Part shown: one piece after another, positions 1 through 40,994 of the stretch
How positions within the stretch are numbered: position 1 is the stretch's first letter
Layout of the letters: each line of letters opens with the position of its first letter
Source: a virus
Lineage: Duplodnaviria > Heunggongvirae > Uroviricota > Caudoviricetes
Virus record (IMG/VR): IMGVR_UViG_2617270943_000004
Coordinates: 1 to 40,994 of that record
Length of the DNA stretch: 40,994 nt
Direction: 5' to 3' (one strand)
Translations under genes and position numbers: made by a program
The notes under the pieces: model-generated
Told to the model about the DNA's origin: nothing
What the model saw: the letters and a program-made list of their open reading frames with translations, nothing else
The model's database searches: none

Positions 1-933
1 ATGGACAACGACAAAATTGATCAACACAGCGACGAAATTGAAGTTGAGAGCGAAGAAAAAGAACGCGGCAAAAAAATAGAAATAGATGAAGACCGACTCC
101 CCTCCCGGGCGATGGCAATTCATGAACATATCCGCCAGGATGGTGAAAAAGAGCTGGAACGCGACGCAATGGCGCTACTGTGGTCAGCCATTGCGGCGGG
201 TCTGTCGATGGGCGCTTCACTACTGGCAAAAGGGATATTTCATGTCGAACTGGAAGGCGTGCCGGGCAGTTTCTTGCTGGAGAATCTCGGTTATACCTTT
301 GGCTTTATTATCGTCATTATGGCCCGCCAACAATTATTTACCGAAAACACCGTGACTGCAGTACTACCCGTCATGCAAAAACCGACAATGAGTAACGTCG
401 GCTTACTTATGCGGTTATGGGGCGTCGTGCTGCTGGGTAATATTCTCGGGACAGGTATTGCGGCGTGGGCATTTGAATATATGCCTATCTTTAATGAAGA
501 AACTCGCGATGCATTTGTAAAAATCGGCATGGATGTGATGAAGAACACCCCCAGTGAGATGTTTGCCAACGCGATCATTTCCGGCTGGCTGATCGCCACT
601 ATGGTATGGATGTTTCCTGCAGCGGGTGCGGCAAAGATTGTAGTGATTATATTAATGACCTGGCTTATCGCCCTCGGAGACACCACCCACATCGTTGTCG
701 GTTCTGTAGAAATCCTCTATCTGGTATTTAACGGCACGCTGCACTGGAGCGATTTCATCTGGCCCTTCGCGCTGCCTACTCTGGCAGGAAACATCTGCGG
801 CGGCACCTTTATCTTCGCGTTAATGAGTCATGCACAGATCCGTAACGACATGAGCAACAAGCGCAAAGCAGAAGCACGACAAAAAGCAGAACGTGCGGAA
901 AACATTAAGAAAAATGATAAAAACCCGGCATAA
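1..933 (+). CDS. yfdC: Inner membrane protein, formate/nitrite transporter-family-like (host gene)
   Basis: Complete 310-aa ORF starting at base 1; hydrophobic multi-helix composition; recalled as the gene immediately upstream of argW in E. coli. Not verified by search. Confidence 0.55.
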   Translation: MDNDKIDQHSDEIEVESEEKERGKKIEIDEDRLPSRAMAIHEHIRQDGEKELERDAMALLWSAIAAGLSMGASLLAKGIFHVELEGVPGSFLLENLGYTFGFIIVIMARQQLFTENTVTAVLPVMQKPTMSNVGLLMRLWGVVLLGNILGTGIAAWAFEYMPIFNEETRDAFVKIGMDVMKNTPSEMFANAIISGWLIATMVWMFPAAGAAKIVVIILMTWLIALGDTTHIVVGSVEILYLVFNGTLHWSDFIWPFALPTLAGNICGGTFIFALMSHAQIRNDMSNKRKAEARQKAERAENIKKNDKNPA

Positions 934-1008
934 ATGGCGAGGGTTTAAGCAATCGAGCGGCAGTGTACTTACCCCGCTGAGCATTAGCGGGTATACTCAT
1001 GCCGCATT

Positions 1009-1083
1009 GTCCTCTTAGTTAAATGGATATAACGAGCCCCTCCTAAGGGCTAATTGCAGGTTCGATTCCTGCAGGGGACACCA
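1009..1083 (+). tRNA. argW: tRNA-Arg (anticodon CCU)
   Basis: 75-nt cloverleaf read by hand: acceptor GTCCTCT/AGGGGAC, D stem GTTA/TAAC, anticodon stem AGCCC/GGGCT with loop CTCCTAA (anticodon CCT), T arm GCAGG-TTCGATT-CCTGC, encoded CCA. Confidence 0.85.
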
Positions 1084-1089
1084 TTTATC
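1069..1089. repeat. attL core: 21-bp direct repeat covering the last 15 nt of tRNA-Arg plus 6 nt downstream
   Basis: CTGCAGGGGACACCATTTATC is identical at 1069-1089 and 39297-39317. Confidence 0.75.
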
Positions 1090-1244
1090 AGTTCGCTCCC
1101 ATCCGCACCAGTCCGCAAAATCCCCTGAATATCAAGCCTTCCGTAGATTCACAGTTCGTCATGGTTCGCTTCAGATCGTTGACAGCCGCACTCCATGACG
1201 GGTAAAAAGTGGATAAAATAATTTTACCCACCGGATTTTTACCC

Positions 1245-2402
1245 ATGCTCACCGTTAAGCAGATTGAAGCAGCAAAGCCGAAAGAAAAACCATATCGCCT
1301 ACTCGATGGTAATGGCCTGTATCTTTATGTCCCTGTATCAGGGAAAAAGGTATGGCAGCTTCGCTACAAGATTGACGGTAAGGAGAAAATCCTGACCGTC
1401 GGAAAATATCCGCTTATGACTTTGCAAGAGGCAAGGGATAAAGCATGGACTGCGAGGAAAGACATCTCGGTTGGCATCGATCCGGTAAAGGCGAAAAAGG
1501 CTTCGTCTAACAACAATTCCTTTAGCTCCATTTACAAGGAATGGTACGAGCACAAGAAGCAAGTCTGGTCAGTAGGCTATGCAAATGAACTTGCAAAAAT
1601 GTTTGATGACGACATTTTACCCATCATCGGCGGTCTTGAGATTCAGGATATTGAGCCGATGCAACTGCTGGAAGTAATCCGCAGATTTGAAGATCGCGGT
1701 GCAATGGAGCGAGCAAATAAAGCCCGCAGAAGATGCGGCGAGGTTTTCCGTTACGCTATTGTCACTGGTAGGGCTAAATATAACCCGGCACCTGACCTTG
1801 CTGACGCCATGAAGGGATACCGCAAGAAGAACTTCCCGTTTCTGCCTGCAGACCAGATCCCGGCATTCAATAAAGCACTGGCAACATTTTCAGGAAGTAT
1901 CGTATCGCTCATTGCCACCAAGGTTTTACGCTACACAGCCCTAAGAACGAAAGAGCTTCGTTCCATGCAATGGAAGAACGTCGATTTTGAAAACAGGATT
2001 ATCACCATCGACGCCAATGTGATGAAGGGCCGCAAAATTCATGTGGTTCCTATGTCAGACCAGGTGGTTGAACTTCTCACTACGCTAAGCTCAATCACCA
2101 AACCAGTATCAGAGTTTGTTTTTGCCGGTCGCAACGATAAGAAGAAGCCAATCTGCGAGAACGCGGTGCTGCTTGTGATCAAACAAATCGGCTATGAGGG
2201 TCTGGAAAGCGGTCACGGATTCAGGCATGAATTCAGCACGATTATGAACGAGCACGAATGGCCTGCTGATGCTATTGAAGTGCAACTGGCACATGCCAAC
2301 GGCGGATCTGTGCGCGGTATTTACAACCATGCGCAGTATCTCGATAAGCGCAGGGAGATGATGCAGTGGTGGGCAGACTGGCTTGATGGGAAGGTTGATT
2401 AA
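1245..2402 (+). CDS. intS: Tyrosine integrase, P4-type, argW-specific (IntS-like)
   Basis: 385 aa from ATG 1245 (the ORF-track start at 1209 is an upstream GTG); directly downstream of tRNA-Arg; C-terminal region has recombinase-like HxxR and Y residues; recalled match to IntS of the KplE1/CPS-53 element. Confidence 0.8.
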   Translation: MLTVKQIEAAKPKEKPYRLLDGNGLYLYVPVSGKKVWQLRYKIDGKEKILTVGKYPLMTLQEARDKAWTARKDISVGIDPVKAKKASSNNNSFSSIYKEWYEHKKQVWSVGYANELAKMFDDDILPIIGGLEIQDIEPMQLLEVIRRFEDRGAMERANKARRRCGEVFRYAIVTGRAKYNPAPDLADAMKGYRKKNFPFLPADQIPAFNKALATFSGSIVSLIATKVLRYTALRTKELRSMQWKNVDFENRIITIDANVMKGRKIHVVPMSDQVVELLTTLSSITKPVSEFVFAGRNDKKKPICENAVLLVIKQIGYEGLESGHGFRHEFSTIMNEHEWPADAIEVQLAHANGGSVRGIYNHAQYLDKRREMMQWWADWLDGKVD

Positions 2403-2530
2403 AGAACAATAACAGCGCGTTGATATAACCTTTTTTAATAAACATAAAAACCAACAAACCATCTTTAATTAACAATCTGATTACTAAAGATTCTTATTTG
2501 AATGAGCCATCCTTGGCGATTTATATTATA

Positions 2531-4987
2531 TCAGGGAATTATCATATTCCCTGTTGTTACTATATATGGAGTATTTTCTGGCTCGTTGACTCTACTAACG
2601 CCACGCTCTACGTTTCCAGTGTGATTTAAGTAACTGCCACCTGATGTAATAGATTTCTGAAACTCTATTTTCCCACCTTGAAACGTATTCCCTGTAGAGT
2701 TTACTCTGAATGCTCCTGAAGCATTATTTATTTTGAATGCGCATGTTTCTCCGCTCAATATACATTGATTATTTTTATATGACATTGTTATTGGTCCACT
2801 TCCTGCCTCATCTTTATTTAAAGTAAAATGACTATTAAGCCCTGACGCTCCTGTTCCAGACTGTGAAACGTCATGTATTTTTACGATTTGCTCTGATGGG
2901 CCTTGAAAAATAAAACCAGTATTAGATAATGATCCGGACAGCATGCTAAACCGCGTTGCAGCAACAACATTCTCAAGACTTGAACCTGATCCTGAAACAT
3001 CACAATTAATTAGTTCAATCCAACTACCACCATAATATGAACCGTTTGAATTCCTGATATATGTCGATTCAATTTTCACCCTTTGGTTAAGAGAATCAGG
3101 CAGAGCATTCTCTGCTTGCTTGTTTAACACAATGTCACAGCCGAATATTTTTGCCCCACGCCCATAAACATTAGAGCTTTGGGTAAATCTAAGCCCTCTA
3201 TCGGCATCAGTTGAGTTTTCTCCAATAGTAACATCAATCAATGTGACGGCATCATTGTTTAATCTTGCACCTTTTGTAAATATTGCATGCAATATGTTAA
3301 GGTTGGTAACTTTTGAAGTTGCAATTAAATAATCTCCGAAATGATGGGTTACAGTTATATTATCTGCTGACTCACCATAATATTCACCACTGTTTGCAAT
3401 GCTTAAAAGACCATAATTATTATCAAATCGCAAATTGTGCTCAAACATACCGTGCGTTGTAAATGCACCATTTCTTGTTCCTGTTTCTCCGCAATCTCTT
3501 ACAGAGCAATAACTTGCACCACTAAAATCAACTACGTGCCTTCCTGAAATATTGCGTAATCTTCTTGCGTGGCATTCATATGCGTTATTGAATTGAACAA
3601 CATGATCGGACCCTGGAACTCTTGGGAAATTTGTTTCCGTATCATGAACAAAAACATTCCTGACCATGGCAGTTACAACCATTGGGTAAGGGTGATTAAA
3701 TCCATACCCGAGACAAATGTCAGCGTTATTTACGTATTCAAGGGACACAAGTGCGCATGATTGTTGACTGGCAAATGCATCGCCACCACCTGAAGCATCT
3801 GTTATGTTTTGATTCCATTTTACGCCTTTAAAAGCAATTCTTACATTTTCTATTGGGGTTACATTTCTATATGTCAATACCCTTCCGACATCAAGATGCC
3901 AGCCTGTTTTATAATCAACTCGCAATTGAGTTATTGCTCCACCACTGCCCTGCACTTGTGTCATTACATTTATTTCTCTACCTACGGTTCCCCCGCCAAC
4001 ATCCGATGACATAATAACCCACTGTCTATTCTCAAAAAGAGAGTTGTTCGTACACCAATATGTTGTATCTCCTTTTGATATTTTATTTGTTAGAGTAAAA
4101 GAGTCTATTATATCTCCAGCAGTGCCGCGAAATGCTAGAATGCCAGGAAAACGATAGTTACTTGGATTTGTAGATCCACTTCTATCAGGAATATGTCCTT
4201 CCGGAGCATTCCATATTATCTCCGTATCAGGCATATCAATTGCCAGGTCGCCGCGTGTAATTACAATATTGTTTGTTAGTATCAACTCTTTTATATTTGT
4301 TGTGATTTTTTTTGCTGGTGAGTTAATTGCTTTATGAAATGCTTCGGTGTTGTCAGCGCCATCTTTAGCTCCGAAATCCTCAAGCATAACATTATATATA
4401 TCATCTGATTTCCATACATTTCCTTCTGATGTGAAAATTATCGTTCCTCCGTTATCTGTCAATCCATCAGGATTAACACTACGGAAAAACCTTCCACCTC
4501 CTGAATAGCTGTCAGAGTAATATCCCCTCAGTCTTATAACCTGTCCATCATAACTTGGTTCAATTGTTCTCAATGTAGATATATCTTTGCATTCTCCTAT
4601 ATACTTATAGCCATCATCACTTTTCAGCAAATATGAAAACTGATCTGGATCGTACTTCAGCACATTAGGGAAATAGAACTGCTGTGATCCATATGCATCG
4701 TACACAGCCATAGAATGGCCTTGCACGGTTACGAATTTGGCAATCTGTCCGTTATATACAGGATAACCAGCAGCGTTAATGATGATTGGTTGCGAAACAG
4801 GAACGTGAGAGCCGTCTTCGTTTTCCACATAAACCTGAATCTGGTTTTCAGGATTTACAGGGTCAGTGTCAATTTTACCGATATAAATTTTGCCATTGGC
4901 ATTTGCTTTAAACGAGCGAGCTAAAGTAAATAACTGACTTGGTTGTGAAACAACAACGTTGTATAATTGTTCTGGCATAATAAACAT
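2531..4987 (-). CDS. Tailspike protein with P22-type N-terminal head-binding domain and a long divergent receptor-binding domain
   Basis: 818 aa; the first ~110 aa (NVVVSQP...[19 protein letters not shown]...INAAG...[13 protein letters not shown]...VLKYDPDQ) follow the recalled P22 gp9 head-binding domain; the remainder is G/S/N/T-rich, consistent with a beta-helix. Confidence 0.85.
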
Positions 4988-5000
4988 TCCGGAGAAAATA

Positions 5001-5501
5001 ATGAGTAAGAGACGTCACGAGGTAGTAACTCGGGAGCGCCTTATGGAGGTTCTCGATTACAATAAAGAAACAGGAATTTTCACTTGGAAAAAGAAATTAA
5101 GCGCCAGAGGTGCTGTTGGGAAAGTTGCTGGCACAATTTCTTATGGATATAACGCAATTAATATTGATGGCGTAAGATATTTTGCACATAGACTTGCCTG
5201 GCTGTATGTATATGGCGAATGGCCCAAACAAGAGATTGACCACATTGATAGAAATAGAAGAAATAACGCAATCTCAAACCTTAGGGATGTCAGCAGAGTC
5301 GTAAACGCATTAAATGTCGGACCTCGAAATAGCAATGCTGGAATCAAGGGGGTAACTTTCTGTCAAGCCAGAAATCAATGGCAAGCTCAGATAAATGTCT
5401 CAGGTAAAAACATAACCCTTGGGAGATTCAACACCATTGATGAAGCGGCTATAGCTTATAAGGCAGCAAACATGGTTGCTGACCATCTGTTGAGTAGGTA
5501 A
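5001..5501 (+). CDS. HNH endonuclease with AP2-like DNA-binding domain (free-standing homing-endonuclease-like)
   Basis: 166 aa; GGAG 7 nt upstream of ATG 5001; HNH-like motif [13 protein letters not shown]-terminal GIKGVTF...W.A.I...GK...[15 protein letters not shown] resembles an AP2 domain; paralogous to the ORF at 26109-26675. Confidence 0.65.
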
Positions 5502-5569
5502 TGTCTGTCATTTAATTTGCTCCAGATAAAAGGAATCGCCGCAGCATAGCTACGGTGAGTTTTGGGCAT

Positions 5570-5600
5570 AAAAAACCCAGACTAAGCTGGGTTGATTTTT
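5570..5600. terminator. Bidirectional intrinsic terminator
   Basis: Hairpin AACCCAG-ACTAAG-CTGGGTT (5574-5593) with an A-run upstream and T-run downstream, so it reads as a terminator on both strands; sits between the convergent HNH gene and the antirepressor-like gene. Confidence 0.5.
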
Positions 5601-5614
5601 ATGAAAAGATTAAA

Positions 5615-6340
5615 TTAGGCTGCGGTAGAAACATTAATTAGATTTCTCAATACTTCAACTCCTTTTAAGTTGTAGCGAAACGCCTCTACCTGTTTGCTGG
5701 AATGCGCCGATTTATCCAGGAAGAACTTCCCGTACTGCTCAGTTTTGAGGTTGTTTGCGTTAGCAATGCGACCAATCTTGTTGGCCGTTACTCCAAGCTG
5801 CTCTGCAACCTCCCCTGCTGAGTAGTAATGCTCTTCTATTGCCGGAAGAGGTATTGCATTAAAACCAACAAGCGGGTTGATTATAGTTGCTGCCGCTGTC
5901 TGCTTTGCCTCCGGCGCAAGATTTGGCATCAGATCGAACAGATTGGTAACAGCTTCAACCGTCATTTTCAGTGTTCGCGCTTGACGATACTCAACAAGTC
6001 CACTCGCTGATTTACCGCTTTTAATGTGTGCTTCCTGCATACTTTCAAGTTTGTCTACAAGTGTTCGGCGAACTGCTTTAGATTCGCGAGCAGCAACACG
6101 AAGCGCCTGCTTGATAGTCATGGAGATAACATCAATGTCAGCCCCGTTTTTCCGACCTACACTTTTTGTGTAGGTCTCGCCCTCCAATTCATCCTCAATT
6201 TTCTCGATGAATTTGTTGTTACGTACAGATGGCTCTCCACATAACTTGCGAGCTTCATTAACCATCATCAGAAGACTTTGGCTGTCAATGGTTTTATCCG
6301 TGACAACGGATCCGATGTTTGCTACATTCTTCAAAGTCAT
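5615..6340 (-). CDS. Phage antirepressor-like protein, C-terminal (KilAC/ANT-C-like) type; family tentative
   Basis: ATG at 6340 preceded by AAGGAA; the ORF-track start at 6391 is a GTG inside a terminator hairpin; lies in the immI-like block downstream of arc-like and Bro-N-like genes. Confidence 0.45.
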   Translation of the reverse strand: MTLKNVANIGSVVTDKTIDSQSLLMMVNEARKLCGEPSVRNNKFIEKIEDELEGETYTKSVGRKNGADIDVISMTIKQALRVAARESKAVRRTLVDKLESMQEAHIKSGKSASGLVEYRQARTLKMTVEAVTNLFDLMPNLAPEAKQTAAATIINPLVGFNAIPLPAIEEHYYSAGEVAEQLGVTANKIGRIANANNLKTEQYGKFFLDKSAHSSKQVEAFRYNLKGVEVLRNLINVSTAA

Positions 6341-6409
6341 TAGGCATTCCTTATGTGGTAGTAAGGGTGTGACATAGGCCGCCAGCAGCACACTGGCGGT
6401 TTTCTTTTT
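6335..6409 (+). ncRNA. Predicted sar-like antisense RNA overlapping the start codon and RBS of the antirepressor-like gene
   Basis: Plus-strand promoter-like TGACAA (6301-6306), 16-bp spacer, TACATT (6323-6328), and about 75 nt downstream a plus-strand intrinsic terminator (stem CCGCCAG/CTGGCGG 6379-6399, then TTTTCTTTTT). Nearby genes are on the minus strand, so the transcript would be antisense to the ATG at 6340. Confidence 0.35.
6379..6409 (+). terminator. Intrinsic terminator on the plus strand (3' end of predicted antisense RNA)
   Basis: 7-bp GC-rich stem, 7-nt loop, followed by TTTTCTTTTT. Confidence 0.55.
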
Positions 6410-6428
6410 GCGCAGTCCGGCGCACCAA

Positions 6429-7055
6429 TCAATGAATCCATTCCTCGCCGCGAAGTTTTGCCAGCATTGGCTGAGCGTTCTTTACGACAAAATTGTTGGT
6501 ATCAAGATTCTTCATTTCACGAAGAAGTGATTTCTTGGTTTCTTCTGACATGTAGCGAGTCTCATATGCAATATCGTAAATCCTTCCTGAAAGCTCAGAA
6601 CCAATTTGCTTCATTCCTGGGTAGATGTGTTTGCACATTTGTTGACTCTTCTCCATCCACAATTGTAAGTAGCAGAGATTAACCAGTTCTTCGTCAGTAA
6701 ACTGTTTTGCAATCGGTGAGCATTCTGCCTGCCGATCCAAAATATCCAGCACCCAGCGGCGGAACTCTTTGGCTACCGGAGTGCGAGCAAACATCGCGAT
6801 TAGGTGGGCACCGCGTAGTGAGAAAACTCGCACTTTTTTGCGATAATTTCCTGAGGTACTCACTTCGAGTACCTGAGTCATTCCGGCGCTAAACTCATCG
6901 CTATACTTGTTATAAATCATTGTTACTGCACGACTATTTGCGTATTTAAGTGCAGATGCAATATTAGATGATGTAAACCAAACACCATGCATATCACGGG
7001 TGGGCACCAACTCAACTCCGTGGAAGTTGTAATCTGATTTTGCTACAATATTCAT
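6429..7055 (-). CDS. Phage antirepressor, N-terminal Bro-N/AntA-like domain protein
   Basis: ATG 7055 preceded by AAGGAA; N-terminus MNIVAKSDYNFHGVELVPTRDMHGVWFTSSNIASAL resembles Bro-N/AntA antirepressor N-domains; follows the arc-like gene as ant follows arc in P22 immI. Confidence 0.6.
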   Translation of the reverse strand: MNIVAKSDYNFHGVELVPTRDMHGVWFTSSNIASALKYANSRAVTMIYNKYSDEFSAGMTQVLEVSTSGNYRKKVRVFSLRGAHLIAMFARTPVAKEFRRWVLDILDRQAECSPIAKQFTDEELVNLCYLQLWMEKSQQMCKHIYPGMKQIGSELSGRIYDIAYETRYMSEETKKSLLREMKNLDTNNFVVKNAQPMLAKLRGEEWIH

Positions 7056-7128
7056 GTTAGTTTCCTTGCATACGGTTACTGACATAGAGGCCCGGTTTGT
7101 GTTCGCGCACTGCCGGGCTTCGCTATTT

Positions 7129-7302
7129 TTACTGGGCATTAGCTCTTTCCTCTCTCAGGCTTTTAGCCAGTCGCTGCACAATCGCAGAGTTGATAGAAAT
7201 TCCATCCATTTCAGCAACACGTCTAATCTCCTCCTTCATTCGCGCTGGCAAACGAAGCTGGAAACTTTGACTTTTACGACCTGTGTAAAGCACATCTTTC
7301 AT
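7129..7302 (-). CDS. arc: Arc-like ribbon-helix-helix repressor
   Basis: 57 aa from ATG 7302 with GGGAGG RBS; FQLRLPARMKEEIRRVAEMDGISINSAIVQRLAKS follows the recalled P22 Arc pattern (FNLRWPREVLDLVRKVAEENGRSVNSEIYQRV). Confidence 0.7.
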   Translation of the reverse strand: MKDVLYTGRKSQSFQLRLPARMKEEIRRVAEMDGISINSAIVQRLAKSLREERANAQ

Positions 7303-7323
7303 AAGTAATCCTCCCACAATGAT

Positions 7324-7377
7324 ACCAACTTGGTTCTAGAACCAATTTAACACCATTTATTTTGATGTCAAGTTGGT
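7324..7377. promoter_or_regulatory. Divergent arc/mnt control region with a 16-bp perfect palindrome and a flanking 9-bp inverted repeat pair
   Basis: TTGGTTCTAGAACCAA at 7330-7345; ACCAACTTG (7324-7332) and its reverse complement CAAGTTGGT (7369-7377). Confidence 0.45.
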
Positions 7378-7413
7378 GCTATTGTTTGGCGAACATCTTT
7401 ACGTTGAGGTCAT

Positions 7414-7797
7414 ATGAGCAAGTTCCCTAGTCATGAAATGGATAGGTTCAATATCAGGCTTCCGGCAGGAATGCGGGATGCTATAGCCTTAAGAGCAAAG
7501 GAAAACGGCAGATCAATGAATACAGAACTAGTGTTTATCATTGATGATGCATTGAAGTCTCCGGTGCCTGCTGAGGTTGATAACTCAAGGATTATGAAGA
7601 TTTACTCAAACCTCTCCGAGAACAGGCCATCAAACAAAGAAGAGTTTGAGCGGTGGGAGAATGAGCTAGTCAAAGCAATTTTCTACTTACTAGATAGCAT
7701 AAGTTCTCATTCGCAAATGTATCAAGCTCTCAGGAGCTTAAGGCAAGATGCATATAAAAATGTTTTTGGCGATGATGCTGAAGACATCCAGTTTTGA
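7414..7797 (+). CDS. mnt: Mnt-like ribbon-helix-helix repressor with C-terminal extension
   Basis: 127 aa; GAGGT RBS; N-terminus FNIRLPAGMRDAIALRAKENGRSMNTELVFIIDDALKS follows the recalled P22 Mnt pattern (FNFRMPMEVREKLKFRAEANGRSMNSELLQIVQDALS). Confidence 0.65.
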   Translation: MSKFPSHEMDRFNIRLPAGMRDAIALRAKENGRSMNTELVFIIDDALKSPVPAEVDNSRIMKIYSNLSENRPSNKEEFERWENELVKAIFYLLDSISSHSQMYQALRSLRQDAYKNVFGDDAEDIQF

Positions 7798-7845
7798 AGA
7801 CCATTTCATCTGGTATCCTGCGCAAAACTAAGGAGAGTTAATTAT

Positions 7846-8331
7846 ATGAAAAAATCACTGTTAATTATCCCGCTTCTGCTGGCTGGGTGCGCAAAAGTAA
7901 GCGACCATCAGGCAAGTTGCGAGCAACGCTATCCAAAGCTTAGCGATATGGCTAATTGCCTTGATGCCAGCGTGAAGAACGACTCACGCATGGCATCAGC
8001 ACCAACACCTAAGCTGTATGTCCTTGCTGCGAAAATGCTCGGGCAAGGTGTCGATGAAGGCAAGATAAGTGACGCACAGGCAAGACTTGAGCTTCAGAAT
8101 CTTTATGTTCAATTACAAAGCCAAGAACAAGCACAACAAATAGCACAAAGCCAAGCATTCCAGCAGGCTTTATTGAATTATCAGGCTGTAAACACAATGC
8201 AAGCGATCGAGCAAAAAGCGCGCCAGCCTGTTATAACTCAACCTTACCCAACACGCGTTGACACCTATACAAACTGCAATTCAGGATTTGGAAATACCGT
8301 CACATGCAACAGTAGCAGCAACATTAGATAA
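7846..8331 (+). CDS. Predicted lipoprotein, glutamine-rich (accessory gene in the sieA position)
   Basis: 161 aa; AAGGAGAG RBS; signal peptide MKKSLLIIPLLLAGC with lipobox LAGC; Q-rich central segment; sits between mnt-like and the ejection-protein genes. Confidence 0.6.
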   Translation: MKKSLLIIPLLLAGCAKVSDHQASCEQRYPKLSDMANCLDASVKNDSRMASAPTPKLYVLAAKMLGQGVDEGKISDAQARLELQNLYVQLQSQEQAQQIAQSQAFQQALLNYQAVNTMQAIEQKARQPVITQPYPTRVDTYTNCNSGFGNTVTCNSSSNIR

Positions 8332-8333
8332 AG

Positions 8334-10448
8334 CTATTCATATTCATTCATACCGCTTAACGAGGCGACAATACCAGCTCTCGACAAGCGATTGAATTCA
8401 TCGCTACCAATAGCATCGCGTATTGCTTTTACGGCGGCTTTATTTTCCATAAATCTGCGTTCCGCCGCCGCTAATGCTTCTTTACTTCCGCCAGTTCTTA
8501 CTGCTTTCGTGGCTTCCTGAACTGCTTTCTCTATCGCATATCGACCGCTACGCGTGGTGGCAATTTTAGATACAGCACCTTTTAACCCGGCGCCAACTAA
8601 AGCACCTGCGGCAGCGCCTGCAATGCCCCCTCCTGCTCCACCAACAATGGCACCTGATGTTGAGTTGGCAATTGCATTTAACACTGTTGATGTGACGTTG
8701 GATAAACCGGCATCCAGATCGCGTAGTACATTGGCAGTTCTCCCTGTTCTTTCAATATACTGCTGAGGTTTCACTGCTGCTCTTGCAAGAGTGCCATATG
8801 CATCAGCAATTCTTCCGAGTTCTGAGGAATATCTGCTAATGGCTTTTACATTTTGTGGGGTAAGTATCCCTGCGATATGGTTAATTCCTGCTGCATCAGC
8901 TTTGCCACCACGTACACCATGCGAGATAGCATCTTGCAACATTGATGATATAGCAGGAACACGCTCTGATTCTGGCAGCGCGCGGATCATAGAATGGAAC
9001 CCAGCAGGACCATTAAGACCTTTAGCTGACGATGATTGAAGGGATTTTACTCCATTCGTAATCAGTGCATCTGTTGCCAAATCACGCCCGAAAACAGACT
9101 CTGCACTCTCTTGTGCTGATAACCTCGCTTTAGACAGATCATTAGCTTTCTGCCAGTCATCAAGAAATCCGCCGTTTTCCGCCATTGTGCGCATATCATC
9201 AGTAATTGCCCGGCGTATTTCCCCTACTCTCCTTGCCGCATTTGCCTCTCCGCTACGCTTATATTTTTGCTCCGCATCAGCAAATTTCGCTCTCCATGCT
9301 TTCATGCCATCAAATGTTACTCCACCTTGATTGTTTGCCTGAACAAACTGTTTCATTTCAGGAGTAAGCGGTATGCCAGCAGATCGCTCTGCCTGAATAA
9401 CGGCATTACCATTTAGCATTCTTGCTTTTTGATTTGGCATTGTTGACCGCACGTCATCCCATGCCGCGCGCTCGGCATCCTTCATCTGATCAAGATTTTG
9501 AAGAATCCTTTGTTTTATAGCCGCACTTTTTTCTGATGCCGTTCCAGATGCGGCCCCAAATTCATCAAGGTTTCGACTTAACTTTGATGATATTTCGTTA
9601 AATGCTGCCTGATGGGCGTCCTGAACAATTCCAGGTGTTGATGCCAATGCGCCTTCGGCTTGTGCAATTCCACGACTTCCAGATCGCATTCCTGGTGTTA
9701 ATGCGTTTATATCAATTCCAGCAGACTCAGCTGCTTTTGCTACATCTTCGGACACATTAGCGGCCTGACTGGCAATTGACTGACGCCCAGCACCTGACTT
9801 TGCCATCCTGGAAACATCATTAGCAGAATTCAGTGCTGCACCACCAAGAGCCTGTGAAACCTTTGGCGCAATAACGCGCCCGACACCTGAAAGAACGCCT
9901 TGAGCACCAATATTGATACCACCGTTAATGGCAGCATTTTGTGCAAAATCACCCTCCTGATTTGCAGCATCAGCAAGAGAACCGGCAATCATGTTTCCTG
10001 CGGAACCGATGTCTCCTGCGAGCTTTGCTGGCGCTCCAGCAGCTTTTGCCGCTGTGCCAATTGGCAGGAGATACCCACCAATTGTTTCACCGGCTTGCGC
10101 GTAAGGGTCTGTCGGTCGATCGACTGGACGATAGACATCATCCAAAACCTTGGGGCCACCAAGCCCCTGGCTGATTGCATTAATCAGACTTGCGCCACCC
10201 TGCAATACGTCAAATGGTATGTTTACCAGACCACGACCAGCCTGTTCTGCAATTTGCCCTGCACTTTGACCACCAGTGAGCCAGTCAGTGGCTTTTCCTA
10301 CCAGAGATTGTTCTTCTGGCTGCGATTGGTTTTGAGTGGATTGATCACCAGAAGACAGCATCTGAGCAATGCGACGTGCTCCCTCAGTATCACCGGCAGC
10401 ATCAGCATTCCTTAACGCCGTCATCAACTGTTCGCGACTATAGGCCAT
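8334..10448 (-). CDS. Ejection (internal virion) protein, P22 gp16-like
   Basis: 704 aa, Ala/Gly-rich; position in the conserved P22-like order (16 after 20 after 7). Confidence 0.55.
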
Positions 10449-11713
10449 TACTGCCCTCCGAGATATTTATTAATCAGGTCATCATCAGAAAGCTGCTGTT
10501 GAGACGGTTGTATGTCCTTCCCGTATTTCTGTTGCATACGTTTCTGAGCCATCTCAGTGGTTTTTATGATTGTTTTGATAGCTGCTCTGGCTGATTTTTC
10601 AGACTGATTTGGGGACAAACTACCAATAGCATCCATTACCTTTTGCCCCTCGGCATTACTTAAAGCCCCCATCCCTTTCATCTGCTGAATGCCAGATAAG
10701 AATCCCTGAGATTTCAGTGTGTCAACCAGAGTTTCTGTATCAGCAGCCTCTGTTCCTGGAATGAATCTACTCGATAGTGGGTTTAGGTTTGTTCCGAAAT
10801 ATCCCGTGAATCCTGGGCTATTAAGAACTTTTGTAGCCGTCTCTATCGTTCTGGAGAGATTATCCATTCCAGAGTTGTACGCATCGGCCTTATCTCGCTT
10901 TGCCTGCTCCATAGCTTGCTGATTCTGCAATCTCTTGTCCTGCAATTCAGCAAGTTTTAAGGCATTAGTTTCATTTGCGATGAGTCTGTCGTATTTCTTG
11001 TCCTCTAATTCCATCCGACGAAGATTGACATTTTGTTGCGCAATATTGTTGCTTGCCCACCCTCTGGCATTTGTCATGTCATTATTACGGATTGTTTCGT
11101 TAATTCTTTGCTGCTCCTGCTGGCGACCAGCCATCTTGTCCTGAACATTGAAGTAATCAATCGGACCAAGAGCAGCCATTCCGAGGTGATCAACAAACTC
11201 ACCAAATCCTGAAGGGTTCTGCTGATACATCTGAGCAACGCTGTTAGGGTCAACACCGACGCGAGTCAGTTCCTTGGCGTTGTTTTGCAGCCATGATTGC
11301 ATTGCTTCTGGAGACGATGACGCAAGGCGTGCGCCAGCCGCTAAGGTGCCGATAGAATTACGCTGATCTTCATCAATGAATCCCATGCCTTTACGAACTG
11401 ATTCAATCTGGTCTGGATATTGAGTAGCCAACTGACGCAAAGCACCGCGATCACCAGACGCATAAGCATTAGCGTATGCCTGCTGAAATTCTTTCTGCCG
11501 CTGAGCCTGCTTTTCCTGCTGAAAAACACCCGCAATACCAGAAAGACCTTGCAAAGCAGTCAGCCCAACATTGTTAGCGCCTGAACGCTCAATATCATTG
11601 TTCTGCCTGATAAGCTGAAGCGTATTGCCGATGTCATTTACGTTAGGAGCGTTTGAGTTGACGCCACCGATACCAGCCAACAATCCGCCGTTTGTTCCTT
11701 GCCAAGTAGCCAT
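10448..11713 (-). CDS. Ejection protein, P22 gp20-like
   Basis: 421 aa; synteny; start overlaps the downstream gene stop. Confidence 0.55.
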
Positions 11714-11722
11714 GATTACCCC

Positions 11723-12415
11723 TTAAAACAACGAGCCAAGCAATCCGATACCAGCACCAATGCCAGCGCCCCAAGGCGTTGATGTTCCCAAAAGGCTGGC
11801 AAGACCTGCACCGGCAATCGCACCAGACGTGCCGCCGCTAATTGCAGTCTGAAGACTTGATGGTTTATTGGCATTAGCAGCGGCAAGAGCCGCACTTTGC
11901 TGTGCAATGCTGCTCATGTTGTTGGCGTATGTCTGCCCAGCGTTTGCCTGACCTTGCAGCGCACCAAGCCCAACGTTTGCCAGATTGTTGTAATTGCTCA
12001 TCTGGTTTGATAACCAAGACTGACCGAGAGTCGGCGCGATCGTAGCCAGTTGATTGCTTGTGGCTGTCGAACCAAGTCCACCCGTCGCCTCCGCAGCAGC
12101 AAGACTCTGGTAACGAGCCTGATCTGCAAGGTCTTTATACTGCTGAGAGTTGTAATACTGATTAAGTGCCTGCCCCTGACCTTCTAGACTGGAAAGGTTC
12201 TGAAGCTGGTTAACATACTGCTCCGCAAGAGGCGTGAACGGAGCAAGGTTTTTCATGATCGTCTGCCACTGCTGATTTTGCAGGTCTGCGGCATACTTCT
12301 GAGCTTCTGCTGCATACTTTGCGCTTTTATCAGAACTGCCACCTTTCCCACCCTTTTCAGGGCAATAAGGTTCCTCGCCGCGCAGTTTTCTGCCCAGCTT
12401 AAATGCATATAACAT
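11723..12415 (-). CDS. Ejection protein, P22 gp7-like
   Basis: 230 aa (P22 gp7 is about 229 aa); synteny. Confidence 0.6.
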   Translation of the reverse strand: MLYAFKLGRKLRGEEPYCPEKGGKGGSSDKSAKYAAEAQKYAADLQNQQWQTIMKNLAPFTPLAEQYVNQLQNLSSLEGQGQALNQYYNSQQYKDLADQARYQSLAAAEATGGLGSTATSNQLATIAPTLGQSWLSNQMSNYNNLANVGLGALQGQANAGQTYANNMSSIAQQSAALAAANANKPSSLQTAISGGTSGAIAGAGLASLLGTSTPWGAGIGAGIGLLGSLF

Positions 12416-12417
12416 GG

Positions 12418-12873
12418 CTATCTCCCGTGATTCAGGAAGTCGATTAGTTCTTCGCGTGTGGCGCTGTAAAAAGTCACGTCATCCACGCCTTTAAAGTATT
12501 TCTTGATGGTTCCGACACGCTTAAGGCCAATCATTGCGCAGTAAATCTGCCCGTGGCGGAATTTGCGTGCGGCGAACGATGTGACGCACTGAACGGTGGT
12601 GTTAGTCAGAATGTATCGCCAGAACGCCAGCCCGATTTCCTTGCTGAAGCCGCGAATCTCTGGCAGGTACATGGCGTGGCAATCGAATGTCAGCGGCTGA
12701 ATCTCCTGATAGTAAACAATGCCGCCGAACTGCCCGTGCACGTTCACCTCAAAGTAACGGCATTCAGGCTTGTAGTCGTATCCATCACCGTTGTTGCTCC
12801 CGGCAATAATGTCAGGGTGATTTCCGACAGCTTCGATCAGGTCGATGTTTCGCGTTGGTTTGAATGTAATCAT
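12418..12873 (-). CDS. P22 gp14-like virion assembly/ejection accessory protein
   Basis: 151 aa; between the tail needle and gp7-like genes as in P22. Confidence 0.45.
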   Translation of the reverse strand: MITFKPTRNIDLIEAVGNHPDIIAGSNNGDGYDYKPECRYFEVNVHGQFGGIVYYQEIQPLTFDCHAMYLPEIRGFSKEIGLAFWRYILTNTTVQCVTSFAARKFRHGQIYCAMIGLKRVGTIKKYFKGVDDVTFYSATREELIDFLNHGR

Positions 12874-13574
12874 CAGTCAATCAGCCCATGTAATCTAAGT
12901 GCCGTTTCAAGCGCCAGAATACGCTGCCGAGCCTGCTGCAAACCTGTAGCGAGAGCCGCGACTTCGGATTGTGTGTACGTAGTGCCGACCGTGTATGACT
13001 GGTTAGCGTTGAATGAGCCAAGAAGAGGTGTACCTGTGGCTGCAGTCCATCCGGTCTGCCTTGCTCCAACGACCTGAATTCCATCAACTGAATATGATGT
13101 TTTTACATCCAGCGGTGACGCAAGAGACTGCGATTCGGTTACGGTTTTCGATACGTAATCACTCTTAATGCCAGAGACATCGTTTTCTACGTTATCCAGT
13201 CTTTGGTCAACAGTGACCAGATGCGCCTGAATATCGATAACCTCATCCAGCAAGTAATCAACATCGCTACGCAGTACGACTATCTTCCCTTCGGCAGTTG
13301 TTAACCTGACCTCAAGTAGATTTATCGCTTTTGTGTTTGCGGTGATTCTTGCATCGTGATCTGCCAGTTCGACGTCCTGTTCATCGTTTTTTACCTGGGC
13401 ATCGTAAGCGCCCTGACCAGCCTGATTTGCCTTCCCAGCAATTGCACCGACATCAGCTCCCTGATTTATGACATACAGCAGGTAAGACTGGCTGAATATA
13501 TTGCGTGGCAAAATTGAAGCATCAAGGCGCGTAGCCTGAACCACGACAGGATCATTCAGTGATGAATCAGCCAT
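12873..13574 (-). CDS. Tail needle protein, P22 gp26-like
   Basis: 233 aa, same length as P22 gp26; N-terminal [22 protein letters not shown] and C-terminal [50 protein letters not shown] match the recalled gp26 termini. Confidence 0.75.
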
Positions 13575-14992
13575 TACTCAATCCTTATCTGGCAGCCAGA
13601 CAGAGTGACAGGTGACTTCGTGATAACGCGCAATTTGAAGCCGACATTTTTCCTGATGCGCCCTACTCGCTTCCACAAAACGCGTTTGTCGTAAACGAAC
13701 GGTTCATTCTGCTCAATCATCTGCTCACGACCGTAATTGATGCCGTCAGTGGTTGCAGAGAGGAACAGGCGGTCGGCGTACTGCGCAACGCCAGTTGACG
13801 ATTCAACCTCAAGGTCGAACACTCTGGCGTTATCCGCTTTGAAGAGTGGAGTAAACAGCAGGTGTTCCTGCTGCTTGTCGTACTGGCTGCTGATATCGAA
13901 CTGCAATTTCCCGGTCACGGACTCCAGCTTATCGCCGCACGTTATCTGATTGCCTTCGTAAATGAAGTCGATAGCGCGGTACACATCGTCATACAGGCCT
14001 GTTTTCAGCACACACCATTGCGGACCATTGGCGCTTGAAGATGCGTCGTACACAAGGACGTGACGCGAAAGATGGATAATCAGCAACTCATGAGCATCAA
14101 ACCGCAACGATTCCATCACACCATCAGCCAGTTCATCAGCAGTGTAGGAGCGGAGGATTTTCTCAATGCTCGCGCTGGCGATTGGTGATACCTGACCGGA
14201 GCCGATGATGTATACAGACGGAGCACCTGTTGCCGGATTGCTGATAAACGCATAGGAATCAGCAAACGGCGTTTTGCAGTAAGTTCCGGCAATGCCTTTC
14301 TGCACCATCAGCGATGGCTGTGCGACATACAAAGCAGCACCAACTGTGGTTGCACCAGTCAGGGAGAAATATTCAATCGTCGATGAACCAAAGCAGACGA
14401 TGAAGTCTCGCCATGTCCCGATACCGATGATGCCGTCCGGCTGAGACTCGGCACGATATTGTGCGCTGTAACGGTCAGGGTGCGATTCGTCTTCAAGGTC
14501 AGTGATAAACCATGAATCAGTTCCGTCTTTTGACCACGCATAACGCCCACGTAAGCGCGTAATGTCGCGAACTGAACCTAACTCGTACTGTGTGAATCCG
14601 CTGTCTGTAGGCCAGTTTGAGACGGTTTTAACCGTACCATCATAGCGATACTCGACCAGTTGACCATTAACGCCTACAGCCTGTGATGTCCGACCATGTG
14701 CCATTGATACGCGACCACTTCCGGCAACGTCACCGACTTCACTTTCGCCTTTGTAGAGCTTGCCACCACACACGCGATAAACAGCATTCTGCGCCATGTT
14801 GTACTCGACACCGCGCGATACACCATTCACATCAGAGCGTTTGGCAATGCCCGGGAATGAGCGAAGATATCCGCTGCTGTTGAGGATTTCTTTGGGTGTA
14901 GCCAGCATATTCACTGGCAGATAGTCGATATAGTCGGCGTTTCGAAAGTCTTTGCCGACACCTTTCATAAGCGGAAGTTGCTGAATCGGCAT
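13574..14992 (-). CDS. Tail hub protein, P22 gp10-like
   Basis: 472 aa, same length as P22 gp10; synteny. Confidence 0.65.
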
Positions 14993-15001
14993 TTATTCAC
15001 C

Positions 15002-15463
15002 TCACGTACTCGGATCATCTTTCTCGATGTAAAACCGATTCCACGTAAACGCGCTTTTGTTACCACTACCGCGAGGCATGTCATTTCGCCGCTCAAGTGG
15101 TGGTATTTTGGTTAAAGCGATGCAAATTGTCTGGTATGCACTGTCAGCAGCGGTAAGGAGAGCGTCTGACGGCTGAATGACGTTATCCATGCACACTTGC
15201 ACAGCGAGTTTCAAGGCGACGCCATCATTTGCCCATGCAGGGATACCTGAATCATCGTCAGGTAACGGCATGATGCCGTTTTCTGTATCAGCAAACTGAT
15301 ATCCAAGCTCGATACCTTTAGCCTGCCATGCTGCCATCATGTCTTCGAGGTCATTAATGGCATCTTCAATTGCCTGAGGGTCAGCATCTGTCAACGTGGC
15401 ATTGGAATACAGCCCGGCTTTTCGTAAAGCCTTAAGAACGAGATCACCCTTCGTTTTCGCCAT
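15002..15463 (-). CDS. Tail adaptor (head completion) protein, P22 gp4-like
   Basis: 153 aa; synteny between coat and gp10-like genes. Confidence 0.55.
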   Translation of the reverse strand: MAKTKGDLVLKALRKAGLYSNATLTDADPQAIEDAINDLEDMMAAWQAKGIELGYQFADTENGIMPLPDDDSGIPAWANDGVALKLAVQVCMDNVIQPSDALLTAADSAYQTICIALTKIPPLERRNDMPRGSGNKSAFTWNRFYIEKDDPST

Positions 15464-15632
15464 CTTCTTCCGCCTTAGCCACTTTATGCTTCGTTGCGGT
15501 TTCTTCAGGAGTTTTTACCCAGCCTTTTTTCAGGTGAGATTTAACTTCTTCGTCATCAACAATGATGTAATCGACAGCAAACTGACCGCAGGTGATCATG
15601 TTGCCAGGCTTATAGAGCATTGTTCGTGCCAT
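15444..15632 (-). CDS. Hypothetical small protein
   Basis: 62 aa from ATG 15632 with GGGAGAAG RBS; between coat and gp4-like genes. Confidence 0.35.
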   Translation of the reverse strand: MARTMLYKPGNMITCGQFAVDYIIVDDEEVKSHLKKGWVKTPEETATKHKVAKAEEDGENEG

Positions 15633-15640
15633 TGTCTTCT

Positions 15641-15667
15641 CCCAATAAAAATGGGGCCGAAGCCCCA
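15641..15667 (-). terminator. Intrinsic terminator directly after the coat gene
   Basis: Hairpin TGGGGC-CGAA-GCCCCA (15652-15667) followed on the minus strand by TTTTTATTGGG. Confidence 0.45.
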
Positions 15668-15673
15668 CCAAAA

Positions 15674-16927
15674 TTACTGCCCGGCAATAACGATGCCCGT
15701 ATATTCAGGAACCAGTACAGAGCAACCGTACAGAGTGGTGAAACGCGCAGTGGTTACACCTTTGATGTGGTCGAAGGCGTAAGACATGATCAGCGTAGCG
15801 CCCTGCTCGGTGGTTGCTGTCATTACCTGTGGACCCTGACCAGTCGGGAACGCCAGTTTGCCGTACATCAGCTCAACAGAACCATCAGCCCAGAACAGGT
15901 TAGCAGGTGCTGCGTTCTTGTTGAGAATGGTGATTGCTGCTGATGCTGCCGGCTTGGCATCGACGTTTGCATATGGACGACTCGCAACATCGGCATTTTC
16001 AACAGGGAGAATCTTTGGAGAGATTGTTACGGTAGTTCCGCTAACAGCCAGAACACGGAATACCTGCGGTTGCCCGGTGGTATCTTTTGTGATCTGGTGT
16101 ACGGAATTCACACCGGCAATGGTGAACGCATCACCAACCTGCAAGCCAGATGCAGATACCGTAATAGTCCCCTGTCGGTTATCAACTGGCATACCATTTG
16201 AATCTTTCGCTTCAACCTTGTGTTCAGGTTGGCCTGATACCGTCAAGGATTCAGCGCTTCCTTTCGGTAATCGACCAGAAATATCGGTCTTGTAGCTATC
16301 AAAGGAAGCAACCGGAGGGATCTGCGCTTTTTCGTATGCTGTCAGGGTTGCGCCCTGAGCATAGGCACGGTGACCAAGCTCGCCAGCAAGATCTTTGTAG
16401 TTGAAGGGGTTCCAGAAAGAGCGACGGTTGATACCCTGAGGTACACCAATCGCCGTCATGGTGGCATCAATGCCTGCCGCACAGTTCCACAAATCACGGC
16501 CCTGTGTACCTGTGGTTGAGTCAGCCATCGTGATCACGTTAGTAGCACGCTGCGTGACCATGGAAATCAGGTCAGAGTCAATCTGTGCAGCAAGGCGCAT
16601 ACCTGCGGCGCGACCAGCTTCAGTTTTATGTTCCGGGTCACGCATTTCACGCGCATCCAGAGTGTACAGAATGTTTTTCGGCTCCTTGAACACAGAAGGA
16701 ACAAGGCGCTGAACCAGTGCTGTTGGCGTTTTGCCGCTGAGGTCTAGGCCTTCCTCAATGTTCATGTGGTAATGCTGCGGACGATACAGAACATCACCTG
16801 CTCGCTGCATTGCTGTATCACCGGGACGGAATTTTTTAGCGTTACGGGAAACTACGCAGGCGGCCTCAAAGCCTTCAACGTAGTTTTCGAACATGATTTC
16901 AAGGTCTTTTGCTAATTGGTTAGCCAT
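15674..16927 (-). CDS. Major coat protein (P22-like)
   Basis: 417 aa; between scaffold and gp4-like genes; size near P22 gp5 (430 aa). Confidence 0.7.
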   Translation of the reverse strand: MANQLAKDLEIMFENYVEGFEAACVVSRNAKKFRPGDTAMQRAGDVLYRPQHYHMNIEEGLDLSGKTPTALVQRLVPSVFKEPKNILYTLDAREMRDPEHKTEAGRAAGMRLAAQIDSDLISMVTQRATNVITMADSTTGTQGRDLWNCAAGIDATMTAIGVPQGINRRSFWNPFNYKDLAGELGHRAYAQGATLTAYEKAQIPPVASFDSYKTDISGRLPKGSAESLTVSGQPEHKVEAKDSNGMPVDNRQGTITVSASGLQVGDAFTIAGVNSVHQITKDTTGQPQVFRVLAVSGTTVTISPKILPVENADVASRPYANVDAKPAASAAITILNKNAAPANLFWADGSVELMYGKLAFPTGQGPQVMTATTEQGATLIMSYAFDHIKGVTTARFTTLYGCSVLVPEYTGIVIAGQ

Positions 16928-16945
16928 GCTTAATGCTCCGATAGG

Positions 16946-17839
16946 TTATTTTTTTGCCTTTTTAGCGGCGAAATACGGCGTCCAGTCACCAGTTTCCAGC
17001 GCCTTGGCTTTCAGTTTGTCGAGGTTATTGATTACTGCGCCGTTGCTCCCCTTAACTGTCGGTGTTGTGGCTGCCGTGGTTTTTGCTTTTGGCATGATTC
17101 TGGCCTTCGATTCGATACGTTCCAGCAGACGACCAATTGCTACGGGGTTGGTAGCTTCTGCCAGTTGCTTGCGCAGTTCAGCGTTGCGACCGAGCGCCAG
17201 AACAACGATTTCCGGCTTCTCTGACTCAAACAGGATCGCGTTTTGTGTCTCGATGGGGATTTCCTCGAGTACGGCCTGCTCAGCTTCCTGATAGCCAGGA
17301 ACTTTGAGAGCCTTAACACGTTGCTGATATTTGGATAATCGCTCTTGATAGGCAGCCTGAAGCTCCTGCTCCTTCTGCTTGCGAGCCATCTCCTGTTGCT
17401 GGTACTTGCCGTTATCCTCTGCCCACTTAGCCATGCGTTGCTGGTAGATTTCTTCATCGAAACCGATGTCCTCATCATCCAGTTTTGGCATTCGCGGTGG
17501 TTGAGTGATTACCGGCTGCTGCTCGACGGGTTTCTGAGACTGACGCATCAGCTCTTTCAGCTCGCGATCTTTCTCTTTAATCGTCTTGCGCAGGTGTTTT
17601 ACCAGTCCATGCTCTGCGCTATCTTCGCTGGTTGGCGAATCCAGCTTTTCGTCACCAAAGTAGAATTCCTGTTCTGATTCGTCGTCATCAGTTTCAGTAG
17701 CTTCCTCTGCATCATTGCCAGAGGACTCACTGCCATCTTCTGTTTCGACTTCTTCAGCCAGTTCGACATCATCAGGAATCTGCTCTGACGCGTCGGTTTC
17801 GATTTCAACTTCTGGTGTGTTTTCTGCCATCTGGTCCAT
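16946..17839 (-). CDS. Scaffolding protein
   Basis: 297 aa, highly charged and helical in composition; between portal and coat; size near P22 gp8. Confidence 0.7.
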   Translation of the reverse strand: MDQMAENTPEVEIETDASEQIPDDVELAEEVETEDGSESSGNDAEEATETDDDESEQEFYFGDEKLDSPTSEDSAEHGLVKHLRKTIKEKDRELKELMRQSQKPVEQQPVITQPPRMPKLDDEDIGFDEEIYQQRMAKWAEDNGKYQQQEMARKQKEQELQAAYQERLSKYQQRVKALKVPGYQEAEQAVLEEIPIETQNAILFESEKPEIVVLALGRNAELRKQLAEATNPVAIGRLLERIESKARIMPKAKTTAATTPTVKGSNGAVINNLDKLKAKALETGDWTPYFAAKKAKK

Positions 17840-17929
17840 TTGTTACCCCTGTTTACTCGATGTTCAGCCCATCGGAAGGCAATAGGGTGCCAGGCCTCAT
17901 AAAGACAGCCATTGCACGTTATGGGTTAA

Positions 17930-20146
17930 TTACTGCTGTGGTTGTTGCCGGGTTGATTTTTGCAGGATGCTGCTGATGTCCATGCGCTGCGCATGGCCCT
18001 GTGCCTGACTTTTCAGGACAAGCTCTGCATCAGCACGGGCATTGTCTCCTTGCTGTTGCTGGAACTGTCCGAGCAGTTTCAGAGCCTCGCGGATATCAGA
18101 TTTCTGCTGGCTATCGGCAGATGCGAGTATTTTCACAACATTTGCCGCTGCAACCTGAGCATCAGTCTGTGCCTGGAATGCTTTAACCTGAATGGCTGCC
18201 TGTTCGTTCTGCGCTTTCTGCAATTCAGCCTGACCAGCAAGAAGCTGACCTTGCGCAGCAACCATAGCCGGATCTGGCTGACTGGCCTGTTGTTGTTTCG
18301 CCTGCTCAACCATCTTCTGTTCTTCTGGTGTTCTCGGCTTGATAACTCCAGACAGAAGCAACTGATTGCGGTTGTATTCTTTAAGGTCGTCCATCCCTTC
18401 GCCGTCCATATTGTCGAGAATCATCGACGATACAAGGTCGTGCTTCGGAGTTCCTGGTGGGATAAGTGCCAGCATGGAAAGTAACGACTTAACCGTCGCA
18501 TCACGGCGAGTAGCGAACGACTGGCCAACATCGACAGTCACTTCATAGTTACCCTGCGAAAGGTCATTAAGCGCGATAACCTGCCCTGTCTGACGGTCAA
18601 CCACTTCACCAGTCATCAGCGCCACGTCATCGCTGCCATCCTCATTAACGATGCGCATTGGCGTATCGCTGCCATAGACTTCACGAGCCATAGAAAGCCA
18701 CACGACGCCAGCACGGCGCATGGATTTAGCCATGTTGTCCATGTAGATATAGGACTGCGTGTCCATCCGGTTAAAGATGCTATCAACGGTATCGGTAGCG
18801 ACGTTGCTCGGCATGTTCTCAAGCTGCGACGCACCTGTAATTTGCTGAATAGCCGTTCCGGTGTACTGCAATAGCCCGGCAAGAGCAGGAGGCATTTGTG
18901 TCGGAGGTGTCCAGCCAGCAACCTGAGCCTCTGAAATGACTGTTCCGTTTTTGTCCTTCTTGCTGGTCATAGGAAGAACTGCAGGTCTTTTCTTATTCCT
19001 CTCTGCCCAGTGATTCATTAATGGACCTGGAATGAAATCAACATCCACGATAGGAATGCCATCACCGCCAGCCTGAGTAGCGTTATCTGCAATCATGGAA
19101 ACCATCAGATTCTCAAGACGCTGTGCATCCATCGCTTTTGCTGCGTGGCCTTCGATTCGCTCCTGATTATCAACAAATGAACGACGCCCATATACCGGGA
19201 TGAGAGGAATATGTTCGCCCGGAATACGCTTCGGTTCTTCCAGCCATTCAGCGCCAGACAGAAGGCCGCAATAAACGCGGCGTTTCTTCACTGTCCGCTC
19301 GCCAATCAGTTCGAATGCGCCATCGGTCAGCTCGTCGACAATATCTTTGATTTGATCTTCATCATAGATTGCCGTTTCTCCGCTAACAGGGTTACGCCAT
19401 GCTGTGAGCTTCACCTTCTCTATGCGAACTTCGTAGTAGCGACCAACATAGATAGCATCAGGAGTTGACCAGTCATATTGAGTGCCAGTGTCATCACGAG
19501 AAAGGCTTGCCGCGATGGAATCAGGGTATTCAGCCTCGAACGCTTTAGGCGTCATGGAGAACATTTCCATAGCCCACATAGCATCAGAGCGGTCATATTG
19601 CTTGCTGTCCTGATCGAAGAAGACGCATGTCGCTGGGTCGTAAACAGGAAGAAGGCTGATGCGTCGCTGCTCGTTACTCGGATCCATTTCATCTTCGTAA
19701 TCGGCACACATGCGGAAACAACCGAATCCGCCCGTTACAGCATCATCAAATGCGTTATCACACGCTTCGCCACCGGATGTTTCCTGATAGTCAGCGCGGA
19801 ATTTGCCGTTCATTTTTTCGGCTAACGCTTCCGATGCCTTGTCATCCTTAGGCCTGAACTTAACGCTGATGCGATTCTGTCGATACTCGCCAATGATGCG
19901 ATCACATTCACGGGCAATCTTATTCAGTTCAAAACGCGGGTAATGCTCAAACCTGCCTTCATCAAATGAGTAACCAGCGTTTGTGCTGCCTTCCCACTGT
20001 GCGCCGGACACCCGGACGAAACGTTGAGCCTCAATAATCTGCTCTCGCATATCCTGCGTTGCTGACCAGGCATTATCAAAGTTGCACAGCACCTTGCGAT
20101 GCCAGTCAGCCATCTTTCTATCATCAGCCATCATCCAACTCCGCAA
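17930..20146 (-). CDS. Portal protein (P22 gp1-like)
   Basis: 738 aa; Q/A-rich C-terminal helical tail as in P22 portal; follows terminase. Confidence 0.8.
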   Translation of the reverse strand: MRSWMMADDRKMADWHRKVLCNFDNAWSATQDMREQIIEAQRFVRVSGAQWEGSTNAGYSFDEGRFEHYPRFELNKIARECDRIIGEYRQNRISVKFRPKDDKASEALAEKMNGKFRADYQETSGGEACDNAFDDAVTGGFGCFRMCADYEDEMDPSNEQRRISLLPVYDPATCVFFDQDSKQYDRSDAMWAMEMFSMTPKAFEAEYPDSIAASLSRDDTGTQYDWSTPDAIYVGRYYEVRIEKVKLTAWRNPVSGETAIYDEDQIKDIVDELTDGAFELIGERTVKKRRVYCGLLSGAEWLEEPKRIPGEHIPLIPVYGRRSFVDNQERIEGHAAKAMDAQRLENLMVSMIADNATQAGGDGIPIVDVDFIPGPLMNHWAERNKKRPAVLPMTSKKDKNGTVISEAQVAGWTPPTQMPPALAGLLQYTGTAIQQITGASQLENMPSNVATDTVDSIFNRMDTQSYIYMDNMAKSMRRAGVVWLSMAREVYGSDTPMRIVNEDGSDDVALMTGEVVDRQTGQVIALNDLSQGNYEVTVDVGQSFATRRDATVKSLLSMLALIPPGTPKHDLVSSMILDNMDGEGMDDLKEYNRNQLLLSGVIKPRTPEEQKMVEQAKQQQASQPDPAMVAAQGQLLAGQAELQKAQNEQAAIQVKAFQAQTDAQVAAANVVKILASADSQQKSDIREALKLLGQFQQQQGDNARADAELVLKSQAQGHAQRMDISSILQKSTRQQPQQ

Positions 20147-21627
20147 GGTATGTTGTAGCTTGAGTAATCAATCTCTTTAGGATCTTTGATGTCTCGCATC
20201 TGTATTGCAAAACGCCTCATCATGTAGCCATAGCGAACAGCAGAAAGGATGTCGTCGTTTAGCTTGACGATCTTCCCGTTCTCATCGCGGTGATACAGGC
20301 GAAACTCTTCAAAGAATGGCTCGCAGGTGTTAAATACCTTGAAACGACCGTCGAGCATCATGTCGCGTATCTCTGCTATCCCGGGTTCGACCGCATTACC
20401 TCCATCAGGCCATGTTGCATGATCTGGCAACATGTCGAACCCAGCGTCGGCGTATTGTTCCTTGAGCTGAGCGCCGCCTCCCTTTTCGTGCTGATGCCCG
20501 TCATGAGGCCAAGCCGTAGGGGTGTTTTTGCTCCATGCTTTAACAGCACTCCATGCCTCCGTCGCCTTCTTCTGTTTGGCCTTCCAGACGCGAGAAAGAT
20601 AAATCACGTCCTCGTCTTTATCCCACCAAAGCTGGATATGTGCCTGTGGGTGATCCCATCCGAAGTCCATTGCATTGATGACGTAGAAGTGATCAGGACA
20701 CTCGAACGGCTGACACTTAATCGTCTCTTCCGGTATCTGGAAGATTCGACCACTACCCATCGTAGGGATACCGCGAGCACGCGCCTCTCTCTCATGCTCG
20801 GGATATGATGCGATGATTTGCTCTTTCTGCTCGTCGGTGTAGTGCTCAGCGTCATAGATGGTCATGTTGACCACTTTCTGCGACTTGCTTGGATTCTTCA
20901 GGAACTTGGTAACAACGTCAGACATCCCCATCAGCGGGGTAAACGTCAGAATTGAGAATTGCCCGTATTTGTTGGTACGGGTAAGACCTTCGCCATAAAT
21001 GCTGTATGGTGGCTCTTCGTCAAACCACACGCCGTGGATTGTGTCACCCTGCCAGCGAGCGCGGCCTTGCGAGTATGGTTTGAAGTAGCAGATTGAAATG
21101 CCATCTTCAACGCCATCAGCCGTGTGATGCTTAACCAGAAGATGATCAACAAGGTTCGGAAAGAAAGGAGACTTCTTCCAGCTAATGATGTCTTCTTTAG
21201 GTATGGAACCGTAGCCTGGCTCATCATTCTCTTCGATACGACCGCACAGGATGCGTTGAGTCGTTTTGGTTACCGTCTCGTTTGTCTCGCCACCAATCCA
21301 GAAGACAACAGGCTCATAGAAACGCTTACCTTTCCACTCCCCACCATATTTACCATCAGCAGGATAGCCTTTTGTGCCCGGATAACGCCCTGTAAGGTGA
21401 AACGCGACTTCAGCAGCACCAGTAAATGACTTACCAAGCTGGTTACCAGCCATAAAACAGCGCTCTGGATAGTCATGCCCGGCGTCGATGAACTCACGCT
21501 GTTTGCTGTATGGCGTAAATTCATATAGCAGGTGTGTGTTCCGGTAGTTCTCTTCTTCTTCGAGTAGCTCGAGCAATTCGATTTGCTCTTCGTCGCTCAG
21601 GTTATCAAGAATCGCGTCCAGTTCCAC
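20131..21627 (-). CDS. Terminase large subunit
   Basis: 498 aa (P22 gp2 is about 499); acidic N-terminus; synteny. Confidence 0.8.
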
Positions 21628-22099
21628 GGTTGAATAGCTCCTTGATACGAGAGCGTCGCTTATCGCGATCTCCCTTATCAGGTGTCACGTCTTCAACTTG
21701 CGACTGCTCTTTGAGGCCCAAATCACGGGCGATGATGTTAGCGTTGAGAAGGTCAGCGGCTGCGCCAGAGAATTTCTGGTCGTAGATGACCTGTTCTGCT
21801 CGCGTAACGACTTCAGATAAATCTTCTCGCAGGCGATATGTGCGCCATGTTTCAAGCGTCACATCAATGAACAGAGTGAGTCCGGTAATGGTCATCGCTC
21901 GCATCTTGGCGATAGGCTCTTGTATCACTTCACCCTGATACGAGAACGCCTTCATCTCCCATAGCGGGTTAGCTTCAACCCACTCGAAGTATTCACAACA
22001 AGCAGCCCACAGCGCCTCAGGCGATTCGAATTTAGGATTTCGCCCATGACTACTGCGGGCCTCCCAAAATCGGTTGCCCTTTGGTGCTGCCATATTCAT
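21605..22099 (-). CDS. Terminase small subunit
   Basis: 164 aa, immediately upstream of and overlapping the large subunit gene. Confidence 0.6.
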
Positions 22100-22128
22100 C
22101 TCACTTAGTTGTTATTTCAGGTTGAGCA

Positions 22129-22371
22129 TCATGCTCCGGTGGTGAACAGGTCTAACGCTTCCTTCGATTTACGCACCGCTTCGATAGTGCGAGATGTGAA
22201 GTCTGGATTTGCACCGCCATCGTTGTAGTGCAACTTAAACAATTCCAGTTTCAGCTGGTCAGCACCAATGAATGCAAAAGCTTCCTCTGCCGCTGAATTG
22301 TTCTTAGATAGCAGTCGGTAAATTTCTAACTTGAATTTCTGTTCTTCAGTCATGGGAATAATCTCTGCCAT
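22129..22371 (-). CDS. Hypothetical protein
   Basis: 80-aa ORF with RBS-like ACGGAG; no family recognised. Confidence 0.4.
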   Translation of the reverse strand: MAEIIPMTEEQKFKLEIYRLLSKNNSAAEEAFAFIGADQLKLELFKLHYNDGGANPDFTSRTIEAVRKSKEALDLFTTGA

Positions 22372-22670
22372 TGTTGGCTCCGTTTATCCGTTAAAAGGGA
22401 TATCAGTTAAGTTATCCCGTGTAGGGTATAAGTCATTGTCGAGACCACTCATTGAATGGCCTCTGCAATAACCGATGTCTTTCCATCAGTCCGCCACCAC
22501 AAAGAATCTTTTTTGCCATAAGGCTGGAGGTTCATCTTTCAGTGGCTGCCAGTGTTATTTCCCCACTTACTGGCTTGGGTTGTTTCGCGGTACTGCCGTA
22601 ACTGGTTGCCCAGAATAAATTCCGGTTTCATTATCAAGCCCACCCGTAGATAGGCTTTGTAATGACATCT

Positions 22671-23195
22671 TCAATTAATCAGCAGTTCAGGCTGTGTCAC
22701 CTGCAAGATGTATTCATGCTCGACAGCCAGGACACGCTTCTCTTTCTTCCGTTCGTTCATTAACCGACTGCCGATCGTACCTTTCAGCTTTGAGCGTGTT
22801 TCTTTGATGGCGTAGCGGTGCTGCATTTCTTCGCCAATTGCCATGCGGCGGCTCAGTTGCTCTGCCATCCAGTTGAATGCTGCGATATAGCTCTCCTTGA
22901 TTGTCGCAGCAGCTTTCCCGGTGAACCCCATCACAACCATGATCCAGCCATCTTTCGTCAGGCTGTACATCGGGCGAACCTTGCCCTGCTCATCGATATA
23001 ATCAGCCGACGCAAAATTGCGTTGGCTAAACTCACGCGAGCAATCAGCCTTAACCTGCTCGATTTTCCTGAGAACATCACCGTGTCGCTTGCCGAAGTAC
23101 TTGGCAATTTTTCTGGATGTGGTAACGACCTCTCCGTTTTTGGCTTGCACCATTTCTCGGAAGTCGAAGGCTGGAATAACTGAATGATTATTCAT
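22671..23195 (-). CDS. rha: Rha-family phage regulatory protein
   Basis: 174 aa from ATG 23195; N-terminal region (TTSRKIAKYFGKRHGDVLRKIEQV...) resembles the Rha domain. Confidence 0.6.
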   Translation of the reverse strand: MNNHSVIPAFDFREMVQAKNGEVVTTSRKIAKYFGKRHGDVLRKIEQVKADCSREFSQRNFASADYIDEQGKVRPMYSLTKDGWIMVVMGFTGKAAATIKESYIAAFNWMAEQLSRRMAIGEEMQHRYAIKETRSKLKGTIGSRLMNERKKEKRVLAVEHEYILQVTQPELLIN

Positions 23196-23335
23196 AGCGT
23201 CTTTACCTTTTAGAAAGTGAGCCTGTCTCACAGAAAAGCCGCCCGAGAGAGGTCGCCACCTATAACGGCATTTCTCAGGCTCGCTTACTGAAAGGCTCTC
23301 GTTAATATGCGCGTGAGATGCGCGTTTACTGCGGA

Positions 23336-23361
23336 CATAAAAAAGCCCCGCATCGCGAGGC
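23336..23361 (-). terminator. Intrinsic terminator downstream of the lysis cassette
   Basis: Minus-strand hairpin GCCTCGC-GAT-GCGGGGC followed by TTTTTTAT. Confidence 0.5.
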
Positions 23362-23394
23362 TCATTAAATTGACTTTGTGATTTGCAAAAAAAT

Positions 23395-23832
23395 TTATTT
23401 CAGGCATTGCGTCCTGATGTACTCCTGCAGGTAGTTAACCTGCGCGGTTATCCTGTCGATTCCACTTCGGAGACGGTAATAATTGAGTTCAGCATCTGCT
23501 GTAAGTCTTGGGCTTTCTCCATCGCCCATGCTGCTGGCTCCGGTCGTTGACTTTGCACAGGTGGCGGCGACTTGCAGGCGCTTACGACCAGCAGAAACAT
23601 CAGCACGGAGACTTTCGATAGTCGCGTTAGCATCAGCAAGCTCCTTTGTATATCTGGCATCGAGTTCTGCTACGTCACGTTGACGCTTCTGCATGTCAGC
23701 GATGATGGATGTGGCTTTGTCGCGCTGTTCTTTGTAGGTCATGGCGTTATCACGGTAATGATTAACAGCCCATGACAGGCAGACGATGATGCAGATAACC
23801 AGAGCGGAGATAATCGCAGTTACTCTGCTCAT
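23395..23832 (-). CDS. Rz-like i-spanin
   Basis: 145 aa from ATG 23832 (ATGA overlap with the endolysin stop); N-terminal TM segment then a charged coiled-coil-like periplasmic domain. Confidence 0.75.
23448..23633 (-). CDS. Rz1-like o-spanin lipoprotein, embedded in the +1 frame of Rz
   Basis: 61 aa; AAGGAG 8 nt upstream of ATG 23633; signal peptide ending in lipobox VSAC; proline-rich mature region. Confidence 0.6.
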
Positions 23833-24332
23833 TGCTGCCCCCACAAACAGACTTCACGCTCAATCTCACGGCGAGTCATCAGCCCTTTCCATTGCTTACC
23901 GCCAGCGTATGTCCAGCGACGTAGCTGGTCACATGCGCCCTTGATATCGCCCTGGTTGATTTTGCGAAGAAGCGTCGATGTTCTGAAATTGCCTGCGCCC
24001 ACGTTATAGACGAACGAATAAAGAGCGCCGCGCGTTGTTTCCGGTATATCGACTTTGATGTACGGGTTAATTTGTCTGGCGACCGTGGCAAGGTCTTTAT
24101 TCAGGAGGGCTTTGCATTCTGCTTCGGTATACGTTTTACCGAGCATGATGTCTTTTCCGGTGTGTCCGTGGCATACAGTCCATACACCAACAATATCTTT
24201 GTATGGTATGTAGCTGACACCTTCCAGGCCATCGTTACCACTTGGTCCAGTGATTAACACAGATGCTATAGCAATAGCCCCGCCACTTATCGCCGCTATT
24301 ACGCTATTTCGTAGTGCCGGTGACATTGCCAT
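23829..24332 (-). CDS. Endolysin (lysozyme) with SAR-type N-terminal signal-anchor-release domain
   Basis: 167 aa; weakly hydrophobic Gly/Ala-rich N-terminus ([19 protein letters not shown]) followed by a lysozyme-like domain; recalled close match to the phage 21 R endolysin. Confidence 0.8.
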
Positions 24333-24507
24333 TCAATCTGTCCTCGCGCTCTTTGCGCTTGTAGTACCAGTTGATGCCAAATGTGCCGACAGTACAAAGA
24401 ATACCAATGATGACAGCCCAGTCATTCAGGGAGAGAATGCCACCCATCGCAGTCAGTCCTCCGAAGCTGTAACTGAACCATTCTCTGATTTTGTCCATAC
24501 GGTACAT
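24304..24507 (-). CDS. Holin, pinholin-like with dual-start motif
   Basis: 67 aa; two TM-like segments; starts MYRMDK with Met1 and Met4, like the holin/antiholin dual start of phage 21 S; overlaps the endolysin start. Confidence 0.6.
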
Positions 24508-24752
24508 GCTCTACCCCTTCATTGAGGGGATTTGCTCTATTTAATTAGGAATAAGGTCGATTACTGATAGAACAAATCCAGGCTACTGTGTTTAGTAATC
24601 AGATTTGTTCGTGACCGATATGCACGGGCAAAACGGCAGGAGGTTGTTAGCGCAACCTCATGCCACCCGCTTTCACGAAGGTCATGTGTAGAAGGCCGCA
24701 GCGTAACTATCACTGATGAATTCAGGATAGCCAGTGGCTACGGCTCAGTTAT

Positions 24753-24828
24753 GGTGCTGGTTAACGGACTTGAACCGCTACCCATTCGCTTACAAGGCGA
24801 CTGCTCTACCATTGGAGCTAAACCAGCA
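24753..24828 (-). tRNA. Phage-encoded tRNA-Thr (anticodon UGU)
   Basis: 76-nt cloverleaf on the minus strand: acceptor GCTGGTT/AACCAGC, D stem GCTC/GAGC, anticodon loop CTTGTAA, T loop GG-TTCAAGT-CC, encoded CCA. Confidence 0.6.
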
Positions 24829-24833
24829 TATTT

Positions 24834-24908
24834 GGCGGGACAGCGTGGACTCGAACCACGATAAGAAGGTTAACAGCCTTCCGTAATGACCTTTATACGA
24901 CTGACCCA
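24834..24908 (-). tRNA. Phage-encoded tRNA-Asn-like (anticodon GUU)
   Basis: 75 nt on the minus strand: anticodon stem GAAGG/CCTTC with loop CTGTTAA, T arm CGTGG-TTCGAGT-CCACG, encoded CCA; acceptor stem has one U-U mismatch and the D stem is weak. Confidence 0.5.
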
Positions 24909-24969
24909 AATAAAAAAGCCACCGCTGCAACTTAAGAGTCACTAACGGCAGCTTACCCTCTAATTATGG

Positions 24970-25488
24970 CTAAATGGCTAATTGCATGTCAAGGTTTTTA
25001 ACAGCAACATGCTTAACTTTCTCAACACGTTTACGCATTTTGAAAGCATTTTGCATTGGTTGGTACAAAACAAATAATGACGCTTTCAGGATGTCGTCAA
25101 TTTCGTTTCTACAGGTTGCCAGTGAAGGTTTTCTCCATCCCTCGCCACCACGTCCACACATCTTGCGTGGCTTTGCAGTCGCGTGATAGTAGGATGCAAT
25201 TGCTCGCTTAGATGAACCATGAGCGTAGTAGCTGAGGAGGATGCCAAAGGCTTTTTTGTCAATGTACATGACGGAATCGACGACCTGAGAAATCAACATT
25301 CCATCATCATCATTGCACATTGGCCTTGTCATAACTCTTCCCGGCTCTACGCTCTCCATGAACTTCGCTATTACGCTGCTCATGCGCTTTTCCAGACGAC
25401 CTGAATAAACCCATGCGCCCCACAGTTCAAGCCAGCCATTCAGCCACTCGTGCTGCTCTTTGGTGAGGTTTAGTTCTCTTATGCCCAT
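24970..25488 (-). CDS. Late-gene antiterminator Q-like protein
   Basis: 172 aa; AAGGGAGAAGG RBS; lies between ninG and the tRNA/lysis genes where Q sits in lambdoid phages; family assignment by position and size only. Confidence 0.5.
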   Translation of the reverse strand: MGIRELNLTKEQHEWLNGWLELWGAWVYSGRLEKRMSSVIAKFMESVEPGRVMTRPMCNDDDGMLISQVVDSVMYIDKKAFGILLSYYAHGSSKRAIASYYHATAKPRKMCGRGGEGWRKPSLATCRNEIDDILKASLFVLYQPMQNAFKMRKRVEKVKHVAVKNLDMQLAI

Positions 25489-25531
25489 GCGCCTTCTCCC
25501 TTGTTATCTGGAATGGTTTTTACTGAGAACG

Positions 25532-26134
25532 TCATGCGGCCTCACTTCTGCTATTTCGCAGGTCTTTGAGTTTCTGCTGATACTCCGCCTTGATGGCCCG
25601 GCACTCTTCGACAGTCCAGCGATGGCGGTTATGGTTTGATTCGATTTCGTCTACTGCTTCCTGCCCGATGCGATTAATCAGTTCGACGCGATACGGAACG
25701 AGATTTCCGCTTTTGTGCTGGTTGCACACCACGCATTGCTTGTGAATATTGCGTTCATCAAATCGGAGTTGAGGTGCCGCAGCAGTTGTCCGGTAATGTC
25801 CGGCATCCCACTGAGCAGACGTGAGCGTTCCGCACGAGATACATGGTAAGTCGCGGTCTCTTTCTCTGATGAAGGCGTTTACGGCTTGTTGGGCTTGTTT
25901 AATCCAGTAACTGCGGGGCTTTAAGGCGAGTTTTCGAATCTTAAGTTTATCTTTCTGTTTCTGCTCCTCTCGTCGTCGTTTCTTCTCTGCTGCTTTTTCC
26001 GCTTTTTCGCGTTCTTTGCTTCGTCGTTCGAGTGCTATCTTGGTTCCACAAATCTCATTACACCAATATTGATTTTGATATTTTGGTATAAACCATTCAT
26101 TGCAACATTTACATTTCCTTCGATAGATTCGCAT
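25532..26134 (-). CDS. ninG: NinG (Rap)-like recombination-promoting nuclease
   Basis: 200 aa from ATG 26134 with AAAGGAG RBS; Cys-rich N-terminus and lysine-rich [21 protein letters not shown] segment; recalled NinG features. Confidence 0.65.
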
Positions 26135-26675
26135 AAGTGCTCCTTTCGTTGCCGGAAAAATCACCGTAATACTTATCTCGGGCTTCTTCAGCAACTAGTA
26201 CCGCTAACTCCAGATCATCAAAGCATCCGAAGTGTTTACTCTTGCCATGGAATCCTAGCCTAACATTCCATTTTTTCTGTCGTTTGTGCCAAGTAACCCC
26301 TCTGCAACCTGATTTGCTATTCTTTCGGATCCTTATATTTCTTGAATTTTCTATTGGCAGGCATTCTCTTAAATTTTCTGGCCTATTGTCGGTCCTAATT
26401 CCATTAACGTGGTCAATTTGACCAGCAGGCCAACGATTATGAGTTATGTAAAAAACTAAGACGTGAGTTTTATATCTACGCCCATCTATCATGATCATTG
26501 AATAACCGTTGGAATCAAAAGTTCCAGCAACACTATTTAATGCTATCCTTCCCTGAGTGGGAACTTTCCATCTAAATACCCCGGTAGATTTATCGAAACT
26601 TAGTAACTCAAATATCCTTTTAACAGTTAAATCTTCTCTTTTACGGTTACGTCGTCTTCGCGCTGGTTTAGCCAT
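26109..26675 (-). CDS. HNH endonuclease with AP2-like domain (second copy)
   Basis: 188 aa; HNH-like [19 protein letters not shown]2-like [47 protein letters not shown]; overlaps the ninF stop by 8 nt and the ninG start by 26 nt. Confidence 0.65.
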
Positions 26676-26844
26676 CGTCTTCTTCCTCGTACATTGAGCT
26701 ATTCGGATCGCTCATCAGTTCTGCGCAGCAATCGGAGCACACGTGAACTTCCAGCACATGCAGATTCTGACCGCAGTTAGCGCACGTTAAAGCTCGCTCG
26801 ACGCTTTCTTTCTGGTATTGAAGGGATTGGGATGGGCTAAGCAT
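26668..26844 (-). CDS. ninF: NinF-like small Cys-rich protein
   Basis: 58-aa ORF below the ORF-track cutoff; contains CxxC...C..CC; sits in the nin block. Confidence 0.45.
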   Translation of the reverse strand: MLSPSQSLQYQKESVERALTCANCGQNLHVLEVHVCSDCCAELMSDPNSSMYEEEDDG

Positions 26845-27205
26845 TATTAGCGACCTGCATCATGAGAAAGACAATCATGGCGGCGCGGAGAGGCGATTCA
26901 CCGCAGAAGCAGTAGTCAGGAACCCAACAACCTTCCTCTAAATCACCTCCTGACCATGCGCACCATTCTTTTTCCGCTGTCATCCACATGGTGCTAATTT
27001 TGTTTTCAGTGATGATCGGATATGCGTCAGCGGCCATATTACATGGGTCGAAATATCCGCAAGGCAAAAACTCACCACCATCAATTCCAGCCAAGTAAAC
27101 TTCTTTCTTTTCTGGATCCCAGTCGTAATTGTTTTTTCCTAGCACGATATGCGCGACTTTTAAGTTAATTTCAAAATCACTTAACTGTGAATAATCCATT
27201 GTCAT
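26837..27205 (-). CDS. Nin-region protein (NinX/DUF2591-like, tentative)
   Basis: 122 aa from ATG 27205, which forms an ATGA overlap with the ninE-like stop. Confidence 0.4.
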
Positions 27206-27378
27206 TTCCTCGCACGATGTCTTAGCCACCGGATATCCCACAGGTGAGCCGTGTAGTTGAAGGTTTTTACGTCAGATTCTTTTGGGATTGGCTTGCGTTT
27301 ATTTCTGGAGCGTTTCGTTGGAAGGTATTTGCAGTTTTCGCAGATTATGTCGGTGATACTTCGTCGCTGTCGTCTCAT
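27202..27378 (-). CDS. ninE: NinE-like small basic protein
   Basis: 58 aa ([58 protein letters not shown]); ATGA overlaps at both ends; below the ORF-track cutoff. Confidence 0.5.
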
Positions 27379-28220
27379 GCCGCATCCTCAAAATTAAATC
27401 CAAGCTGACATGAAAATGCTTCACATGATTCAGAACACGAACCTGAATCATACTGTCGCATTGATGTCATTCTTGAGGCTAACTCATCTCTTGATATATC
27501 ACTAAACAAGGCAATCAGTGATTTAAGTGTATTATTCCCTCGATACATAACCGGTTCCTTTCCTGTTTTTATTTCTGTATCAAGGATGTTGATAAATGCA
27601 TCTGCAAGTTCTGGCTCATCCATGGCTGACAGCGCAACCTTTTGCATACTTTTTTTTATACAGAAAACACAATTACCAAGATGCTCCTGTATGCCAAGAT
27701 CAAACTTCTGCCCACTCCACCAATCAAGCACATCCTGTTTTTCAAAATCGCTTATATCAGCCAGGTACCGAAAACCATTAGCCCTTTTAAGCCTGTTTGG
27801 TTCATCTGTGCGAATGCCAAGCCATGTGATGTAATTTCCTTTCCCAAACTTTTCCTGACAATATTTGGTGAATGGAACAGACTTCATTCTGTCGGTACAG
27901 AACGCACCGCCGATATATGGATGTCCGTATTTATTCAACATCCTTTTCCACGGTATAAGATCTGGACCAATATCAGTGACACCTATCTCTTCATAACCAC
28001 TGGCCTTCCCCATTTCTGGATTAGGTATTACACGAAGGCAATGTAAGTCTATTTTCCAGTTACTGACGATATTTCGGATGAACTCATATGTTTTAGGGTG
28101 CTCTGCCCCTGTATCCATGAAAACGTAATGCACGTCTTCACCAGCCTGTCGCTTTTGCTCCATTAGCCAGAGCAAATATGCTGACGTCCTGCCACCGGAG
28201 AAACTAACGACATTTATCAT
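27375..28220 (-). CDS. PAPS-reductase-family protein (NinC-like)
   Basis: 281 aa from ATG 28220 (ATGA overlap with ninB stop); N-terminal [14 protein letters not shown] resembles the PP-loop SGGxDS motif. Confidence 0.65.
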
Positions 28221-28657
28221 GCAGCCTTGTCTCCCCATCTTGCTTTCCACTCCAGAGCCAGTCGCGCTTCGTCTGACCACTTAACGCCACGCTCTGTACC
28301 GAATGCCTGTATAAGCTCTAATAGCTCCGCAAATTCGCTTACACGCATCCTGCTGGTTGACTGGCCTATTACCACAAAGCCATTCCCGGCAAGGTTAGGA
28401 ACAACATCCTGCTGCTTTAATGCTGCGGTAAACACACACTTCCAGCTTTCTGCATCCAGCCAGCGACCATGCCATTCAACCTGACGAGAGACGTCACCAA
28501 GGCAAGCCCAAAGCTTCCTGTTTTGGTCTAAGCTGCGGTTGCGTTCCTGAATGGTTACTACGATTGGTTTGGTTGGGTCTGGAAGGATTTGCTGTACTGC
28601 GTGAATAGCGTTTTGCTGATGTGCTGGAGATCGAATTTCAAAGGTTAGCTTTTTCAT
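28217..28657 (-). CDS. ninB: NinB (Orf)-like recombination mediator
   Basis: 146 aa from ATG 28657 with GGGGGAGAGGGAAG RBS; first nin-block gene after the helicase. Confidence 0.65.
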   Translation of the reverse strand: MKKLTFEIRSPAHQQNAIHAVQQILPDPTKPIVVTIQERNRSLDQNRKLWACLGDVSRQVEWHGRWLDAESWKCVFTAALKQQDVVPNLAGNGFVVIGQSTSRMRVSEFAELLELIQAFGTERGVKWSDEARLALEWKARWGDKAA

Positions 28658-28670
28658 GACTTCCCTCTCC

Positions 28671-28705
28671 CCCAAATAAAAAGGCCTGCGATTACCAGCA
28701 GGCCT
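28671..28705 (-). terminator. Intrinsic terminator between helicase and nin genes (tR2-like position)
   Basis: Hairpin AGGCCTGC-GATTACCA-GCAGGCCT (28682-28705) followed on the minus strand by TTTTATTT. Confidence 0.55.
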
Positions 28706-28730
28706 GTTATTAGCTCAGTTATGTAGATGG

Positions 28731-30107
28731 TCATACGTCAGCCCCTTGTGCATATCGTCTGCCACGCGCAGCAGGTGCATTTGATGCTGTGCAAATCTGT
28801 CTGGCTTCATCCTGGTCACATGCAACAAAGTGTCCGTTACAGAACCGCTGGTAAACCGTACCAAGCGAGCCAAAACGGTTTTTCGTCACAATGATTTCAG
28901 CAAATGGCGCGGCGCTACTGTTCTCGTCATATACCGCTTCCCGATAGAGCATGATGATTGAGTCTGCGTCCTGTTCAATGCTTCCTGAATCACGCAAATC
29001 TGCGTTTGTCGGGCGTTTGTTTGGTCGCTTCTCAACATCGCGCGAAAGCTGACTTAGGGAGATAACAGGCGTTTTCAGGTCTTTCGCCATCGCCTTCAGG
29101 CTTCCGGAGATGTGAGCAATTGCGAGGTCGTTGCGGTCTGCTTTCGGCTTCTCAATCAGGCCAAGATAATCCGCCATGATGAGTGACAGGTTTGGATTTT
29201 CCTGTTTGTGCCGTTCTGCGATTGAGCGTATTTCTTCGACCGATAACCGCGAGGCATCGACTACCCATACATCCAAATCTGCAAGCTGACTCATGCCGTT
29301 AGCAACGCGCGCCCAGCCTTCGTCATCCATCGATGCAGGATTTCGCAGTACGCTAACCGACATCCTCCCGGCGTTGGCAATGCTTCGCTCTGCAATCTGC
29401 AATGCGCTCATTTCCATTGAGAAAATCAATACCCCGCGCCGGACGTCAGAACCAGGAATAACGCGGCTTGCAACGCCTTCGGCAATCTTCAGCGCCAGTT
29501 CGGTTTTCCCCATACCAGGACGAGCAGCGATTATCACCAGGTCTTCCGCGTTCATCCCTCCGGTGATGGCATCAAGTTCTTCGATTCCGGTCTTCAGGGT
29601 ATCTGACTCTTCTCCGTTCCTCAGACGCCTGTCAAGCGTGTCAGTGTAGTCAGTAATGATTTCTCCTAACCGTACAGGTTTTACCTCGTCACGGGGCTTT
29701 CTGATGGCTGAGAGACGTTTTACAAGTTCATCCATCGCCTGACTCGATGCGTCGATGGTTCCGCTTTGGATTGGTTCACGCATTTCATCCATGATTTCCA
29801 GCACCAGACGGCGGTGATAGTTATCCGCGACCATTCCGGCATATCCCTTCAGGTTTGCGGCACTCGGGCAGTTTTTGCTGGTCATCAGGATTGACGTGAA
29901 ATGATCCTCTCCGCACGCCTCGGCAACCATCAGCGCGTCGATTAGGTTTCTGTTTCTCGCCTGCTTACGGATAACTTCGAAGGCTTTCCTGTAGAGCGGA
30001 ATTGAAAACGCTTCCGGCTCAAGCGTTGCCAGAACGTCACTGGCGGTTGGTGTTAATCCACCAATCAGCAGGCCACCGATAACGCTCGCTTCGATATCCT
30101 GTTTCAT
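28731..30107 (-). CDS. Replicative DNA helicase, DnaB family (P22 gene 12-like)
   Basis: 458 aa; Walker A ARPGMGKT; RecA-like C-terminal domain features. Confidence 0.85.
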
Positions 30108-37923: not shown

Positions 37924-38201
37924 TGGACTCCTTCGCGGAATATACGATCATTGACTGGATAGCCTTCCTTCAAGTTTTGCTCATCTGGTTTTATATGGCT
38001 TACAGGAGTGGACAGTGGATTGTCAGTGTAGCCTGTAGCAAGGGATGGCGTTGGTGGAACAGAAAGAATAAAAAAGCACTGGCATTGGATTCGTTTTACG
38101 AAGCATTCAATCTTAACAGCCTTCAGCCTGGTTCTGTCATTGTAGTCACCACTCAAAGCGGCATGACCATTCAGATTCATAAACCAAAAGAGGAAAAATG
38201 A
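37923..38201 (+). CDS. Hypothetical membrane protein
   Basis: 92 aa; N-terminal hydrophobic segment IIDWIAFLQVLLIWFYMAY. Confidence 0.4.
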   Translation: MDSFAEYTIIDWIAFLQVLLIWFYMAYRSGQWIVSVACSKGWRWWNRKNKKALALDSFYEAFNLNSLQPGSVIVVTTQSGMTIQIHKPKEEK

Positions 38202-38287
38202 TGTGGCCTATATGTGTTAATTGCGGACGGATGTGCCTATCTGGATGGTGCCGAAAGTGCGACAAATGCACGAAGCAAAGACAATAA
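38198..38287 (+). CDS. Hypothetical Cys-rich micro-protein
   Basis: 29 aa with seven Cys (CxxC...C...C..C..C); ATGA overlap upstream. Confidence 0.25.
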   Translation: MMWPICVNCGRMCLSGWCRKCDKCTKQRQ

Positions 38288-38359
38288 CAATCCTCGCACT
38301 CGCGGGGATTTCTTTTATCTGAACTCGCTACGGCGAGTTTTGTTTTATGGAGATGATAA

Positions 38360-38527
38360 ATGCACTTCCGAGTCACAGGTGAATGGAATGGAGAGCCATT
38401 CGACAGGGTTATCGAAGCAGAGGACATCAACGACTGCTATGACCACTGGATAATATGGGCGCAGATAGCACATGCAGACATAACCAATATTCGAATTGAA
38501 GAACTGAAAGAACACCAAGCCGCCTGA
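38360..38527 (+). CDS. Hypothetical small protein
   Basis: 55 aa; GGAG RBS; stop lies inside a terminator hairpin. Confidence 0.3.
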   Translation: MHFRVTGEWNGEPFDRVIEAEDINDCYDHWIIWAQIAHADITNIRIEELKEHQAA

Positions 38528-38541
38528 TGGCGGTTTTTTTA
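38519..38541 (+). terminator. Intrinsic terminator
   Basis: GCCGCC-TGAT-GGCGG followed by TTTTTTT. Confidence 0.55.
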
Positions 38542-38554
38542 TTGGAGACAAGAA

Positions 38555-38899
38555 ATGTCAGATTTGGCTATGAAGGTTTTGAAATGGCAATCGACTGGCG
38601 ATGTTGGCATCAGTAGCGCAACTCTTGCCTCAATCGCATGTGGCCTGAAAAAGAATATCTATGGTCATCACTTCGGCGCTCCACATGATGCAGCCGATTT
38701 CCGGCGATGCGTTGCACTTGTTGAGCAGATTCCAGAAATCAGAGATTCATTCGACAAGGTTGCAAAGCGCGTTCCGGCATTCAAAGGAATCCTCAACGAA
38801 TGGGATTCACTCGTTGCTCTGTTGAAGTCTGAAATGAAGACGTACGGGAACAAAGCACCAGAGACTTACAGAAGAATCAGCGAGCTACGCAAGGACTAA
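38555..38899 (+). CDS. Hypothetical protein, terminator-insulated (moron-like)
   Basis: 114 aa; GGAG RBS; terminator-like hairpins on both sides. Confidence 0.45.
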   Translation: MSDLAMKVLKWQSTGDVGISSATLASIACGLKKNIYGHHFGAPHDAADFRRCVALVEQIPEIRDSFDKVAKRVPAFKGILNEWDSLVALLKSEMKTYGNKAPETYRRISELRKD

Positions 38900-38955
38900 C
38901 CCGCCTCACACTCGATGAGGCATTTTCATTTATCAAGATATCCAGACCTACCATC

Positions 38956-38978
38956 GCCGCATCAATGCGGTTTTTTTA
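38956..38978 (+). terminator. Weak intrinsic terminator
   Basis: Short stem CCGC/GCGG then TTTTTTT. Confidence 0.4.
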
Positions 38979-38987
38979 TTACCTGAT

Positions 38988-39003
38988 TTGCAGGTTCGAT
39001 TCC
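38988..39003. repeat. 16-bp displaced copy of the tRNA-Arg T-arm
   Basis: TTGCAGGTTCGATTCC is identical to tRNA positions 1054-1069; lies 293 bp upstream of the attR core. Confidence 0.6.
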
Positions 39004-39022
39004 CTATTCGGAGATAGCACTC

Positions 39023-39223
39023 ATGCAACACGAACTACAGCCTGATTCCCTGGTTGATTTGAAATTCATCATGGCCGATACTGGCTTCGGTAAAACCTTC
39101 ATCTATGACCGGATTAAGTCCGGAGACCTGCCTAAAGCCAAAGTTATCCACGGGCGAGCACGATGGTTATATCGTGACCATTGTGAATTCAAAAATAAGC
39201 TCTTAAGCCGCGCTAATGGGTAA
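39023..39223 (+). CDS. torI: Excisionase / recombination directionality factor, AlpA-TorI family
   Basis: 66 aa; GGAG RBS; sits between the tRNA T-arm copy and the attR core; recalled as the partner of IntS in KplE1; symbol tentative. Confidence 0.55.
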   Translation: MQHELQPDSLVDLKFIMADTGFGKTFIYDRIKSGDLPKAKVIHGRARWLYRDHCEFKNKLLSRANG

Positions 39224-39296
39224 ATTAGCGGGTAAAATATTTCTCACATCTAAAAAATACCATTCTAATCAATCCCCTGCCACCTCAAGTAGATGT

Positions 39297-39317
39297 CTGC
39301 AGGGGACACCATTTATC
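39297..39317. repeat. attR core (21-bp direct repeat of attL)
   Basis: CTGCAGGGGACACCATTTATC identical to 1069-1089; inverted CCCCTGC at 39284-39290 just upstream. Confidence 0.75.
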
Positions 39318-39746
39318 CTTCCAACGAAATCTACCTTCCCCGCGTAAAAGTTGGGTTTGGCAGCACACTTGCCCTAAATCTACTCATTTTCCCTGCAACA
39401 GGTTGAAATCTCAGCACTGTGCGGCGATGACTAAACAGCCCCGGGCCTGGCAATGTAATCATCACACAGAATCCTGATCGCGAAATCTGGCTTGACTCGA
39501 TACTTCACTCCGCAATGCATTCCTTGATGGATTAGCAGGCCCGTGATACACGGGACAGGTCGCTGAATTACGACAATTTCCTGGAAATCAGCGAACCGCG
39601 TATCCTGAGAACATTTGAGCGACTGTTCCAGAACATGAATGAGGCGTTTGGATTAGGCGATTATTAGCCGCGCTAAGCATTTTGGTATTATTATTTTCCG
39701 GTTGAGGGATATAGAGCTATCGACAACAACCGGAAAGAGTTTACGT

Positions 39747-40994
39747 CTATATTGCAGAAGGTACAGGCGTTTCCATCACCATTTGCTCACGCTTTTTACT
39801 CAGGAAGAAAATGCCAAATAACAACATCAGGCAGACAATACCCGAAATTACGAAGAAAACCGTCTGGTAACCTGCATGGTCAAAAAGTATTCCAGTCGGC
39901 GTTGAAAGCAACACAATCCCCAACGAACTGGCAATTTGAAAACCAATCAGAAAGATCGTCGACGACAGGCGCTTATCAAAGTTTGCCACGCTGTATTTGA
40001 AGACGGAAATGACACACAGTGGAACCTCAATGGCATGTAACAGCTTCACTAATGAAATAATCCAGGGATTAACGAACAGTGCGCAGGAAAGAATACGCAA
40101 CGCCATAATCACAACACCGATAAGTAATGCATTTTTTGGCCCTACCCGGTTAACAAAGAAAGGAATAATGGCCATGCACAGCGCTTCGAGTACAACCTGG
40201 AATGAGTTGAGATAACCATACAGGCGCGTTCCTACATCGTGTGATTCGAATAAACCTGCATAAAAAACAGGAAAGAGCTGTTGATCAAAAATGTTATAGA
40301 AAGACCACGTCCCCACAATAAATATGACGAAAATCCAGAAGTTTCGATCCTTGAAAACTGCAATAAAATCCTCTTTTTTTACCCCTCCCGCATCTGCCGC
40401 TACGCACTGCTGATCCTGATATTTAAAACGCATGTTGATCATCATAAATACAGCGCCAAATAGCGAAACCAACCAGAAGTTGATATGGGGACTGATACTG
40501 AAAAATATGCCAGCAAAGAACGCGCCAATCGCATAGCCAAAAGATCCCCAGGCGCGCGCTGTTCCATATTCGAAATGAAAATTTCGTGCCATTTTTTCGG
40601 TGAAGCTATCAAGCAGACCGCAGCCCGCCAGATACCCCAAGCCAAAAAAGAGCGCCCCCAAAATTAGACCTACAGAAAAATTGCTTTGCAGTAACGGTTC
40701 ATAAACGTAAATCATAAACGGTCCGGTCAAGACCAGGATGAAACTCATACACCAGATAAGCGGTTTCTTCAGACCGAGTTTATCCTGGACGATGCCGTAG
40801 ACCATCATAAATAGAATACTGGTAAACTGGTTGACCGAATAAAGTGTACCTAATTCCGTCCCAGTCAACCCTAGATGTCCTTTCAGCCAAATAGCGTATA
40901 ACGACCACCACAGCGACCAGGAAATAAAAAAGAGAAATGAGTAACTGGATGCAAAACGATAGTACACATTTCTGAATGGTATATTCAGTGCCAT
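39747..40994 (-). CDS. cscB: LacY-family sugar:H+ symporter, sucrose permease-like (host gene)
   Basis: 415 aa; start codon is the last three bases of the window; 12-TM-like profile; recalled close match to CscB, whose locus lies near argW in sucrose-positive E. coli. Confidence 0.7.
   Translation of the reverse strand: MALNIPFRNVYYRFASSYSFLFFISWSLWWSLYAIWLKGHLGLTGTELGTLYSVNQFTSILFMMVYGIVQDKLGLKKPLIWCMSFILVLTGPFMIYVYEPLLQSNFSVGLILGALFFGLGYLAGCGLLDSFTEKMARNFHFEYGTARAWGSFGYAIGAFFAGIFFSISPHINFWLVSLFGAVFMMINMRFKYQDQQCVAADAGGVKKEDFIAVFKDRNFWIFVIFIVGTWSFYNIFDQQLFPVFYAGLFESHDVGTRLYGYLNSFQVVLEALCMAIIPFFVNRVGPKNALLIGVVIMALRILSCALFVNPWIISLVKLLHAIEVPLCVISVFKYSVANFDKRLSSTIFLIGFQIASSLGIVLLSTPTGILFDHAGYQTVFFVISGIVCLMLLFGIFFLSKKREQMVMETPVPSAI

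Follow-up and report, generated by a model that had tools for sequence, protein, structure and literature searches.

An argW prophage with P22-like late genes and a KplE1/HK620-type recombination module, and a conserved box in its torI leader

In the recombination module of the prophage KplE1 (CPS-53) of E. coli K-12 and of phage HK620, integration and excision are both catalysed by the integrase IntS (PMC2951348, PMC3509656, PMC8787464). IntS binds arm-type TAAA repeats on both arms of the attachment site and represses its own promoter, which lies within attL. The recombination directionality factor (RDF, or excisionase) TorI binds five GTTCG-type 8-mers in attL, drives excision, and represses intS, and IHF assists. 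The TorI and IntS sites on attL were mapped by Panis et al. (PMC2951348), where the TAAA motif was found to be common to the IntS arm-type sites, mutation of the GTTCG pentamer abolished the action of TorI on attL, and TorI/IntS-dependent excision regenerating attB and attP was demonstrated on KplE1 and HK620 substrates. The same study predicted a promoter-attL overlap for 61.5% of tRNA-adjacent integrase genes. In Kapi1, attP sits between int and xis, so that the two genes lie at opposite ends of the prophage (PMC8787464). This arrangement is already published for the KplE1/HK620/Sf6/CUS-3/Kapi1 module, of which it has been the defining feature since 2001-2010, and experiments on KplE1, HK620, and Sf6 have established it. 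In the KplE1 work, RDF expression is the main control point of excision and the torI promoter is called 'non-characterized'.

Other well-described systems are built differently. Lambda and P22 share with the prophage described here a heterobivalent tyrosine integrase, a small winged-helix RDF, IHF, and an xis gene that ends the pL operon. Their gene order, however, is xis, int, attP, with both genes together at attL, co-transcribed from pL, and sib-retroregulated, and their Xis binds the P arm (attR), whereas the TorI-type RDF binds attL. The satellite phage P4 (Int/Vis) and the phages P2 and 186 (Int/Cox, Int/Apl) resemble the present case in having a P4-family integrase beside a tRNA gene and uncoupled transcription of integrase and RDF, and the P4 integrase gene is repressed by Int and the RDF (PMC2951348). 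They differ in their RDF proteins, binding sites, and target tRNAs, and their RDF gene does not lie against attR.

The window analysed here, a 40,994-nt stretch of viral DNA (IMG/VR record IMGVR_UViG_2617270943_000004), almost certainly holds a complete P22-like (Lederbergvirus) prophage that was integrated into argW through the KplE1/HK620-type recombination module. The insert of 38.2 kb (1090-39317) lies in this tRNA-Arg(CCT) gene, and a 21-bp direct repeat marks its two boundaries (Table 1); no third copy of the repeat occurs anywhere in the window. The gene is left intact, its 3' end being supplied by the phage. The attL repeat contains the published 16-nt KplE1 core CTGCAGGGGACACCAT (PMC2951348), and the core CTGCAGGGGACACCA(T) is duplicated at the 3' end of argW. 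Comparison with unoccupied argW loci, proposed in the first-pass annotation, confirmed the prophage boundaries: the empty site of E. coli N96 reads yfdC, argW, and then the right flank of the window, with 2 mismatches in ~445 nt. The TTTATC that follows CCA is native to attB at this empty site, which explains why the repeat measures 21 bp here and 16-17 bp in K-12, HK620, and Kapi1. The right bacterial flank encodes an MFS sugar transporter here but dsdC at KplE1, and the repeat is therefore 21 bp as opposed to 16 in KplE1.

The late genes are P22-like, with megablast matches to CUS-3, Sf101, and Kapi1 that span the portal, terminase, coat, and DNA-transfer genes. A tailspike Head_binding domain, a Bro-N/P22_AR_C antirepressor, and an Arc-like protein were detected, in keeping with P22-like virion and ejection genes and an immI-like region, and the early-left operon (N-like, ral, cIII, erf, ssb, abc2) runs up to torI. 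The prophage is closest to CUS-3 and resembles Kapi1, with which it also shares two tRNA genes upstream of the lysis genes (PMC8787464). Like the argW-integrating Lederbergvirus phages HK620, Sf6, CUS-3, and Kapi1, it combines the xis-attP-int order with P22-like late genes, and its torI-attP segment is 95-96% identical to that of HK620 and Sf6. Its mosaic nevertheless differs from theirs: in the query with 1084-25000, CUS-3 was the best match at 56% coverage, similarity in the tailspike is confined to the head-binding domain, and torI is separated from the early-left genes by an additional 114-aa ORF that has a terminator of its own. When 1084-25000 was compared with phages and 25000-39400 with complete E. 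coli genomes, no record matched more than ~57% of the query, and the exact prophage was absent from the complete E. coli genomes searched. KplE1 shares with it the target tRNA, the core, an identical TorI, the position of torI beside attR, the T-arm 16-mer upstream of torI, and, at equal offsets, the five TorI 8-mers, PintS, and the arm sites. KplE1, however, is a 10.2-kb defective remnant without a repressor, whereas in the window the module belongs to a complete P22-like genome of 38.2 kb.

Table 1. Coordinates of the recombination module and its leader box in the window, with the basis of each assignment
Feature	Position	Strand	Basis
argW tRNA-Arg(CCT), integration target	1009-1083	+	ARAGORN; same tRNA alone at the empty N96 site
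21-bp direct repeat, attL copy CTGCAGGGGACACCATTTATC	1069-1089	+	exact repeat
Predicted TorI (RDF) site I1 CAGTTCGC	1089-1096	+	transferred from K-12 positions (PMC2951348)
Predicted TorI (RDF) site I2 CAGTCCGC	1109-1116	+	transferred from K-12 positions (PMC2951348)
Predicted TorI (RDF) site I3 CAGTTCGT	1152-1159	+	transferred from K-12 positions (PMC2951348)
Predicted TorI (RDF) site I4 TGGTTCGC	1162-1169	+	transferred from K-12 positions (PMC2951348)
Predicted TorI (RDF) site I5 CAGATCGT	1172-1179	+	transferred from K-12 positions (PMC2951348)
Predicted promoter PintS	1179-1245	+	-35 TTGACA 1179-1184, -10 TAAAAA 1203-1208; hexamers as in PMC2951348
Putative IntS arm-type P' site GGGTAAAAA, overlapping PintS	1200-1208	+	TAAA motif (PMC2951348)
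Putative IntS arm-type P' sites TTTTACCCA, overlapping PintS	1222-1230, 1237-1245		TAAA motif (PMC2951348)
intS-type tyrosine integrase gene, directed away from the tRNA	1245-2402	+	Pfam domains, PHROG 1, identity to IntS-type integrases
Intrinsic-terminator-like hairpin and T-run, directly 5' of the torI leader	38956-38980	+	consensus scan
tRNA T-arm copy, 16-mer TTGCAGGTTCGATTCC	38988-39003	+	exact match to tRNA 1054-1069
Leader box GTTCGATTCCC, 29 nt upstream of the torI ATG	38994-39004	+	conserved part of the T-arm copy
torI, recombination directionality factor (excisionase)	39023-39223	+	PDB 1Z4H, PHROG 66; torI in E. coli annotations
Direct GGGTAAA repeat pair, probable IntS arm-type sites (P arm)	39218-39236	+	starts at 39218 and 39230
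Conserved block AATCAATCCCCTGC, inverted relative to core GCAGGGGA	39267-39280	+	inverted repeat; kept across genera
21-bp direct repeat, attR copy CTGCAGGGGACACCATTTATC	39297-39317	+	exact; native-flank junction confirmed against the empty site

At attL, the integrase gene adjoins the attachment site in the orientation of the tRNA, with its predicted promoter within attL. The first-pass annotation had called the product IntS-like, which is borne out by its Pfam domains (Arm-DNA-bind_3, Phage_int_M, Phage_integrase) and by 97-99% identity to the IntS-type integrases of HK633, Sf6, and VT2phi_272. The five TorI-type 8-mers (1089-1179) form two blocks, and GTTCG-type sites occur at the identical five offsets in six phages. 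GGGTAAA is found in attL at 1200 (+), 1223 (-), and 1238 (-), and the attP repeat features of HK620 align with these arm repeats. Putative IntS arm sites containing TAAA are present on both arms at the published offsets.

At the far prophage end, the 66-aa ORF described earlier as a TorI/AlpA-like excisionase is identical to E. coli TorI (PDB 1Z4H) in 66 of 66 residues, and its stop codon lies 73 nt from the attR repeat. It had also been taken as the only excisionase-like gene; a PHROGs scan of 19 early-left ORFs (31771-39223) returned it as the sole match to the excisionase family. The first of the two attR GGGTAAA repeats overlaps the torI stop codon. The pair is kept in every relative with this arm type and is labelled attP repeat_region in the HK620 record, and the repeats are likely to be IntS arm-type sites on the P arm. 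Of the earlier suggestion that they bind the recombinase or the directionality factor, the TAAA motif and the HK620 annotation favour the former, whereas TorI binds attL. The inverted repeat noted beside the core is present, TCCCCTGC (39273-39280) pairing with GCAGGGGA (39299-39306). The block that contains TCCCCTGC may be an IHF site or an accessory core-type site, and AATCCCCTG also occurs to the right of the core (1119-1127). The attR segment is found in 1,386 of 5,426 complete E. coli genomes (at least 80% coverage), about a quarter, and is always annotated with torI.

Integrase (1245-2402) and torI (39023-39223) are thus separated by the whole prophage rather than adjacent on one side of attP and co-transcribed from pL. 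It had been deduced for the circular phage that attP must separate xis from int. In the records of HK620 and Sf6, hkaC/gene 18 (identical to TorI), the attP core, and int indeed follow one another in this order on one strand, in agreement with the Kapi1 paper. With the left half of the HK620/Sf6 attP, the attR region shares 95-96% identity, and core, repeats, and int are annotated in those records in the predicted order. TorI is identical to that of KplE1 and HK620, and the integrase is 97-99% identical. The circular genome would read pL early-left operon, terminator, torI, P arm, attP core, P' arm with PintS, and intS, and recombination within 15-21 bp of identity at the tRNA 3' end would therefore leave intS at attL and torI at attR. 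In contrast to lambda and P22, attP would separate the two genes, and by analogy int would have its own autoregulated promoter. Lying behind a terminator at the end of an N-antiterminated pL operon, torI would presumably be expressed only upon induction.

The 16-bp exact copy of the T-arm, reported 293 nt from the attR repeat, is where it had been described, and the 16-mer occurs in the window only there and in the tRNA. By our own estimate (~60 tRNA 16-mers x 82,000 positions on both strands / 4^16), ~0.001 exact matches are expected by chance in the whole window, and the copy is therefore not a chance match. It was also found in K-12, HK620, and Sf6; its absence from related prophages had been named beforehand as an outcome that would speak against it. 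The copy is phage-borne. A comparison of 138 distinct leaders shows conservation of the loop part and variation in the stem part. In 102 of them a box GTTCGATTyCC precedes the xis start by ~29 nt, even where xis and torI share only 39-51% identity. Two boxes in tandem, 14-16 bp apart, occur in some phages. The box is missing from 30 of the 138 leaders and is therefore dispensable in some lineages. We infer that the 16-bp copy is the E. coli-lineage form of this leader box and is of tRNA origin. Our best guess is a linear sequence element controlling torI expression, and we tentatively propose, as one possibility, an undescribed cis-regulatory element that sets the level of the directionality factor. 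No mention of the box was found in the literature searched, outside of which lay the original HK620/Sf6 genome, 2007 JBC, 2010 Virology KplE1, and 2013 PNAS Rho papers. The published KplE1 model is silent on it. It is the only possibly new detail of the locus and a minor lead.

The first-pass annotation had called the T-arm copy displaced. It could form, with the attR core, the halves of one tRNA 3' fragment (a longer attP) split by the torI segment, or be the scar of an older att site: its last tRNA base, C1069, is the first base of the core repeat, and 16-mer and core tile tRNA positions 1054-1089 with a 1-nt overlap. The attP core of relatives, however, has its own decayed T-loop directly to the left (GAGTTCGATGTATGCAGGGG in Serratia and AATTCGATGTATGCAGGGG in Erwinia phages), so that the leader box is a second copy and not a missing half. 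Conservation is moreover limited to the loop part while the stem part varies, and a passive scar would not stay invariant at -29 from the xis ATG beside diverging flanks. On the strength of the decayed T-loops and the loop-only conservation, we reject a split tRNA or second att site as improbable and see in the copy a separate conserved element of the torI leader. The box also contains the GTTCG pentamer, and TorI is already known to repress intS, as if the excisionase autoregulated by binding its own leader. Yet in a profile built from 31 TorI-type sites of six phages, GTTCG is always followed by C or T where the box has A, and the box scores -2.1 bits (rank ~2,059 in the window) compared with 10.5-14.9 bits for the five attL sites. 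In phiEt88, the box persists although different repeats, CGATGTAAC, occupy the TorI-site positions and Xis is 39% identical. A TorI operator was rejected on these grounds as quite unlikely. A 'phage integration' promoter and a cII site are annotated in HK620 at the equivalent of 38977-39015, that is, a predicted PI promoter with a cII box in the box region, which would deliver integrase without excisionase when lysogeny is established; if transcription began at the SD or beyond it, TorI translation would be bypassed, as with lambda PI. A consensus scan, however, found no sigma-70-like promoter between the 38956-38980 hairpin and torI, the TTGC repeats are unconserved beyond the E. coli/Citrobacter types (the first is TTAC in this window), conservation peaks in the would-be spacer rather than in the hexamers, and intS already has a mapped promoter of its own. 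With no promoter-like site and a conservation pattern wrong for a promoter, there is little probability that the region acts in this way.

That the box is a folded T-arm mimic within the torI mRNA is extremely improbable. It is identical to the 5' strand and loop of the T-arm and lies within the region covered by the 30S subunit (-29 to -19), but RNAalifold predicted zero base pairs across 19 diverse leaders, the stem-forming flanks are unconserved, and neither tRNA nor Rfam matches were obtained; the rejection applies to the folded form, not to a linear RNA motif. Rather unlikely, too, is recognition of the box by a factor with a specificity linked to the argW core, the most plausible candidate being the core-binding/catalytic part of IntS. 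The B side of attB has the same sequence as the box, a TTCGAT-like sequence is also retained immediately left of the core in attP, and tandem boxes occur in some phages. Across lineages, the box co-occurs with the TGCAGGGGAC core despite differing arm sites (GGGTAAA versus GCGGGCATAAA), also where RDF sites differ and Xis identity falls to 39%. On the other hand, integrase binding to isolated core-type half-sites is usually weak, the CTGCAGG part is missing from the box, the 14-16-bp spacing of tandem boxes is off helical phase, and every locus examined targets argW, which makes common descent inseparable from the co-occurrence with the core. If IntS did read the box, it would act as a gate on RDF expression or become part of the attR intasome.

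To see whether xis leaders in general copy the T-loop of their target tRNA, viral contigs were scanned for GGTTCGAATCC..GGAG..ATG, which returned real tRNA genes in 105 of 122 cases and no xis-like ORF. Of six distant IntS homologues (28-40% identity), most are without the xis-attP-int order; in the one that shows it, from Acinetobacter phage Acba_11, xis is translationally coupled and the box is missing. A word-based protein search with TorI reached only relatives of at least ~60% identity and no new architectures. As to covariation between the stem flank of the box and the host argW, nearly all prophage-adjacent enterobacterial argW genes share one stem, GCAGG/CCTGC. A single tRNA with ACAGG/CCTGT is similar to the Edwardsiella-type box, at a position that varies freely elsewhere.

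The arrangement of the module itself changes nothing, as it has already been dissected genetically, biochemically, and structurally. The practical value of this locus is that of a clean, bounded example: an intact P22-like prophage with an exactly matching empty site, in which all published sites are recognizable by sequence. The leader box, an 11-nt conserved element also carried by K-12, could matter modestly, as control of excisionase synthesis decides when the common argW prophages leave the chromosome. If the box is read by the integrase or by another factor tied to the argW target, which is conceivable, part of the phage's own target site would have been put to regulatory use.

The module at the two ends of the prophage agrees in every sequence-testable respect with that of KplE1, the K-12 prophage carrying the published IntS/TorI module, and of HK620, and is not of the lambda/P22 type. 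The 66-aa ORF beside attR (39023-39223), described in the first-pass annotation as excisionase-like, is TorI itself (66/66 identity to the solved protein, PDB 1Z4H); its Pfam match is weak, and it matches the PHROG excisionase family. The other 18 ORFs scanned in the early-left region include nothing excisionase-like, so that within this set torI is indeed the sole such gene. The integrase (1245-2402) contains Arm-DNA-bind_3, Phage_int_M, and Phage_integrase domains and is 97-99% identical to IntS-type integrases from HK633, Sf6, and VT2phi_272. Across the left half of attP, HK620, Sf6, IME10, Kapi1, and others share 95-96% identity with the attR segment, which is found at a query coverage of at least 80% in 1,386 of 5,426 complete E. 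coli genomes, where the gene is always annotated torI. That attP lies between xis and int in the circular phage is borne out by the HK620 and Sf6 records, in which hkaC/gene 18, the attP core, the attP repeats, and int follow one another in that order on one strand; the Kapi1 paper draws the same inference in nearly identical words (PMC8787464). The interpretation is therefore correct and already known.

Comparison with an unoccupied argW locus was possible in E. coli N96, where the right flank of the window comes immediately after yfdC and argW (2 mismatches in ~445 nt). This places the prophage at 1090-39317 (38,228 bp), with the T-arm copy inside it. The hexamer TTTATC following CCA is native to this attB, which accounts for a repeat of 21 bp here versus 16-17 bp in K-12, HK620, and Kapi1. 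In the tRNA, the 16-mer shared by both ends runs from the 5' strand of the T-stem through the T-loop to the second base of the 3' strand; as chance would yield only ~0.001 exact tRNA 16-mers in a window this large (our own estimate), the match reflects common ancestry. The inverted repeat beside the core and the GGGTAAA direct repeats near attR are both present.

Features of the attachment regions and of the predicted intS control region
Feature	Position	Sequence	Basis or remark
tRNA-Arg(CCT)	1009-1083		ARAGORN
21-mer repeat	1069-1089 and 39297-39317	CTGCAGGGGACACCATTTATC	longest exact match between both ends; only these 2 window-wide
16-mer	1054-1069 and 38988-39003	TTGCAGGTTCGATTCC	second-longest exact match between ends; only these 2 window-wide
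Heptamer repeat	39218, 39230; attL 1200; inverted in attL at 1223, 1238	GGGTAAA	repeat search of window
Inverted repeat	39273-39280 and 39299-39306	TCCCCTGC/GCAGGGGA	
Predicted TorI 8-mer I1	1089-1096	CAGTTCGC	transferred K-12 coordinate
Predicted TorI 8-mer I2	1109-1116	CAGTCCGC	transferred K-12 coordinate
Predicted TorI 8-mer I3	1152-1159	CAGTTCGT	transferred K-12 coordinate
Predicted TorI 8-mer I4	1162-1169	TGGTTCGC	transferred K-12 coordinate
Predicted TorI 8-mer I5	1172-1179	CAGATCGT	transferred K-12 coordinate
Predicted intS promoter	-35 1179-1184; -10 1203-1208	TTGACA; TAAAAA	

A further direct repeat, AATCCCCTG, flanks the attP core (39271-39279 and 1119-1127), 17 nt from the 21-bp repeat on the left and 29 nt on the right. 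Both copies are inverted relative to CAGGGGA of the core, the left one is kept in all relatives, and they could represent an IHF site or an accessory core-type site. The flank after attR (39318-40994; L427 among the compared loci) encodes a LacY-family oligosaccharide transporter (39747-40994, minus strand) versus dsdC in K-12; in N96, a small DUF4942 gene fragment precedes the transporter and a kinase gene comes after it. At many other attR junctions of E. coli the sequence is CACCAGATACCC… or CACCATGAACAC…, indicating a variable region downstream of argW.

By sequence comparison, the prophage is a new mosaic within a well-known phage group, and this exact mosaic is absent from complete E. 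coli genomes. Over the left 24 kb, the matches are to P22-like phages, with CUS-3 as the best one (95% identity, 56% of query) and phiv205-1, Kapi1, Sf101, and IME10 among the others; the P22 head-binding domain was identified in the tailspike, and an immI-like pair of antirepressor and Arc was also recognised. The early-left operon (plus strand) includes N-like, ral, cIII, erf, ssb, and abc2 genes and ends with torI. A 114-aa ORF (38555-38899; PHROG 1229, function unknown), extra relative to HK620 and Sf6, separates the early-left genes from the torI leader (38477-38980). The terminator hairpins on either side of it (38517-38536 and 38956-38971) resemble each other, and both give weak, sub-threshold Rfam matches to isrK. 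Gene 20 of Salmonella phage g341c is a homologue in the same position, without the second terminator. A putative homing endonuclease, judging by its HNH_3 and AP2 domains, is encoded at 4959-5501 on the plus strand, against the direction of the late genes; its ORF shares 29 nt with the beginning of the tailspike gene. Genes for tRNA-Thr(TGT) and tRNA-Asn(GTT) (24752-24907, minus strand) are situated between a 172-aa ORF (24970-25488), presumably a Q-type antiterminator by its position, and the lysis genes. The same tRNA arrangement has been described for Kapi1 (PMC8787464). Enterobacterial-type torI modules (85-92% protein identity) also occur on L010 and L025, contigs with Actinomycetes and Parachlamydiaceae MAG labels, respectively, probably as an artefact of binning or contamination.

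The regulation of this type of module has been described by Panis et al. (PMC2951348). The intS promoter sits inside attL and is repressed by IntS through arm-type sites sharing TAAA, and by TorI through sites I4 and I5; the five TorI 8-mers are arranged as two blocks, and their positions in the window were obtained by transferring the K-12 coordinates of that study. Such autoregulation, with a promoter overlapping the att region, was predicted for 61.5% of 1,273 tRNA-adjacent integrase genes, and RDF expression was proposed as the main control of excision, with the torI promoter drawn as "non-characterized" (PMC2951348). Counted from base 13 of the core match TGCAGGGGACAC, the five TorI-type sites lie at 9, 29, 72, 82, and 92 nt, and these offsets are identical in six phages (from Escherichia, Erwinia, and Klebsiella, plus one viral contig of unknown host; compared loci L001, L003, L004, L005, and L123), among which the sequence between the sites has diverged. 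In Erwinia phage phiEt88, CGATGTAAC-type repeats replace the TorI-type sites at the RDF positions, which suggests that the RDF specificity has changed while the scaffold is otherwise conserved.

The T-arm copy is found base-for-base in K-12 KplE1, HK620, Sf6, and nearly all of 80 E. coli-type viral contigs. It lies directly 3' of the intrinsic-terminator-like hairpin (38956-38971 plus a T-run), and no sigma-70-like promoter was detected between this hairpin and torI. A survey beyond E. coli, using one genome per species, viral contigs, and phage records, covered an Erwinia phage, Serratia, Citrobacter, Pantoea, and Edwardsiella and was extended to the Salmonella g341c group (Xis 51% identical to TorI) and phiEt88 (39%). 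The loop part of the copy, here called the leader box (GTTCGATT), was found at the corresponding position in most of them: it is exact in 102 of 138 distinct 70-nt leaders, degenerate in 6, and missing from 30. Conservation measured on leaders selected for the box is partly circular. The same 8-11 nt at one position across highly diverged xis lineages is independent evidence of conservation. In 87 of the 102 exact-box leaders, the box has its G at position -29 relative to the ATG, and four leaders carry a tandem double box. Neither the upstream stem part (GCAGG, CCAGG, ACAGG, TCAG, CCTG, CCAA) nor the spacer to the Shine-Dalgarno sequence is constant. Farther upstream the lineages have unrelated sequences, which makes the box the 5' boundary of the conserved xis-attP-int cassette. 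The box alone is naturally deleted in three loci (L013, L414, and L421; …TTATTGCCTGGAGG…), with a junction that fits deletion between short CTGG repeats, and is point-mutated in a few other leaders (GTTAGATC, GTTAGACT); these leaders are possible natural controls. No displaced copy was found in the box-less loci checked.

The first-pass annotation had described the 16-mer as a displaced copy of the tRNA T-arm. The exact 16-bp match stands, and its last base is the first base of the core, suggestive of a split tRNA fragment; however, the attP core of the relatives bears its own decayed T-loop at its immediate left, (G)TTCGATGTATGCAGGGG, which makes the box an additional copy and not the other half. 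A TorI operator is contradicted by the A that follows GTTCG in the box, versus a pyrimidine in all 31 TorI-type sites profiled from six phages; by this profile the box ranks ~2,059th in the window, and phiEt88 keeps the box despite its different repeats at the RDF positions. The PI promoter and cII box predicted by the HK620 annotators fall at the T-arm copy, but the TTGC boxes are unconserved and the conservation maximum is in the would-be spacer. A folded RNA is not supported either: RNAalifold returned zero pairs for 19 diverse leaders, and the box region has no ARAGORN or Rfam matches. Possible covariation with the Edwardsiella-type tRNA stem involves one ACAGG/CCTGT tRNA only, and the position varies freely elsewhere.

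The remaining reading is a linear sequence element that a factor constant across modules would recognise on DNA or RNA. The argW core is the only other constant recognised, together, by inference, with the core specificity of the integrase, and a TTCGAT-like sequence is also retained left of the attP core. On this basis we place first, with low confidence, a regulator of torI expression linked to the integrase or to the target. All loci examined are directed at argW; function and shared descent of the box are therefore inseparable in these data. The same architecture was sought on other tRNAs and not found.

None of the three possible objections (no excision product, no AlpA/TorI-like fold, no such copy in relatives) applies: published work demonstrates excision with an identical RDF and an integrase that is near-identical, the 66-aa ORF is TorI, and the T-arm copy recurs in related prophages. 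The finding as a whole is nonetheless already known. No description of the leader box was found in the literature searched, several key papers falling outside that search. The residual value thus lies in the leader box, for which K-12 allows a direct test.

Follow-up and report, generated by a model that had tools for sequence, protein, structure and literature searches.

The stretch of DNA analyzed here, referred to as the window, is 40,994 nucleotides long (positions 1 to 40,994 of IMG/VR record IMGVR_UViG_2617270943_000004) and holds an apparently complete P22-type (Lederbergvirus) prophage of E. coli, of the CUS-3/Kapi1-like kind, integrated at tRNA-Arg(CCT), with yfdC at the left and a lacY-type host gene beyond the attR end (Table 1). 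Outside the receptor part of its tailspike, the prophage shares ~95% DNA identity with CUS-3, phiv205-1, Kapi1 and others. The genes run in the order ejection proteins, Arc/Mnt-like, antirepressor, tailspike, int (intS) and argW, making the tailspike the last late gene, downstream of the immI region, as is typical of P22-like phages; head and packaging genes, a nin region, a repressor and recombination genes are also present. The alignment with the CUS-3 record begins at position 1054, and direct repeats (1054-1069/38988-39003 and 1064-1089/39292-39317) mark the prophage ends. The two right-hand repeats of the argW 3' end flank a 66-aa ORF (39023-39223) with no Pfam hit, and this interval (38988-39317) may be the prophage's own excisionase region or the remnant of another argW-integrated element beside attR.

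Table 1. Coordinates of features in the window that are discussed in the text.
Feature	Position	Strand	Remarks
Host gene yfdC	1-933		
tRNA-Arg(CCT), argW	1009-1083	+	ARAGORN
attL core	1054-1089	+	starts in argW, ends 6 bases beyond the gene
IntS-type tyrosine integrase	1209..2402	+	Pfam Arm-DNA-bind_3, Phage_int_M, Phage_integrase
Spacer between the convergent integrase and tailspike stop codons	2403..2530	.	128 bp, no ORF
Tailspike gene	2531..4987	-	intact ORF, 818 aa, coordinates include the stop codon
Predicted right-handed parallel beta-helix and C-terminal part, aa 225-818	2534..4315	-	presumed polysaccharide-binding/cleaving module
Conserved-residue stretch, candidate active site	3251..3541	-	R483, H484, D487, H512, E516, H517, H549, N577, D579
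Neck domain before the beta-helix, aa 121-221	4325..4627	-	CBA120 TSP2 and Pantoea WceF matches
Module junction, aa 117-120	4628..4639	-	identity breakpoints, right after the YDPDQF motif
Head-binding (virion-attachment) domain, aa 4-116	4640..4978	-	Pfam PF09008 Head_binding
HNH-AP2 endonuclease gene	5001..5501	+	Pfam HNH_3 (E 2.1e-16) and AP2
Relic ancestral tailspike RBS and start codon (GGAGCAAATTAAATGACAGACATTA)	5499..5523	-	overlaps the HNH stop codon
Hairpin scoring as a terminator on both strands	5574-5593		between the 5615-6391 ORF and the HNH gene
ORF, 258 aa	5615-6391		no family match
Antirepressor	6429-7139		
Arc repressor	7129-7317		
Mnt-like repressor	7414-7797		
ORF, 161 aa, lipoprotein-type signal (MKKSLLIIPLLLAGC)	7846-8331	+	no family match; between immI and the ejection-protein genes
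tRNA-Thr(TGT) and tRNA-Asn(GTT)	24752-24907	-	in the prophage, just downstream of the Q-type antiterminator gene
Second HNH-AP2 endonuclease gene, nin region	26109-26675	-	36% identical paralogue, E 2e-31

The tailspike gene is a real, intact gene of the P22-like (Lederbergvirus) type. Two in-frame ATGs could start it, at 4987 (818 aa) and 4978 (815 aa); gene callers used for RefSeq and public assemblies start near-identical genes at the second, and the exact 815-aa product is recorded in GCA_000703725.1 (contig JNPK01000022.1). Homologues carry the RefSeq name 'phage tailspike protein'. The G+C content of the gene is 0.37-0.41, versus 0.48 in the remaining prophage.

A preliminary description of the locus had pointed out that the tailspike gene directly abuts the integrase gene, with no serotype-conversion genes in between. 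This proved correct, since the spacer is free of ORFs and neither a gtrABC/oac-type gene nor an acyltransferase was found among the prophage ORFs scanned; the O-antigen-modifying gene that P22 and Sf6 carry between tailspike and att/int is thus absent from this position. The arrangement is, however, not peculiar to the window: a RefSeq homologue has the same integrase-tailspike spacing, Kapi1 has the same adjacency and the CUS-3 record aligns across the same stretch, so that prophages of the CUS-3/Kapi1 subgroup at argW are normally organized in this way. The integrase itself is started a few codons later in RefSeq, where the homologous locus is annotated intS. The small ORF with a lipoprotein-type signal could be a moron or exclusion gene in this prophage without gtr/oac.

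A standard attachment domain joined to a different receptor module

The N-terminus of the spike is an unmistakable head-binding domain. A Pfam scan placed PF09008 over it with an E-value of 2.9e-64 (bit score 214.8, threshold 24). Among PDB sequences, the alignment with Sf6 gp14 (7sg7; E 4.5e-62) spans aa 7-118 and that with P22 gp9 (E ~1e-51) spans aa 9-189, the latter gapped and at low identity past aa 118. Compared in blocks of 30 aa, the Kapi1 spike shows 100% identity over aa 1-90, 83% over aa 91-120 and ~30% from aa 121. Because identity to Kapi1 collapses past ~aa 118, identity to the closest phage relative of the remaining protein (ESCO8_00245, discussed below) starts at aa 121, and the DNA match to ~1100 other E. 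coli prophage tailspikes ends at gene nucleotide ~335-356, the joint lies directly after the conserved YDPDQF.

The head-binding domain is common to P22 gp9, Sf6 gp14, HK620 gp9, the CUS-3 endosialidase and Kapi1 gp67, with that of Sf6 ~89% identical to the window's and that of P22 clearly homologous, and these spikes also share the YDPDQF junction, the post-immI position adjoining int/att and the beta-helix architecture. In contrast, the receptor part of the window's spike has no sequence similarity to the receptor parts of P22, Sf6, HK620, CUS-3 or Kapi1, exceeds that of P22 (a protein of 666 aa) by ~150 aa and includes an additional neck domain like that of CBA120 TSP2. A tblastn search of the C-terminal part against P22-like phages returned no matches, and similarity to the endorhamnosidase receptor domain of P22 gp9 was not found past residue ~120. 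The strong Pfam, Sf6 and P22 matches are thus confined to the ~110 N-terminal residues which had been described as the only P22-like part, and the other ~700 residues are, as had also been proposed, unlike those of P22 and longer; that such a foreign, longer domain may imply a different polysaccharide specificity fits the domain, homology and predicted fold results.

The tailspike is therefore a mosaic of the ordinary phage kind, with a standard attachment domain and an uncharacterized receptor module. Receptor-domain exchange is an established route of host-range change in P22-like phages, and for this reason the architecture is not surprising.

The neck aligns with two CBA120 TSP2 structures (residues 14-115 of 5w6p and residues 255-356 of 6w4q; E ~3e-12) and also matches Pantoea WceF (6tgf), and in both cases the likeness stops where the beta-helix begins. 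The predicted structure has a pLDDT of about 85-97 over most of the neck and shows a C-terminal right-handed parallel beta-helix receptor domain, a fold class on which BFVD Foldseek concurs; confidence in the model drops (pLDDT 40-65) at aa ~300-365 and in the final ~110 residues. The comparison with known tailspike folds that the preliminary description called for thus returned the beta-helix class. The fold search, including BFVD Foldseek, fits lyases and hydrolases alike. The Klebsiella K1 capsule depolymerase/lyase (PDB 9k4a, 7w1c) may count among the closest known systems. No Pfam family was found over aa 118-818 with a local copy of Pfam without the PF27114 model, and an NCBIfam scan found nothing in the C-terminal 700 aa; precomputed annotations assign PF27114 (Phage_tail_beta) to the exact protein and to its relatives. 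Single-sequence and profile searches of the PDB gave matches to the head-binding and neck domains and none to the receptor module.

In a family alignment of 25 sequences reaching down to ~20% identity, Y359, D487, H512, E516, H517 and N577 are invariant, and R483, H484, H549 and D579 are nearly so. From this conservation, we infer that these residues are candidates for an active site.

The spikes of P22, Sf6, HK620 and CUS-3 are trimers which dock on the tail hub via the head-binding domain, and their beta-helices bind and cut polysaccharide, bringing the particle to the outer membrane. By analogy, aa ~4-116 of the window's spike would dock it, probably as a trimer, onto the tail hub, and the beta-helix would bind and cleave a long-chain surface polysaccharide of the host, as does every studied spike of this architecture, so that cleavage would draw the virion to the outer membrane and set its host range. 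We consider it very unlikely that the beta-helix binds a glycan only, its cleaving activity lost or never present, although homology assigns no catalytic residues and no solved relative is detectable by sequence. The best overall explanation, to which we give a probability of roughly 80%, is that the gene encodes the tailspike of a CUS-3/Kapi1-like prophage, in which the head-binding domain carries a foreign beta-helix cassette presumed to cut host polysaccharide.

An HNH endonuclease gene at the 5' end of the tailspike gene

A three-way alignment that includes an HNH-less homologue shows that the HNH-AP2 gene interrupts the tailspike gene within its first codons and lies in the opposite orientation. 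In the HNH-less homologue, GGAGCAAATTAA-ATGACAGACATTATAACCAATGTT continues directly into the spike, whereas in the window the ancestral RBS and ATGACAGACATTA persist on the minus strand ~520 bp upstream, followed by ~500 bp of antisense HNH gene and then by the new tailspike start (ATGTTTATTATG...). Tailspike codons ~1-29 are recoded relative to the HNH-less homologue, with near-identity beyond them. The 5'-end sequence of HNH-less tailspike genes lies around ATGACAGACATTATAACCAATGTTGT. Kapi1, which is a viable phage, has the same HNH/tailspike arrangement.

The terminator-like hairpin is conserved in both Kapi1 and the HNH-less homologue, and late transcripts have to read past it and traverse the HNH gene in antisense orientation before reaching the tailspike gene. 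Among 5426 complete E. coli genomes, 14 have the HNH junction, but the window's receptor module is absent from all of these (0/14), making the window's gene a further recombinant. The cassette has the appearance of a homing-endonuclease insertion, one which could favor recombination at this locus.

Relatives of the receptor module

The best phage relative of the receptor module is ESCO8_00245 of Escherichia phage vB_EcoM_ESCO8, which is 70% identical over aa 121-817, a likeness that spans neck, beta-helix and C-terminus alike. Where the window's spike has its head-binding domain, ESCO8_00245 has a 47-aa N-terminal adaptor, and the two phages differ in lifestyle: ESCO8 is a lytic 149-kb phi92-like myovirus (Justusliebigvirus) isolated on an O78 host, whereas the phage of the window is temperate. 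The published description of ESCO8_00245 goes no further than calling it an 'additional tail spike', encoded where phi92 has gp143 (PMC10269720). Full-length near-identity to a characterized tailspike, which would have overturned the preliminary description, was thus not encountered, the best phage record being this uncharacterized partial match. Identity to ESCO8_00245 falls to 43-57% at aa 181-240 and aa 631-690, and for this reason the specificities of the two spikes may differ.

A word-indexed search of 5.8 billion proteins returned 16 relatives, among them a 99% cluster with 180 members and eleven proteins that are 58-71% identical. Scanning 1.84 billion cluster representatives exhaustively with aa 225-818 (HMMER) gave 116 matches at E <= 0.001, including 14 at E <= 1e-30. 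Close relatives begin with Tail_spike_N (PF18668), with the 47-aa stub of ESCO8, or with a divergent head-binding domain without the neck (P0009), and a relative from Klebsiella pneumoniae (P0007) is 62-63% identical. The divergence of the receptor domain from known P22-like spikes, as originally described, therefore stands, but the domain is no orphan: it belongs to a small family found behind at least three other N-terminal adaptors. By sequence, the receptor module belongs to a small, uncharacterized family common to a P22-like prophage and a phi92-like myovirus.

The best match among PHROG profiles is labeled 'tail spike protein with colanic acid degradation activity' (phrog_8280; E 3.2e-98). 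It spans aa 10-233 of the protein and positions 7-185 of the 632 in the profile, which correspond to the adaptor and neck and leave out the catalytic part, and because the match is N-terminal only we rejected the label. Automatic annotation from this profile would transfer the wrong activity to the window's tailspike.

Host polysaccharide loci and the candidate substrate

The tailspike gene is present in 15 of 5426 complete E. coli genomes, at 98.3-99.3% nucleotide identity, and all but one of these carriers (14/15) also have a six-gene wzy-wzx-orf3-GT4-pssD-pssE cluster between galF and gnd, which occurs in 67 of the 5426 genomes (1.2%). At least 12 of the lysogens share one ST410-like backbone, with identical WP accessions and the same map position, and the co-occurrence therefore rests on about two independent lineages. 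The second of these is represented by 2020CK-00188, which has the closest copy of the tailspike gene (99.3%), different housekeeping alleles and a six-gene cluster that is 97% identical. In SWYH.B349aT, the sole carrier without the cluster, there is instead an O125-type cluster whose wzx is frameshifted. Its prophage sits at the map position of the ST410-like genomes, which fits replacement of the O-locus after lysogeny; frequent O-type switching has been reported for ST410, with >70 O-types described (PMC12753057).

These observations bear on whether the pairing of tailspike and cluster reflects clonal descent only, with the receptor being another glycan (colanic acid, ECA or an unrecognized capsule) or an O-type since lost. 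That most lysogens have one backbone, that ST410 reportedly changes O-type often, and that the best PHROG label reads colanic acid degradation all speak for this reading, as does the O78 host on which ESCO8 grows, a serogroup that lends no support to the cluster's product as the receptor. The PHROG match, however, is confined to adaptor and neck, and the gene and the cluster are paired again in a second lineage with diverged alleles; the chance of a second pairing is small when the cluster is present in 1.2% of genomes. On this balance, we regard clonal descent as an unlikely explanation.

The names deposited for the proteins of the cluster and the order of its genes fit the K40 locus of E. 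coli. An exact-sequence look-up of the six proteins led to UniRef representatives with the names 'Putative O-antigen polymerase' (O30626), 'Uncharacterized protein' (O30628) and 'Putative GlcNAc transferase' (O30629), while other cluster names were 'N terminus / C terminus subunit of GlcA transferase'. We take the O30626 series (O30626-O30631), consecutive entries of 1997-98, to be the six-ORF K40 cluster of E. coli O8:K40:H9, which was reportedly described by Amor and Whitfield in 1997, and in which orf1 is presumably Wzy and orf3 presumably adds L-serine to GlcA. The K40 repeat unit is GlcA(Ser)-GlcNAc-GlcNAc. A serine-adding enzyme for K40 (Amor et al., 1999) is cited in PMC13463779, and literature searches on PF27114, on ST410 together with prophage tailspikes and on the K40 gene cluster returned nothing usable.

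In the ST410-like lysogens examined, the interval from gnd-ugd-wzz to hisI contains a complete O8 wzm/wzt/wbdD/A/B/C cluster, so that WCHEC025943 and K71-77, for example, carry both the six-gene cluster and the O8 mannan cluster as his-linked polysaccharide loci; in NZ_CP027205.2 the two-locus region spans 1854462-1877626. The O8 polymannose O-antigen was accordingly the first candidate substrate, with the spike acting as an endo-mannosidase like that of coliphage Omega-8, an enzyme which has been described biochemically. In addition to the predominance of O8 among the lysogens, this reading could draw on the K. pneumoniae relative, since the O5 antigen of Klebsiella has the same chemical structure as E. 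coli O8 (PMC7685785). The reading was downgraded because a lysogen without the O8 cluster was found: 2020CK-00188 has no O8 wzm/wzt cluster, its wzzB adjoining hisIE. Moreover, SWYH.B349aT likewise has no O8 cluster, and in WCHEC025943 the O8 manC is a pseudogene with an internal stop. We now think it improbable that the spike targets O8.

The co-occurrence with the six-gene cluster and the K40-type transferase names in UniRef (GlcNAc, GlcA), together with this one host without the O8 cluster, point to K40 rather than O8 as the likelier substrate. Since the K40 link derives from names and gene order, we place the proposal that the spike's substrate is the K40 antigen made by the six-gene cluster slightly below even odds; most of the remaining probability goes to a glycan other than K40 or O8. 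The practical gain here is that an uncharacterized, putative depolymerase family can be named along with a concrete candidate substrate, the K40-type polysaccharide of O8:K40 strains, among them the carbapenem-resistant ST410 lineage; the same module is present in the lytic phage ESCO8. If the substrate proves true, the spike could serve as a typing or decapsulation reagent for the ST410 clone and would represent a new enzyme class for amino-acid-substituted glycans.

A fuller version of the K40 reading, which is conceivable but on the whole doubtful, would make the module the first identified depolymerase of serine-substituted K40, which the ST410 high-risk clone makes alongside O8 as a K_LPS or group 4 capsule. 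The module would then belong to a beta-helix family without a solved structure and with an unusual His/Arg-rich site, possibly acting as a lyase on an amidated uronic acid, and would be traded between temperate podoviruses and lytic phi92-like myoviruses, an exchange which the HNH gene may promote.

Two further observations concern the O-locus. The genome of strain 1344_LBHALD is rearranged, so that its O-locus does not lie at the expected position. In PGAP annotation, wzx of the six-gene cluster goes under the name 'O8 family O-antigen flippase', and since this wzx is also present in 2020CK-00188, where the O8 mannan genes are missing, 'O8' calls based on wzx may in fact report K40.

Follow-up and report, generated by a model that had tools for sequence, protein, structure and literature searches.

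Two putative homing endonuclease genes of the HNH-AP2 family within the first codons of the tailspike and ninG genes of a P22-like prophage

Two endonuclease genes in one prophage

The stretch of DNA analysed here (the window; 40,994 nucleotides) is a complete P22-like prophage integrated at tRNA argW. It carries two endonuclease genes, HNH-1 and HNH-2 (Table 1), and both open reading frames picked out in the original prediction proved real. HNH-1 is oriented against the tailspike and late genes and has the tailspike gene and an antirepressor-region gene (5615-6391) as neighbours, while HNH-2 lies in the nin region. The cassettes are compact (about 0.54-0.60 kb), each interrupting a conserved phage gene within its first codons, and AT-rich: their GC content is 0.41 and 0.38, compared with 0.47 in the prophage and 0.50 in the remaining ninG. 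A search with Rfam found no intron in the whole window, and neither gene is accompanied by an intron or intein. For HNH-1, the ATG with a GGAG 6 nt upstream was preferred as the start on the strength of the GenBank/RefSeq annotation in Kapi1 and AR_0058, the mechanical list of open reading frames running on to a TTG at 4959.

Table 1. Features of the two insertion sites (window coordinates)
Feature	Position	Strand	Remarks
Tailspike gene (P22 gene 9 homologue)	2531-4978	-	new start ATG 4978, alternative ATG 4987
Tailspike variant 5' arm	4901-4957	-	codons 8-26
Divergent control region	4958-5000		cassette-specific; tailspike codons 1-7, TATAAT 4962-4967, HNH-1 Shine-Dalgarno GGAG 4991-4994
HNH-1	5001-5501	+	166 aa, HNH_3 + AP2 endonuclease gene, free-standing
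Orphan ORF	5449-5511	-	20 codons; opens at remnant tailspike start, antisense into HNH-1
Orphaned native tailspike start	5498-5523	-	GGAG 5520-5523, ATG 5509-5511, 14 nt coding ATGACAGACATTAC
Bidirectional intrinsic-terminator hairpin	5574-5593		scores on both strands; 3' of HNH-1
ninG (rap)	25532-26134	-	substitute start: GGAG 26140-26143, 5-nt spacer, ATG 26134
Variant ninG 5' coding segment	26051-26134	-	AT-rich, moves with cassette
HNH-2	26109-26675	-	188 aa, HNH_3 + AP2 endonuclease gene
Native ninG start in HNH-2	26647-26675	-	ATG and first 8-9 codons (MAKPARRR), forming the HNH-2 N-terminus
ninF	26668-26844	-	upstream neighbour of site 2

One protein family, two lineages

The two proteins are homologous, with 36% identity over 152 aligned residues (E 2e-31), and share the HNH motif and AP2-like domain that had been proposed for them. 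Both exceed the Pfam gathering score of 24.8 for HNH_3 (59.7 bits for HNH-1, 42.6 bits for HNH-2), whereas the AP2 scores of the single sequences (27.6 and 22.3 bits) fall below the gathering score of 33.3. Both match PHROG 99 ('HNH endonuclease'; E 7e-63 and 5e-71, respectively). Compared with solved structures, the family profile recovers I-HmuI (1U3E; E 2.9e-8) and AP2 domains (E 8e-11 to 2e-3), and the top Foldseek matches of an AF2 model (pLDDT 88) are I-HmuI, followed by the AP2 domains of TEM1 and ERF1. An alignment of 28 family members shows no variation in the D-H...N-L...N...N motif, and each of its residues (D80, H81, N93, L94, N102 and N105) is present in both window proteins. 'Paralogous', as the pair was originally called, is a loose term, since HNH-1 and HNH-2 are two distinct lineages within one family. 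Their target sequences are unrelated and their histories differ: prophages of Salmonella, Citrobacter, Mixta and Serratia, as well as one uncultured (metagenomic) lineage, carry HNH-1 orthologues (67-84% identity), while the only close relatives of HNH-2 are 98-99% identical and the next is at 44%.

A new start for the tailspike gene

The placement of HNH-1 between the tailspike and antirepressor genes, on the antisense strand, was correctly predicted, but the insertion is not intergenic: the ancestral tailspike gene is interrupted after 14 nt by the cassette, which faces the other way. The stop codon of HNH-1 overlaps the orphaned tailspike start, and the old ribosome-binding site and ATGACAGACATTAC persist behind it. 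This remnant is identical to the gene 9 start in the empty alleles CUS-3, L006, L007 and L008; in the empty alleles of CUS-3 and three E. coli prophages, the tailspike sequence ATGACAGACATTACAGCC... comes immediately after the terminator region. Equivalent remnants are found in all five other lineages, each orthologue locus having its own.

The tailspike now begins at an ATG that is also used in the Kapi1 and AR_0058 annotations, has a weak ribosome-binding site and is separated from the divergent HNH-1 start by 22 nt. All HNH-1 orthologues likewise diverge from a tailspike gene with a Head_binding domain, across spacers of 21-33 nt. The occupied tailspike allele is functional, since Kapi1 is a temperate, plaque-forming phage whose receptor is the O-antigen (PMC8787464).

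HNH-1 is likely to have its own promoter, running antisense within the new tailspike codons. The TATAAT of the control region is preceded at 17 nt by a -35-like TTGGTT (4939-4944), and in five lineages (E. coli, Salmonella, Citrobacter, Serratia and L026) a TATAAT or TATGAT stands equally far from the HNH start while falling in differing gene-9 reading frames. A consensus promoter scan called no sigma-70 site near HNH-1, this TATAAT included. As for the bidirectional terminator said to close the gene, the hairpin does score on both strands, but it recurs in empty alleles as a conserved ant/gene 9 element ('bsq1' in CUS-3) and is annotated 'terminator' in epsilon34. It is therefore older than the insertion and is now placed to end HNH-1 transcripts too.

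Next to the control region, the variant 5' arm of the tailspike gene departs far from the common E. coli allele, mainly by synonymous changes, and resembles a rare GF43-type allele. Differences from the common-type allele L007 start at 4901, and the empty allele L022 (strain GF43) has one mismatch across the arm. Because the variant arm also occurs in this empty allele, it represents a natural allele type and proves neither co-conversion nor selected resistance. No occupied common-type allele lacking the variant arm was found.

Capture of the ninG start

HNH-2 had been described as wedged between ninF and ninG and overlapping both. The overlaps stand (8 nt with ninF, 26 nt with ninG), but the gene lies inside ninG, and its overlap with ninF is the native ninF/ninG overlap that it has captured. 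The cassette interrupts ninG after about 28 nt and is oriented like it, and the native ribosome-binding site and ATG of ninG now belong to HNH-2. The first codons of HNH-2 are identical to the Sf6 and lambda-like empty allele as far as ...CGAAGACGA(T)GTAA. Empty ninG alleles (Sf6, a lambda-like prophage) read ATGGCTAAACCAGCGCGAAGACGATGTAA followed directly by AAACGATG..., and occupied alleles diverge into HNH-2 at the junction of the two and rejoin at TGTGGAACCAAG.

The substitute GGAG-ATG of ninG sits in the 3' end of HNH-2, and its ATG matches the RefSeq annotation in L009. It gives NinG a variant N-terminus in which all four Cys of the native one are preserved. The variant segment is present in 538 E. 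coli genomes, the same count as HNH-2, and homology to empty ninG alleles resumes at 26050. Neither nuclease gene, then, lies between genes; each sits a few codons inside its target reading frame, supplying or capturing a translation start.

Sporadic distribution and conserved cassettes

Among 5426 complete E. coli genomes, HNH-1 occurs in 15 and HNH-2 in 538 (564 places), counts that overstate the independent events because the E. coli copies are all at least 99% identical and many of the HNH-2 copies stem from clonal STEC lineages. Matches to the tailspike 5' region were found in 1138 of the 5426 genomes, and the nin region in 2058 genomes (3727 places); HNH-1 is present in one of about 123 P22-like phage records. 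Some 99% of similar loci lack HNH-1 and some 85% lack HNH-2, and empty-site alleles, which define the insertion points in tailspike and ninG, are abundant at both sites.

Between phages that differ by 3-9% in the flanks, the cassettes themselves are about 99.5% identical. At site 1, the window differs from Kapi1 at 3 of 589 nt in the cassette and 33 of 372 in the flanks (p 2e-11), and from AR_0058 at 1 of 589 and 25 of 332. At site 2, the corresponding differences are 3 of 596 and 40 of 925 with L009 (p 2e-6), and 1 of 596 and 14 of 544 with AU6Stx1. The near-identical tracts (4860-5528 and 26043-26650) end almost exactly at the cassette borders. A 0.93-kb island is all that the window, Kapi1 and AR_0058 share, surrounded by unrelated receptor-binding parts of the tailspike and by differing immI genes. 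Among mosaic phages, ordinary homologous recombination can likewise produce conserved cassettes in diverged flanks, and morons display the same pattern.

A probable case of intronless homing

The sporadic distribution, the conservation of the cassettes far beyond that of their flanks and the absence of an intron support the footprint of homing-endonuclease insertion recognised in the original prediction. With the catalytic motif intact and empty-site alleles abundant, that interpretation is supported and sharpened. In our judgement, HNH-1 and HNH-2 are probably free-standing homing endonuclease genes of the HNH-AP2 family, each cassette giving its target gene a substitute start. We infer that both enzymes would cleave DNA with some specificity and that the cassettes may still be mobile, and marker exclusion by them is plausible.

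A homing cycle would begin when a cassette-bearing phage or prophage meets a relative with an empty allele, through co-infection or induction of a polylysogen. The enzyme would nick or cut the empty allele near the insertion point, and recombinational repair would copy the cassette and a short flanking stretch into the cut allele; the occupied allele would escape cutting because the insertion splits the recognition site. Such a process would amount to intronless homing with co-conversion and would appear genetically as marker exclusion. At site 1, the cassette would bring a tailspike ATG and N-terminal codons, the 22-nt spacer, the likely antisense promoter and HNH-1. At site 2, HNH-2 would use the ribosome-binding site and ATG native to ninG for its translation, and NinG would be restarted at the new GGAG-ATG.

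Other explanations

The nucleases could instead be retained for the benefit of the phage or lysogen rather than for their own spread, an explanation that we hold unlikely. HNH-1 expressed from the prophage could cut superinfecting P22-like phages with an empty tailspike allele, as superinfection exclusion or inter-phage competition, and HNH-2 could play the same role in lytic growth. The layout of HNH-1 is indeed moron-like: it is part of the immI accessory region and runs against the late operon, with a candidate promoter of its own, a conserved -10 element and a terminator behind. It is also under strong purifying selection (dN about 0.14, dS saturated, dN/dS < 0.1 among orthologues), which has held it at one site in six lineages, whereas simple homing-cycle models expect decay after fixation. 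However, its very low occupancy (15 of 1138 genomes) is not that of a generally useful defence, and the explanation invokes the same cleavage of empty alleles, so that it shares ground with homing and marker exclusion instead of displacing them. The Kapi1 papers make no mention of HNH-1, and expression data for it were not found.

It is also improbable, in our view, that the genes are passive relics, formerly mobile but by now without activity or importance, with nothing to shuffle them except the general homologous recombination behind the mosaicism of lambdoid and P22-like genomes. Mosaic boundaries do flank both cassettes, and decay occurs: in strain PK8241 an IS3 element separates the HNH-2 3' end from the ninG start, and some copies are truncated to 112 or 104 aa. 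Yet the invariant catalytic residues are complete in both proteins, and among the matches listed the great majority of copies are of full query length and at least 99% identical. The cross-genus dN/dS speaks against neutrality of HNH-1, and so do the tract ends at the cassette borders against a relic. That the proteins are mainly AP2-type regulators of, for example, tailspike or nin-region expression with a vestigial HNH part, as the AP2-like domain and the head-to-head arrangement of HNH-1 and the tailspike start might suggest, is highly improbable: the nuclease residues are invariant family-wide, and genes missing from most similar loci must be dispensable for regulation.

Comparison with known systems

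As homing endonuclease genes, HNH-1 and HNH-2 would be of an ordinary kind and a known family, in an insertion mode that is little described, unusual and tidy. HNH-AP2 homing endonucleases were reportedly treated by Magnani and colleagues in Plant Cell in 2004; like the window proteins, they have their HNH domain at the N-terminus and an AP2 DNA-binding domain at the C-terminus. The 'IPA-HNH' genes of phage ICP1 encode such enzymes and are likewise phage-borne, close to conserved genes and at boundaries of genetic exchange, but their products are too divergent for a Pfam HNH_3 match, which both window proteins attain (PMC10448857). That study describes neither start-swapping insertion nor fidelity to tailspike or ninG sites. 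The best solved relative, over the N-terminal 120 residues, is I-HmuI, an HNH nicking endonuclease encoded by an intron in Bacillus phage SPO1, which resembles the family by profile and fold and has in common a DH...N...N active site without zinc-binding cysteines. It differs by its location in a group I intron and by a C-terminal helix-turn-helix DNA-binding domain instead of AP2.

The free-standing seg and mob genes of T-even phages, among them the HNH enzyme MobE, spread by gene conversion with co-converted flanks, in intronless homing and marker exclusion (PMC2988022). They too are site-specific nuclease genes free of introns and inteins, beside conserved phage genes and sporadic among relatives. 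The T4 genes, however, are intergenic, and many of their products cleave hundreds of base pairs away from where the gene is inserted, whereas the window cassettes interrupt the target reading frame within its first 5-9 codons, replacing or capturing its translation start. The host here is moreover a temperate lambdoid/P22-like phage, and its two proteins are putative nucleases.

Closer in arrangement, gene 31 of the P22-like phage epsilon34 joins the N-terminus of EaE in frame to a putative HNH homing endonuclease (PMC2629481). There, in the same phage group, an HNH reading frame has acquired the start and N-terminal codons of its target, as HNH-2 has those of ninG; it belongs to a different HNH lineage, whose relatives occur in phages of Gram-positive bacteria, the target differs as well, and a substitute start for the interrupted gene is not described in that paper. 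In Aeromonas phage Aeh1, according to the account of Friedrich et al. (2007) given in PMC2988022, insertion of mobE splits nrdA into 'genes in pieces'. There too an endonuclease gene lies within a coding sequence whose function is kept, but by that account nrdA yields two polypeptides that reassemble, whereas in the window a few N-terminal codons are replaced and the target gene encodes a single full-length protein.

Two endonuclease genes of one family

Both open reading frames of the original prediction exist as claimed: HNH-1 occupies 5001-5501 on the plus strand (166 aa; a GGAG stands 6 nt ahead of the ATG), and HNH-2 occupies 26109-26675 on the minus strand (188 aa). The two proteins align over 152 residues with 36% identity (E 2e-31), and both strongly match PHROG 99. 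Each exceeds the Pfam gathering cut-off of HNH_3 (PF13392, 24.8 bits), HNH-1 with 59.7 bits and HNH-2 with 42.6 bits. The HNH motif is intact in the pair (D80, H81, N93, L94, N102 and N105); these residues are among the ten invariant columns of a 28-member family alignment, all ten of which the pair retains. The D-H ... N ... N motif of the family aligns with the I-HmuI segment vDHkDgNkdnNlstNLRwVtqkiNveNq, and residues 44-123 of the family profile match I-HmuI (1U3E) with an E of 2.9e-8.

The assignment to AP2 comes from profile and fold evidence and not from the Pfam threshold. For AP2 (PF00847), HNH-1 scores 27.6 bits (E 3.6e-6) and HNH-2 22.3 bits (E 1.6e-4), below the gathering cut-off of 33.3 bits; a precomputed PF00847 hit is present in many homologues. 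Residues 111-164 of the family profile match the solved AP2/ERF domains of the plant proteins WRI1 (8e-11), TEM1 (4e-8), ERF096 (3e-4) and ERF1 (2e-3). The family profile was needed for this, as a PDB search with the single sequence of HNH-2 gave only a marginal AP2 hit (E 0.2). In the AF2 model of HNH-1 (pLDDT 88.2), the AP2 part is made of strands 118-121, 126-133 and 136-143 and helix 146-165. The top PDB match of this model by Foldseek is I-HmuI (1U3E; probability 1.00, 95 columns, rmsd 3.7; E 3.5e-3, a modest value), and AP2 domains come next in the list (TEM1, rmsd 1.3-1.5; 1GCC, target TM-score 0.67). The predicted structure points to a beta-beta-alpha-metal fold resembling that of solved I-HmuI. 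With this support the HNH-AP2 description holds for both proteins, which belong to the HNH_3 / I-HmuI-like His-Me finger family and are putative endonucleases.

Insertion within the first codons of the target genes

HNH-1 had been placed between genes, antisense to the late operon. It does run opposite to the tailspike gene (P22 gene 9 homologue) and the late genes, but its cassette lies 14 nt inside gene 9. The tailspike ribosome-binding site and ATGACAGACATTACAGCCAAT come immediately after the conserved terminator-containing segment in the empty alleles compared, from three E. coli prophages and from phage CUS-3, whose annotation names this segment 'bsq1'. The old tailspike start survives in the window just behind HNH-1, as GGAG at 5520-5523 on the minus strand, an ATG at 5509-5511 and 14 nt of coding sequence, and the HNH-1 stop codon overlaps this remnant. 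A new ATG opens the tailspike reading frame, at 4978 or perhaps at 4987, and MPEQLYN takes the place of MTDITAN; the ATG at 4978 and that of HNH-1 are 22 nt apart on opposite strands. The occupied phage Kapi1 is viable and forms plaques (PMC8787464), which argues that the swapped tailspike start works. The predicted bidirectional terminator is a hairpin at 5574-5593 that indeed scores on both strands; it is however no part of the insert. Since it is present in empty alleles and corresponds to an annotated terminator in epsilon34, it is older than the insertion. The old ribosome-binding site and ATG now open an orphan reading frame, which would presumably be translated from late transcripts, some 470 nt upstream of where the tailspike now starts.

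HNH-2, thought to be wedged between ninF and ninG, lies instead about 28 nt inside the ninG reading frame, whose native start it has captured. Empty alleles (Sf6 and a lambda-like prophage) read GAAGACGATGGCTAAACCAGCGCGAAGACGATGTAAAAACGATGAATG, encoding the NinG N-terminus, and their ninG ATG overlaps the ninF stop. In the occupied alleles compared (the window, the Stx1 phage AU6Stx1 and strains 600055 and PK8241), the native ninG start and first 8-9 codons run into HNH-2. NinG restarts near the 3' end of HNH-2, with GGAG at 26140-26143 and ATG at 26134; the restarted gene overlaps HNH-2 by 26 nt in a different frame and keeps the four cysteines. Homology to the empty alleles picks up again at TGTGGAACCAAG, and the cassette-specific stretch at 26051-26646 (596 nt) replaces 64 nt. 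The genomic contexts of two proteins with 41-43% identity to HNH-2 (P0125 and P0128) were uninformative.

Two further arrangements were seen at this locus. In E. coli STEC299 (L012, NZ_CP022279.1; 1494-2003), a NUMOD4-HNH gene of 169 aa stands at the position of the ninF-overlapping ATG of ninG/HNH-2; here ninG is missing, and a gene for a RusA resolvase is among those that come next. Nuclease genes thus appear to have entered repeatedly at the 3' junction of ninF. In E. coli PK8241 (L010, 245-1458), an IS3-family element splits the substitute ninG start precisely between its GGAG and its ATG, changing the HNH-2 C-terminus and parting ninG from its new ribosome-binding site.

Distribution and conservation of the cassettes

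Empty alleles exist at both sites (CUS-3 and E. coli prophages for the tailspike gene, Sf6 and a lambda-like prophage for ninG), and the presence of the cassettes is sporadic. HNH-1 was found in 15 of 5426 complete E. coli genomes, 1138 of which match the tailspike region. HNH-2 is carried by 538 of the 5426, O157:H7 EDL933 included, at 564 places; the nin region matches 2058 genomes at 3727 places. All copies of either gene are at least 99% identical, and the variant ninG 5' segment has the same genome count as HNH-2. Among about 123 P22-like phage records only Kapi1 contains HNH-1, and the phage records with HNH-2 are the Stx1 phages AU6Stx1 and SH2026Stx1, with two accessions each. Protein-database relatives of HNH-2 show 98-99% identity, followed by nothing above 44%.

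Occupied alleles resemble each other more in the cassette than in the flanks. In the tailspike gene, the window and Kapi1 differ at 3 of 589 cassette nucleotides and 33 of 372 flanking ones (p 2e-11), and the window and AR_0058 at 1/589 and 25/332. In ninG, the corresponding counts are 3/596 and 40/925 for strain 600055 (p 2e-6), and 1/596 and 14/544 for AU6Stx1. Near identity extends over 4860-5528 at the tailspike site and over 26043-26650 at the ninG site. All that the window, Kapi1 and AR_0058 have in common is a 0.93-kb island, bordered by unrelated tailspike receptor-binding regions and by different immI genes. The cassette/flank pattern agrees with what has been published on nuclease genes lying at boundaries of genetic exchange (PMC10448857). 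Recombination independent of the nuclease could also leave a conserved cassette in diverged flanks. Homing, as originally proposed, is supported and given a sharper form by the intact motif, the sporadic presence, the empty sites and the greater conservation of cassette over flanks taken together.

Tailspike codons 8-26 (4901-4957), beside HNH-1, are much changed relative to the common E. coli allele, with most of the differences synonymous. Engineered resistance, through recoding or a cassette-specific co-conversion tract, was dropped as an explanation, since nearly identical codons occur in the empty allele of E. coli GF43 (N-terminus MTDSINAN); the diverged arm is thus a natural allele type. 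Measured against this cognate allele, the insertion comprises 4958-5497 and replaces 18 nt. A metagenomic lineage (L026) shares the diverged arm, and no donor was found among the occupied Salmonella, Citrobacter and Mixta alleles (57-64% identity). The rare AT-rich tailspike 5' allele (L022, E. coli GF43, 1176-1277; L023, E. coli MLI104K2, 1167-1262) exists without an endonuclease gene, and is truncated by IS1 in two other genomes; HNH-1 accompanies it almost without exception in complete E. coli genomes (15 occupied vs 1 intact empty).

An old lineage tied to the tailspike gene

Orthologues of HNH-1 with 67-84% identity are present in prophages of Salmonella, Citrobacter, Mixta and Serratia and in an uncultured lineage. 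Every one of them is divergent from a tailspike gene with a Head_binding domain, at 21-33 nt, and its stop codon is followed by a remnant of the old start of its own lineage (ribosome-binding site, ATG and 8-16 nt). The neighbour on the far side varies, being Rha, P22-type Ant, Arc or directly gp16. With a dN of about 0.14 between genera and a saturated dS, the dN/dS of HNH-1 is below 0.1. The pattern of orthologues and distribution argues that HNH-1 represents an old lineage, specific to the tailspike gene, under purifying selection and faithful to a single site; HNH-2 looks like a recent arrival.

Five lineages have a TATAAT/TATGAT hexamer some 33 nt upstream of the HNH start; in Salmonella and Citrobacter, TGn precedes it. 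The shared CAATTATA is read in one tailspike frame in E. coli and in another in Salmonella and Citrobacter, which suggests a constraint at the DNA level. We read the hexamer as a putative promoter of the HNH gene. A consensus promoter scan over 4600-5800 called no sigma-70 site, so that the proposal is built on the TATAAT and on its recurrence, at a constant spacing, in other lineages.

Proposed homing without intron or intein

Classic homing endonuclease models are intron-, intein- or intergenic-borne genes of lytic phages. To our knowledge, the homing endonucleases of temperate enterobacterial phages have barely been studied. Neither gene described here is part of an intron or intein: Rfam matches only three tRNAs across the window, HNH-1 is antiparallel to its target and HNH-2 is out of frame with the restarted ninG. 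Neither cassette has the intergenic location of the T4 seg/mob genes. Judged from sequence, intronless homing (PMC2988022) is the best reading. A packaging-assisting HNH protein of the HK97 gp74 type was considered unlikely and set aside, since both genes lie away from the terminase genes and are missing from most relatives.

By intronless homing, the enzyme would introduce a nick or a cut into the empty allele close to the point of insertion, and repair off the occupied allele would bring in the cassette with a short piece of flank. An occupied allele would escape the enzyme, its site being split by the insertion. HNH-2 would be translated from the delayed-early nin transcript by means of the ninG translation signals; HNH-1 would require its own promoter, and the prophage may express it. 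Between the two native sites no shared target motif was found (best local alignment score 14 vs a shuffle mean of 15.6), suggesting that the specificities of HNH-1 and HNH-2 differ.

The HNH-AP2 family and the free-standing lifestyle of homing endonucleases are already known, and public records label both genes 'HNH endonuclease'. In the T4 paradigm (PMC2988022) insertion is intergenic, whereas here it falls inside the first codons of the target reading frame, whose start is substituted or captured. The nearest precedent found is epsilon34 gene 31, in which the EaE N-terminus is fused to an HNH endonuclease (PMC2629481). No literature description of either insertion site or of the conserved tailspike association was found, and the Kapi1 papers do not mention the HNH-1 gene. 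The cassettes are elements of a familiar kind, distinguished by their mode of insertion.

Tentatively, and with more doubt than conviction, we propose a distinct and general mode by which homing endonuclease genes may live inside coding genes without intron or intein. Entry would occur within the first codons, with a replacement start and N-terminal codons supplied; the tailspike cassette would carry its own promoter antisense in those codons, and the ninG cassette would take over the ribosome-binding site and ATG of its host gene. The tailspike lineage, always at the junction of the head-binding domain and immI, might also promote exchange of the tailspike (host-range) module among P22-like phages.

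Two independent lineages of one family give the same answer to the problem of not breaking the host gene, namely insertion in the first codons with a start swap. The tailspike solution is conserved in six lineages from at least five genera, and the HNH-1 cassette adjoins the host-range determinant of P22-like phages. The HNH-2 cassette reaches O157:H7 Stx1 prophages, including that of EDL933, and about 10% of complete E. coli genomes. If active, the enzymes would, in encounters between related prophages, skew which markers of the nin region and near the tailspike are passed on, and would provide small natural sequence-specific nucleases with predictable target sites.

The prophage and its surroundings

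The window holds a complete P22-like (Lederbergvirus-type) prophage, with the late genes, the tailspike gene and the nin region on the minus strand. Kapi1 uses the same integration site.

Coordinates of the prophage ends, flanking host genes and cassette-associated elements in the window
Feature	Position (nt)	Strand	Remark
Host formate/nitrite-transporter family gene	1-933		
tRNA-Arg(CCT), argW	1009-1083		Integration site
21-bp direct repeat CTGCAGGGGACACCATTTATC, attachment-site core	1069-1089 and 39297-39317		Both prophage ends
Integrase gene	1209-2402		
TATAAT	4962-4967		HNH-1 promoter candidate
Orphan 20-codon ORF	5449-5511	-	Opened by old ribosome-binding site/ATG; antisense to HNH-1 3' end
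Host LacY-family symporter gene	39747-40994		

Within the receptor-binding part of the tailspike (2531-4636), the searched stretch at 4000-4636 has no near match in a collection of 50,697 phage records, which the head-binding 5' end (4637 onward) does match; the whole of 2531-4636 has nothing in common with the tailspikes of Kapi1 or AR_0058. Beyond the terminator, two antirepressor-region genes occupy 5615-7139 on the minus strand. The first encodes 258 aa with no Pfam hit and a match in phage JEP4 annotated KilA, and the second a Bro-N + P22AR_C protein; unlike the window, Kapi1 and CUS-3 have a single P22-type ant gene. Directly downstream of the Q antiterminator/late-promoter region lie genes for tRNA-Thr(TGT) and tRNA-Asn(GTT) (24752-24907, minus strand), an arrangement also present in Sf6, where it is annotated as similar to that of phage 21.

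Follow-up and report, generated by a model that had tools for sequence, protein, structure and literature searches.

A sar-like antisense RNA gene predicted across the 5′ end of the second antirepressor gene of a P22-like prophage, and the spread of its cassette among phage antirepressors

A unit of about 110 bp on the plus strand of a P22-like prophage (positions 6300–6409) runs backwards over the start of the antirepressor gene ant2 and is probably a small gene, making an untranslated antisense RNA of about 75 nt that blocks ant2 translation. The unit adds to the known kind of regulator exemplified by Sar, and its spread as a module came unexpectedly. Sar has so far been treated as a peculiarity of the arc–ant junction of phage P22; in the literature, we found neither the description of a second sar-like RNA nor a transcriptome for any phage carrying the unit. 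If this reading is correct, antisense control would be a general, modular way of silencing antirepressors during passing late transcription, with one RNA for each antirepressor cistron and with the RNA gene travelling together with the 5′ end of the gene in mosaic exchange. It would also bring to light a family of phage small RNAs missing from Rfam and supply an annotation signature, namely [G/T][T/C]GACA, 17 bp and TGnTAnnnT in codons 5–14, combined with a terminator located 25–35 nt upstream of the Shine–Dalgarno sequence. Such a signature would correct start calls; both the GTG wrongly called at 6391 and the spurious N-terminal extension of ant1 described below are artefacts of RNA genes.

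The immI-like operon and its antisense unit

The window, by which we mean the whole stretch of 40,994 nt that was analysed, is a P22-like (Lederbergvirus) prophage, and among sequenced genomes its immI region has its closest relatives in Escherichia phage JEP4 (97%) and in a prophage within E. coli HS. An 'ant moron' of the immI type, in the sense of an earlier study (PMC2629481), is found between the tailspike gene (2531–4987, minus strand) and the DNA-injection gene (8334–10448, minus strand). As the first-pass annotation of this DNA had stated for the surroundings of the unit, the minus strand holds every gene within 5615–7305, in the order arc, ant1, ant2. The locus displays the elements of a P22-type immI region, with Mnt-like and Arc-like ribbon-helix-helix repressors, divergent promoters, antirepressors and flanking homologues of gene 16 and of the tailspike gene. 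Protein identities were taken from PHROGs and Pfam, and the principal features, in descending coordinates, are the following.

7414–7797, plus strand: Mnt-like ribbon-helix-helix gene (Pfam Arc domain)
7344–7371, minus strand: Pant-like promoter of arc-ant1-ant2, TTGACA, 16 bp, TAAATT, preceded by TG (10/12 matches)
7129–7305, minus strand: arc-like repressor gene, first of the operon, 58 aa (Pfam Arc, E=8.8e-12)
7056–7130, plus strand: sar1, true sar orthologue at the arc–ant1 junction (aligns with P22 sar; covariance model R1)
6429–7055, minus strand: ant1, upstream antirepressor with Bro-N and P22_AR_C domains, ATG at 7055 (Pfam)
6376–6409, plus strand: intrinsic terminator, stem 6376–6385/6393–6402, loop CAGCACA, tail TTTTCTTTTT (terminator scan)
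6335–6409, plus strand: predicted antisense RNA 'sar2', about 75 nt (start placed 7 nt past the −10)
6320–6328, plus strand: extended −10 TGcTACATT inside ant2 codons 5–7, with TG at 6320–6321 and TACATT at 6323–6328 (promoter scan)
6300–6305, plus strand: −35 hexamer GTGACA inside ant2 codons 12–14 (promoter scan)
5615–6340, minus strand: ant2, the target gene, encoding a 241-aa antirepressor (phrog_1726 'anti-repressor', E=7.7e-98)

The Pant-like promoter is the best promoter-like site of the region and is divergent from the Mnt-like gene. The search of ant2 against Pfam returned no domain; the PHROGs match and the immI-like setting of arc, ant1 and ant2 bear out its earlier designation as an antirepressor gene, and the JEP4 annotation likewise gives it as a CDS of 241 aa. 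Its Shine–Dalgarno sequence, AAGGAA, reads from 6352 to 6347. The RefSeq annotation of E. coli HS gives ant1 as a 208-aa CDS.

Several minor observations concern the same neighbourhood and the rest of the prophage. The arc gene is present at 7129–7305 (minus strand) and its E. coli HS copy is a hypothetical protein in RefSeq; the HS-1-type ant moron is described as being without arc in the epsilon34 genome paper (PMC2629481). In E. coli HS (locus L103), ant2 is split by an IS3 element. A homing-endonuclease-like HNH and AP2 gene (4959–5501, plus strand) lies between ant2 and the tailspike gene and opposes the late operon, and it is followed by a bidirectional terminator (5574–5593) through which late transcription would need to read. 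Three tRNA genes were found, one near the left end (1009–1080, plus strand), which may be the attachment-site tRNA, and two adjacent ones inside the prophage (24755–24907, minus strand).

The antisense promoter, GTGACA, 17 bp and TACATT, scores nine matches out of 12, the −10 hexamer itself matching the consensus at just four of six positions. The first-pass annotation had read the same site as TGACAA, 16 bp and TACATT, which differs only in that the frame is placed one base to the right. The strong plus-strand terminator that it had also proposed is recovered as a stem of 10 pairs, six of them G–C, enclosing a 7-nt loop and followed by a T-run that stops at 6409, and it is the top terminator-like site within 4500–8500. 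With a start at about 6335, the predicted RNA would measure 73–75 nt and, in agreement with the earlier claim of complementarity to the RBS and the ATG at 6340, would span the complements of the ant2 start codon (CAT, 6338–6340) and Shine–Dalgarno sequence (TTCCTT, 6347–6352). It is predicted to fold into a 5′ stem-loop, closed by 6336–6338/6371–6373, and the terminator hairpin (−25.1 kcal/mol, z = −2.8). The unit thus combines, as expected of a regulator of this functional kind, a promoter on the opposite strand within ant2 codons 5–14 with a terminator-ended transcript, predicted at about 75 nt, that is complementary to an antirepressor RBS. The GTG at 6391, at which a mechanical ORF call begins, is located inside the hairpin loop, and both the homologues and the RefSeq/GenBank annotation start at ATG 6340, which confirms the suspicion that the longer call is spurious.

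Promoter-like matches as such are not enriched across the region, seven having been found against 8.4 expected. The score of the sar2 promoter is reached by only 0.24% of the 95-nt segments of the window, and strict terminators number only 10 on both strands of the 41-kb window, so that about 0.02 promoter–terminator pairs of this kind would be expected in the window by chance. Given the comparative data presented below, the candidate pair is far beyond chance.

Relation to P22 Sar and to other antisense RNAs

In the P22 annotation (NC_002371), Psar lies in the first ant codons, and sar passes over the RBS to a terminator located at the 3′ end of arc. The equivalent element of the window is sar1, which has an extended −10, TGcTACAAT (7041–7049), within the first ant1 codons; its TTGCTACAATATTCATGTTAGTTT...TTACTGACA aligns with TTGCTATACTATTCATGTTGGTTT...TTACTGACA of P22, and it ends in a longer, covarying terminator hairpin. 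It is present in 64 of the loci collected, mostly alongside the ant2 unit. The mechanical ORF of ant1 bears an 84-nt N-terminal extension (MPSKNSEARQCANTNRAS..., 7056–7139 of the window, minus strand) ahead of the true start, ATG 7055; its recurrence in many homologues is due solely to the conserved sar1 terminator being open in that frame.

Two covariance models were used for the comparison that the first-pass annotation had suggested. R1, built from 16 arc–ant junction RNAs including P22 sar, gives 71.5 bits at 7056–7130, which is one of its training sequences, and with filters off and E≤10 gave no match at 6335–6409. R2, the model of the ant2-type RNAs, gives 89 bits at 6335–6410 and nowhere else in the window, and 31–69 bits on cassettes fronting other antirepressor bodies; it matched neither sar1 nor any site in P22. 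Rfam returned no sar in the whole window at gathering thresholds nor in 5400–7900 at E≤10: its sar family, RF00262, has a gathering threshold of 43 bits and gives P22 sar 97.8 bits, and it missed both 6335–6409 and sar1. The only Rfam match at sar1 was a weak SymR-like one, whose 24.9 bits fall well short of the family threshold of 61, and an Rfam NRON match was discarded as meaningless.

Consequently, of the two forms in which kinship with P22 Sar had been put forward, conserved or analogous, the analogy stands and detectable homology does not, RF00262 and R1 both missing the site. The idea that the ant2 unit is a diverged sar paralogue was dropped, any such homology being undetectable by the sar-family covariance model, and the TGACATAG motif preceding both terminators, which had been considered as a sign of homology, is better explained as the 3′ half of the 5′ closing helix. 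By sequence comparison, the ant2 unit is a second unit with sar architecture and no detectable sar homology.

The likeness in architecture is extensive. P22 Sar, like sar2, is a cis-antisense RNA of about 70 nt that has its extended −10 (TGc-TAxAxT) in the first antirepressor codons, crosses the RBS, ends at an intrinsic terminator in the upstream intercistronic region and belongs to an 'ant moron' between homologues of gene 16 and the tailspike gene. A two-hairpin shape is common to sar2, sar1 and P22 sar. The differences are equally clear: the ant2 unit lies between two antirepressor cistrons, ant1 and ant2, and not between arc and ant, the arc–ant1 junction being at 7056–7128; its −35 is better (GTGACA against GTGTTA); its start is predicted inside the coding sequence, whereby the ATG is covered; it ends in another, shorter terminator stem; and it shares its operon with a true sar orthologue, sar1, 720 bp away.

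RNA repressors of antirepressor expression are also known from secondary immunity regions, including the c4 antisense RNA of the P1/P7 immI region and related processed antisense RNAs such as the CA RNA of N15. The c4 RNA is processed from the transcript of its own target, and its action is in trans, at short stretches of complementarity ahead of ant. Unlike the ant2 unit, it is not convergent with its target, is not fully complementary to it and lacks a promoter and terminator of its own. The OOP RNA of lambda and P22 is, like the predicted product of the ant2 unit, a short terminator-ended cis-antisense RNA of lambdoid phages, but it overlaps the 3′ end of cII and works by mRNA cleavage, not at an antirepressor RBS. 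The window has its own OOP candidate at about 31084–31152 (plus strand), which bears a terminator, lies in antisense orientation opposite the 3′ end of a CII-like gene (31108–31446, minus strand) and appeared as a weak match of the sar-family model (15.3 bits).

Promoter and terminator under selection at the nucleotide level

The ant2 homologues were collected from 84 loci, with 59–98% amino-acid identity, in E. coli, Salmonella, Klebsiella, Serratia, Proteus, Dryocola and Intestinirhabdus. The promoter pattern is present in 80 of them, all of which also have the hairpin and T-run, as identified by regular expression or by eye, and the predicted RNAs measure 66–79 nt. Among 33 distinct ant2 5′ ends, 12 of the 14 critical promoter positions are invariant, comprising the whole of GTGACA, the TG and positions T1, A2, A4 and T6 of the −10; the spacing is fixed at 17 bp, and the spacer sequence and the adjoining codons are free to vary. 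Third-codon sites falling on critical promoter positions are invariant in five cases out of five, against three of the 47 others in the first 50 codons (Fisher p = 2e-5, without phylogenetic correction). Codon 6 occurs as GTA, TTA, ATA or CTA (NTA; V/L/I), codon 7 as GCA, ACA, TCA or CCA (NCA; A/T/S/P) and codon 12 as GTT, ACT, TCT, ATT or GCT (NNT; V/T/S/I/A), and Val13 is encoded only by GTC. Since the amino acids vary and the promoter bases stay, these patterns point to selection on the DNA itself rather than on the peptide as the chief constraint, and part of the conservation of the leader codons could also reflect constraint at the protein level. The promoter, its spacing and the terminator are kept across divergent homologues in which the surrounding coding sequence and flanks diverge, which is what the first-pass annotation had anticipated for a genuine control element.

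A single lineage of ant2 homologues, found outside immI and downstream of a DUF551 gene, has neither element: its promoter has been destroyed by a two-codon insertion and base changes, and its terminator is absent. This joint loss is one of several findings that speak against the view that the hairpin is a mere insulator against stray plus-strand transcripts from the tailspike/HNH side and the hexamers a by-product of a conserved peptide. Such transcripts have conceivable sources, as plus-strand elements do exist downstream (the HNH gene at 4959–5501 and a promoter-like site at 5859–5887), the related prophage BTP1 has abundant antisense transcription start sites around its tailspike gene (PMC7067206), and the lack of enrichment of promoter-like matches in the region also speaks for this view. 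A conserved peptide, however, would not hold the synonymous sites of the hexamers invariant while amino acids change and promoter bases are kept, nor would it be fused, as a leader, to unrelated domains in a block of conservation that stops exactly at the −35; and transcripts from the HNH gene are already stopped by the bidirectional terminator at 5574–5593. We regard the insulator as a very unlikely explanation.

The terminator stem is retained beside at least six unrelated 3′-side sequences, with a variable loop. Compensatory changes occur in three stem pairs in a Proteus-like clade, the covariation coming from few independent lineages, chiefly this one, and cells of the stem are paired in 96% of cases, against 25–56% with the partner slid. 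The hairpin is also stranded. G·U pairs in mid-stem (loci L079 and L086) and at its base form on the plus strand only and are A·C on the mRNA strand; no U-run follows the hairpin on the minus strand, and the conserved A-run that precedes it on the mRNA strand is the mirror of the plus-strand U-tail. At the other end of the ant2-type RNAs, a conserved TGAC motif immediately ahead of the terminator is the pairing partner of the 5′ end. This 5′ closing helix is paired in 96% of cases, with GC, CG and AU pair types, and its covariation is suggestive, the helix being only 3 bp long. RNAalifold on the family alignment recovered the terminator alone, the 5′ domain being too variable or misaligned for a consensus.

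These results also bear on whether the ant1–ant2 intercistronic hairpin might serve in the sense mRNA to set the output of Ant2, through processing, through mRNA stability or by binding a protein, making an antisense RNA unnecessary. The 7-bp G+C-rich core of the stem forms equally in the sense mRNA, so that a sense-strand role for this core is possible, and in the mRNA a mirror helix would bring AUGAC at the translation start together with a GUCA lying upstream, and a mirror fold would pair the Shine–Dalgarno sequence with CCCUUAC. The G·U pairs that turn into A·C on the sense strand, the missing minus-strand U-run and the conserved A-run ahead of the hairpin all run counter to such an element, which would in addition leave the conserved −35 and −10 at their fixed 17-bp spacing unexplained. 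As a substitute for the antisense RNA, it seems quite unlikely.

Spread of the cassette and a model for antirepressor silencing

When viral contigs were scanned by the terminator stem alone, 63 distinct cassettes with enough flanking sequence were obtained. An antisense promoter stands at the expected position in each of the 59 distinct cassettes facing an antirepressor ORF; this promoter takes the form [G/T][T/C]GACA (ATGACA in one), 17 bp and TGnTAnnnT in 55 cases and TTGACT, 16 bp and GATAAT in the other four. The promoter scores average 10.7, the corresponding means being 8.0 for the complementary strand and 7.0 for sites 200 nt further away, and the predicted RNAs range from 60 to 81 nt. 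Behind a leader of about 14 codons, the encoded proteins have bodies of the phrog_1726 type, ORF6N, Phage_pRha, KilA-N+ANT or Bro-N, their Pfam domains starting at residues 15–25. BLASTP of ant2 against the downstream gene of SPN3UB found no similarity, so the common 5′ cassette does not stem from homology between the proteins. The conserved block extends exactly from the −35 to the T-run, with a mean pairwise identity of 0.75 against 0.32 and 0.37 in the flanks; its edges being those of the promoter and terminator, the unit of conservation and mosaic exchange is the small transcription unit itself.

A block with mosaic joints at both edges might alternatively be a recombination boundary of mosaic immI regions, conserved through recent spread and not through function, and Casjens-type boundary sequences are annotated in relatives, such as 'bsq1; boundary sequence' in CUS-3. 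Within the block, however, the loop, the spacer between the hexamers and the central part of the RNA are strongly diverged, and the stem, TG, TA--T and GACA are not. This position-specific divergence implies purifying selection on particular positions, and the compensatory changes in the stem are again at odds with conservation by recent descent. Mosaic joints are compatible with a functional gene too, the edges being where exchange is tolerated, and we hold a boundary without function to be highly improbable. Each of the three alternatives fits part of the data, and none accounts for the lack of variation at synonymous sites, the constant 17-bp spacing, the pairs that form on one strand only and the joint loss of both elements.

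The action of a small antisense RNA gene at this place can be modelled on P22. Sar blocks the translation of ant by pairing with its mRNA (PMC13397905), and it also acts on ant from late transcripts (PMC12111858); because immI lies within the late operon, ant is transcribed from P-late too, beyond the reach of Arc (PMC12111858; PMC2629481). By analogy, both the production of the ant2-type RNA and its repression of translation, as well as their timing, may be envisaged as follows. Within the first 14 codons of ant2, a sigma-70 promoter of the extended −10 type would drive the plus-strand RNA, which a unidirectional intrinsic terminator would end just upstream of the ant2 ribosome-binding site. 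This RNA would be perfectly complementary to the ant2 5′ UTR, Shine–Dalgarno sequence, start codon and second codon, and its pairing would block 30S binding, with the duplex probably exposed to RNase III and Ant2 left untranslated. The arc, ant1 and ant2 genes, located within the late operon en route to the tailspike gene, would be transcribed both from Pant and by late read-through, the latter not repressible by Arc. Since late transcription crosses ant1 and ant2 to reach the tailspike gene, each antirepressor cistron plausibly needs a cis-antisense brake of its own, which would be sar1 for ant1 and the ant2 unit for ant2, and since the terminator acts on the plus strand only, it would leave minus-strand transcripts free to proceed to the tailspike gene. 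Liao et al. (1987) reportedly found that Psar suffers interference from strong convergent transcription initiated at Pant; in that case, levels of the small RNAs would be expected to increase after Pant has been shut off by Arc.

Cassettes fronting different proteins have almost the same RNA-coding part, which would make silencing in trans across antirepressor bodies possible. On this basis, we tentatively raise a further proposal, itself rather unlikely, that the unit is a portable cassette of antisense-RNA gene, RBS and 14-codon leader, grafted onto at least five structurally different antirepressor bodies, that silences in trans the heterologous antirepressors of superinfecting phages with a matching cassette. 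If true, the RNA of a resident prophage would provide an RNA-based layer of cross-immunity against anti-immune phages. The four variant cassettes with TTGACT, 16 bp and GATAAT (loci L138, L145, L175 and L207) have the same terminator stem and precede a Bro-N antirepressor with an N-terminus, MNSIIKH..., similar to the one of P22 Ant.

Follow-up and report, generated by a model that had tools for sequence, protein, structure and literature searches.

The perfect 16-bp palindrome TTGGTTCTAGAACCAA, found at positions 7330–7345 of the 40,994-nucleotide stretch of viral DNA analysed here (the window), lies in a region that is very probably operator DNA of a Mnt-like repressor controlling the promoter of an arc-ant operon. 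The fuller reading that we favour, with a fair but lesser degree of confidence, is that the palindrome would be the junction of two operators, O1 and O2, in an array of Mnt-like half-sites through which arc-ant may be silenced. The evidence consists of the sequence itself, the positions of its elements, their conservation, their covariation with the neighbouring repressor genes and their homology to bacteriophage P22. Taken as a whole, the module is an immI switch like that of P22 whose operator specificity is new; it is not a new kind of regulatory system.

The immI module and its prophage setting

The spacer that holds the palindrome (7303–7413, 111 bp) separates an arc-like gene on the minus strand (7129–7302, 57 aa, start at 7302) from an mnt-like gene on the plus strand (7414–7797, 127 aa, start at 7414). 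The original prediction took these flanking genes for ribbon-helix-helix (RHH) homologues of arc and mnt, and Pfam, BLASTP and PDB matches concur with it. Both products match the Pfam Arc family PF03869 (E 8e-12 for the Arc-like and 1e-16 for the Mnt-like protein), and the PDB matches of each to the family of the other are much weaker than those to its own. The Arc-like protein is 42% identical to P22 Arc by BLASTP, has Arc as its best PDB matches (E 1e-5 to 8e-10) and has S13, Q15 and R17 as predicted contact residues. For the Mnt-like protein the identity to P22 Mnt is 50% over residues 12–53 only (BLASTP), the top PDB match is 1MNT (E 2e-8, residues 10–54 only) and the predicted contact residues of the N-terminal RHH domain are R11, N13 and R15. 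As the BLASTP alignment ends at residue 53 and homology to the coiled-coil tetramerisation domain of P22 Mnt was not found in the C-terminus, the likeness to Mnt is confined to the DNA-binding domain. The C-terminal half of the Mnt-like protein gave no domain in the Pfam search and no relative could be detected for it; a single-sequence model (pLDDT 56) predicts, at low confidence, that it is helical.

Downstream of the arc-like gene lies the gene of an Ant-like antirepressor (6429–7055, minus strand; Pfam BRO-N and P22_AR_C), the putative regulated target, whose start at 7055 is taken from the RefSeq annotation of a 99.9% identical Escherichia coli prophage (L229). The gene order in L229 is DNA transfer protein, lipoprotein, Mnt-like, Arc-like, Ant-like, hypothetical protein, tailspike and intS, and by this annotation the module is located between the gene for a gene-16-type DNA transfer (ejection) protein and the tailspike gene of a P22-like phage. 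This is the position described for the ant moron (PMC2629481), which is highly variable and has been studied only in P22 (PMC2629481; PMC8022706); a literature search returned no paper on the present immI variant. The divergent mnt and arc-ant genes, the short control region, the two Arc/Mnt-family RHH proteins and the late-operon position are all those of a P22-type immI region, and judged by its sequence the module is the "ant moron" of a P22-like E. coli prophage.

Directly 3' of the mnt-like gene, a 161-aa ORF on the plus strand (7846–8331) carries a lipoprotein-type signal (MKKSLLIIPLLLAGC), is without a Pfam match and occupies the position of P22 sieA/orf59a; its product may be an exclusion or conversion protein that the prophage expresses and that is transcribed together with the repressor.

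The arc-ant intercistronic gap is 73 nt long (7056–7128). The plus strand of this region (7041–7130) resembles P22 sar, with an extended -10 element TGcTACAAT at 7041–7049, a predicted start (near 7056) beside the start codon of ant and, at 7087–7121, a hairpin with a U-run behind it (-28.3 kcal/mol, z -3.95). Aligned to P22, the region matches the sar promoter and 5' region with a column identity of 73%; in Rfam it returned no sar match and only a weak symR-like match (24.9 bits, E 0.09). A sar-like antisense RNA opposite the ant ribosome-binding site is probable, and the antisense arm of the circuit may be conserved as well.

Conservation and layout of the control region

One-genome-per-species contigs and viral contigs were scanned and gave about 220 further loci, and 124 divergent RHH pairs were parsed into 70 distinct spacers. 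Each protein was classed by its strand residue triplet, as every second residue of the N-terminal strand of an RHH protein points to the DNA, a rule established for Arc and biochemically inferred for Mnt (PMC2777438); our statements on P22 contacts are based on the P22 GenBank annotation, PMC2777438 and general background on P22. Class N, defined by the R-N-R Mnt-like strand of the window, comprises 52 loci; 27 distinct class-N spacers and 16 non-redundant versions of the core were compared. All 52 loci share a gap-free 79-nt core (7315–7393) with TTGG-N8-CCAA at the same place, so the palindrome is kept, at the level of this word pair, in the related immI regions that have the same Mnt-like strand. 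The core is nearly exactly kept in Salmonella phage Oslo and in a Klebsiella phage, although the flanking genes are only ~76% identical. Natural mosaics are found in complete E. coli genomes. In some of their prophages an arc-like gene with 95% DNA identity stands beside an unrelated spacer, and the N-terminus and strand of the Mnt-like protein are swapped along with the spacer.

The Mnt-like protein has a modular C-terminal half. Other E. coli prophages (L002/L003) retain an identical arc gene, spacer and RHH domain and have the C-terminus replaced, giving an unrelated, coiled-coil-looking Mnt version of 106 aa (1898–2106 in L002/L003, against 7526–7797 in the window), and the length of class-N Mnt-like proteins ranges from 92 to 135 aa across loci. 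In two class-C E. coli prophages, L004 and L005 (1798–1950), the Mnt-like gene is a C-terminally incomplete pseudogene according to RefSeq and the operator array is intact, which suggests module decay in some lineages.

Direct reading of the sequence bears out the two repeats first reported, the perfect 16-bp palindrome inside the arc-like/mnt-like spacer and the exact reverse complementarity of the 9-bp arms ACCAACTTG (7324–7332) and CAAGTTGGT (7369–7377), which a repeat search lengthens to 17-nt arms at 82% (7316–7332 and 7369–7385). The arrangement ascribed to them has to be revised. The 9-bp pair does not flank the palindrome, as its left arm shares 3 bp with it (7330–7332), and it is not a nested repeat around the palindrome; it results from two direct operator copies, O1 and O3, each with an internal CAA-n-TTG symmetry.

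Perfect 16-bp palindromes occur twice in the whole window against 0.64–0.78 expected per 41 kb, and at least one turns up in 55% of Markov-1 simulations. The only other one, ATATTGCATGCAATAT at 3280–3295, falls in the tailspike gene (coordinates mapped to the annotated twin prophage L229). The palindrome is thus unremarkable for a 41-kb window, and the functional case for it rests on position and comparison. Within the 111-bp spacer the chance expectation is 0.0017. What really supports the palindrome, on the aligned spacers, is its conservation. Among the 16 non-redundant class-N spacers the invariant positions are TTGGT (7330–7334), C7336, A7338 and CCAA (7342–7345), and positions 7335 and 7339 vary without compensation, as in TTGGTACTACAACCAA and TTGGTTCTAGTGCCAA. 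Perfect 16-bp symmetry is accordingly not the conserved feature; the inner positions vary and the perfect form is specific to the lineage of the window and Oslo.

The palindrome overlaps a predicted promoter. A scan of 7100–7600 found a single promoter-like site, the predicted leftward arc-ant promoter (7344–7371, minus strand), equivalent to P22 Pant and sharing its layout: a -35 element TTGACA (7371–7366), a 16-nt spacer, a TG-extended -10 element TAAATT (7349–7344) and a predicted start near 7337. It has 10 of 12 consensus matches besides the TG extension, and none of the 27 distinct class-N spacers departs from it in either hexamer or in the distance between them. The palindrome spans about -8 to +8 of this promoter, from the last base of the -10 element across +1, and part of its conservation is explicable by promoter needs, A7344 being the -7T and the central CTA being -1/+1/+2. 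In the opposite direction, a putative mnt-like promoter (7357–7385, plus strand) was read by eye, being below the scan threshold, with a weak -35 element TTTATT (7357–7362), an 18-nt spacer, an extended -10 element TGcTATTGT (7377–7385) and a predicted start near 7392. Its key -10 positions, A7381 and T7385, are invariant in relatives and -10 positions 3–5 vary; equivalents of TGnTAnnnT and of an upstream TTG stand at the matching place in classes T, M and K-V-R. The two predicted promoters overlap back to back.

Three operator-like sites can be deciphered around these promoters. O1 (7321–7337), GATACCAA-c-TTGGTTCT, is an odd dyad centred at 7329 and corresponds to P22 Omnt in both position and architecture. 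Its canonical core TACCA-act-TGGTT (7323–7335) lies at about +9 of the arc-ant promoter, and its centre follows the -10 end by 15 bp, as in P22 (14836 vs 14821); the distance from the Omnt/O1 centre to the common TGTCAA is 37–38 bp in P22 and in classes N, T and M. O1 thereby shows the hallmarks of a Mnt-type operator, namely an odd dyad (8-1-8) with a CA-N3-TG core just downstream of the -10 element, and across the 70 distinct spacers the operator sequence covaries with the beta-strand residues of Mnt. The palindrome on its own, composed of half-sites H2 (7330–7337) and H3 (7338–7345), departs from that layout, as it is an even dyad with oppositely oriented arms and its centre is 6.5 bp from the -10 end.

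O2 (7338–7354), AGAACCAA-t-TTAACACC, has an intact left arm (H3) and a degenerate right arm, which is taken up by the leftward -10 element and its TG extension. The dyad score at its centre (7346) is only 3.4/8 in class N. The O1 and O2 centres are 17 bp apart in the window, 18 bp in class T, and 16 bp in classes M and K-V-R, in which O2 forms a good dyad. O3 (7364–7380), GATGTCAA-g-TTGGTGCT, is a direct repeat of O1 (13 of 17 positions identical; mean match 12.2/17 across class N) that includes the right 9-bp arm and overlaps both the leftward -35 element and the rightward TG-extended -10 element. In every class a class-specific word (TTGGTG, TGATGC or GTGATA) directly follows TGTCAA, and in every class there are three operator sites with centre spacings of 16–18 and 26–27 bp. 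An odd dyad of the form xxxCA-N3-TGxxx (5-N3-5) is common to P22 and all classes at the same promoter position. A CI/C2-type operator repeated across the prophage was considered and discarded, as the exact word is unique to the spacer and one-mismatch matches are near the chance level.

Which dyad is the binding unit is a question on which the comparisons lean only modestly, to the side of the odd dyad. The spacing within the operator (5-N3-5) is constant in all classes and that between operators varies (N3, N4 or N5), which favours the odd dyad as the rigid unit. Within class N, however, the dyad-axis scan ranks the palindrome (6.75/8) above the odd dyad at 7329 (5.4/8) and a third dyad at 7359 (5.0/8), and the outer positions of H1 are weakly conserved among the 16 non-redundant spacers; the even dyad being better conserved than O1, the repressor may use H2 and H3 as its primary site. 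Compensatory changes were sought in the class-N core list, where the pairs 7323/7335 and 7335/7340 match no more often than base composition predicts.

This leads to the strongest competitor of the array, namely that the palindrome is a discrete operator on which a single dimer-of-dimers sits over H2 and H3 about 7337/7338, the CCAA of H1 being accessory or incidental. Besides being the best class-N dyad axis, the palindrome has its TTGG and CCAA invariant at the fixed N8 spacing in 27/27 spacers, and the centres of the words TTGGT and ACCAA are 11 bp, or one helical turn, apart. The Arc operator has a similar one-turn spacing. That RHH dimer-of-dimers sites are usually inverted repeats (PMC2777438) counts for this reading too. 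Against it, the palindrome position is the best dyad in no other class and not in P22, all of which have the odd 5-N3-5 dyad at O1; the inner 8 bp vary with compensatory changes absent; the corresponding inter-arm spacing ranges from N3 to N5 between classes; and the orientation of the arms is opposite to that of P22 Omnt. On balance we regard a discrete palindromic operator as a serious but unlikely alternative to the half-site array.

The probable reader of the element

The word at the operator position follows the Mnt-like strand. TTGG-N8-CCAA accompanies the R-N-R strand in all 27 distinct spacers of class N and in 0 of the 43 spacers of other classes, CATCA-N3-TGATG accompanies R-T-R (24/24) and TCAC-n-GTGA accompanies K-M-R (15/16). 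Loci outside the parser add the classes K-V-R, K-T-R and K-N-R with GGCA-N3-TGCC words. The individual sites are TGGCA-tta-TGCCT for K-V-R, AGGCA-aat-TGCCT for K-T-R and GGCCA-taa-TGCCA for K-N-R, again in a three-operator design, and are found in L114, L124, L165, L181 and similar loci on viral contigs, ~130 bp upstream of position 1201; the partner in L114, L124 and L165 is a different Arc-like type (MEKNEVKTTLRYP...), which is also common to several classes.

The Arc-like strand behaves otherwise. Its triplet S-Q-R occurs with three operator classes (22, 22 and 12 distinct spacers). The original prediction had both flanking repressors binding the symmetric element, and of this the presence of two RHH genes on its flanks stands, whereas the element tracks the Mnt-like strand only and the Arc-like strand is shuffled among classes. 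Since the word tracks the one and the other reassorts, the element is assigned to the Mnt-like protein, which we infer to be its binder rather than both proteins. The association of the spacer with the Mnt N-terminus could in part reflect physical linkage, with recombination confined to conserved flanks; linkage alone is insufficient, because the N-terminus of the arc-like gene is equally near the spacer and yet freely reassorted.

For the same reason, autoregulation of arc-ant by Arc-like protein bound to the palindrome, whether or not the Mnt-like protein takes part, is most doubtful. The idea has a precedent in P22 Arc, an RHH repressor that shuts off its own promoter (P22 annotation; PMC2629481), and the TCTAGA at the palindrome centre recalls the TAGA/TCTA boxes of P22 Oarc. 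The strand S-F-Q-L-R, however, is unchanged across the entirely different words of those three classes; the Arc-like proteins of the window and L004 differ at 2 of 57 residues and their spacers are unrelated, while between L007 and L019 the Arc-like strand changes (SFQ vs KFM) and the spacers stay near-identical. The central CTAG is moreover missing from classes T and M, whose Arc-like type is the same, and in P22 it is the promoter spacer, rather than +1, that holds Oarc. With its contact strand independent of the operator class, the Arc-like protein was rejected as the palindrome binder.

A site for the Arc-like protein may lie elsewhere in the spacer. By position only, the pseudo-dyad CACCAT-ttatt-TTGATG (7351–7367), found in the leftward promoter's spacer, is a candidate operator for the Arc-like protein. 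It is the third-best class-N axis (centre 7359), is perfect in L053, L063 and L061, and occupies the same promoter spacer as P22 Oarc; covariation of this pseudo-dyad with the Arc-like strand was not found. A search for elements common to the spacers of one Arc-like type, or changing with it within one Mnt class, gave weak candidates only, and a recurring yCATTk motif was set aside as it is better explained as the -35 element of the rightward promoter. In L053 and L063 (also in L012 and L052) there is a perfect CACCAT-attag-ATGGTG dyad with a TAGA box, 3 nt from the -35 element at the Oarc position, and the Arc-like strand of these four loci, V-F-N-L-R, is the closest to that of P22 Arc (Q-F-N-L-R). 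The TAGA-containing dyad of these V-N-R loci is, on its sequence, a lead for the Arc-like operator.

That the palindrome has no protein-binding role at all, and reflects promoter and start constraints, chance or an RNA or DNA hairpin, is the least credible reading: about 0.7 such palindromes are expected per window, A7344-A7345 belong to the -10 hexamer and CTA (7336–7338) lies at the predicted start, but only 0.0017 are expected in 111 bp, the word recurs at O1 and O3 and is replaced as a set, at every site, when the Mnt-like strand changes, and the palindrome would be only half transcribed. An RNA element or terminator was likewise discarded, the scan giving no terminator-like site and Rfam no family match.

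Proposed regulation, significance and known systems

Returning to the half-site array as the preferred reading, the mode of binding, its stoichiometry, the activity of the promoters and the direction of regulation are proposed from the above comparisons. The array would consist of 8-bp half-sites of the AGAACCAA type in alternating orientation, H1 (7321–7328), H2 (7330–7337) and H3 (7338–7345), followed by a decayed H4 and a distal pair H5/H6 at 7364–7380. H1-c-H2 would be the canonical Mnt-type operator O1, with the place and layout of P22 Omnt, and in the palindrome the right arm of O1 would meet the left arm of an O2 whose other arm has been replaced by the -10 element. In P22 it is Mnt that represses Pant from Omnt, and Arc that represses both Pant and Pmnt. 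In a lysogen, Mnt-like protein over H1–H3 would cover the edge of the leftward -10 element, the start site and the early transcribed region, and would thus keep arc and the antirepressor silent. As the two promoters overlap back to back, silencing of the strong leftward promoter would be expected to favour the mnt-like promoter, like the promoter competition of P22, and binding at O3, within the mnt-like promoter, may provide autoregulation.

The expectation of a distinct immI specificity holds in that the palindrome differs from the P22 operators and represents one of at least six classes seen. If the inference is correct, the antirepressor would be governed by P22 immI logic with a different, non-cross-reacting operator specificity, and among P22-like E. 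coli prophages this one would belong to a secondary-immunity group of its own. The pairing of strand and word across at least six classes is the more interesting by-product. On an otherwise constant scaffold, R-N-R pairs with CCAA, R-T-R with TCAT, K-M-R with TCAC, K-V-R and K-T-R with GGCA, and H-N-R of P22 with CCAC. The set could be used to test how RHH proteins read DNA and could serve the building of orthogonal repressor/operator pairs; no Mnt–DNA structure exists (PMC2777438).

More tentatively, and with somewhat less than even confidence, we consider that a large uncharted immI family may exist in Enterobacterales prophages, in which a cassette made of the Mnt beta-strand and the three-operator spacer is swapped as a unit between arc/mnt flanks. 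If so, there would be at least six mutually orthogonal pairs that differ for the most part in one or two residues of the strand (centrally N, T, M, V or G; in the first position R, K, P or H), amounting to a natural RHH recognition code together with secondary-immunity (heteroimmunity) groups. The three sites, with O3 in the mnt-like promoter, would then imply autoregulation or looping absent from P22.

Among the closest known systems is Mnt/Omnt of P22. In both phages the immI module lies between gene 16 and the tailspike gene, mnt is divergent from arc-ant, and the order is, in the same orientation, arc start, Omnt (O1 in the window), -10 element of Pant, the promoter spacer (which holds Oarc in P22), -35 element (TGTCAA) and mnt; the RHH N-domains are 50% identical. 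P22 Omnt, AGGTCCAC-C-GTGGACCT, and the O1 of the window, GATACCAA-C-TTGGTTCT, are both odd dyads with a CCA-N3-TGG core. The differences lie in the operator word (ACCAA in the window, GTCCAC in P22) and the first contact residue (R11 in the window, H6 in P22), in the number of operator positions (O1, half O2 and O3 in the window, one in P22), in the perfect even palindrome created at the O1/O2 junction of the window, and in the C-terminal domain of the Mnt-like protein (residues 54–127), which is unrelated to the C-terminus of P22 Mnt. The mnt-like promoter of the window is probably shifted downstream relative to that of P22, with O3 inside it.

The likeness to the Arc side of P22 is in gene organisation, the arc-like gene being the first of the ant operon and being followed by the putative sar-like antisense region. 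P22 Oarc is a 21-bp site with TAGA-N5-TCTA boxes between the -35 and -10 elements of Pant, whereas the palindrome sits at +1 without TAGA-N5-TCTA, its TCTAGA being a single overlapping box.

Multi-site operator arrays are known for other RHH proteins, among them the met-boxes of MetJ, the heptads of omega repressor and the sites of CopG. Like these, the control region of the window has tightly packed short half-sites in alternating or tandem order, with half-site starts 8–9 bp apart in the window; the likeness is one of layout, without a sequence relationship. By analogy with such arrays, the half-sites of the window could take several RHH dimers side by side.

What the first reader, a model, noticed from the sequence alone, without database searches (positions are those of the whole stretch)
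7846..8331. Glutamine-rich lipoprotein in the sieA slot: candidate superinfection-exclusion factor
Between mnt and the ejection-protein genes P22 carries sieA. Here that slot holds a 161-aa predicted lipoprotein (lipobox LAGC) with a Q-rich, coiled-coil-like segment and its own strong RBS. It is co-oriented with mnt, so it would be expressed in the lysogen. An envelope lipoprotein made by the prophage could block DNA ejection or a receptor. I could not assign it to a family.
Basis: inference. Interest (0 to 1): 0.6.

Follow-up and report, generated by a model that had tools for sequence, protein, structure and literature searches.

The report
Uncharacterised prophage lipoprotein in sieA slot
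A real, conserved, prophage-expressed outer-membrane lipoprotein gene of unknown fold sits where phage P22 keeps its superinfection-exclusion gene sieA; it is a good but untested candidate for a new way prophages block incoming phages.

Summary
The ORF is real: 7846-8331 (+), 161 aa, lipobox LLAG|C15, Ala at +2, SD AAGGAG. It is convergent with the gp16-like ejection gene, with stop codons 2 nt apart. It belongs to PHROG 6067 (unknown function) and has no Pfam, NCBIfam or PADLOC match. A pLDDT 86 model has no meaningful fold relative in PDB or BFVD. It is under strong purifying selection (pN/pS 0.06).

In Enterobacterales I found it only in P22-like (pro)phages, always convergent with gp16. 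It is present in 186 of 5,426 complete E. coli genomes. No locus carrying it also has sieA type A or B. Published RNA-seq of the 98%-identical Gally/LF82 orthologue shows lysogen expression: 4.5x prophage background in LB and about 18x higher in macrophages.

About 259 distant clusters exist, and some lie in core-chromosome contexts.

The slot, the lipoprotein call and lysogen expression are supported. The exclusion function remains positional inference (about 0.4). The main rival is a host-fitness envelope factor. I rate it a new variant of a known kind, of moderate interest and easy to test.

The parts
7846..8331 (+). Lipoprotein CDS, 161 aa including signal peptide. Member of PHROG 6067.
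   Evidence: ORF list. PHROG 6067 E=2e-109 over the full length. 91 homologues. pN/pS 0.059.
7846..7890 (+). Signal peptide with lipobox L12-A13-G14-C15. Cys15 is the predicted lipidated first residue of the mature protein. Ala16 at +2 predicts outer-membrane sorting.
   Evidence: Read directly from the sequence. C15 is invariant in 30 of 30 sequences. 121 of 131 family members have a lipobox and none has Asp at +2. The Lol-avoidance rule is established knowledge.
7897..8145 (+). N-terminal helical domain, about residues 18-100, with an invariant Cys25/Cys38 pair (codons 7918-7920 and 7957-7959). This is the part conserved across the whole wider family.
   Evidence: AF2 model mb361d71c9c24, pLDDT 91-98 over this region. 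Invariant C25 and C38.
8095..8226 (+). Gln-rich segment, residues 84-127 (15 of 44 are Q). It is the distal part of one long helix (76-125). In distant relatives this is a variable-length, low-complexity spacer.
   Evidence: Composition. Secondary structure. Variable linker length, 64-122 residues between the two Cys pairs.
8260..8322 (+). C-terminal beta-hairpin, residues 139-159, with Cys144/Cys154 (codons 8275-8277 and 8305-8307). Family motif T-x-C-x3-G-N-x3-C. It is the most strongly constrained part of the protein.
   Evidence: Strands 139-146 and 152-159. C154 is invariant and C144 is conserved in at least 90%. pN/pS 0.013 for residues 128-161.
7811..7819 (+). Candidate extended -10 promoter element TGgTATCCT, 27-35 nt upstream of the ATG.
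   Evidence: It lies in the only upstream block conserved across different genomic contexts. Similar elements occur at the same distance in Tatumella, a MAG, Morganella/Proteus and Salmonella phage VSe13. It was not detected by the two-hexamer scan. It is an inference; no TSS data are available.
7830..7835 (+). Shine-Dalgarno AAGGAG.
   Evidence: Read directly. Conserved in nearly all E. coli-type loci.
7414..7797 (+). mnt-like Arc-family repressor gene (127 aa), co-oriented, 48 nt upstream. Read-through from its promoter is possible.
   Evidence: Pfam Arc E=1e-16 and PHROG 3178. The same mnt-lipoprotein adjacency occurs in Proteus phage Brookers.
7129..7317 (-). arc-like repressor gene, divergent from the mnt-like gene.
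   Evidence: Pfam Arc E=1e-11.
6429..7139 (-). Antirepressor gene (ant).
   Evidence: Pfam Bro-N plus P22_AR_C, and PHROG 245.
7344..7371 (-). Pant-like sigma-70 promoter: TTGACA, 16-nt spacer, TAAATT, with TG.
   Evidence: Consensus scan, 10 of 12 matches.
8334..10448 (-). gp16-type ejection ('DNA transfer') protein gene, convergent with the lipoprotein gene. The stop codons are 2 nt apart.
   Evidence: PHROG 770 E=5e-217. The convergent arrangement is seen in all P22-like loci examined.

Best explanation
The gene is an accessory ('moron') gene of P22-like prophages. It encodes an outer-membrane-anchored, periplasm-facing lipoprotein that is made in the lysogen.

The mature protein has three parts:
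- a compact helical head tethered directly under the outer membrane, with a Cys25-Cys38 pair;
- a Gln-rich helical stalk followed by a Pro-rich linker;
- a highly constrained beta-hairpin carrying the Cys144/Cys154 pair.

[quoted passage not shown] From the outer-membrane side it would interfere with genome delivery by incoming phages. It could do this in two ways. It could disturb assembly of the trans-periplasmic ejection-protein conduit (gp7/gp20/gp16). Or it could bind a conserved host envelope component that delivery needs, as Cor and Llp do with FhuA.

Shown here: the gene, the lipoprotein signals, the position, the replacement of sieA, lysogen expression of an orthologue, and purifying selection. 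Inferred: lipidation, outer-membrane location, disulfides, the promoter, and the entire exclusion mechanism.
For: Position:
- The gene is convergent with gp16, exactly like sieA in P22 and like type B sieA in E. coli HS.
- The same slot and orientation in BTP1 holds the exclusion RNA STnc6030.
- In all of the roughly 90 P22-like loci where a downstream ORF could be read, the lipoprotein gene is convergent with a gp16-type ORF.

Mutual exclusivity:
- No sieA type A or B is found in any lipoprotein locus.
- The 41 SieA-carrying phage records and the 5 lipoprotein phages do not overlap.

Envelope location:
- Lipobox with no Asp at +2, conserved family-wide.

Prophage expression:
- LF82_138 is 4.5x above prophage background in LB and is second only to the C2 repressor.
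- A conserved -10-like element and an SD travel with the gene.
- mnt-lipoprotein operon-like adjacency occurs in E. coli and in Proteus.

Accessory nature:
- It is present in 186 of the roughly 819-1,251 E. coli genomes that have a P22-type gp7.
- It is oriented against the late operon.

Functional protein:
- pN/pS is 0.059 overall and 0.013 for the C-terminal hairpin.
- SieA is known to work at the envelope against the ejection proteins, so an envelope protein in this slot is consistent with precedent.
Against: - No phenotype has been published.
- The same 98%-identical lipoprotein sits next to many different gp16 types, of 615 to 911 aa. It is therefore not matched to a particular ejection protein.
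- Distant homologues lie in core-chromosome neighbourhoods (uvrC, bio genes). This suggests an endogenous envelope function.
- The orthologue is induced about 18-fold at 1 h in macrophages and about 4-fold in DMEM, together with four neighbouring genes. That looks like host adaptation.
- The Gally authors did not class it as a moron, because it fell just below their 5x cut-off.
Confidence: 0.4

Rival explanations
1. It is a lysogenic-conversion envelope factor that benefits the host during stress or infection, with no role against phages. The benefit could be in macrophages, serum, or under envelope or nutrient stress. This would be in the manner of lambda Bor, Lom or TraT.
For: - LF82_138 rises from log2 about 6.1 in LB to about 8.0 in DMEM, 10.3 in macrophages at 1 h and 8.6 at 6 h.
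- The same paper notes that Bor is also induced in DMEM.
- Neighbouring slot genes in relatives are also small envelope proteins (Gally14 lipoprotein, orf104, orf81).
- Distant homologues sit in core chromosomes, which implies a cellular envelope function.
- Purifying selection is very strong and there is little allelic diversification.
Against: - All five right-end Gally genes, including the tailspike and mnt, rise together. The induction may therefore be regional rather than specific.
- In Enterobacterales the gene is confined to one phage type and to one position next to the ejection genes, across at least 10 genera. A general fitness factor would not be expected to show this pattern.
- There is no similarity to Bor, Lom or TraT.
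Confidence: 0.3
2. The transcript matters more than the protein. The gene has no terminator before it runs antisense into the 3' end of gp16. Its mRNA could therefore act like BTP1 STnc6030, an antisense RNA that excludes or regulates phages sharing that gp16 sequence.
For: - The stop codons of the lipoprotein and gp16 genes are 2 nt apart.
- No convincing intrinsic terminator lies downstream on the + strand, either in the window or in the 90-nt spacer of Gally.
- STnc6030 occupies the same slot and orientation and confers exclusion.
Against: - The protein is strongly constrained. pN/pS is 0.06, with high synonymous divergence (pS 0.29) but pN 0.004 at the 3' end nearest gp16. Selection therefore acts on the peptide, not on RNA complementarity.
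- The same gene sits next to unrelated gp16 3' ends.
- An antisense effect could at most be an add-on to the protein's function.
Confidence: 0.1
3. It serves the phage's own lytic cycle, for example by helping ejection-protein export or assembly, modulating lysis, or preventing progeny from re-adsorbing to or injecting into lysing cells or debris.
For: - It is tightly linked to the ejection-protein genes in every P22-like locus.
- Weak PHROG hits to spanin-type lipoproteins exist, but over the signal peptide only.
Against: - It is oriented against the late operon and is expressed in the uninduced lysogen.
- It is absent from most P22-like phages, including P22, so it is not needed for growth.
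Confidence: 0.1
4. It is a selfish or neutral passenger with no significant function, kept only by linkage to gp16.
For: No function is known, and homology breakpoints hug the gene.
Against: - pN/pS is 0.06, with four conserved Cys and a conserved lipobox over large evolutionary distances.
- The gene is retained in at least 8 different upstream contexts.
Confidence: 0.05

Closest known systems
P22 SieA (types A-C), inner-membrane superinfection-exclusion protein
   Same: Same genomic position and orientation, convergent with gene 16 between the ejection genes and immI/tailspike. Both are prophage-expressed, act at the envelope, are accessory, and are about 160-210 aa. The two are mutually exclusive in that slot.
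   Different: SieA is a polytopic inner-membrane protein with a cytoplasmic FxRYPxEAxxFNK motif. This protein has a cleavable lipoprotein signal, no other hydrophobic segment, and a predicted outer-membrane anchor. There is no sequence similarity.
Cor (phi80/N15/HK022) and Llp (T5): outer-membrane lipoproteins that inactivate FhuA
   Same: Phage-encoded lipoproteins with a lipobox and Cys pairs that act from the periplasmic face of the outer membrane. This is the mechanistic template for one version of the hypothesis.
   Different: There is no homology. The Cor PHROG matches residues 1-29 only (E=0.039) and no Llp family is hit. The mature protein is more than twice as large, with a stalk-and-hairpin architecture. 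The carriers are O-antigen-specific podoviruses, not FhuA-dependent siphoviruses, and the target is unknown.
Ltp (Streptococcus phage TP-J34): surface lipoprotein that blocks DNA injection by binding the tape-measure protein
   Same: A prophage-expressed lipoprotein that blocks genome delivery by binding an ejected phage protein. This is the template for the other version of the hypothesis.
BTP1 STnc6030 antisense RNA
   Same: Same slot and strand, antisense to the 3' end of the gp16 homologue. It is prophage-expressed and confers exclusion.
   Different: It is described as a non-coding RNA, and no homologue of this protein was found in any other phage record. Here the coding sequence is under strong protein-level selection.
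Lambda Bor / TraT-type lysogenic-conversion lipoproteins
   Same: Prophage- or plasmid-borne outer-membrane lipoproteins expressed in the lysogen, and induced in host-like media.
   Different: There is no sequence similarity, and the genomic position is different.
PHROG 6067 (function unknown)
   Same: Full-length membership (E=2e-109). Distant cellular homologues also hit it.
   Different: Nothing. This is simply the uncharacterised family it belongs to.

Membership tests
Bacterial lipoprotein (Lgt/LspA substrate) | N-terminal signal peptide with a basic n-region, a hydrophobic h-region and a lipobox [LVI][ASTVI][GAS]C | tested here: met
   The N-terminus is MKKSLLIIPLLLAG|C15. C15 is invariant in 30 of 30 sequences. 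A lipobox is present in 121 of 131 wider-family members.
Bacterial lipoprotein (Lgt/LspA substrate) | Actual diacylglyceryl modification and globomycin-sensitive processing | not testable with these tools
   Needs palmitate labelling or globomycin treatment.
Outer-membrane-sorted lipoprotein (Lol pathway) | No Asp at position +2 | tested here: met
   Residue +2 is Ala. Across 121 family members +2 is A, T, V, S, G and a few others, never D. The sorting rule is established knowledge for E. coli; the location itself was not shown.
PHROG 6067 | Full-length HMM match | tested here: met
   E=2e-109, residues 1-161 against profile positions 1-161.
SieA | Sequence homology to SieA types A or B | tested here: not met
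   No SieA PHROG is hit. tblastn with P22 and HS1 SieA finds nothing in any lipoprotein locus at E<0.1. Type C was not tested directly.
SieA | Polytopic inner-membrane topology and the FxRYPxEAxxFNK motif | tested here: not met
   The only hydrophobic stretch is the signal peptide, and the mature sequence is hydrophilic. The motif is absent. An 'RYP' at residues 28-30 is not conserved in the family. The motif and topology are taken from PMC10883804.
SieA | Location between gene 16 and gene 9, convergent with gene 16 | tested here: met
SieA | Blocks DNA entry of P22-like phages; escape mutations map to gp16/gp20 | not testable with these tools
   Needs plating and DNA-entry assays.
Cor / Llp receptor-blocking lipoproteins | Sequence homology | tested here: not met
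Cor / Llp receptor-blocking lipoproteins | Binding and inactivation of an outer-membrane receptor | not testable with these tools
   Needs adsorption assays and interaction studies.
Type II secretion minor pseudopilin GspK (the name carried by Cronobacter orthologues) | NCBIfam NF037980 score above the cut-off | tested here: not met
   18.9 bits against a cut-off of 130, matching only the Gln-rich helix. The names are misannotations.
Known anti-phage defence systems (PADLOC-DB v2) | Match to any model | tested here: not met
   0 families at E<=10.
Prophage moron | Transcribed in the lysogen independently of the lytic programme | tested here: met
   This was tested only through published data for the 98%-identical orthologue LF82_138. 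It is 4.5x above the prophage median in LB, while flanking late genes are at background. It was not measured for this window's prophage.
Prophage moron | Own promoter and terminator | tested here: inconclusive
   A conserved extended -10-like element lies at 7811-7819 and at the same distance in other genera. No -35 element and no intrinsic terminator were found.

The most novel reading that the evidence does not exclude
This family is a previously unrecognised class of superinfection-exclusion protein with a new fold. It would be an outer-membrane-tethered 'stalk and disulfide-hairpin' lipoprotein that blocks assembly or passage of the podovirus trans-periplasmic DNA conduit, or disables a conserved envelope component that conduit needs. 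It would be the functional alternative to SieA in about a fifth of E. coli P22-like prophages. Its cellular homologues across Proteobacteria would represent a widespread envelope-level barrier to phage genome delivery.
Probability: 0.3. Interest if true: 0.65.

Novelty: new variant of a known kind. Interest (0 to 1): 0.45.

Why it matters
How podovirus ejection proteins cross the periplasm, and how cells can stop them, is poorly understood. SieA is the only characterised inhibitor, and it acts from the inner membrane.

A second, unrelated inhibitor acting from the outer membrane would give an independent handle on the conduit. Escape mutants would show which ejection protein or host factor is targeted.

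It would also explain part of the phage resistance of about 3% of E. coli isolates, which is relevant to phage therapy. These include AIEC LF82 and ETEC/EHEC strains.

If the protein instead serves host fitness in macrophages, it would be the missing 'moron' of the Crohn's-associated Gally prophage. The original study judged that prophage to have none.

Either outcome would assign a function to a family of about 260 sequence clusters that currently has no annotation.

Tried and rejected
1. Family assignment by HMM. Pfam, NCBIfam and PADLOC gave nothing meaningful, and ten distant members also had no Pfam match. Weak hits to GspK, VirB7, Cor and Rz-like spanin cover only the signal peptide or the Gln-rich helix, so I rejected them.

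2. PDB sequence search with the family profile. Only E>1 noise was found.

3. Fold searches:
- Foldseek against BFVD gave nothing better than E=0.37.
- The AFDB library was unavailable.

4. Linkage to one gp16 type. I rejected this because the convergent ORF ranges from 615 to 911 aa, while the lipoprotein stays about 98% identical.

5. Intrinsic terminator downstream. None was convincing.

6. Broad-family locus retrieval with alignments A2 and A3 failed, because no stretch was conserved enough. I examined the contexts of distant members through individual proteins instead.

7. Literature search by accession, locus tag and PHROG id found no paper. Keyword searches found no study of a lipoprotein in this slot.

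8. Diversifying (arms-race) selection is not seen. Selection is purifying throughout.

Full report
**Observation**

The N-terminus MKKSLLIIPLLLAGC is a textbook lipoprotein signal, with lipobox LAG|C15 and Ala at +2. AAGGAG lies 10 nt upstream of the ATG. Residues 84-127 contain 15 Gln out of 44.

The surroundings are a P22-type immI region in inverted orientation:
- ant at 6429-7139 (-);
- an arc-like gene at 7129-7317 (-);
- an mnt-like Arc-family gene at 7414-7797 (+);
- the lipoprotein gene;
- convergent with it, a 704-aa gp16-type DNA-transfer protein at 8334-10448 (-), followed by gp20- and gp7-type genes.

The stop codons of the lipoprotein and gp16 genes are 2 nt apart. The annotated P22 genome confirms the reference arrangement 16(+), sieA(-), orf59a(-), mnt(-), arc, ant, 9, with sieA convergent with gene 16 and carrying its own promoter.

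**Is it a real gene?**

Yes.
- It matches PHROG 6067 (function unknown) end to end with E=2e-109.
- It has 91 clustered homologues at E<=0.001. They come from Escherichia, Citrobacter, Serratia, Klebsiella aerogenes, Cronobacter, Pectobacterium, Yersinia, Tatumella, Morganella, Providencia and others.
- Its exact sequence belongs to an 871-member 90% cluster.
- Among 58 distinct E. coli-type alleles, mean pN/pS is 0.059. For the C-terminal 34 residues it is 0.013 despite high synonymous divergence. Against Morganella, dN/dS is about 0.11.

Selection is therefore on the protein.

**What family is it?**

No Pfam, NCBIfam or PADLOC model matches. The 'GspK' name on Cronobacter orthologues is a misannotation: 18.9 bits against a cut-off of 130.

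An exhaustive profile search of 1.84 billion representatives found 259 clusters at E<=0.001 and 96 at E<=1e-10. Most are 120-150-aa proteins from environmental Proteobacteria such as Sulfuricaulis and Sulfuritalea. They share one architecture:
- a lipobox (121 of 131) with no Asp at +2;
- an N-terminal domain with an invariant Cys pair;
- a variable low-complexity spacer;
- a C-terminal 'T-x-C-x3-G-N-x3-C' motif;
- exactly four Cys in the mature protein in 101 of 121 members.

None of them has a Pfam domain, and all hit PHROG 6067.

**Structure**

With a 30-sequence alignment, AlphaFold2 gave pLDDT 62. With a 131-sequence alignment it gave pLDDT 86 and pTM 0.60. The second model has:
- short helices at 18-28, 32-45, 47-51 and 53-70;
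- one long helix at 76-125, whose distal half is the Gln-rich segment;
- a Pro-rich linker;
- a beta-hairpin at 139-146/152-159 carrying Cys144 and Cys154.

Because the helical head starts three residues after the lipidated Cys, it should sit directly under the outer membrane. The stalk and hairpin would then project into the periplasm. This is an inference from the model.

**Genomic distribution**

- tblastn finds the gene in five isolated phages, all Lederbergvirus: Escherichia phages Gally and vB_EcoP-720R6, Salmonella phages VSe13 and MS2 LVA, and Proteus phage Brookers.
- It is in 186 of 5,426 complete E. coli genomes, always chromosomal.
- For comparison, 819-1,251 of those genomes have a P22-type gp7 gene and 21 have an HS1-type sieA.
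- IMG/VR yielded 127 further loci, of which 80 were kept.
- In all of the roughly 90 P22-like loci where a downstream ORF could be read, the gene is convergent with a gp16-type ORF. The gap is mostly -8 to +90 nt. The gp16 itself varies widely, from 615 to 911 aa, while the E. coli lipoprotein stays about 98% identical.

Upstream contexts fall into at least eight classes:
- directly behind mnt (this window; Proteus Brookers);
- behind mnt plus a small membrane or secreted ORF (L014, L015);
- divergent from another lipoprotein gene (Gally14);
- divergent from a 121-aa gene (L013);
- directly next to the tailspike gene with no immI region at all (Morganella, Yersinia).

**Relation to sieA**

SieA is a polytopic inner-membrane protein that blocks DNA delivery, and escape mutations map to gp16 and gp20. 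Only 22 of 66 P22-like phages carry it. Types A-C always lie between genes 16 and 9.

None of the lipoprotein loci contains a type A or type B sieA (tblastn, E<0.1). None of the 41 SieA-carrying phage records is one of the five lipoprotein phages. The two genes are thus alternative occupants of one position.

The same position and strand in BTP1 produces STnc6030, an RNA that excludes BTP1. The site convergent with gp16 is therefore a recurrent home of exclusion functions.

**Expression**

The only upstream sequence that travels with the gene across contexts is about 35-40 nt long: TGnTATCCTG(C/T)G(C/A)AAAACTAAGGAGAGTTAAyyAT-ATG. It contains the SD and an extended -10-like element (window 7811-7819).

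A TAnnnT element lies at the same distance in Tatumella, an enterobacterial MAG, Yersinia, Morganella/Proteus (a perfect TATAAT) and Salmonella phage VSe13. It is absent from the Gally-type class and three other classes. The two-hexamer scan found no + strand promoter, so the promoter is an inference.

Direct evidence comes from published RNA-seq of AIEC LF82, whose Gally prophage carries the 98%-identical orthologue LF82_138/GALLYPH_13.
- In overnight LB its normalised count is 70 against a prophage median of 15.6. That is 4.5-fold, the second highest after the C2 repressor, and just under the authors' 5-fold 'moron' cut-off.
- log2(fpkm+5) rises from about 6.1 in LB to about 8.0 in DMEM, 10.3 in macrophages at 1 h and 8.6 at 6 h.
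- The flanking injection genes stay at background.

The lysogen-expression prediction is thus supported for an orthologue. The four neighbouring right-end genes are induced in parallel.

**Mechanism**

Nothing in sequence or fold identifies the activity, so the mechanism rests on anatomy and context.

The best-supported reading (confidence about 0.4) is an outer-membrane-anchored periplasmic protein that interferes with genome delivery by superinfecting phages. There are two versions:
- it obstructs the gp7/gp20/gp16 conduit;
- it binds a conserved host envelope component, as Cor and Llp do with FhuA.

I slightly favour the host-component version, for two reasons. The same lipoprotein accompanies many unrelated gp16 types. 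Distant relatives also occur in bacteria and contexts with no P22-like phage: a core-chromosome neighbourhood with uvrC and bio genes, a toxin-antitoxin-rich island, and an integrase/terminase-bearing element.

The chief rival (about 0.3) is a host-fitness envelope factor, suggested by the DMEM/macrophage induction and the cellular homologues. An antisense-RNA role for the read-through transcript is possible, since no terminator was found. It cannot be the main function, given the protein-level selection. A lytic-cycle role is unlikely because of the orientation, the lysogen expression and the gene's dispensability.

**Novelty and verdict**

I found no publication on this family by accession, locus tag, PHROG id or keywords. 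It is a member of an existing but functionless database family.

As a kind of thing, a prophage-encoded envelope lipoprotein moron is familiar. In sequence, fold and architecture it is unrelated to Cor, Llp, Ltp, Bor and SieA. I rate it a new variant of a known kind.

Interest is moderate (0.45). A specialist would not be astonished. However, the gene is common, well defined and strongly constrained. It sits at a proven exclusion hotspot, and a few simple plating experiments could test the idea.

Noticed in passing
L001:5447-5866 (-) (Gally GALLYPH_14 / LF82_139); L015:3662-3976 (+); L014:3786-4031 (+); L013:3641-4006 (-): In related prophages, the slot between gp16 and the tailspike also holds other small envelope proteins of unknown function. 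These are a second lipoprotein (lipobox LLSGC, PHROG 6823, weak PEGA hit), a 104-aa secreted protein (PHROG 19844), an 81-aa membrane protein (PHROG 32536) and a 121-aa protein (PHROG 1365). LF82_139 is induced in DMEM and macrophages even more strongly than the lipoprotein. The slot looks like a hotspot for envelope morons.
   Followed up: partly
window 8331-8334 and downstream to about 8600: The lipoprotein and gp16 genes converge with only 2 nt between their stop codons, and no convincing intrinsic terminator follows on the + strand. The lipoprotein mRNA should therefore run antisense into the 3' end of gp16, as the exclusion RNA STnc6030 does in BTP1.
   Followed up: partly
window 5615-6391 (-) and 6429-7139 (-): There are two antirepressor genes in tandem downstream of the arc-like gene. 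One is a Bro-N/P22_AR_C Ant; the other is a 258-aa PHROG 1726 anti-repressor with no Pfam domain.
   Followed up: no
window 4959-5501 (+): A 180-aa ORF has HNH_3 and AP2 domains, typical of a homing-endonuclease-like gene. [quoted passage not shown]
   Followed up: no
window 7330-7345: A perfect 16-bp palindrome, TTGGTTCTAGAACCAA, lies between the arc-like and mnt-like genes. It overlaps the -10 of the Pant-like promoter (- strand, 7371..7344) and is a likely Arc/Mnt-type operator.
   Followed up: no
Cronobacter orthologues (P0023 cluster): Orthologues are named 'type II secretion system protein GspK' in NCBI records. The NF037980 score is 18.9 bits against a cut-off of 130, so this is a propagated misannotation caused by the Gln-rich helix.
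   Followed up: yes
alignment A1, C-terminal 35 residues (window 8227-8331): The family has two C-terminal modules: '...VDTYTNCNSGFGNTVTCNSSSNIR' and '...NNVTTNCTTYGNQTRCQSY'. They are recombined with otherwise similar N-terminal parts, for example in P0025 and P0030. Synonymous divergence among E. coli alleles is much higher at the 3' end (pS 0.29) than in the Gln-rich part (pS 0.04). This points to an intragenic mosaic boundary next to gp16.
   Followed up: partly
wider family (alignment A4): The last residue is aromatic (Y, F or W) in 62 of 131 members and R or K in 43 of 131, directly after the disulfide hairpin. This may reflect recognition of the C-terminus by a periplasmic partner; it remains unexplained.
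   Followed up: no
window 1-933 (+) and 1209-2402 (+): The left end of the window holds a formate/nitrite-transporter family gene and then a phage integrase, so one prophage end lies at about 950-1200. No gtr O-antigen-conversion genes lie between the integrase and the tailspike, unlike in P22.
   Followed up: no

Follow-up and report, generated by a model that had tools for sequence, protein, structure and literature searches.

A Phage 21-Type tRNA-Asn and tRNA-Thr Module in the Late Leader of a P22-Like Prophage: Probable Replacements for Nuclease-Targeted Host tRNAs

Introduction

The closest described system to the locus analysed here is the tRNA module of phage 21, which is also carried by Sf6, SfI, HK446, BTP1, mEp506, and Bas106. 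It has the same gene order, tRNA-Asn before tRNA-Thr, the same 5-nt spacer, and the same place between the late terminator tR′ and the lysis genes. A more distant counterpart lies in the Stx (933W-type) phages, which carry ileZ-argN-argO tRNA genes between Q and stx. These occupy the same slot, downstream of PR′/tR′ and upstream of the lysis genes, and share the idea of a late-expressed tRNA, but they have Ile2 and Arg identities, and no Asn gene is known to lead the array. For the phage 21 type, the SfI paper (2013) found the pair with tRNAscan-SE and gave Sf6, ST64T, PS3, and phage 21 as carriers, and the phage L paper also states that Sf6 carries it. In an RNA-seq paper on a BTP1 lysogen, the two tRNA genes were set apart when the genes with TPM > 100 were listed, and the start of the late operon was placed right after them.

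A function has been published for the tRNA-Thr of this module. According to a 2025 paper, the P2 Old nuclease kills by cutting the host tRNA-ThrU in the anticodon stem, where a paired CNG motif (positions 28–30 and 40–42) is cleaved after its C, and phage tRNA-Thr(UGU) species, including the "tRNA-Thr21" of phage 21, restore ACA decoding. Against P2 Old, the tRNA-Thr of phage 21 is protective, and C28U/G42A together with a shorter anticodon stem make it resistant to cleavage in vitro. Extra host thrU fails to rescue from Old, in contrast to the phage version. In a 2026 preprint, strong rescue of HK97, HK542, and Bas34 from Old was obtained with the HK446 tRNA-Thr(UGU). The same phage encodes Oad2, a protein inhibitor of Old, and the authors are doubtful that HK446 relies mainly on the tRNA against Old. 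Other host tRNAs are affected as well. Gly(UCC) is another reported Old target, and host tRNA-Asn, when tested as an Old substrate, was cut more slowly than ThrU. The AriB nuclease of the PARIS system targets Lys(UUU), its main target, as well as Thr(UGU) and Asn(GUU), cutting between positions 40 and 41 next to U36-A-A-U39; a U39A change abolishes AriB cleavage in the Lys tRNA. Nuclease-resistant tRNA-Thr(UGU) species acting against P2 Old or PARIS are also known from T4, T5, and Bas32/33, where a tRNA with the same anticodon replaces the cleaved host tRNA-ThrU. Those tRNAs belong to large arrays of virulent phages and have their own promoters, in contrast to the two Q-dependent tRNAs, without a tRNA-Lys, of the temperate phage described below.

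Here, I analysed a virus sequence of 40,994 nucleotides (IMG/VR record IMGVR_UViG_2617270943_000004; Caudoviricetes), hereafter the window, in which an earlier note made from the sequence alone had proposed two phage tRNA genes. The analysis indicates that they are probably two functional phage tRNA genes in a Q-dependent late-leader module, with the tRNA-Thr and putatively the tRNA-Asn replacing host tRNAs targeted by nucleases.

Results

Prophage Context and tRNA Gene Calls

A 21-nt direct repeat, CTGCAGGGGACACCATTTATC, occurs at positions 1069–1089 and 39297–39317 of the window and includes the 3′ end of a tRNA-Arg gene. As att sites, the two copies bound a complete prophage about 38 kb long. 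The tRNA-Arg(CCU) gene, which is of the argW type (1009–1083, plus strand), is intact and is regenerated by the att repeat. The adjoining integrase gene (1209–2402) is convergent with the tailspike gene. Pfam searches of the prophage identified the P22 tailspike head-binding domain, P22 coat, gp3, large terminase, Rha, Rz, lysozyme, an HP1-family holin, and a Q antiterminator. The element is a P22-like (Sf6-like) podovirus prophage at argW, with leftward transcription in window coordinates.

ARAGORN found three tRNAs in the window: the tRNA-Arg(CCU) and, both on the minus strand, a 75-nt tRNA-Asn(GUU) at 24833–24907 and a 76-nt tRNA-Thr(UGU) at 24752–24827. As read from the sequence, they are separated by a 5-nt spacer, AAUAU (24828–24832, minus strand). 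In a cmscan search with Rfam RF00005, tRNA-Thr scored 61.5 bits (E = 4e-11) and tRNA-Asn 55.3 bits (E = 2e-09) against a gathering score of 29. These scores are far beyond chance, and identical copies of both genes in RefSeq are annotated by PGAP as tRNA-Thr and tRNA-Asn. Thus, the two genes proposed in the earlier note, on the minus strand, 5 nt apart, and with the CCA encoded, were recovered by ARAGORN, one of the predictors named there, and scored above the Rfam threshold. Only its span of 24753–24908 was one base off, the ARAGORN ends being 24752 and 24907.

The minimum-energy folds of both tRNAs (ViennaRNA) are cloverleaves. The CCA is encoded in both genes, following G73 in tRNA-Asn and A73 in tRNA-Thr. 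The anticodon stems are GAAGG/CCUUC in tRNA-Asn and GUCGC/GCGAA in tRNA-Thr, and the 7-nt anticodon loops, CUGUUAA (GUU) and CUUGUAA (UGU), have U33 and a purine at position 37. G18G19 is present in both D loops, and the T loops, UUCGAGU and UUCAAGU, fit the UUCRA pattern. The cmscan alignment and a cloverleaf parse revealed two mismatches in tRNA-Asn, U4·U69 in the acceptor stem and U13·U22 in the D stem; these are the acceptor mismatch and the weak D stem that had been pointed out before. tRNA-Thr has one mismatch, G27·A43, at the uppermost position of its anticodon stem. Unusual single bases are C9 in tRNA-Asn and, in tRNA-Thr, C at position 14, the first base of the D loop (window position 24814), where A14 is usual. 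In relatives, this position varies to G or U, and the tRNA is functional according to the literature.

The acceptor stem of tRNA-Thr begins with G1-C72/C2-G71. The identity elements of E. coli AsnRS are G34, U35, U36, and G73, while those of ThrRS are G1-C72, C2-G71, G35, and U36. All of them were found in the respective tRNAs in a sequence parse. Because these elements are present, both tRNAs are predicted to be charged correctly. A suppressor tRNA was considered and rejected; the anticodons are ordinary GUU and UGU in normal 7-nt loops, neither complementary to a stop codon nor expanded.

Late Leader and Expression

The gene of a phage 21-type late antiterminator Q lies upstream at 24970–25488 on the minus strand (Pfam PF06530 Phage_antitermQ, E = 1e-25). 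At the homologous locus in Sf6, gene 59 is annotated as "similar to phage 21 Q". The late promoter PR′ (TTGACA-18-CATAAT; 24963–24992, minus strand; 11 of 12 matches in a promoter scan) overlaps the end of Q. In alignment, it corresponds to an Sf6 promoter whose annotation reads "nearly identical to phage 21 late promoter". PR′ is followed by the intrinsic terminator tR′ (24908–24954, minus strand), which consists of a hairpin (24916–24954) and the U-tract UUUUUUAUUU (24908–24917). The hairpin folds at −20.2 kcal/mol (z = −3.4), a stability that none of 200 shuffled sequences equalled, and in both Sf6 and phage 21 the homologous feature carries a terminator annotation. The tRNA-Asn gene starts at the very next base after the U-tract.

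Downstream of the pair, a lambda-type late-operon leader (24508–24751, minus strand), which is near-identical to those of lambda, HK446, and Sf6 and contains an sdi-like hairpin (24514–24529), leads to the lysis cassette (23395–24507, minus strand; PF16080, PF00959, and PF03245). The cassette encodes an HP1-family holin (24304–24507), a lysozyme-family endolysin with a SAR-like N-terminus (23829–24332), and Rz/Rz1 (23395–23844), all identified from ORFs and Pfam. The positions agree with the earlier note, which placed the tRNA genes in the late leader, after Q and ahead of the lysis genes, and co-oriented with late transcription. The leader of about 245 nt is almost identical to that of lambda up to the hairpin before the start codon, which is CCCCTCAATGAAGGGG in the window and CCCCTTATTGGGGG in lambda. 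Since an unrelated HP1-family holin follows this lambda-type leader, a mosaic joint lies essentially at the ATG (holin start 24507).

This anatomy suggests how the tRNAs would be made. RNA polymerase starting at PR′ would halt at tR′ unless modified by Q. Because the tRNA-Asn gene directly abuts the U-tract and no other promoter fits, synthesis of the tRNAs would depend on Q-mediated read-through of tR′. They would come almost exclusively from transcripts antiterminated by Q and be the earliest products of the late operon. A separate tRNA promoter was rejected; there is no room for one between the U-tract and tRNA-Asn, and the promoter scan gave only PR′. From what is known of tRNA processing in E. 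coli in general, the host RNase P and 3′ exonucleases would release the tRNAs, and CCA addition would be unneeded because the CCA is encoded.

A Known Module with Discrete Boundaries

The tRNA-Asn and tRNA-Thr of the window are each 100% identical to the copies in phage 21, HK446, and BTP1, and the sole difference between the pairs is one spacer base (U vs. C). The Sf6 record annotates the promoter, the qut site, the terminator, tRNA-Asn, and tRNA-Thr, each as "similar to phage 21", and its Q, PR′, and tR′ are of the phage 21 type, as in the window. By itself, the 156-nt pair matches 61 phage records, including 36 of Salmonella, 14 of Escherichia, 3 of Klebsiella, and 2 of Shigella. It is also present in 369 of 5426 complete E. 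coli genomes (about 7%), where PGAP annotates both genes. The pair is therefore an already known and widely annotated phage 21/Sf6-type late-leader tRNA module, and the earlier remark that lambdoid prophages sometimes carry tRNAs at this position is right; this exact pair is annotated in phage 21, Sf6, SfI, and BTP1. As a gene call, nothing is added here, since the GenBank records of phage 21 and Sf6 have contained the pair for two decades. The window differs from the phage 21 module in its surroundings: its holin is of the HP1 family and not S21 or lambda S, and its backbone is that of a P22-like podovirus at argW.

HK446 delimits the module. This phage has Q, PR′, the 6S leader, and tR′ of the lambda type and is colinear with lambda except between the U-tract TTTTTTAT and AACTGAGCCGTAGCC. 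Between these two points, lambda has about 157 nt of unrelated sequence, while HK446, Sf6, and the window have tRNA-Asn, 5 nt, and tRNA-Thr. Downstream of the pair, about 245 nt of lambda-type leader are common up to the holin start codon, despite the different holin of the window. Because HK446 and lambda are colinear outside the insert and the leader is conserved downstream, the pair is read from these alignments as a discrete cassette between conserved flanks. The cassette is found behind Q units of both the phage 21 type and the lambda type, and in podovirus, siphovirus, and myovirus backbones. The HK446 record (JQ086372, locus L002) has no tRNA annotation, but ARAGORN finds at 1214–1369 a tRNA-Asn and a tRNA-Thr identical to those of the window; the 2026 preprint describes HK446 as encoding a single tRNA.

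Variable tRNA Arrays in the Same Slot

In Enterobacterales hosts, including Escherichia, E. albertii, Serratia, Enterobacter, Citrobacter, Shimwellia, Lelliottia, and Atlantibacter, the slot holds tRNA arrays of variable composition. The arrangements are Asn + Thr, which is the commonest, Asn alone, Asn + Arg(UCU), Asn + Gly(UCC), Asn + Gly + Thr, Asn + Gly + Thr + Arg, and Asn + Gly + CAU. The tRNA-Asn gene is nearly always the first in the array and is its most constant member. One locus (L142) has a CAU/Arg-UCU/Gly/Thr array related to the set of the Stx phages. In Klebsiella phages (L106-L108-type), a related tRNA-Thr gene is paired with tRNA-Phe instead of tRNA-Asn, and a metagenomic siphovirus (OL617042) has Asn + Phe + Thr; the composition of the array varies with the host genus.

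Phage L and ST64T have, in the same place, a tRNA-Asn identical to that of the window. In phage L (L383, 381–452), ST64T, ST160, and PS3, the second tRNA has Thr-like acceptor, D, and T arms, while its anticodon arm has been replaced. The phage L version, called as Leu(UAA), is 72 nt long with C at position 33 and would fit the rules of neither ThrRS nor LeuRS.

An IMG/VR locus (L090) has a chimeric tRNA-Thr whose 5′ half is of the phage type and whose 3′ half, from position 27 on, is that of the host thrU. Three nucleotides beyond the chimera lies a tRNA-Gly(UCC) that differs from the host glyT by one base, without tyrU between them. This looks like host tRNA-operon sequence captured by recombination inside the tRNA-Thr gene. 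The Gly(UCC) genes of the slot (L028, L072, L010, and others) are close derivatives of glyT, the main change being A38G in the anticodon arm, joined in some by G39U in that arm, along with a few changes in acceptor bases.

Conservation and Covariation

The comparison used 143 IMG/VR loci, each retrieved with the 3′ terminus of one of the two tRNAs. The dominant alleles are those of the window, accounting for 103 of 139 copies of tRNA-Asn and 80 of 133 copies of tRNA-Thr. Across 115 distinct haplotypes, tRNA-Asn diverges from the window by 1.0–1.2% and tRNA-Thr by 1.6%, as against 2.4% for the downstream leader, 2.8% for the terminator, and 12.5% for the spacer, the most variable segment. Damaged copies are rare; for example, one locus (L126) has a GAU anticodon, and two (L026 and L059) have 1-nt deletions. 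Judging from these comparisons, both tRNAs are under purifying selection and neither is decaying.

Wider scans revealed a second tRNA-Asn lineage (type 2) of about 100 copies. A wide scan of genome contigs with GGTTCGANNCCNNNCTGTCCCGCCA also drew Asp, Arg, Phe, and Trp tRNAs and non-tRNA matches from distant phyla, and only the Enterobacterales tRNA-Asn sequences were kept. In type 2 as well, the gene lies only a few bases downstream of a GC hairpin and U-tract, although these hairpins differ from that of the window type. Types 1 and 2 differ at eight stem pairs, each with both bases altered; no pair has a change in a single base. All seven acceptor pairs are the same, including U4·U69, whereas the other three arms have diverged; the scan pattern fixed the 3′ acceptor strand including U69, so that only the U4 side is free evidence there. 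The Thr-anchored set of 139 copies is unbiased for the 4·69 pair, which is altered in 5 of them, two of these having a G·U wobble. A third, distant tRNA-Asn has U4·G69. Because U4·U69 persists in type 2 despite divergence in each of the other three arms, it is best read as a conserved feature and not as decay, while the 13·22 mismatch is specific to the lineage. The tRNA-Thr variants have compensated changes at pairs 3-70, 4-69, 5-68, and 51-63. Thus, upkeep of the cloverleaf by compensatory substitution is seen in relatives of both tRNAs. The covariation was counted with a structure-aware parse, since a MAFFT alignment misplaced gaps of the D and variable loops and put the T stem and the 13-22 pair out of register. 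Type 2 tRNA-Asn (L151 and about 100 other IMG/VR loci) has A8, where U8 is near-universal.

The earlier note had left three fates for the tRNA-Asn: functional, suppressor-like, or decaying. The functional one is favored; the suppressor-like variant is excluded, and decay found no support. A tRNA pseudogene was likewise rejected, as the scores lie above the threshold, the stem changes are compensated, and divergence is not elevated.

The tRNA-Thr: Old Evasion and ACA Supply

The tRNA-Thr of the window is identical to tRNA-Thr21 and to the HK446 tRNA-Thr(UGU). The published functional data come from other laboratories, one source being a preprint, and were obtained with plasmid-expressed sequences identical to that of the window. 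Positions 28–30 and 40–42 are UCG and CGA, as against CUG and CAG in the host thrU, giving U28-A42 and C29-G41 pairs below G27·A43. Thus, the published sequence features of Old resistance, namely the UGU anticodon, C28U/G42A, and the shortened anticodon stem, are all present. Two other tRNA-Thr lineages (2 and 3) in the same slot keep the CNG pair. The T5 tRNA-Thr resembles that of the window in having a C31-G39 pair (UAAG, not UAAU) and in having lost the CNG motif.

Codon usage was compared as the earlier note had proposed, with long ORFs as phage genes and a 50-kb K-12 sample as the host reference. ACA occurs at 20.5 per 1000 codons in the late genes (35% of Thr codons) and at 5.4 per 1000 (10%) in the host sample, an approximately 4-fold enrichment (Fisher p = 1e-22). 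It is also higher than in the late genes of the tRNA-less P22 (13.1 per 1000, 22% of Thr codons; p = 3e-4). The SfI authors reported the same ACA bias.

The tRNA-Thr would supply ACA decoding to late genes that are about four times as rich in ACA as the host sample, while the host has a single thrU gene. When Old fires, an anticodon stem without the paired CNG would escape cleavage and translation would continue. Both codon supply and nuclease evasion are supported for this tRNA, and mechanistically they amount to one and the same, namely keeping ACA decodable late in infection. The anti-defence role of the sequence is already published. HepS (Gifsy-1) was considered as another driver. It was set aside because it recognizes the anticodon itself, and escape from it would not be obvious for a phage tRNA-Thr(UGU) whose loop is unchanged.

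The tRNA-Asn as a Candidate Replacement tRNA

The AAC/AAT check that had been proposed along with the ACA one gave a different outcome. Asn codons occur at 53.0 per 1000 in the late genes of the window and at 53.4 in those of the tRNA-less P22, and the AAC fraction is below that of the host. Asn demand is not elevated, and it does not explain the Asn tRNA. Likewise, the SfI authors found no Asn codon bias and called the significance of the Asn tRNA unclear.

Comparison with the host tRNAs, which had also been suggested, revealed that thrU and asnT both carry the paired CNG and UAAU, while the tRNA-Thr and tRNA-Asn of the window carry neither. At the AriB site, the host sequences are UAAU-C|A and UAAU-C|C, and those of the window are UAAG-C|G in tRNA-Thr and UAAC-C|U in tRNA-Asn; both thus have the substitution at position 39. 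The type 2 tRNA-Asn also lacks UAAU and the paired CNG, and the T5 tRNA-Asn and tRNA-Thr, like the window pair, lack U39. Nevertheless, a base other than U39 and the absence of CNG are common among tRNAs generally, which makes the loss of the motifs in tRNA-Asn weak evidence. In one report on PrrC170, phage and host Asn tRNAs gave no rescue.

On these sequence grounds, the tRNA-Asn would most likely be a replacement for the host tRNA-Asn(GUU), as the tRNA-Thr is for ThrU; it would stand in for a host tRNA that is reportedly cut by AriB and, more slowly than ThrU, by Old. No resistant tRNA-Lys(UUU) was found in the window, where the only other tRNA is argW, and Lys(UUU) was not seen in the slot survey, in which the single Lys call (L305) had the anticodon CUU. 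Because the prophage does not encode the main target tRNA-Lys(UUU), the pair alone should not defeat the characterized PARIS system.

Discussion

The favored reading, which I consider probable, is that the window has two functional phage tRNA genes in a Q-dependent late-leader module, of which the tRNA-Thr and putatively the tRNA-Asn replace nuclease-targeted host tRNAs. Its most serious competitor is pure codon supplementation, in which the genes are kept only for ACA and Asn decoding demand and nuclease resistance is incidental. The ACA share of Thr codons, 35% against 10% in the host sample and 22% in the tRNA-less P22, agrees well with this idea, as do the other tRNAs of the slot (Gly-UCC, Arg-UCU, CAU, and Leu-UAA), which also read A-ending, host-rare codons, and a 3-fold enrichment of GGA. 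It fails at the tRNA-Asn. E. coli has four asn genes, and with no extra Asn demand the most constant member of the arrays would be left unexplained; the demand equals that of P22, the AAC fraction is under that of the host, and SfI showed no Asn bias either. Furthermore, the inability of host thrU to rescue from Old, when the phage version can, means that sequence divergence matters. Supplementation as the whole explanation is thus unlikely, although it deserves a hearing.

Two other ideas concern the tRNA-Asn alone, and I consider both improbable. It might mainly be an RNA-processing element, from which RNase P detaches the terminator/qut leader, or a modulator of termination, with decoding being secondary. 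Such a role would suit its almost invariable first position, its invariant 5′ acceptor strand GGGUCAG, and the fact that genes of both lineages start 0–10 nt after a GC hairpin and U-tract though the hairpins differ. However, lambda and P22 express their late genes without a tRNA there, and a processing signal would not need a conserved anticodon loop and identity elements. Marginally less probable still is a decaying or non-functional passenger kept by linkage to tRNA-Thr. The two U·U mismatches (4-69 and 13-22), C9, the lower Rfam score (55 bits), and the oversight of this gene in the HK446 study could be taken in that sense. Against it, most sampled copies are identical (103 of 139), the identical sequence occurs in phages of different families, and the diversity of tRNA-Asn is no higher than that of tRNA-Thr, with the anticodon loop, T loop, G18G19, and G73 intact. 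In the second lineage, all eight changed stem pairs are compensated and U4·U69 is kept, U4 having been free in the search. Moreover, the tRNA-Asn stands alone or leads arrays with varied partners, which does not look like a passenger of tRNA-Thr. A suppressor or recoding tRNA, or compensation for a host tRNA gene disrupted by integration, can practically be dismissed. The latter was suggested in passing by the HK446 preprint, but the anticodons are standard, argW (tRNA-Arg CCU) is intact, and neither phage tRNA reads Arg codons. With argW regenerated by the att repeat and reading other codons, compensation for the integration site was rejected in its own right.

A more far-reaching proposal than replacement of host tRNAs can be made only tentatively, and I would sooner expect it to fall short than to hold in full. 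The tRNA-Asn may serve not codon supply but counter-defence, as a dedicated, nuclease-resistant substitute for the host tRNA-Asn cut by Toprim tRNases of the PARIS/Old family. Asn + Thr and the variants with Gly-UCC, Arg-UCU, and CAU may then act as one modular anti-tRNase cassette, timed by Q and exchanged among lambdoid phages through recombination at two places, the tR′ U-tract and the lambda-type leader. U4·U69 might then be a selected determinant, for example, for nuclease evasion or host discrimination.

The pair illustrates why a temperate phage would retain a tRNA or two: its tRNA-Thr answers P2 Old and matches the ACA bias of the late genes. If the tRNA-Asn is truly a resistant substitute, small prophage tRNA cassettes could be read as markers of the tRNA-cleaving defences that a phage lineage has faced.
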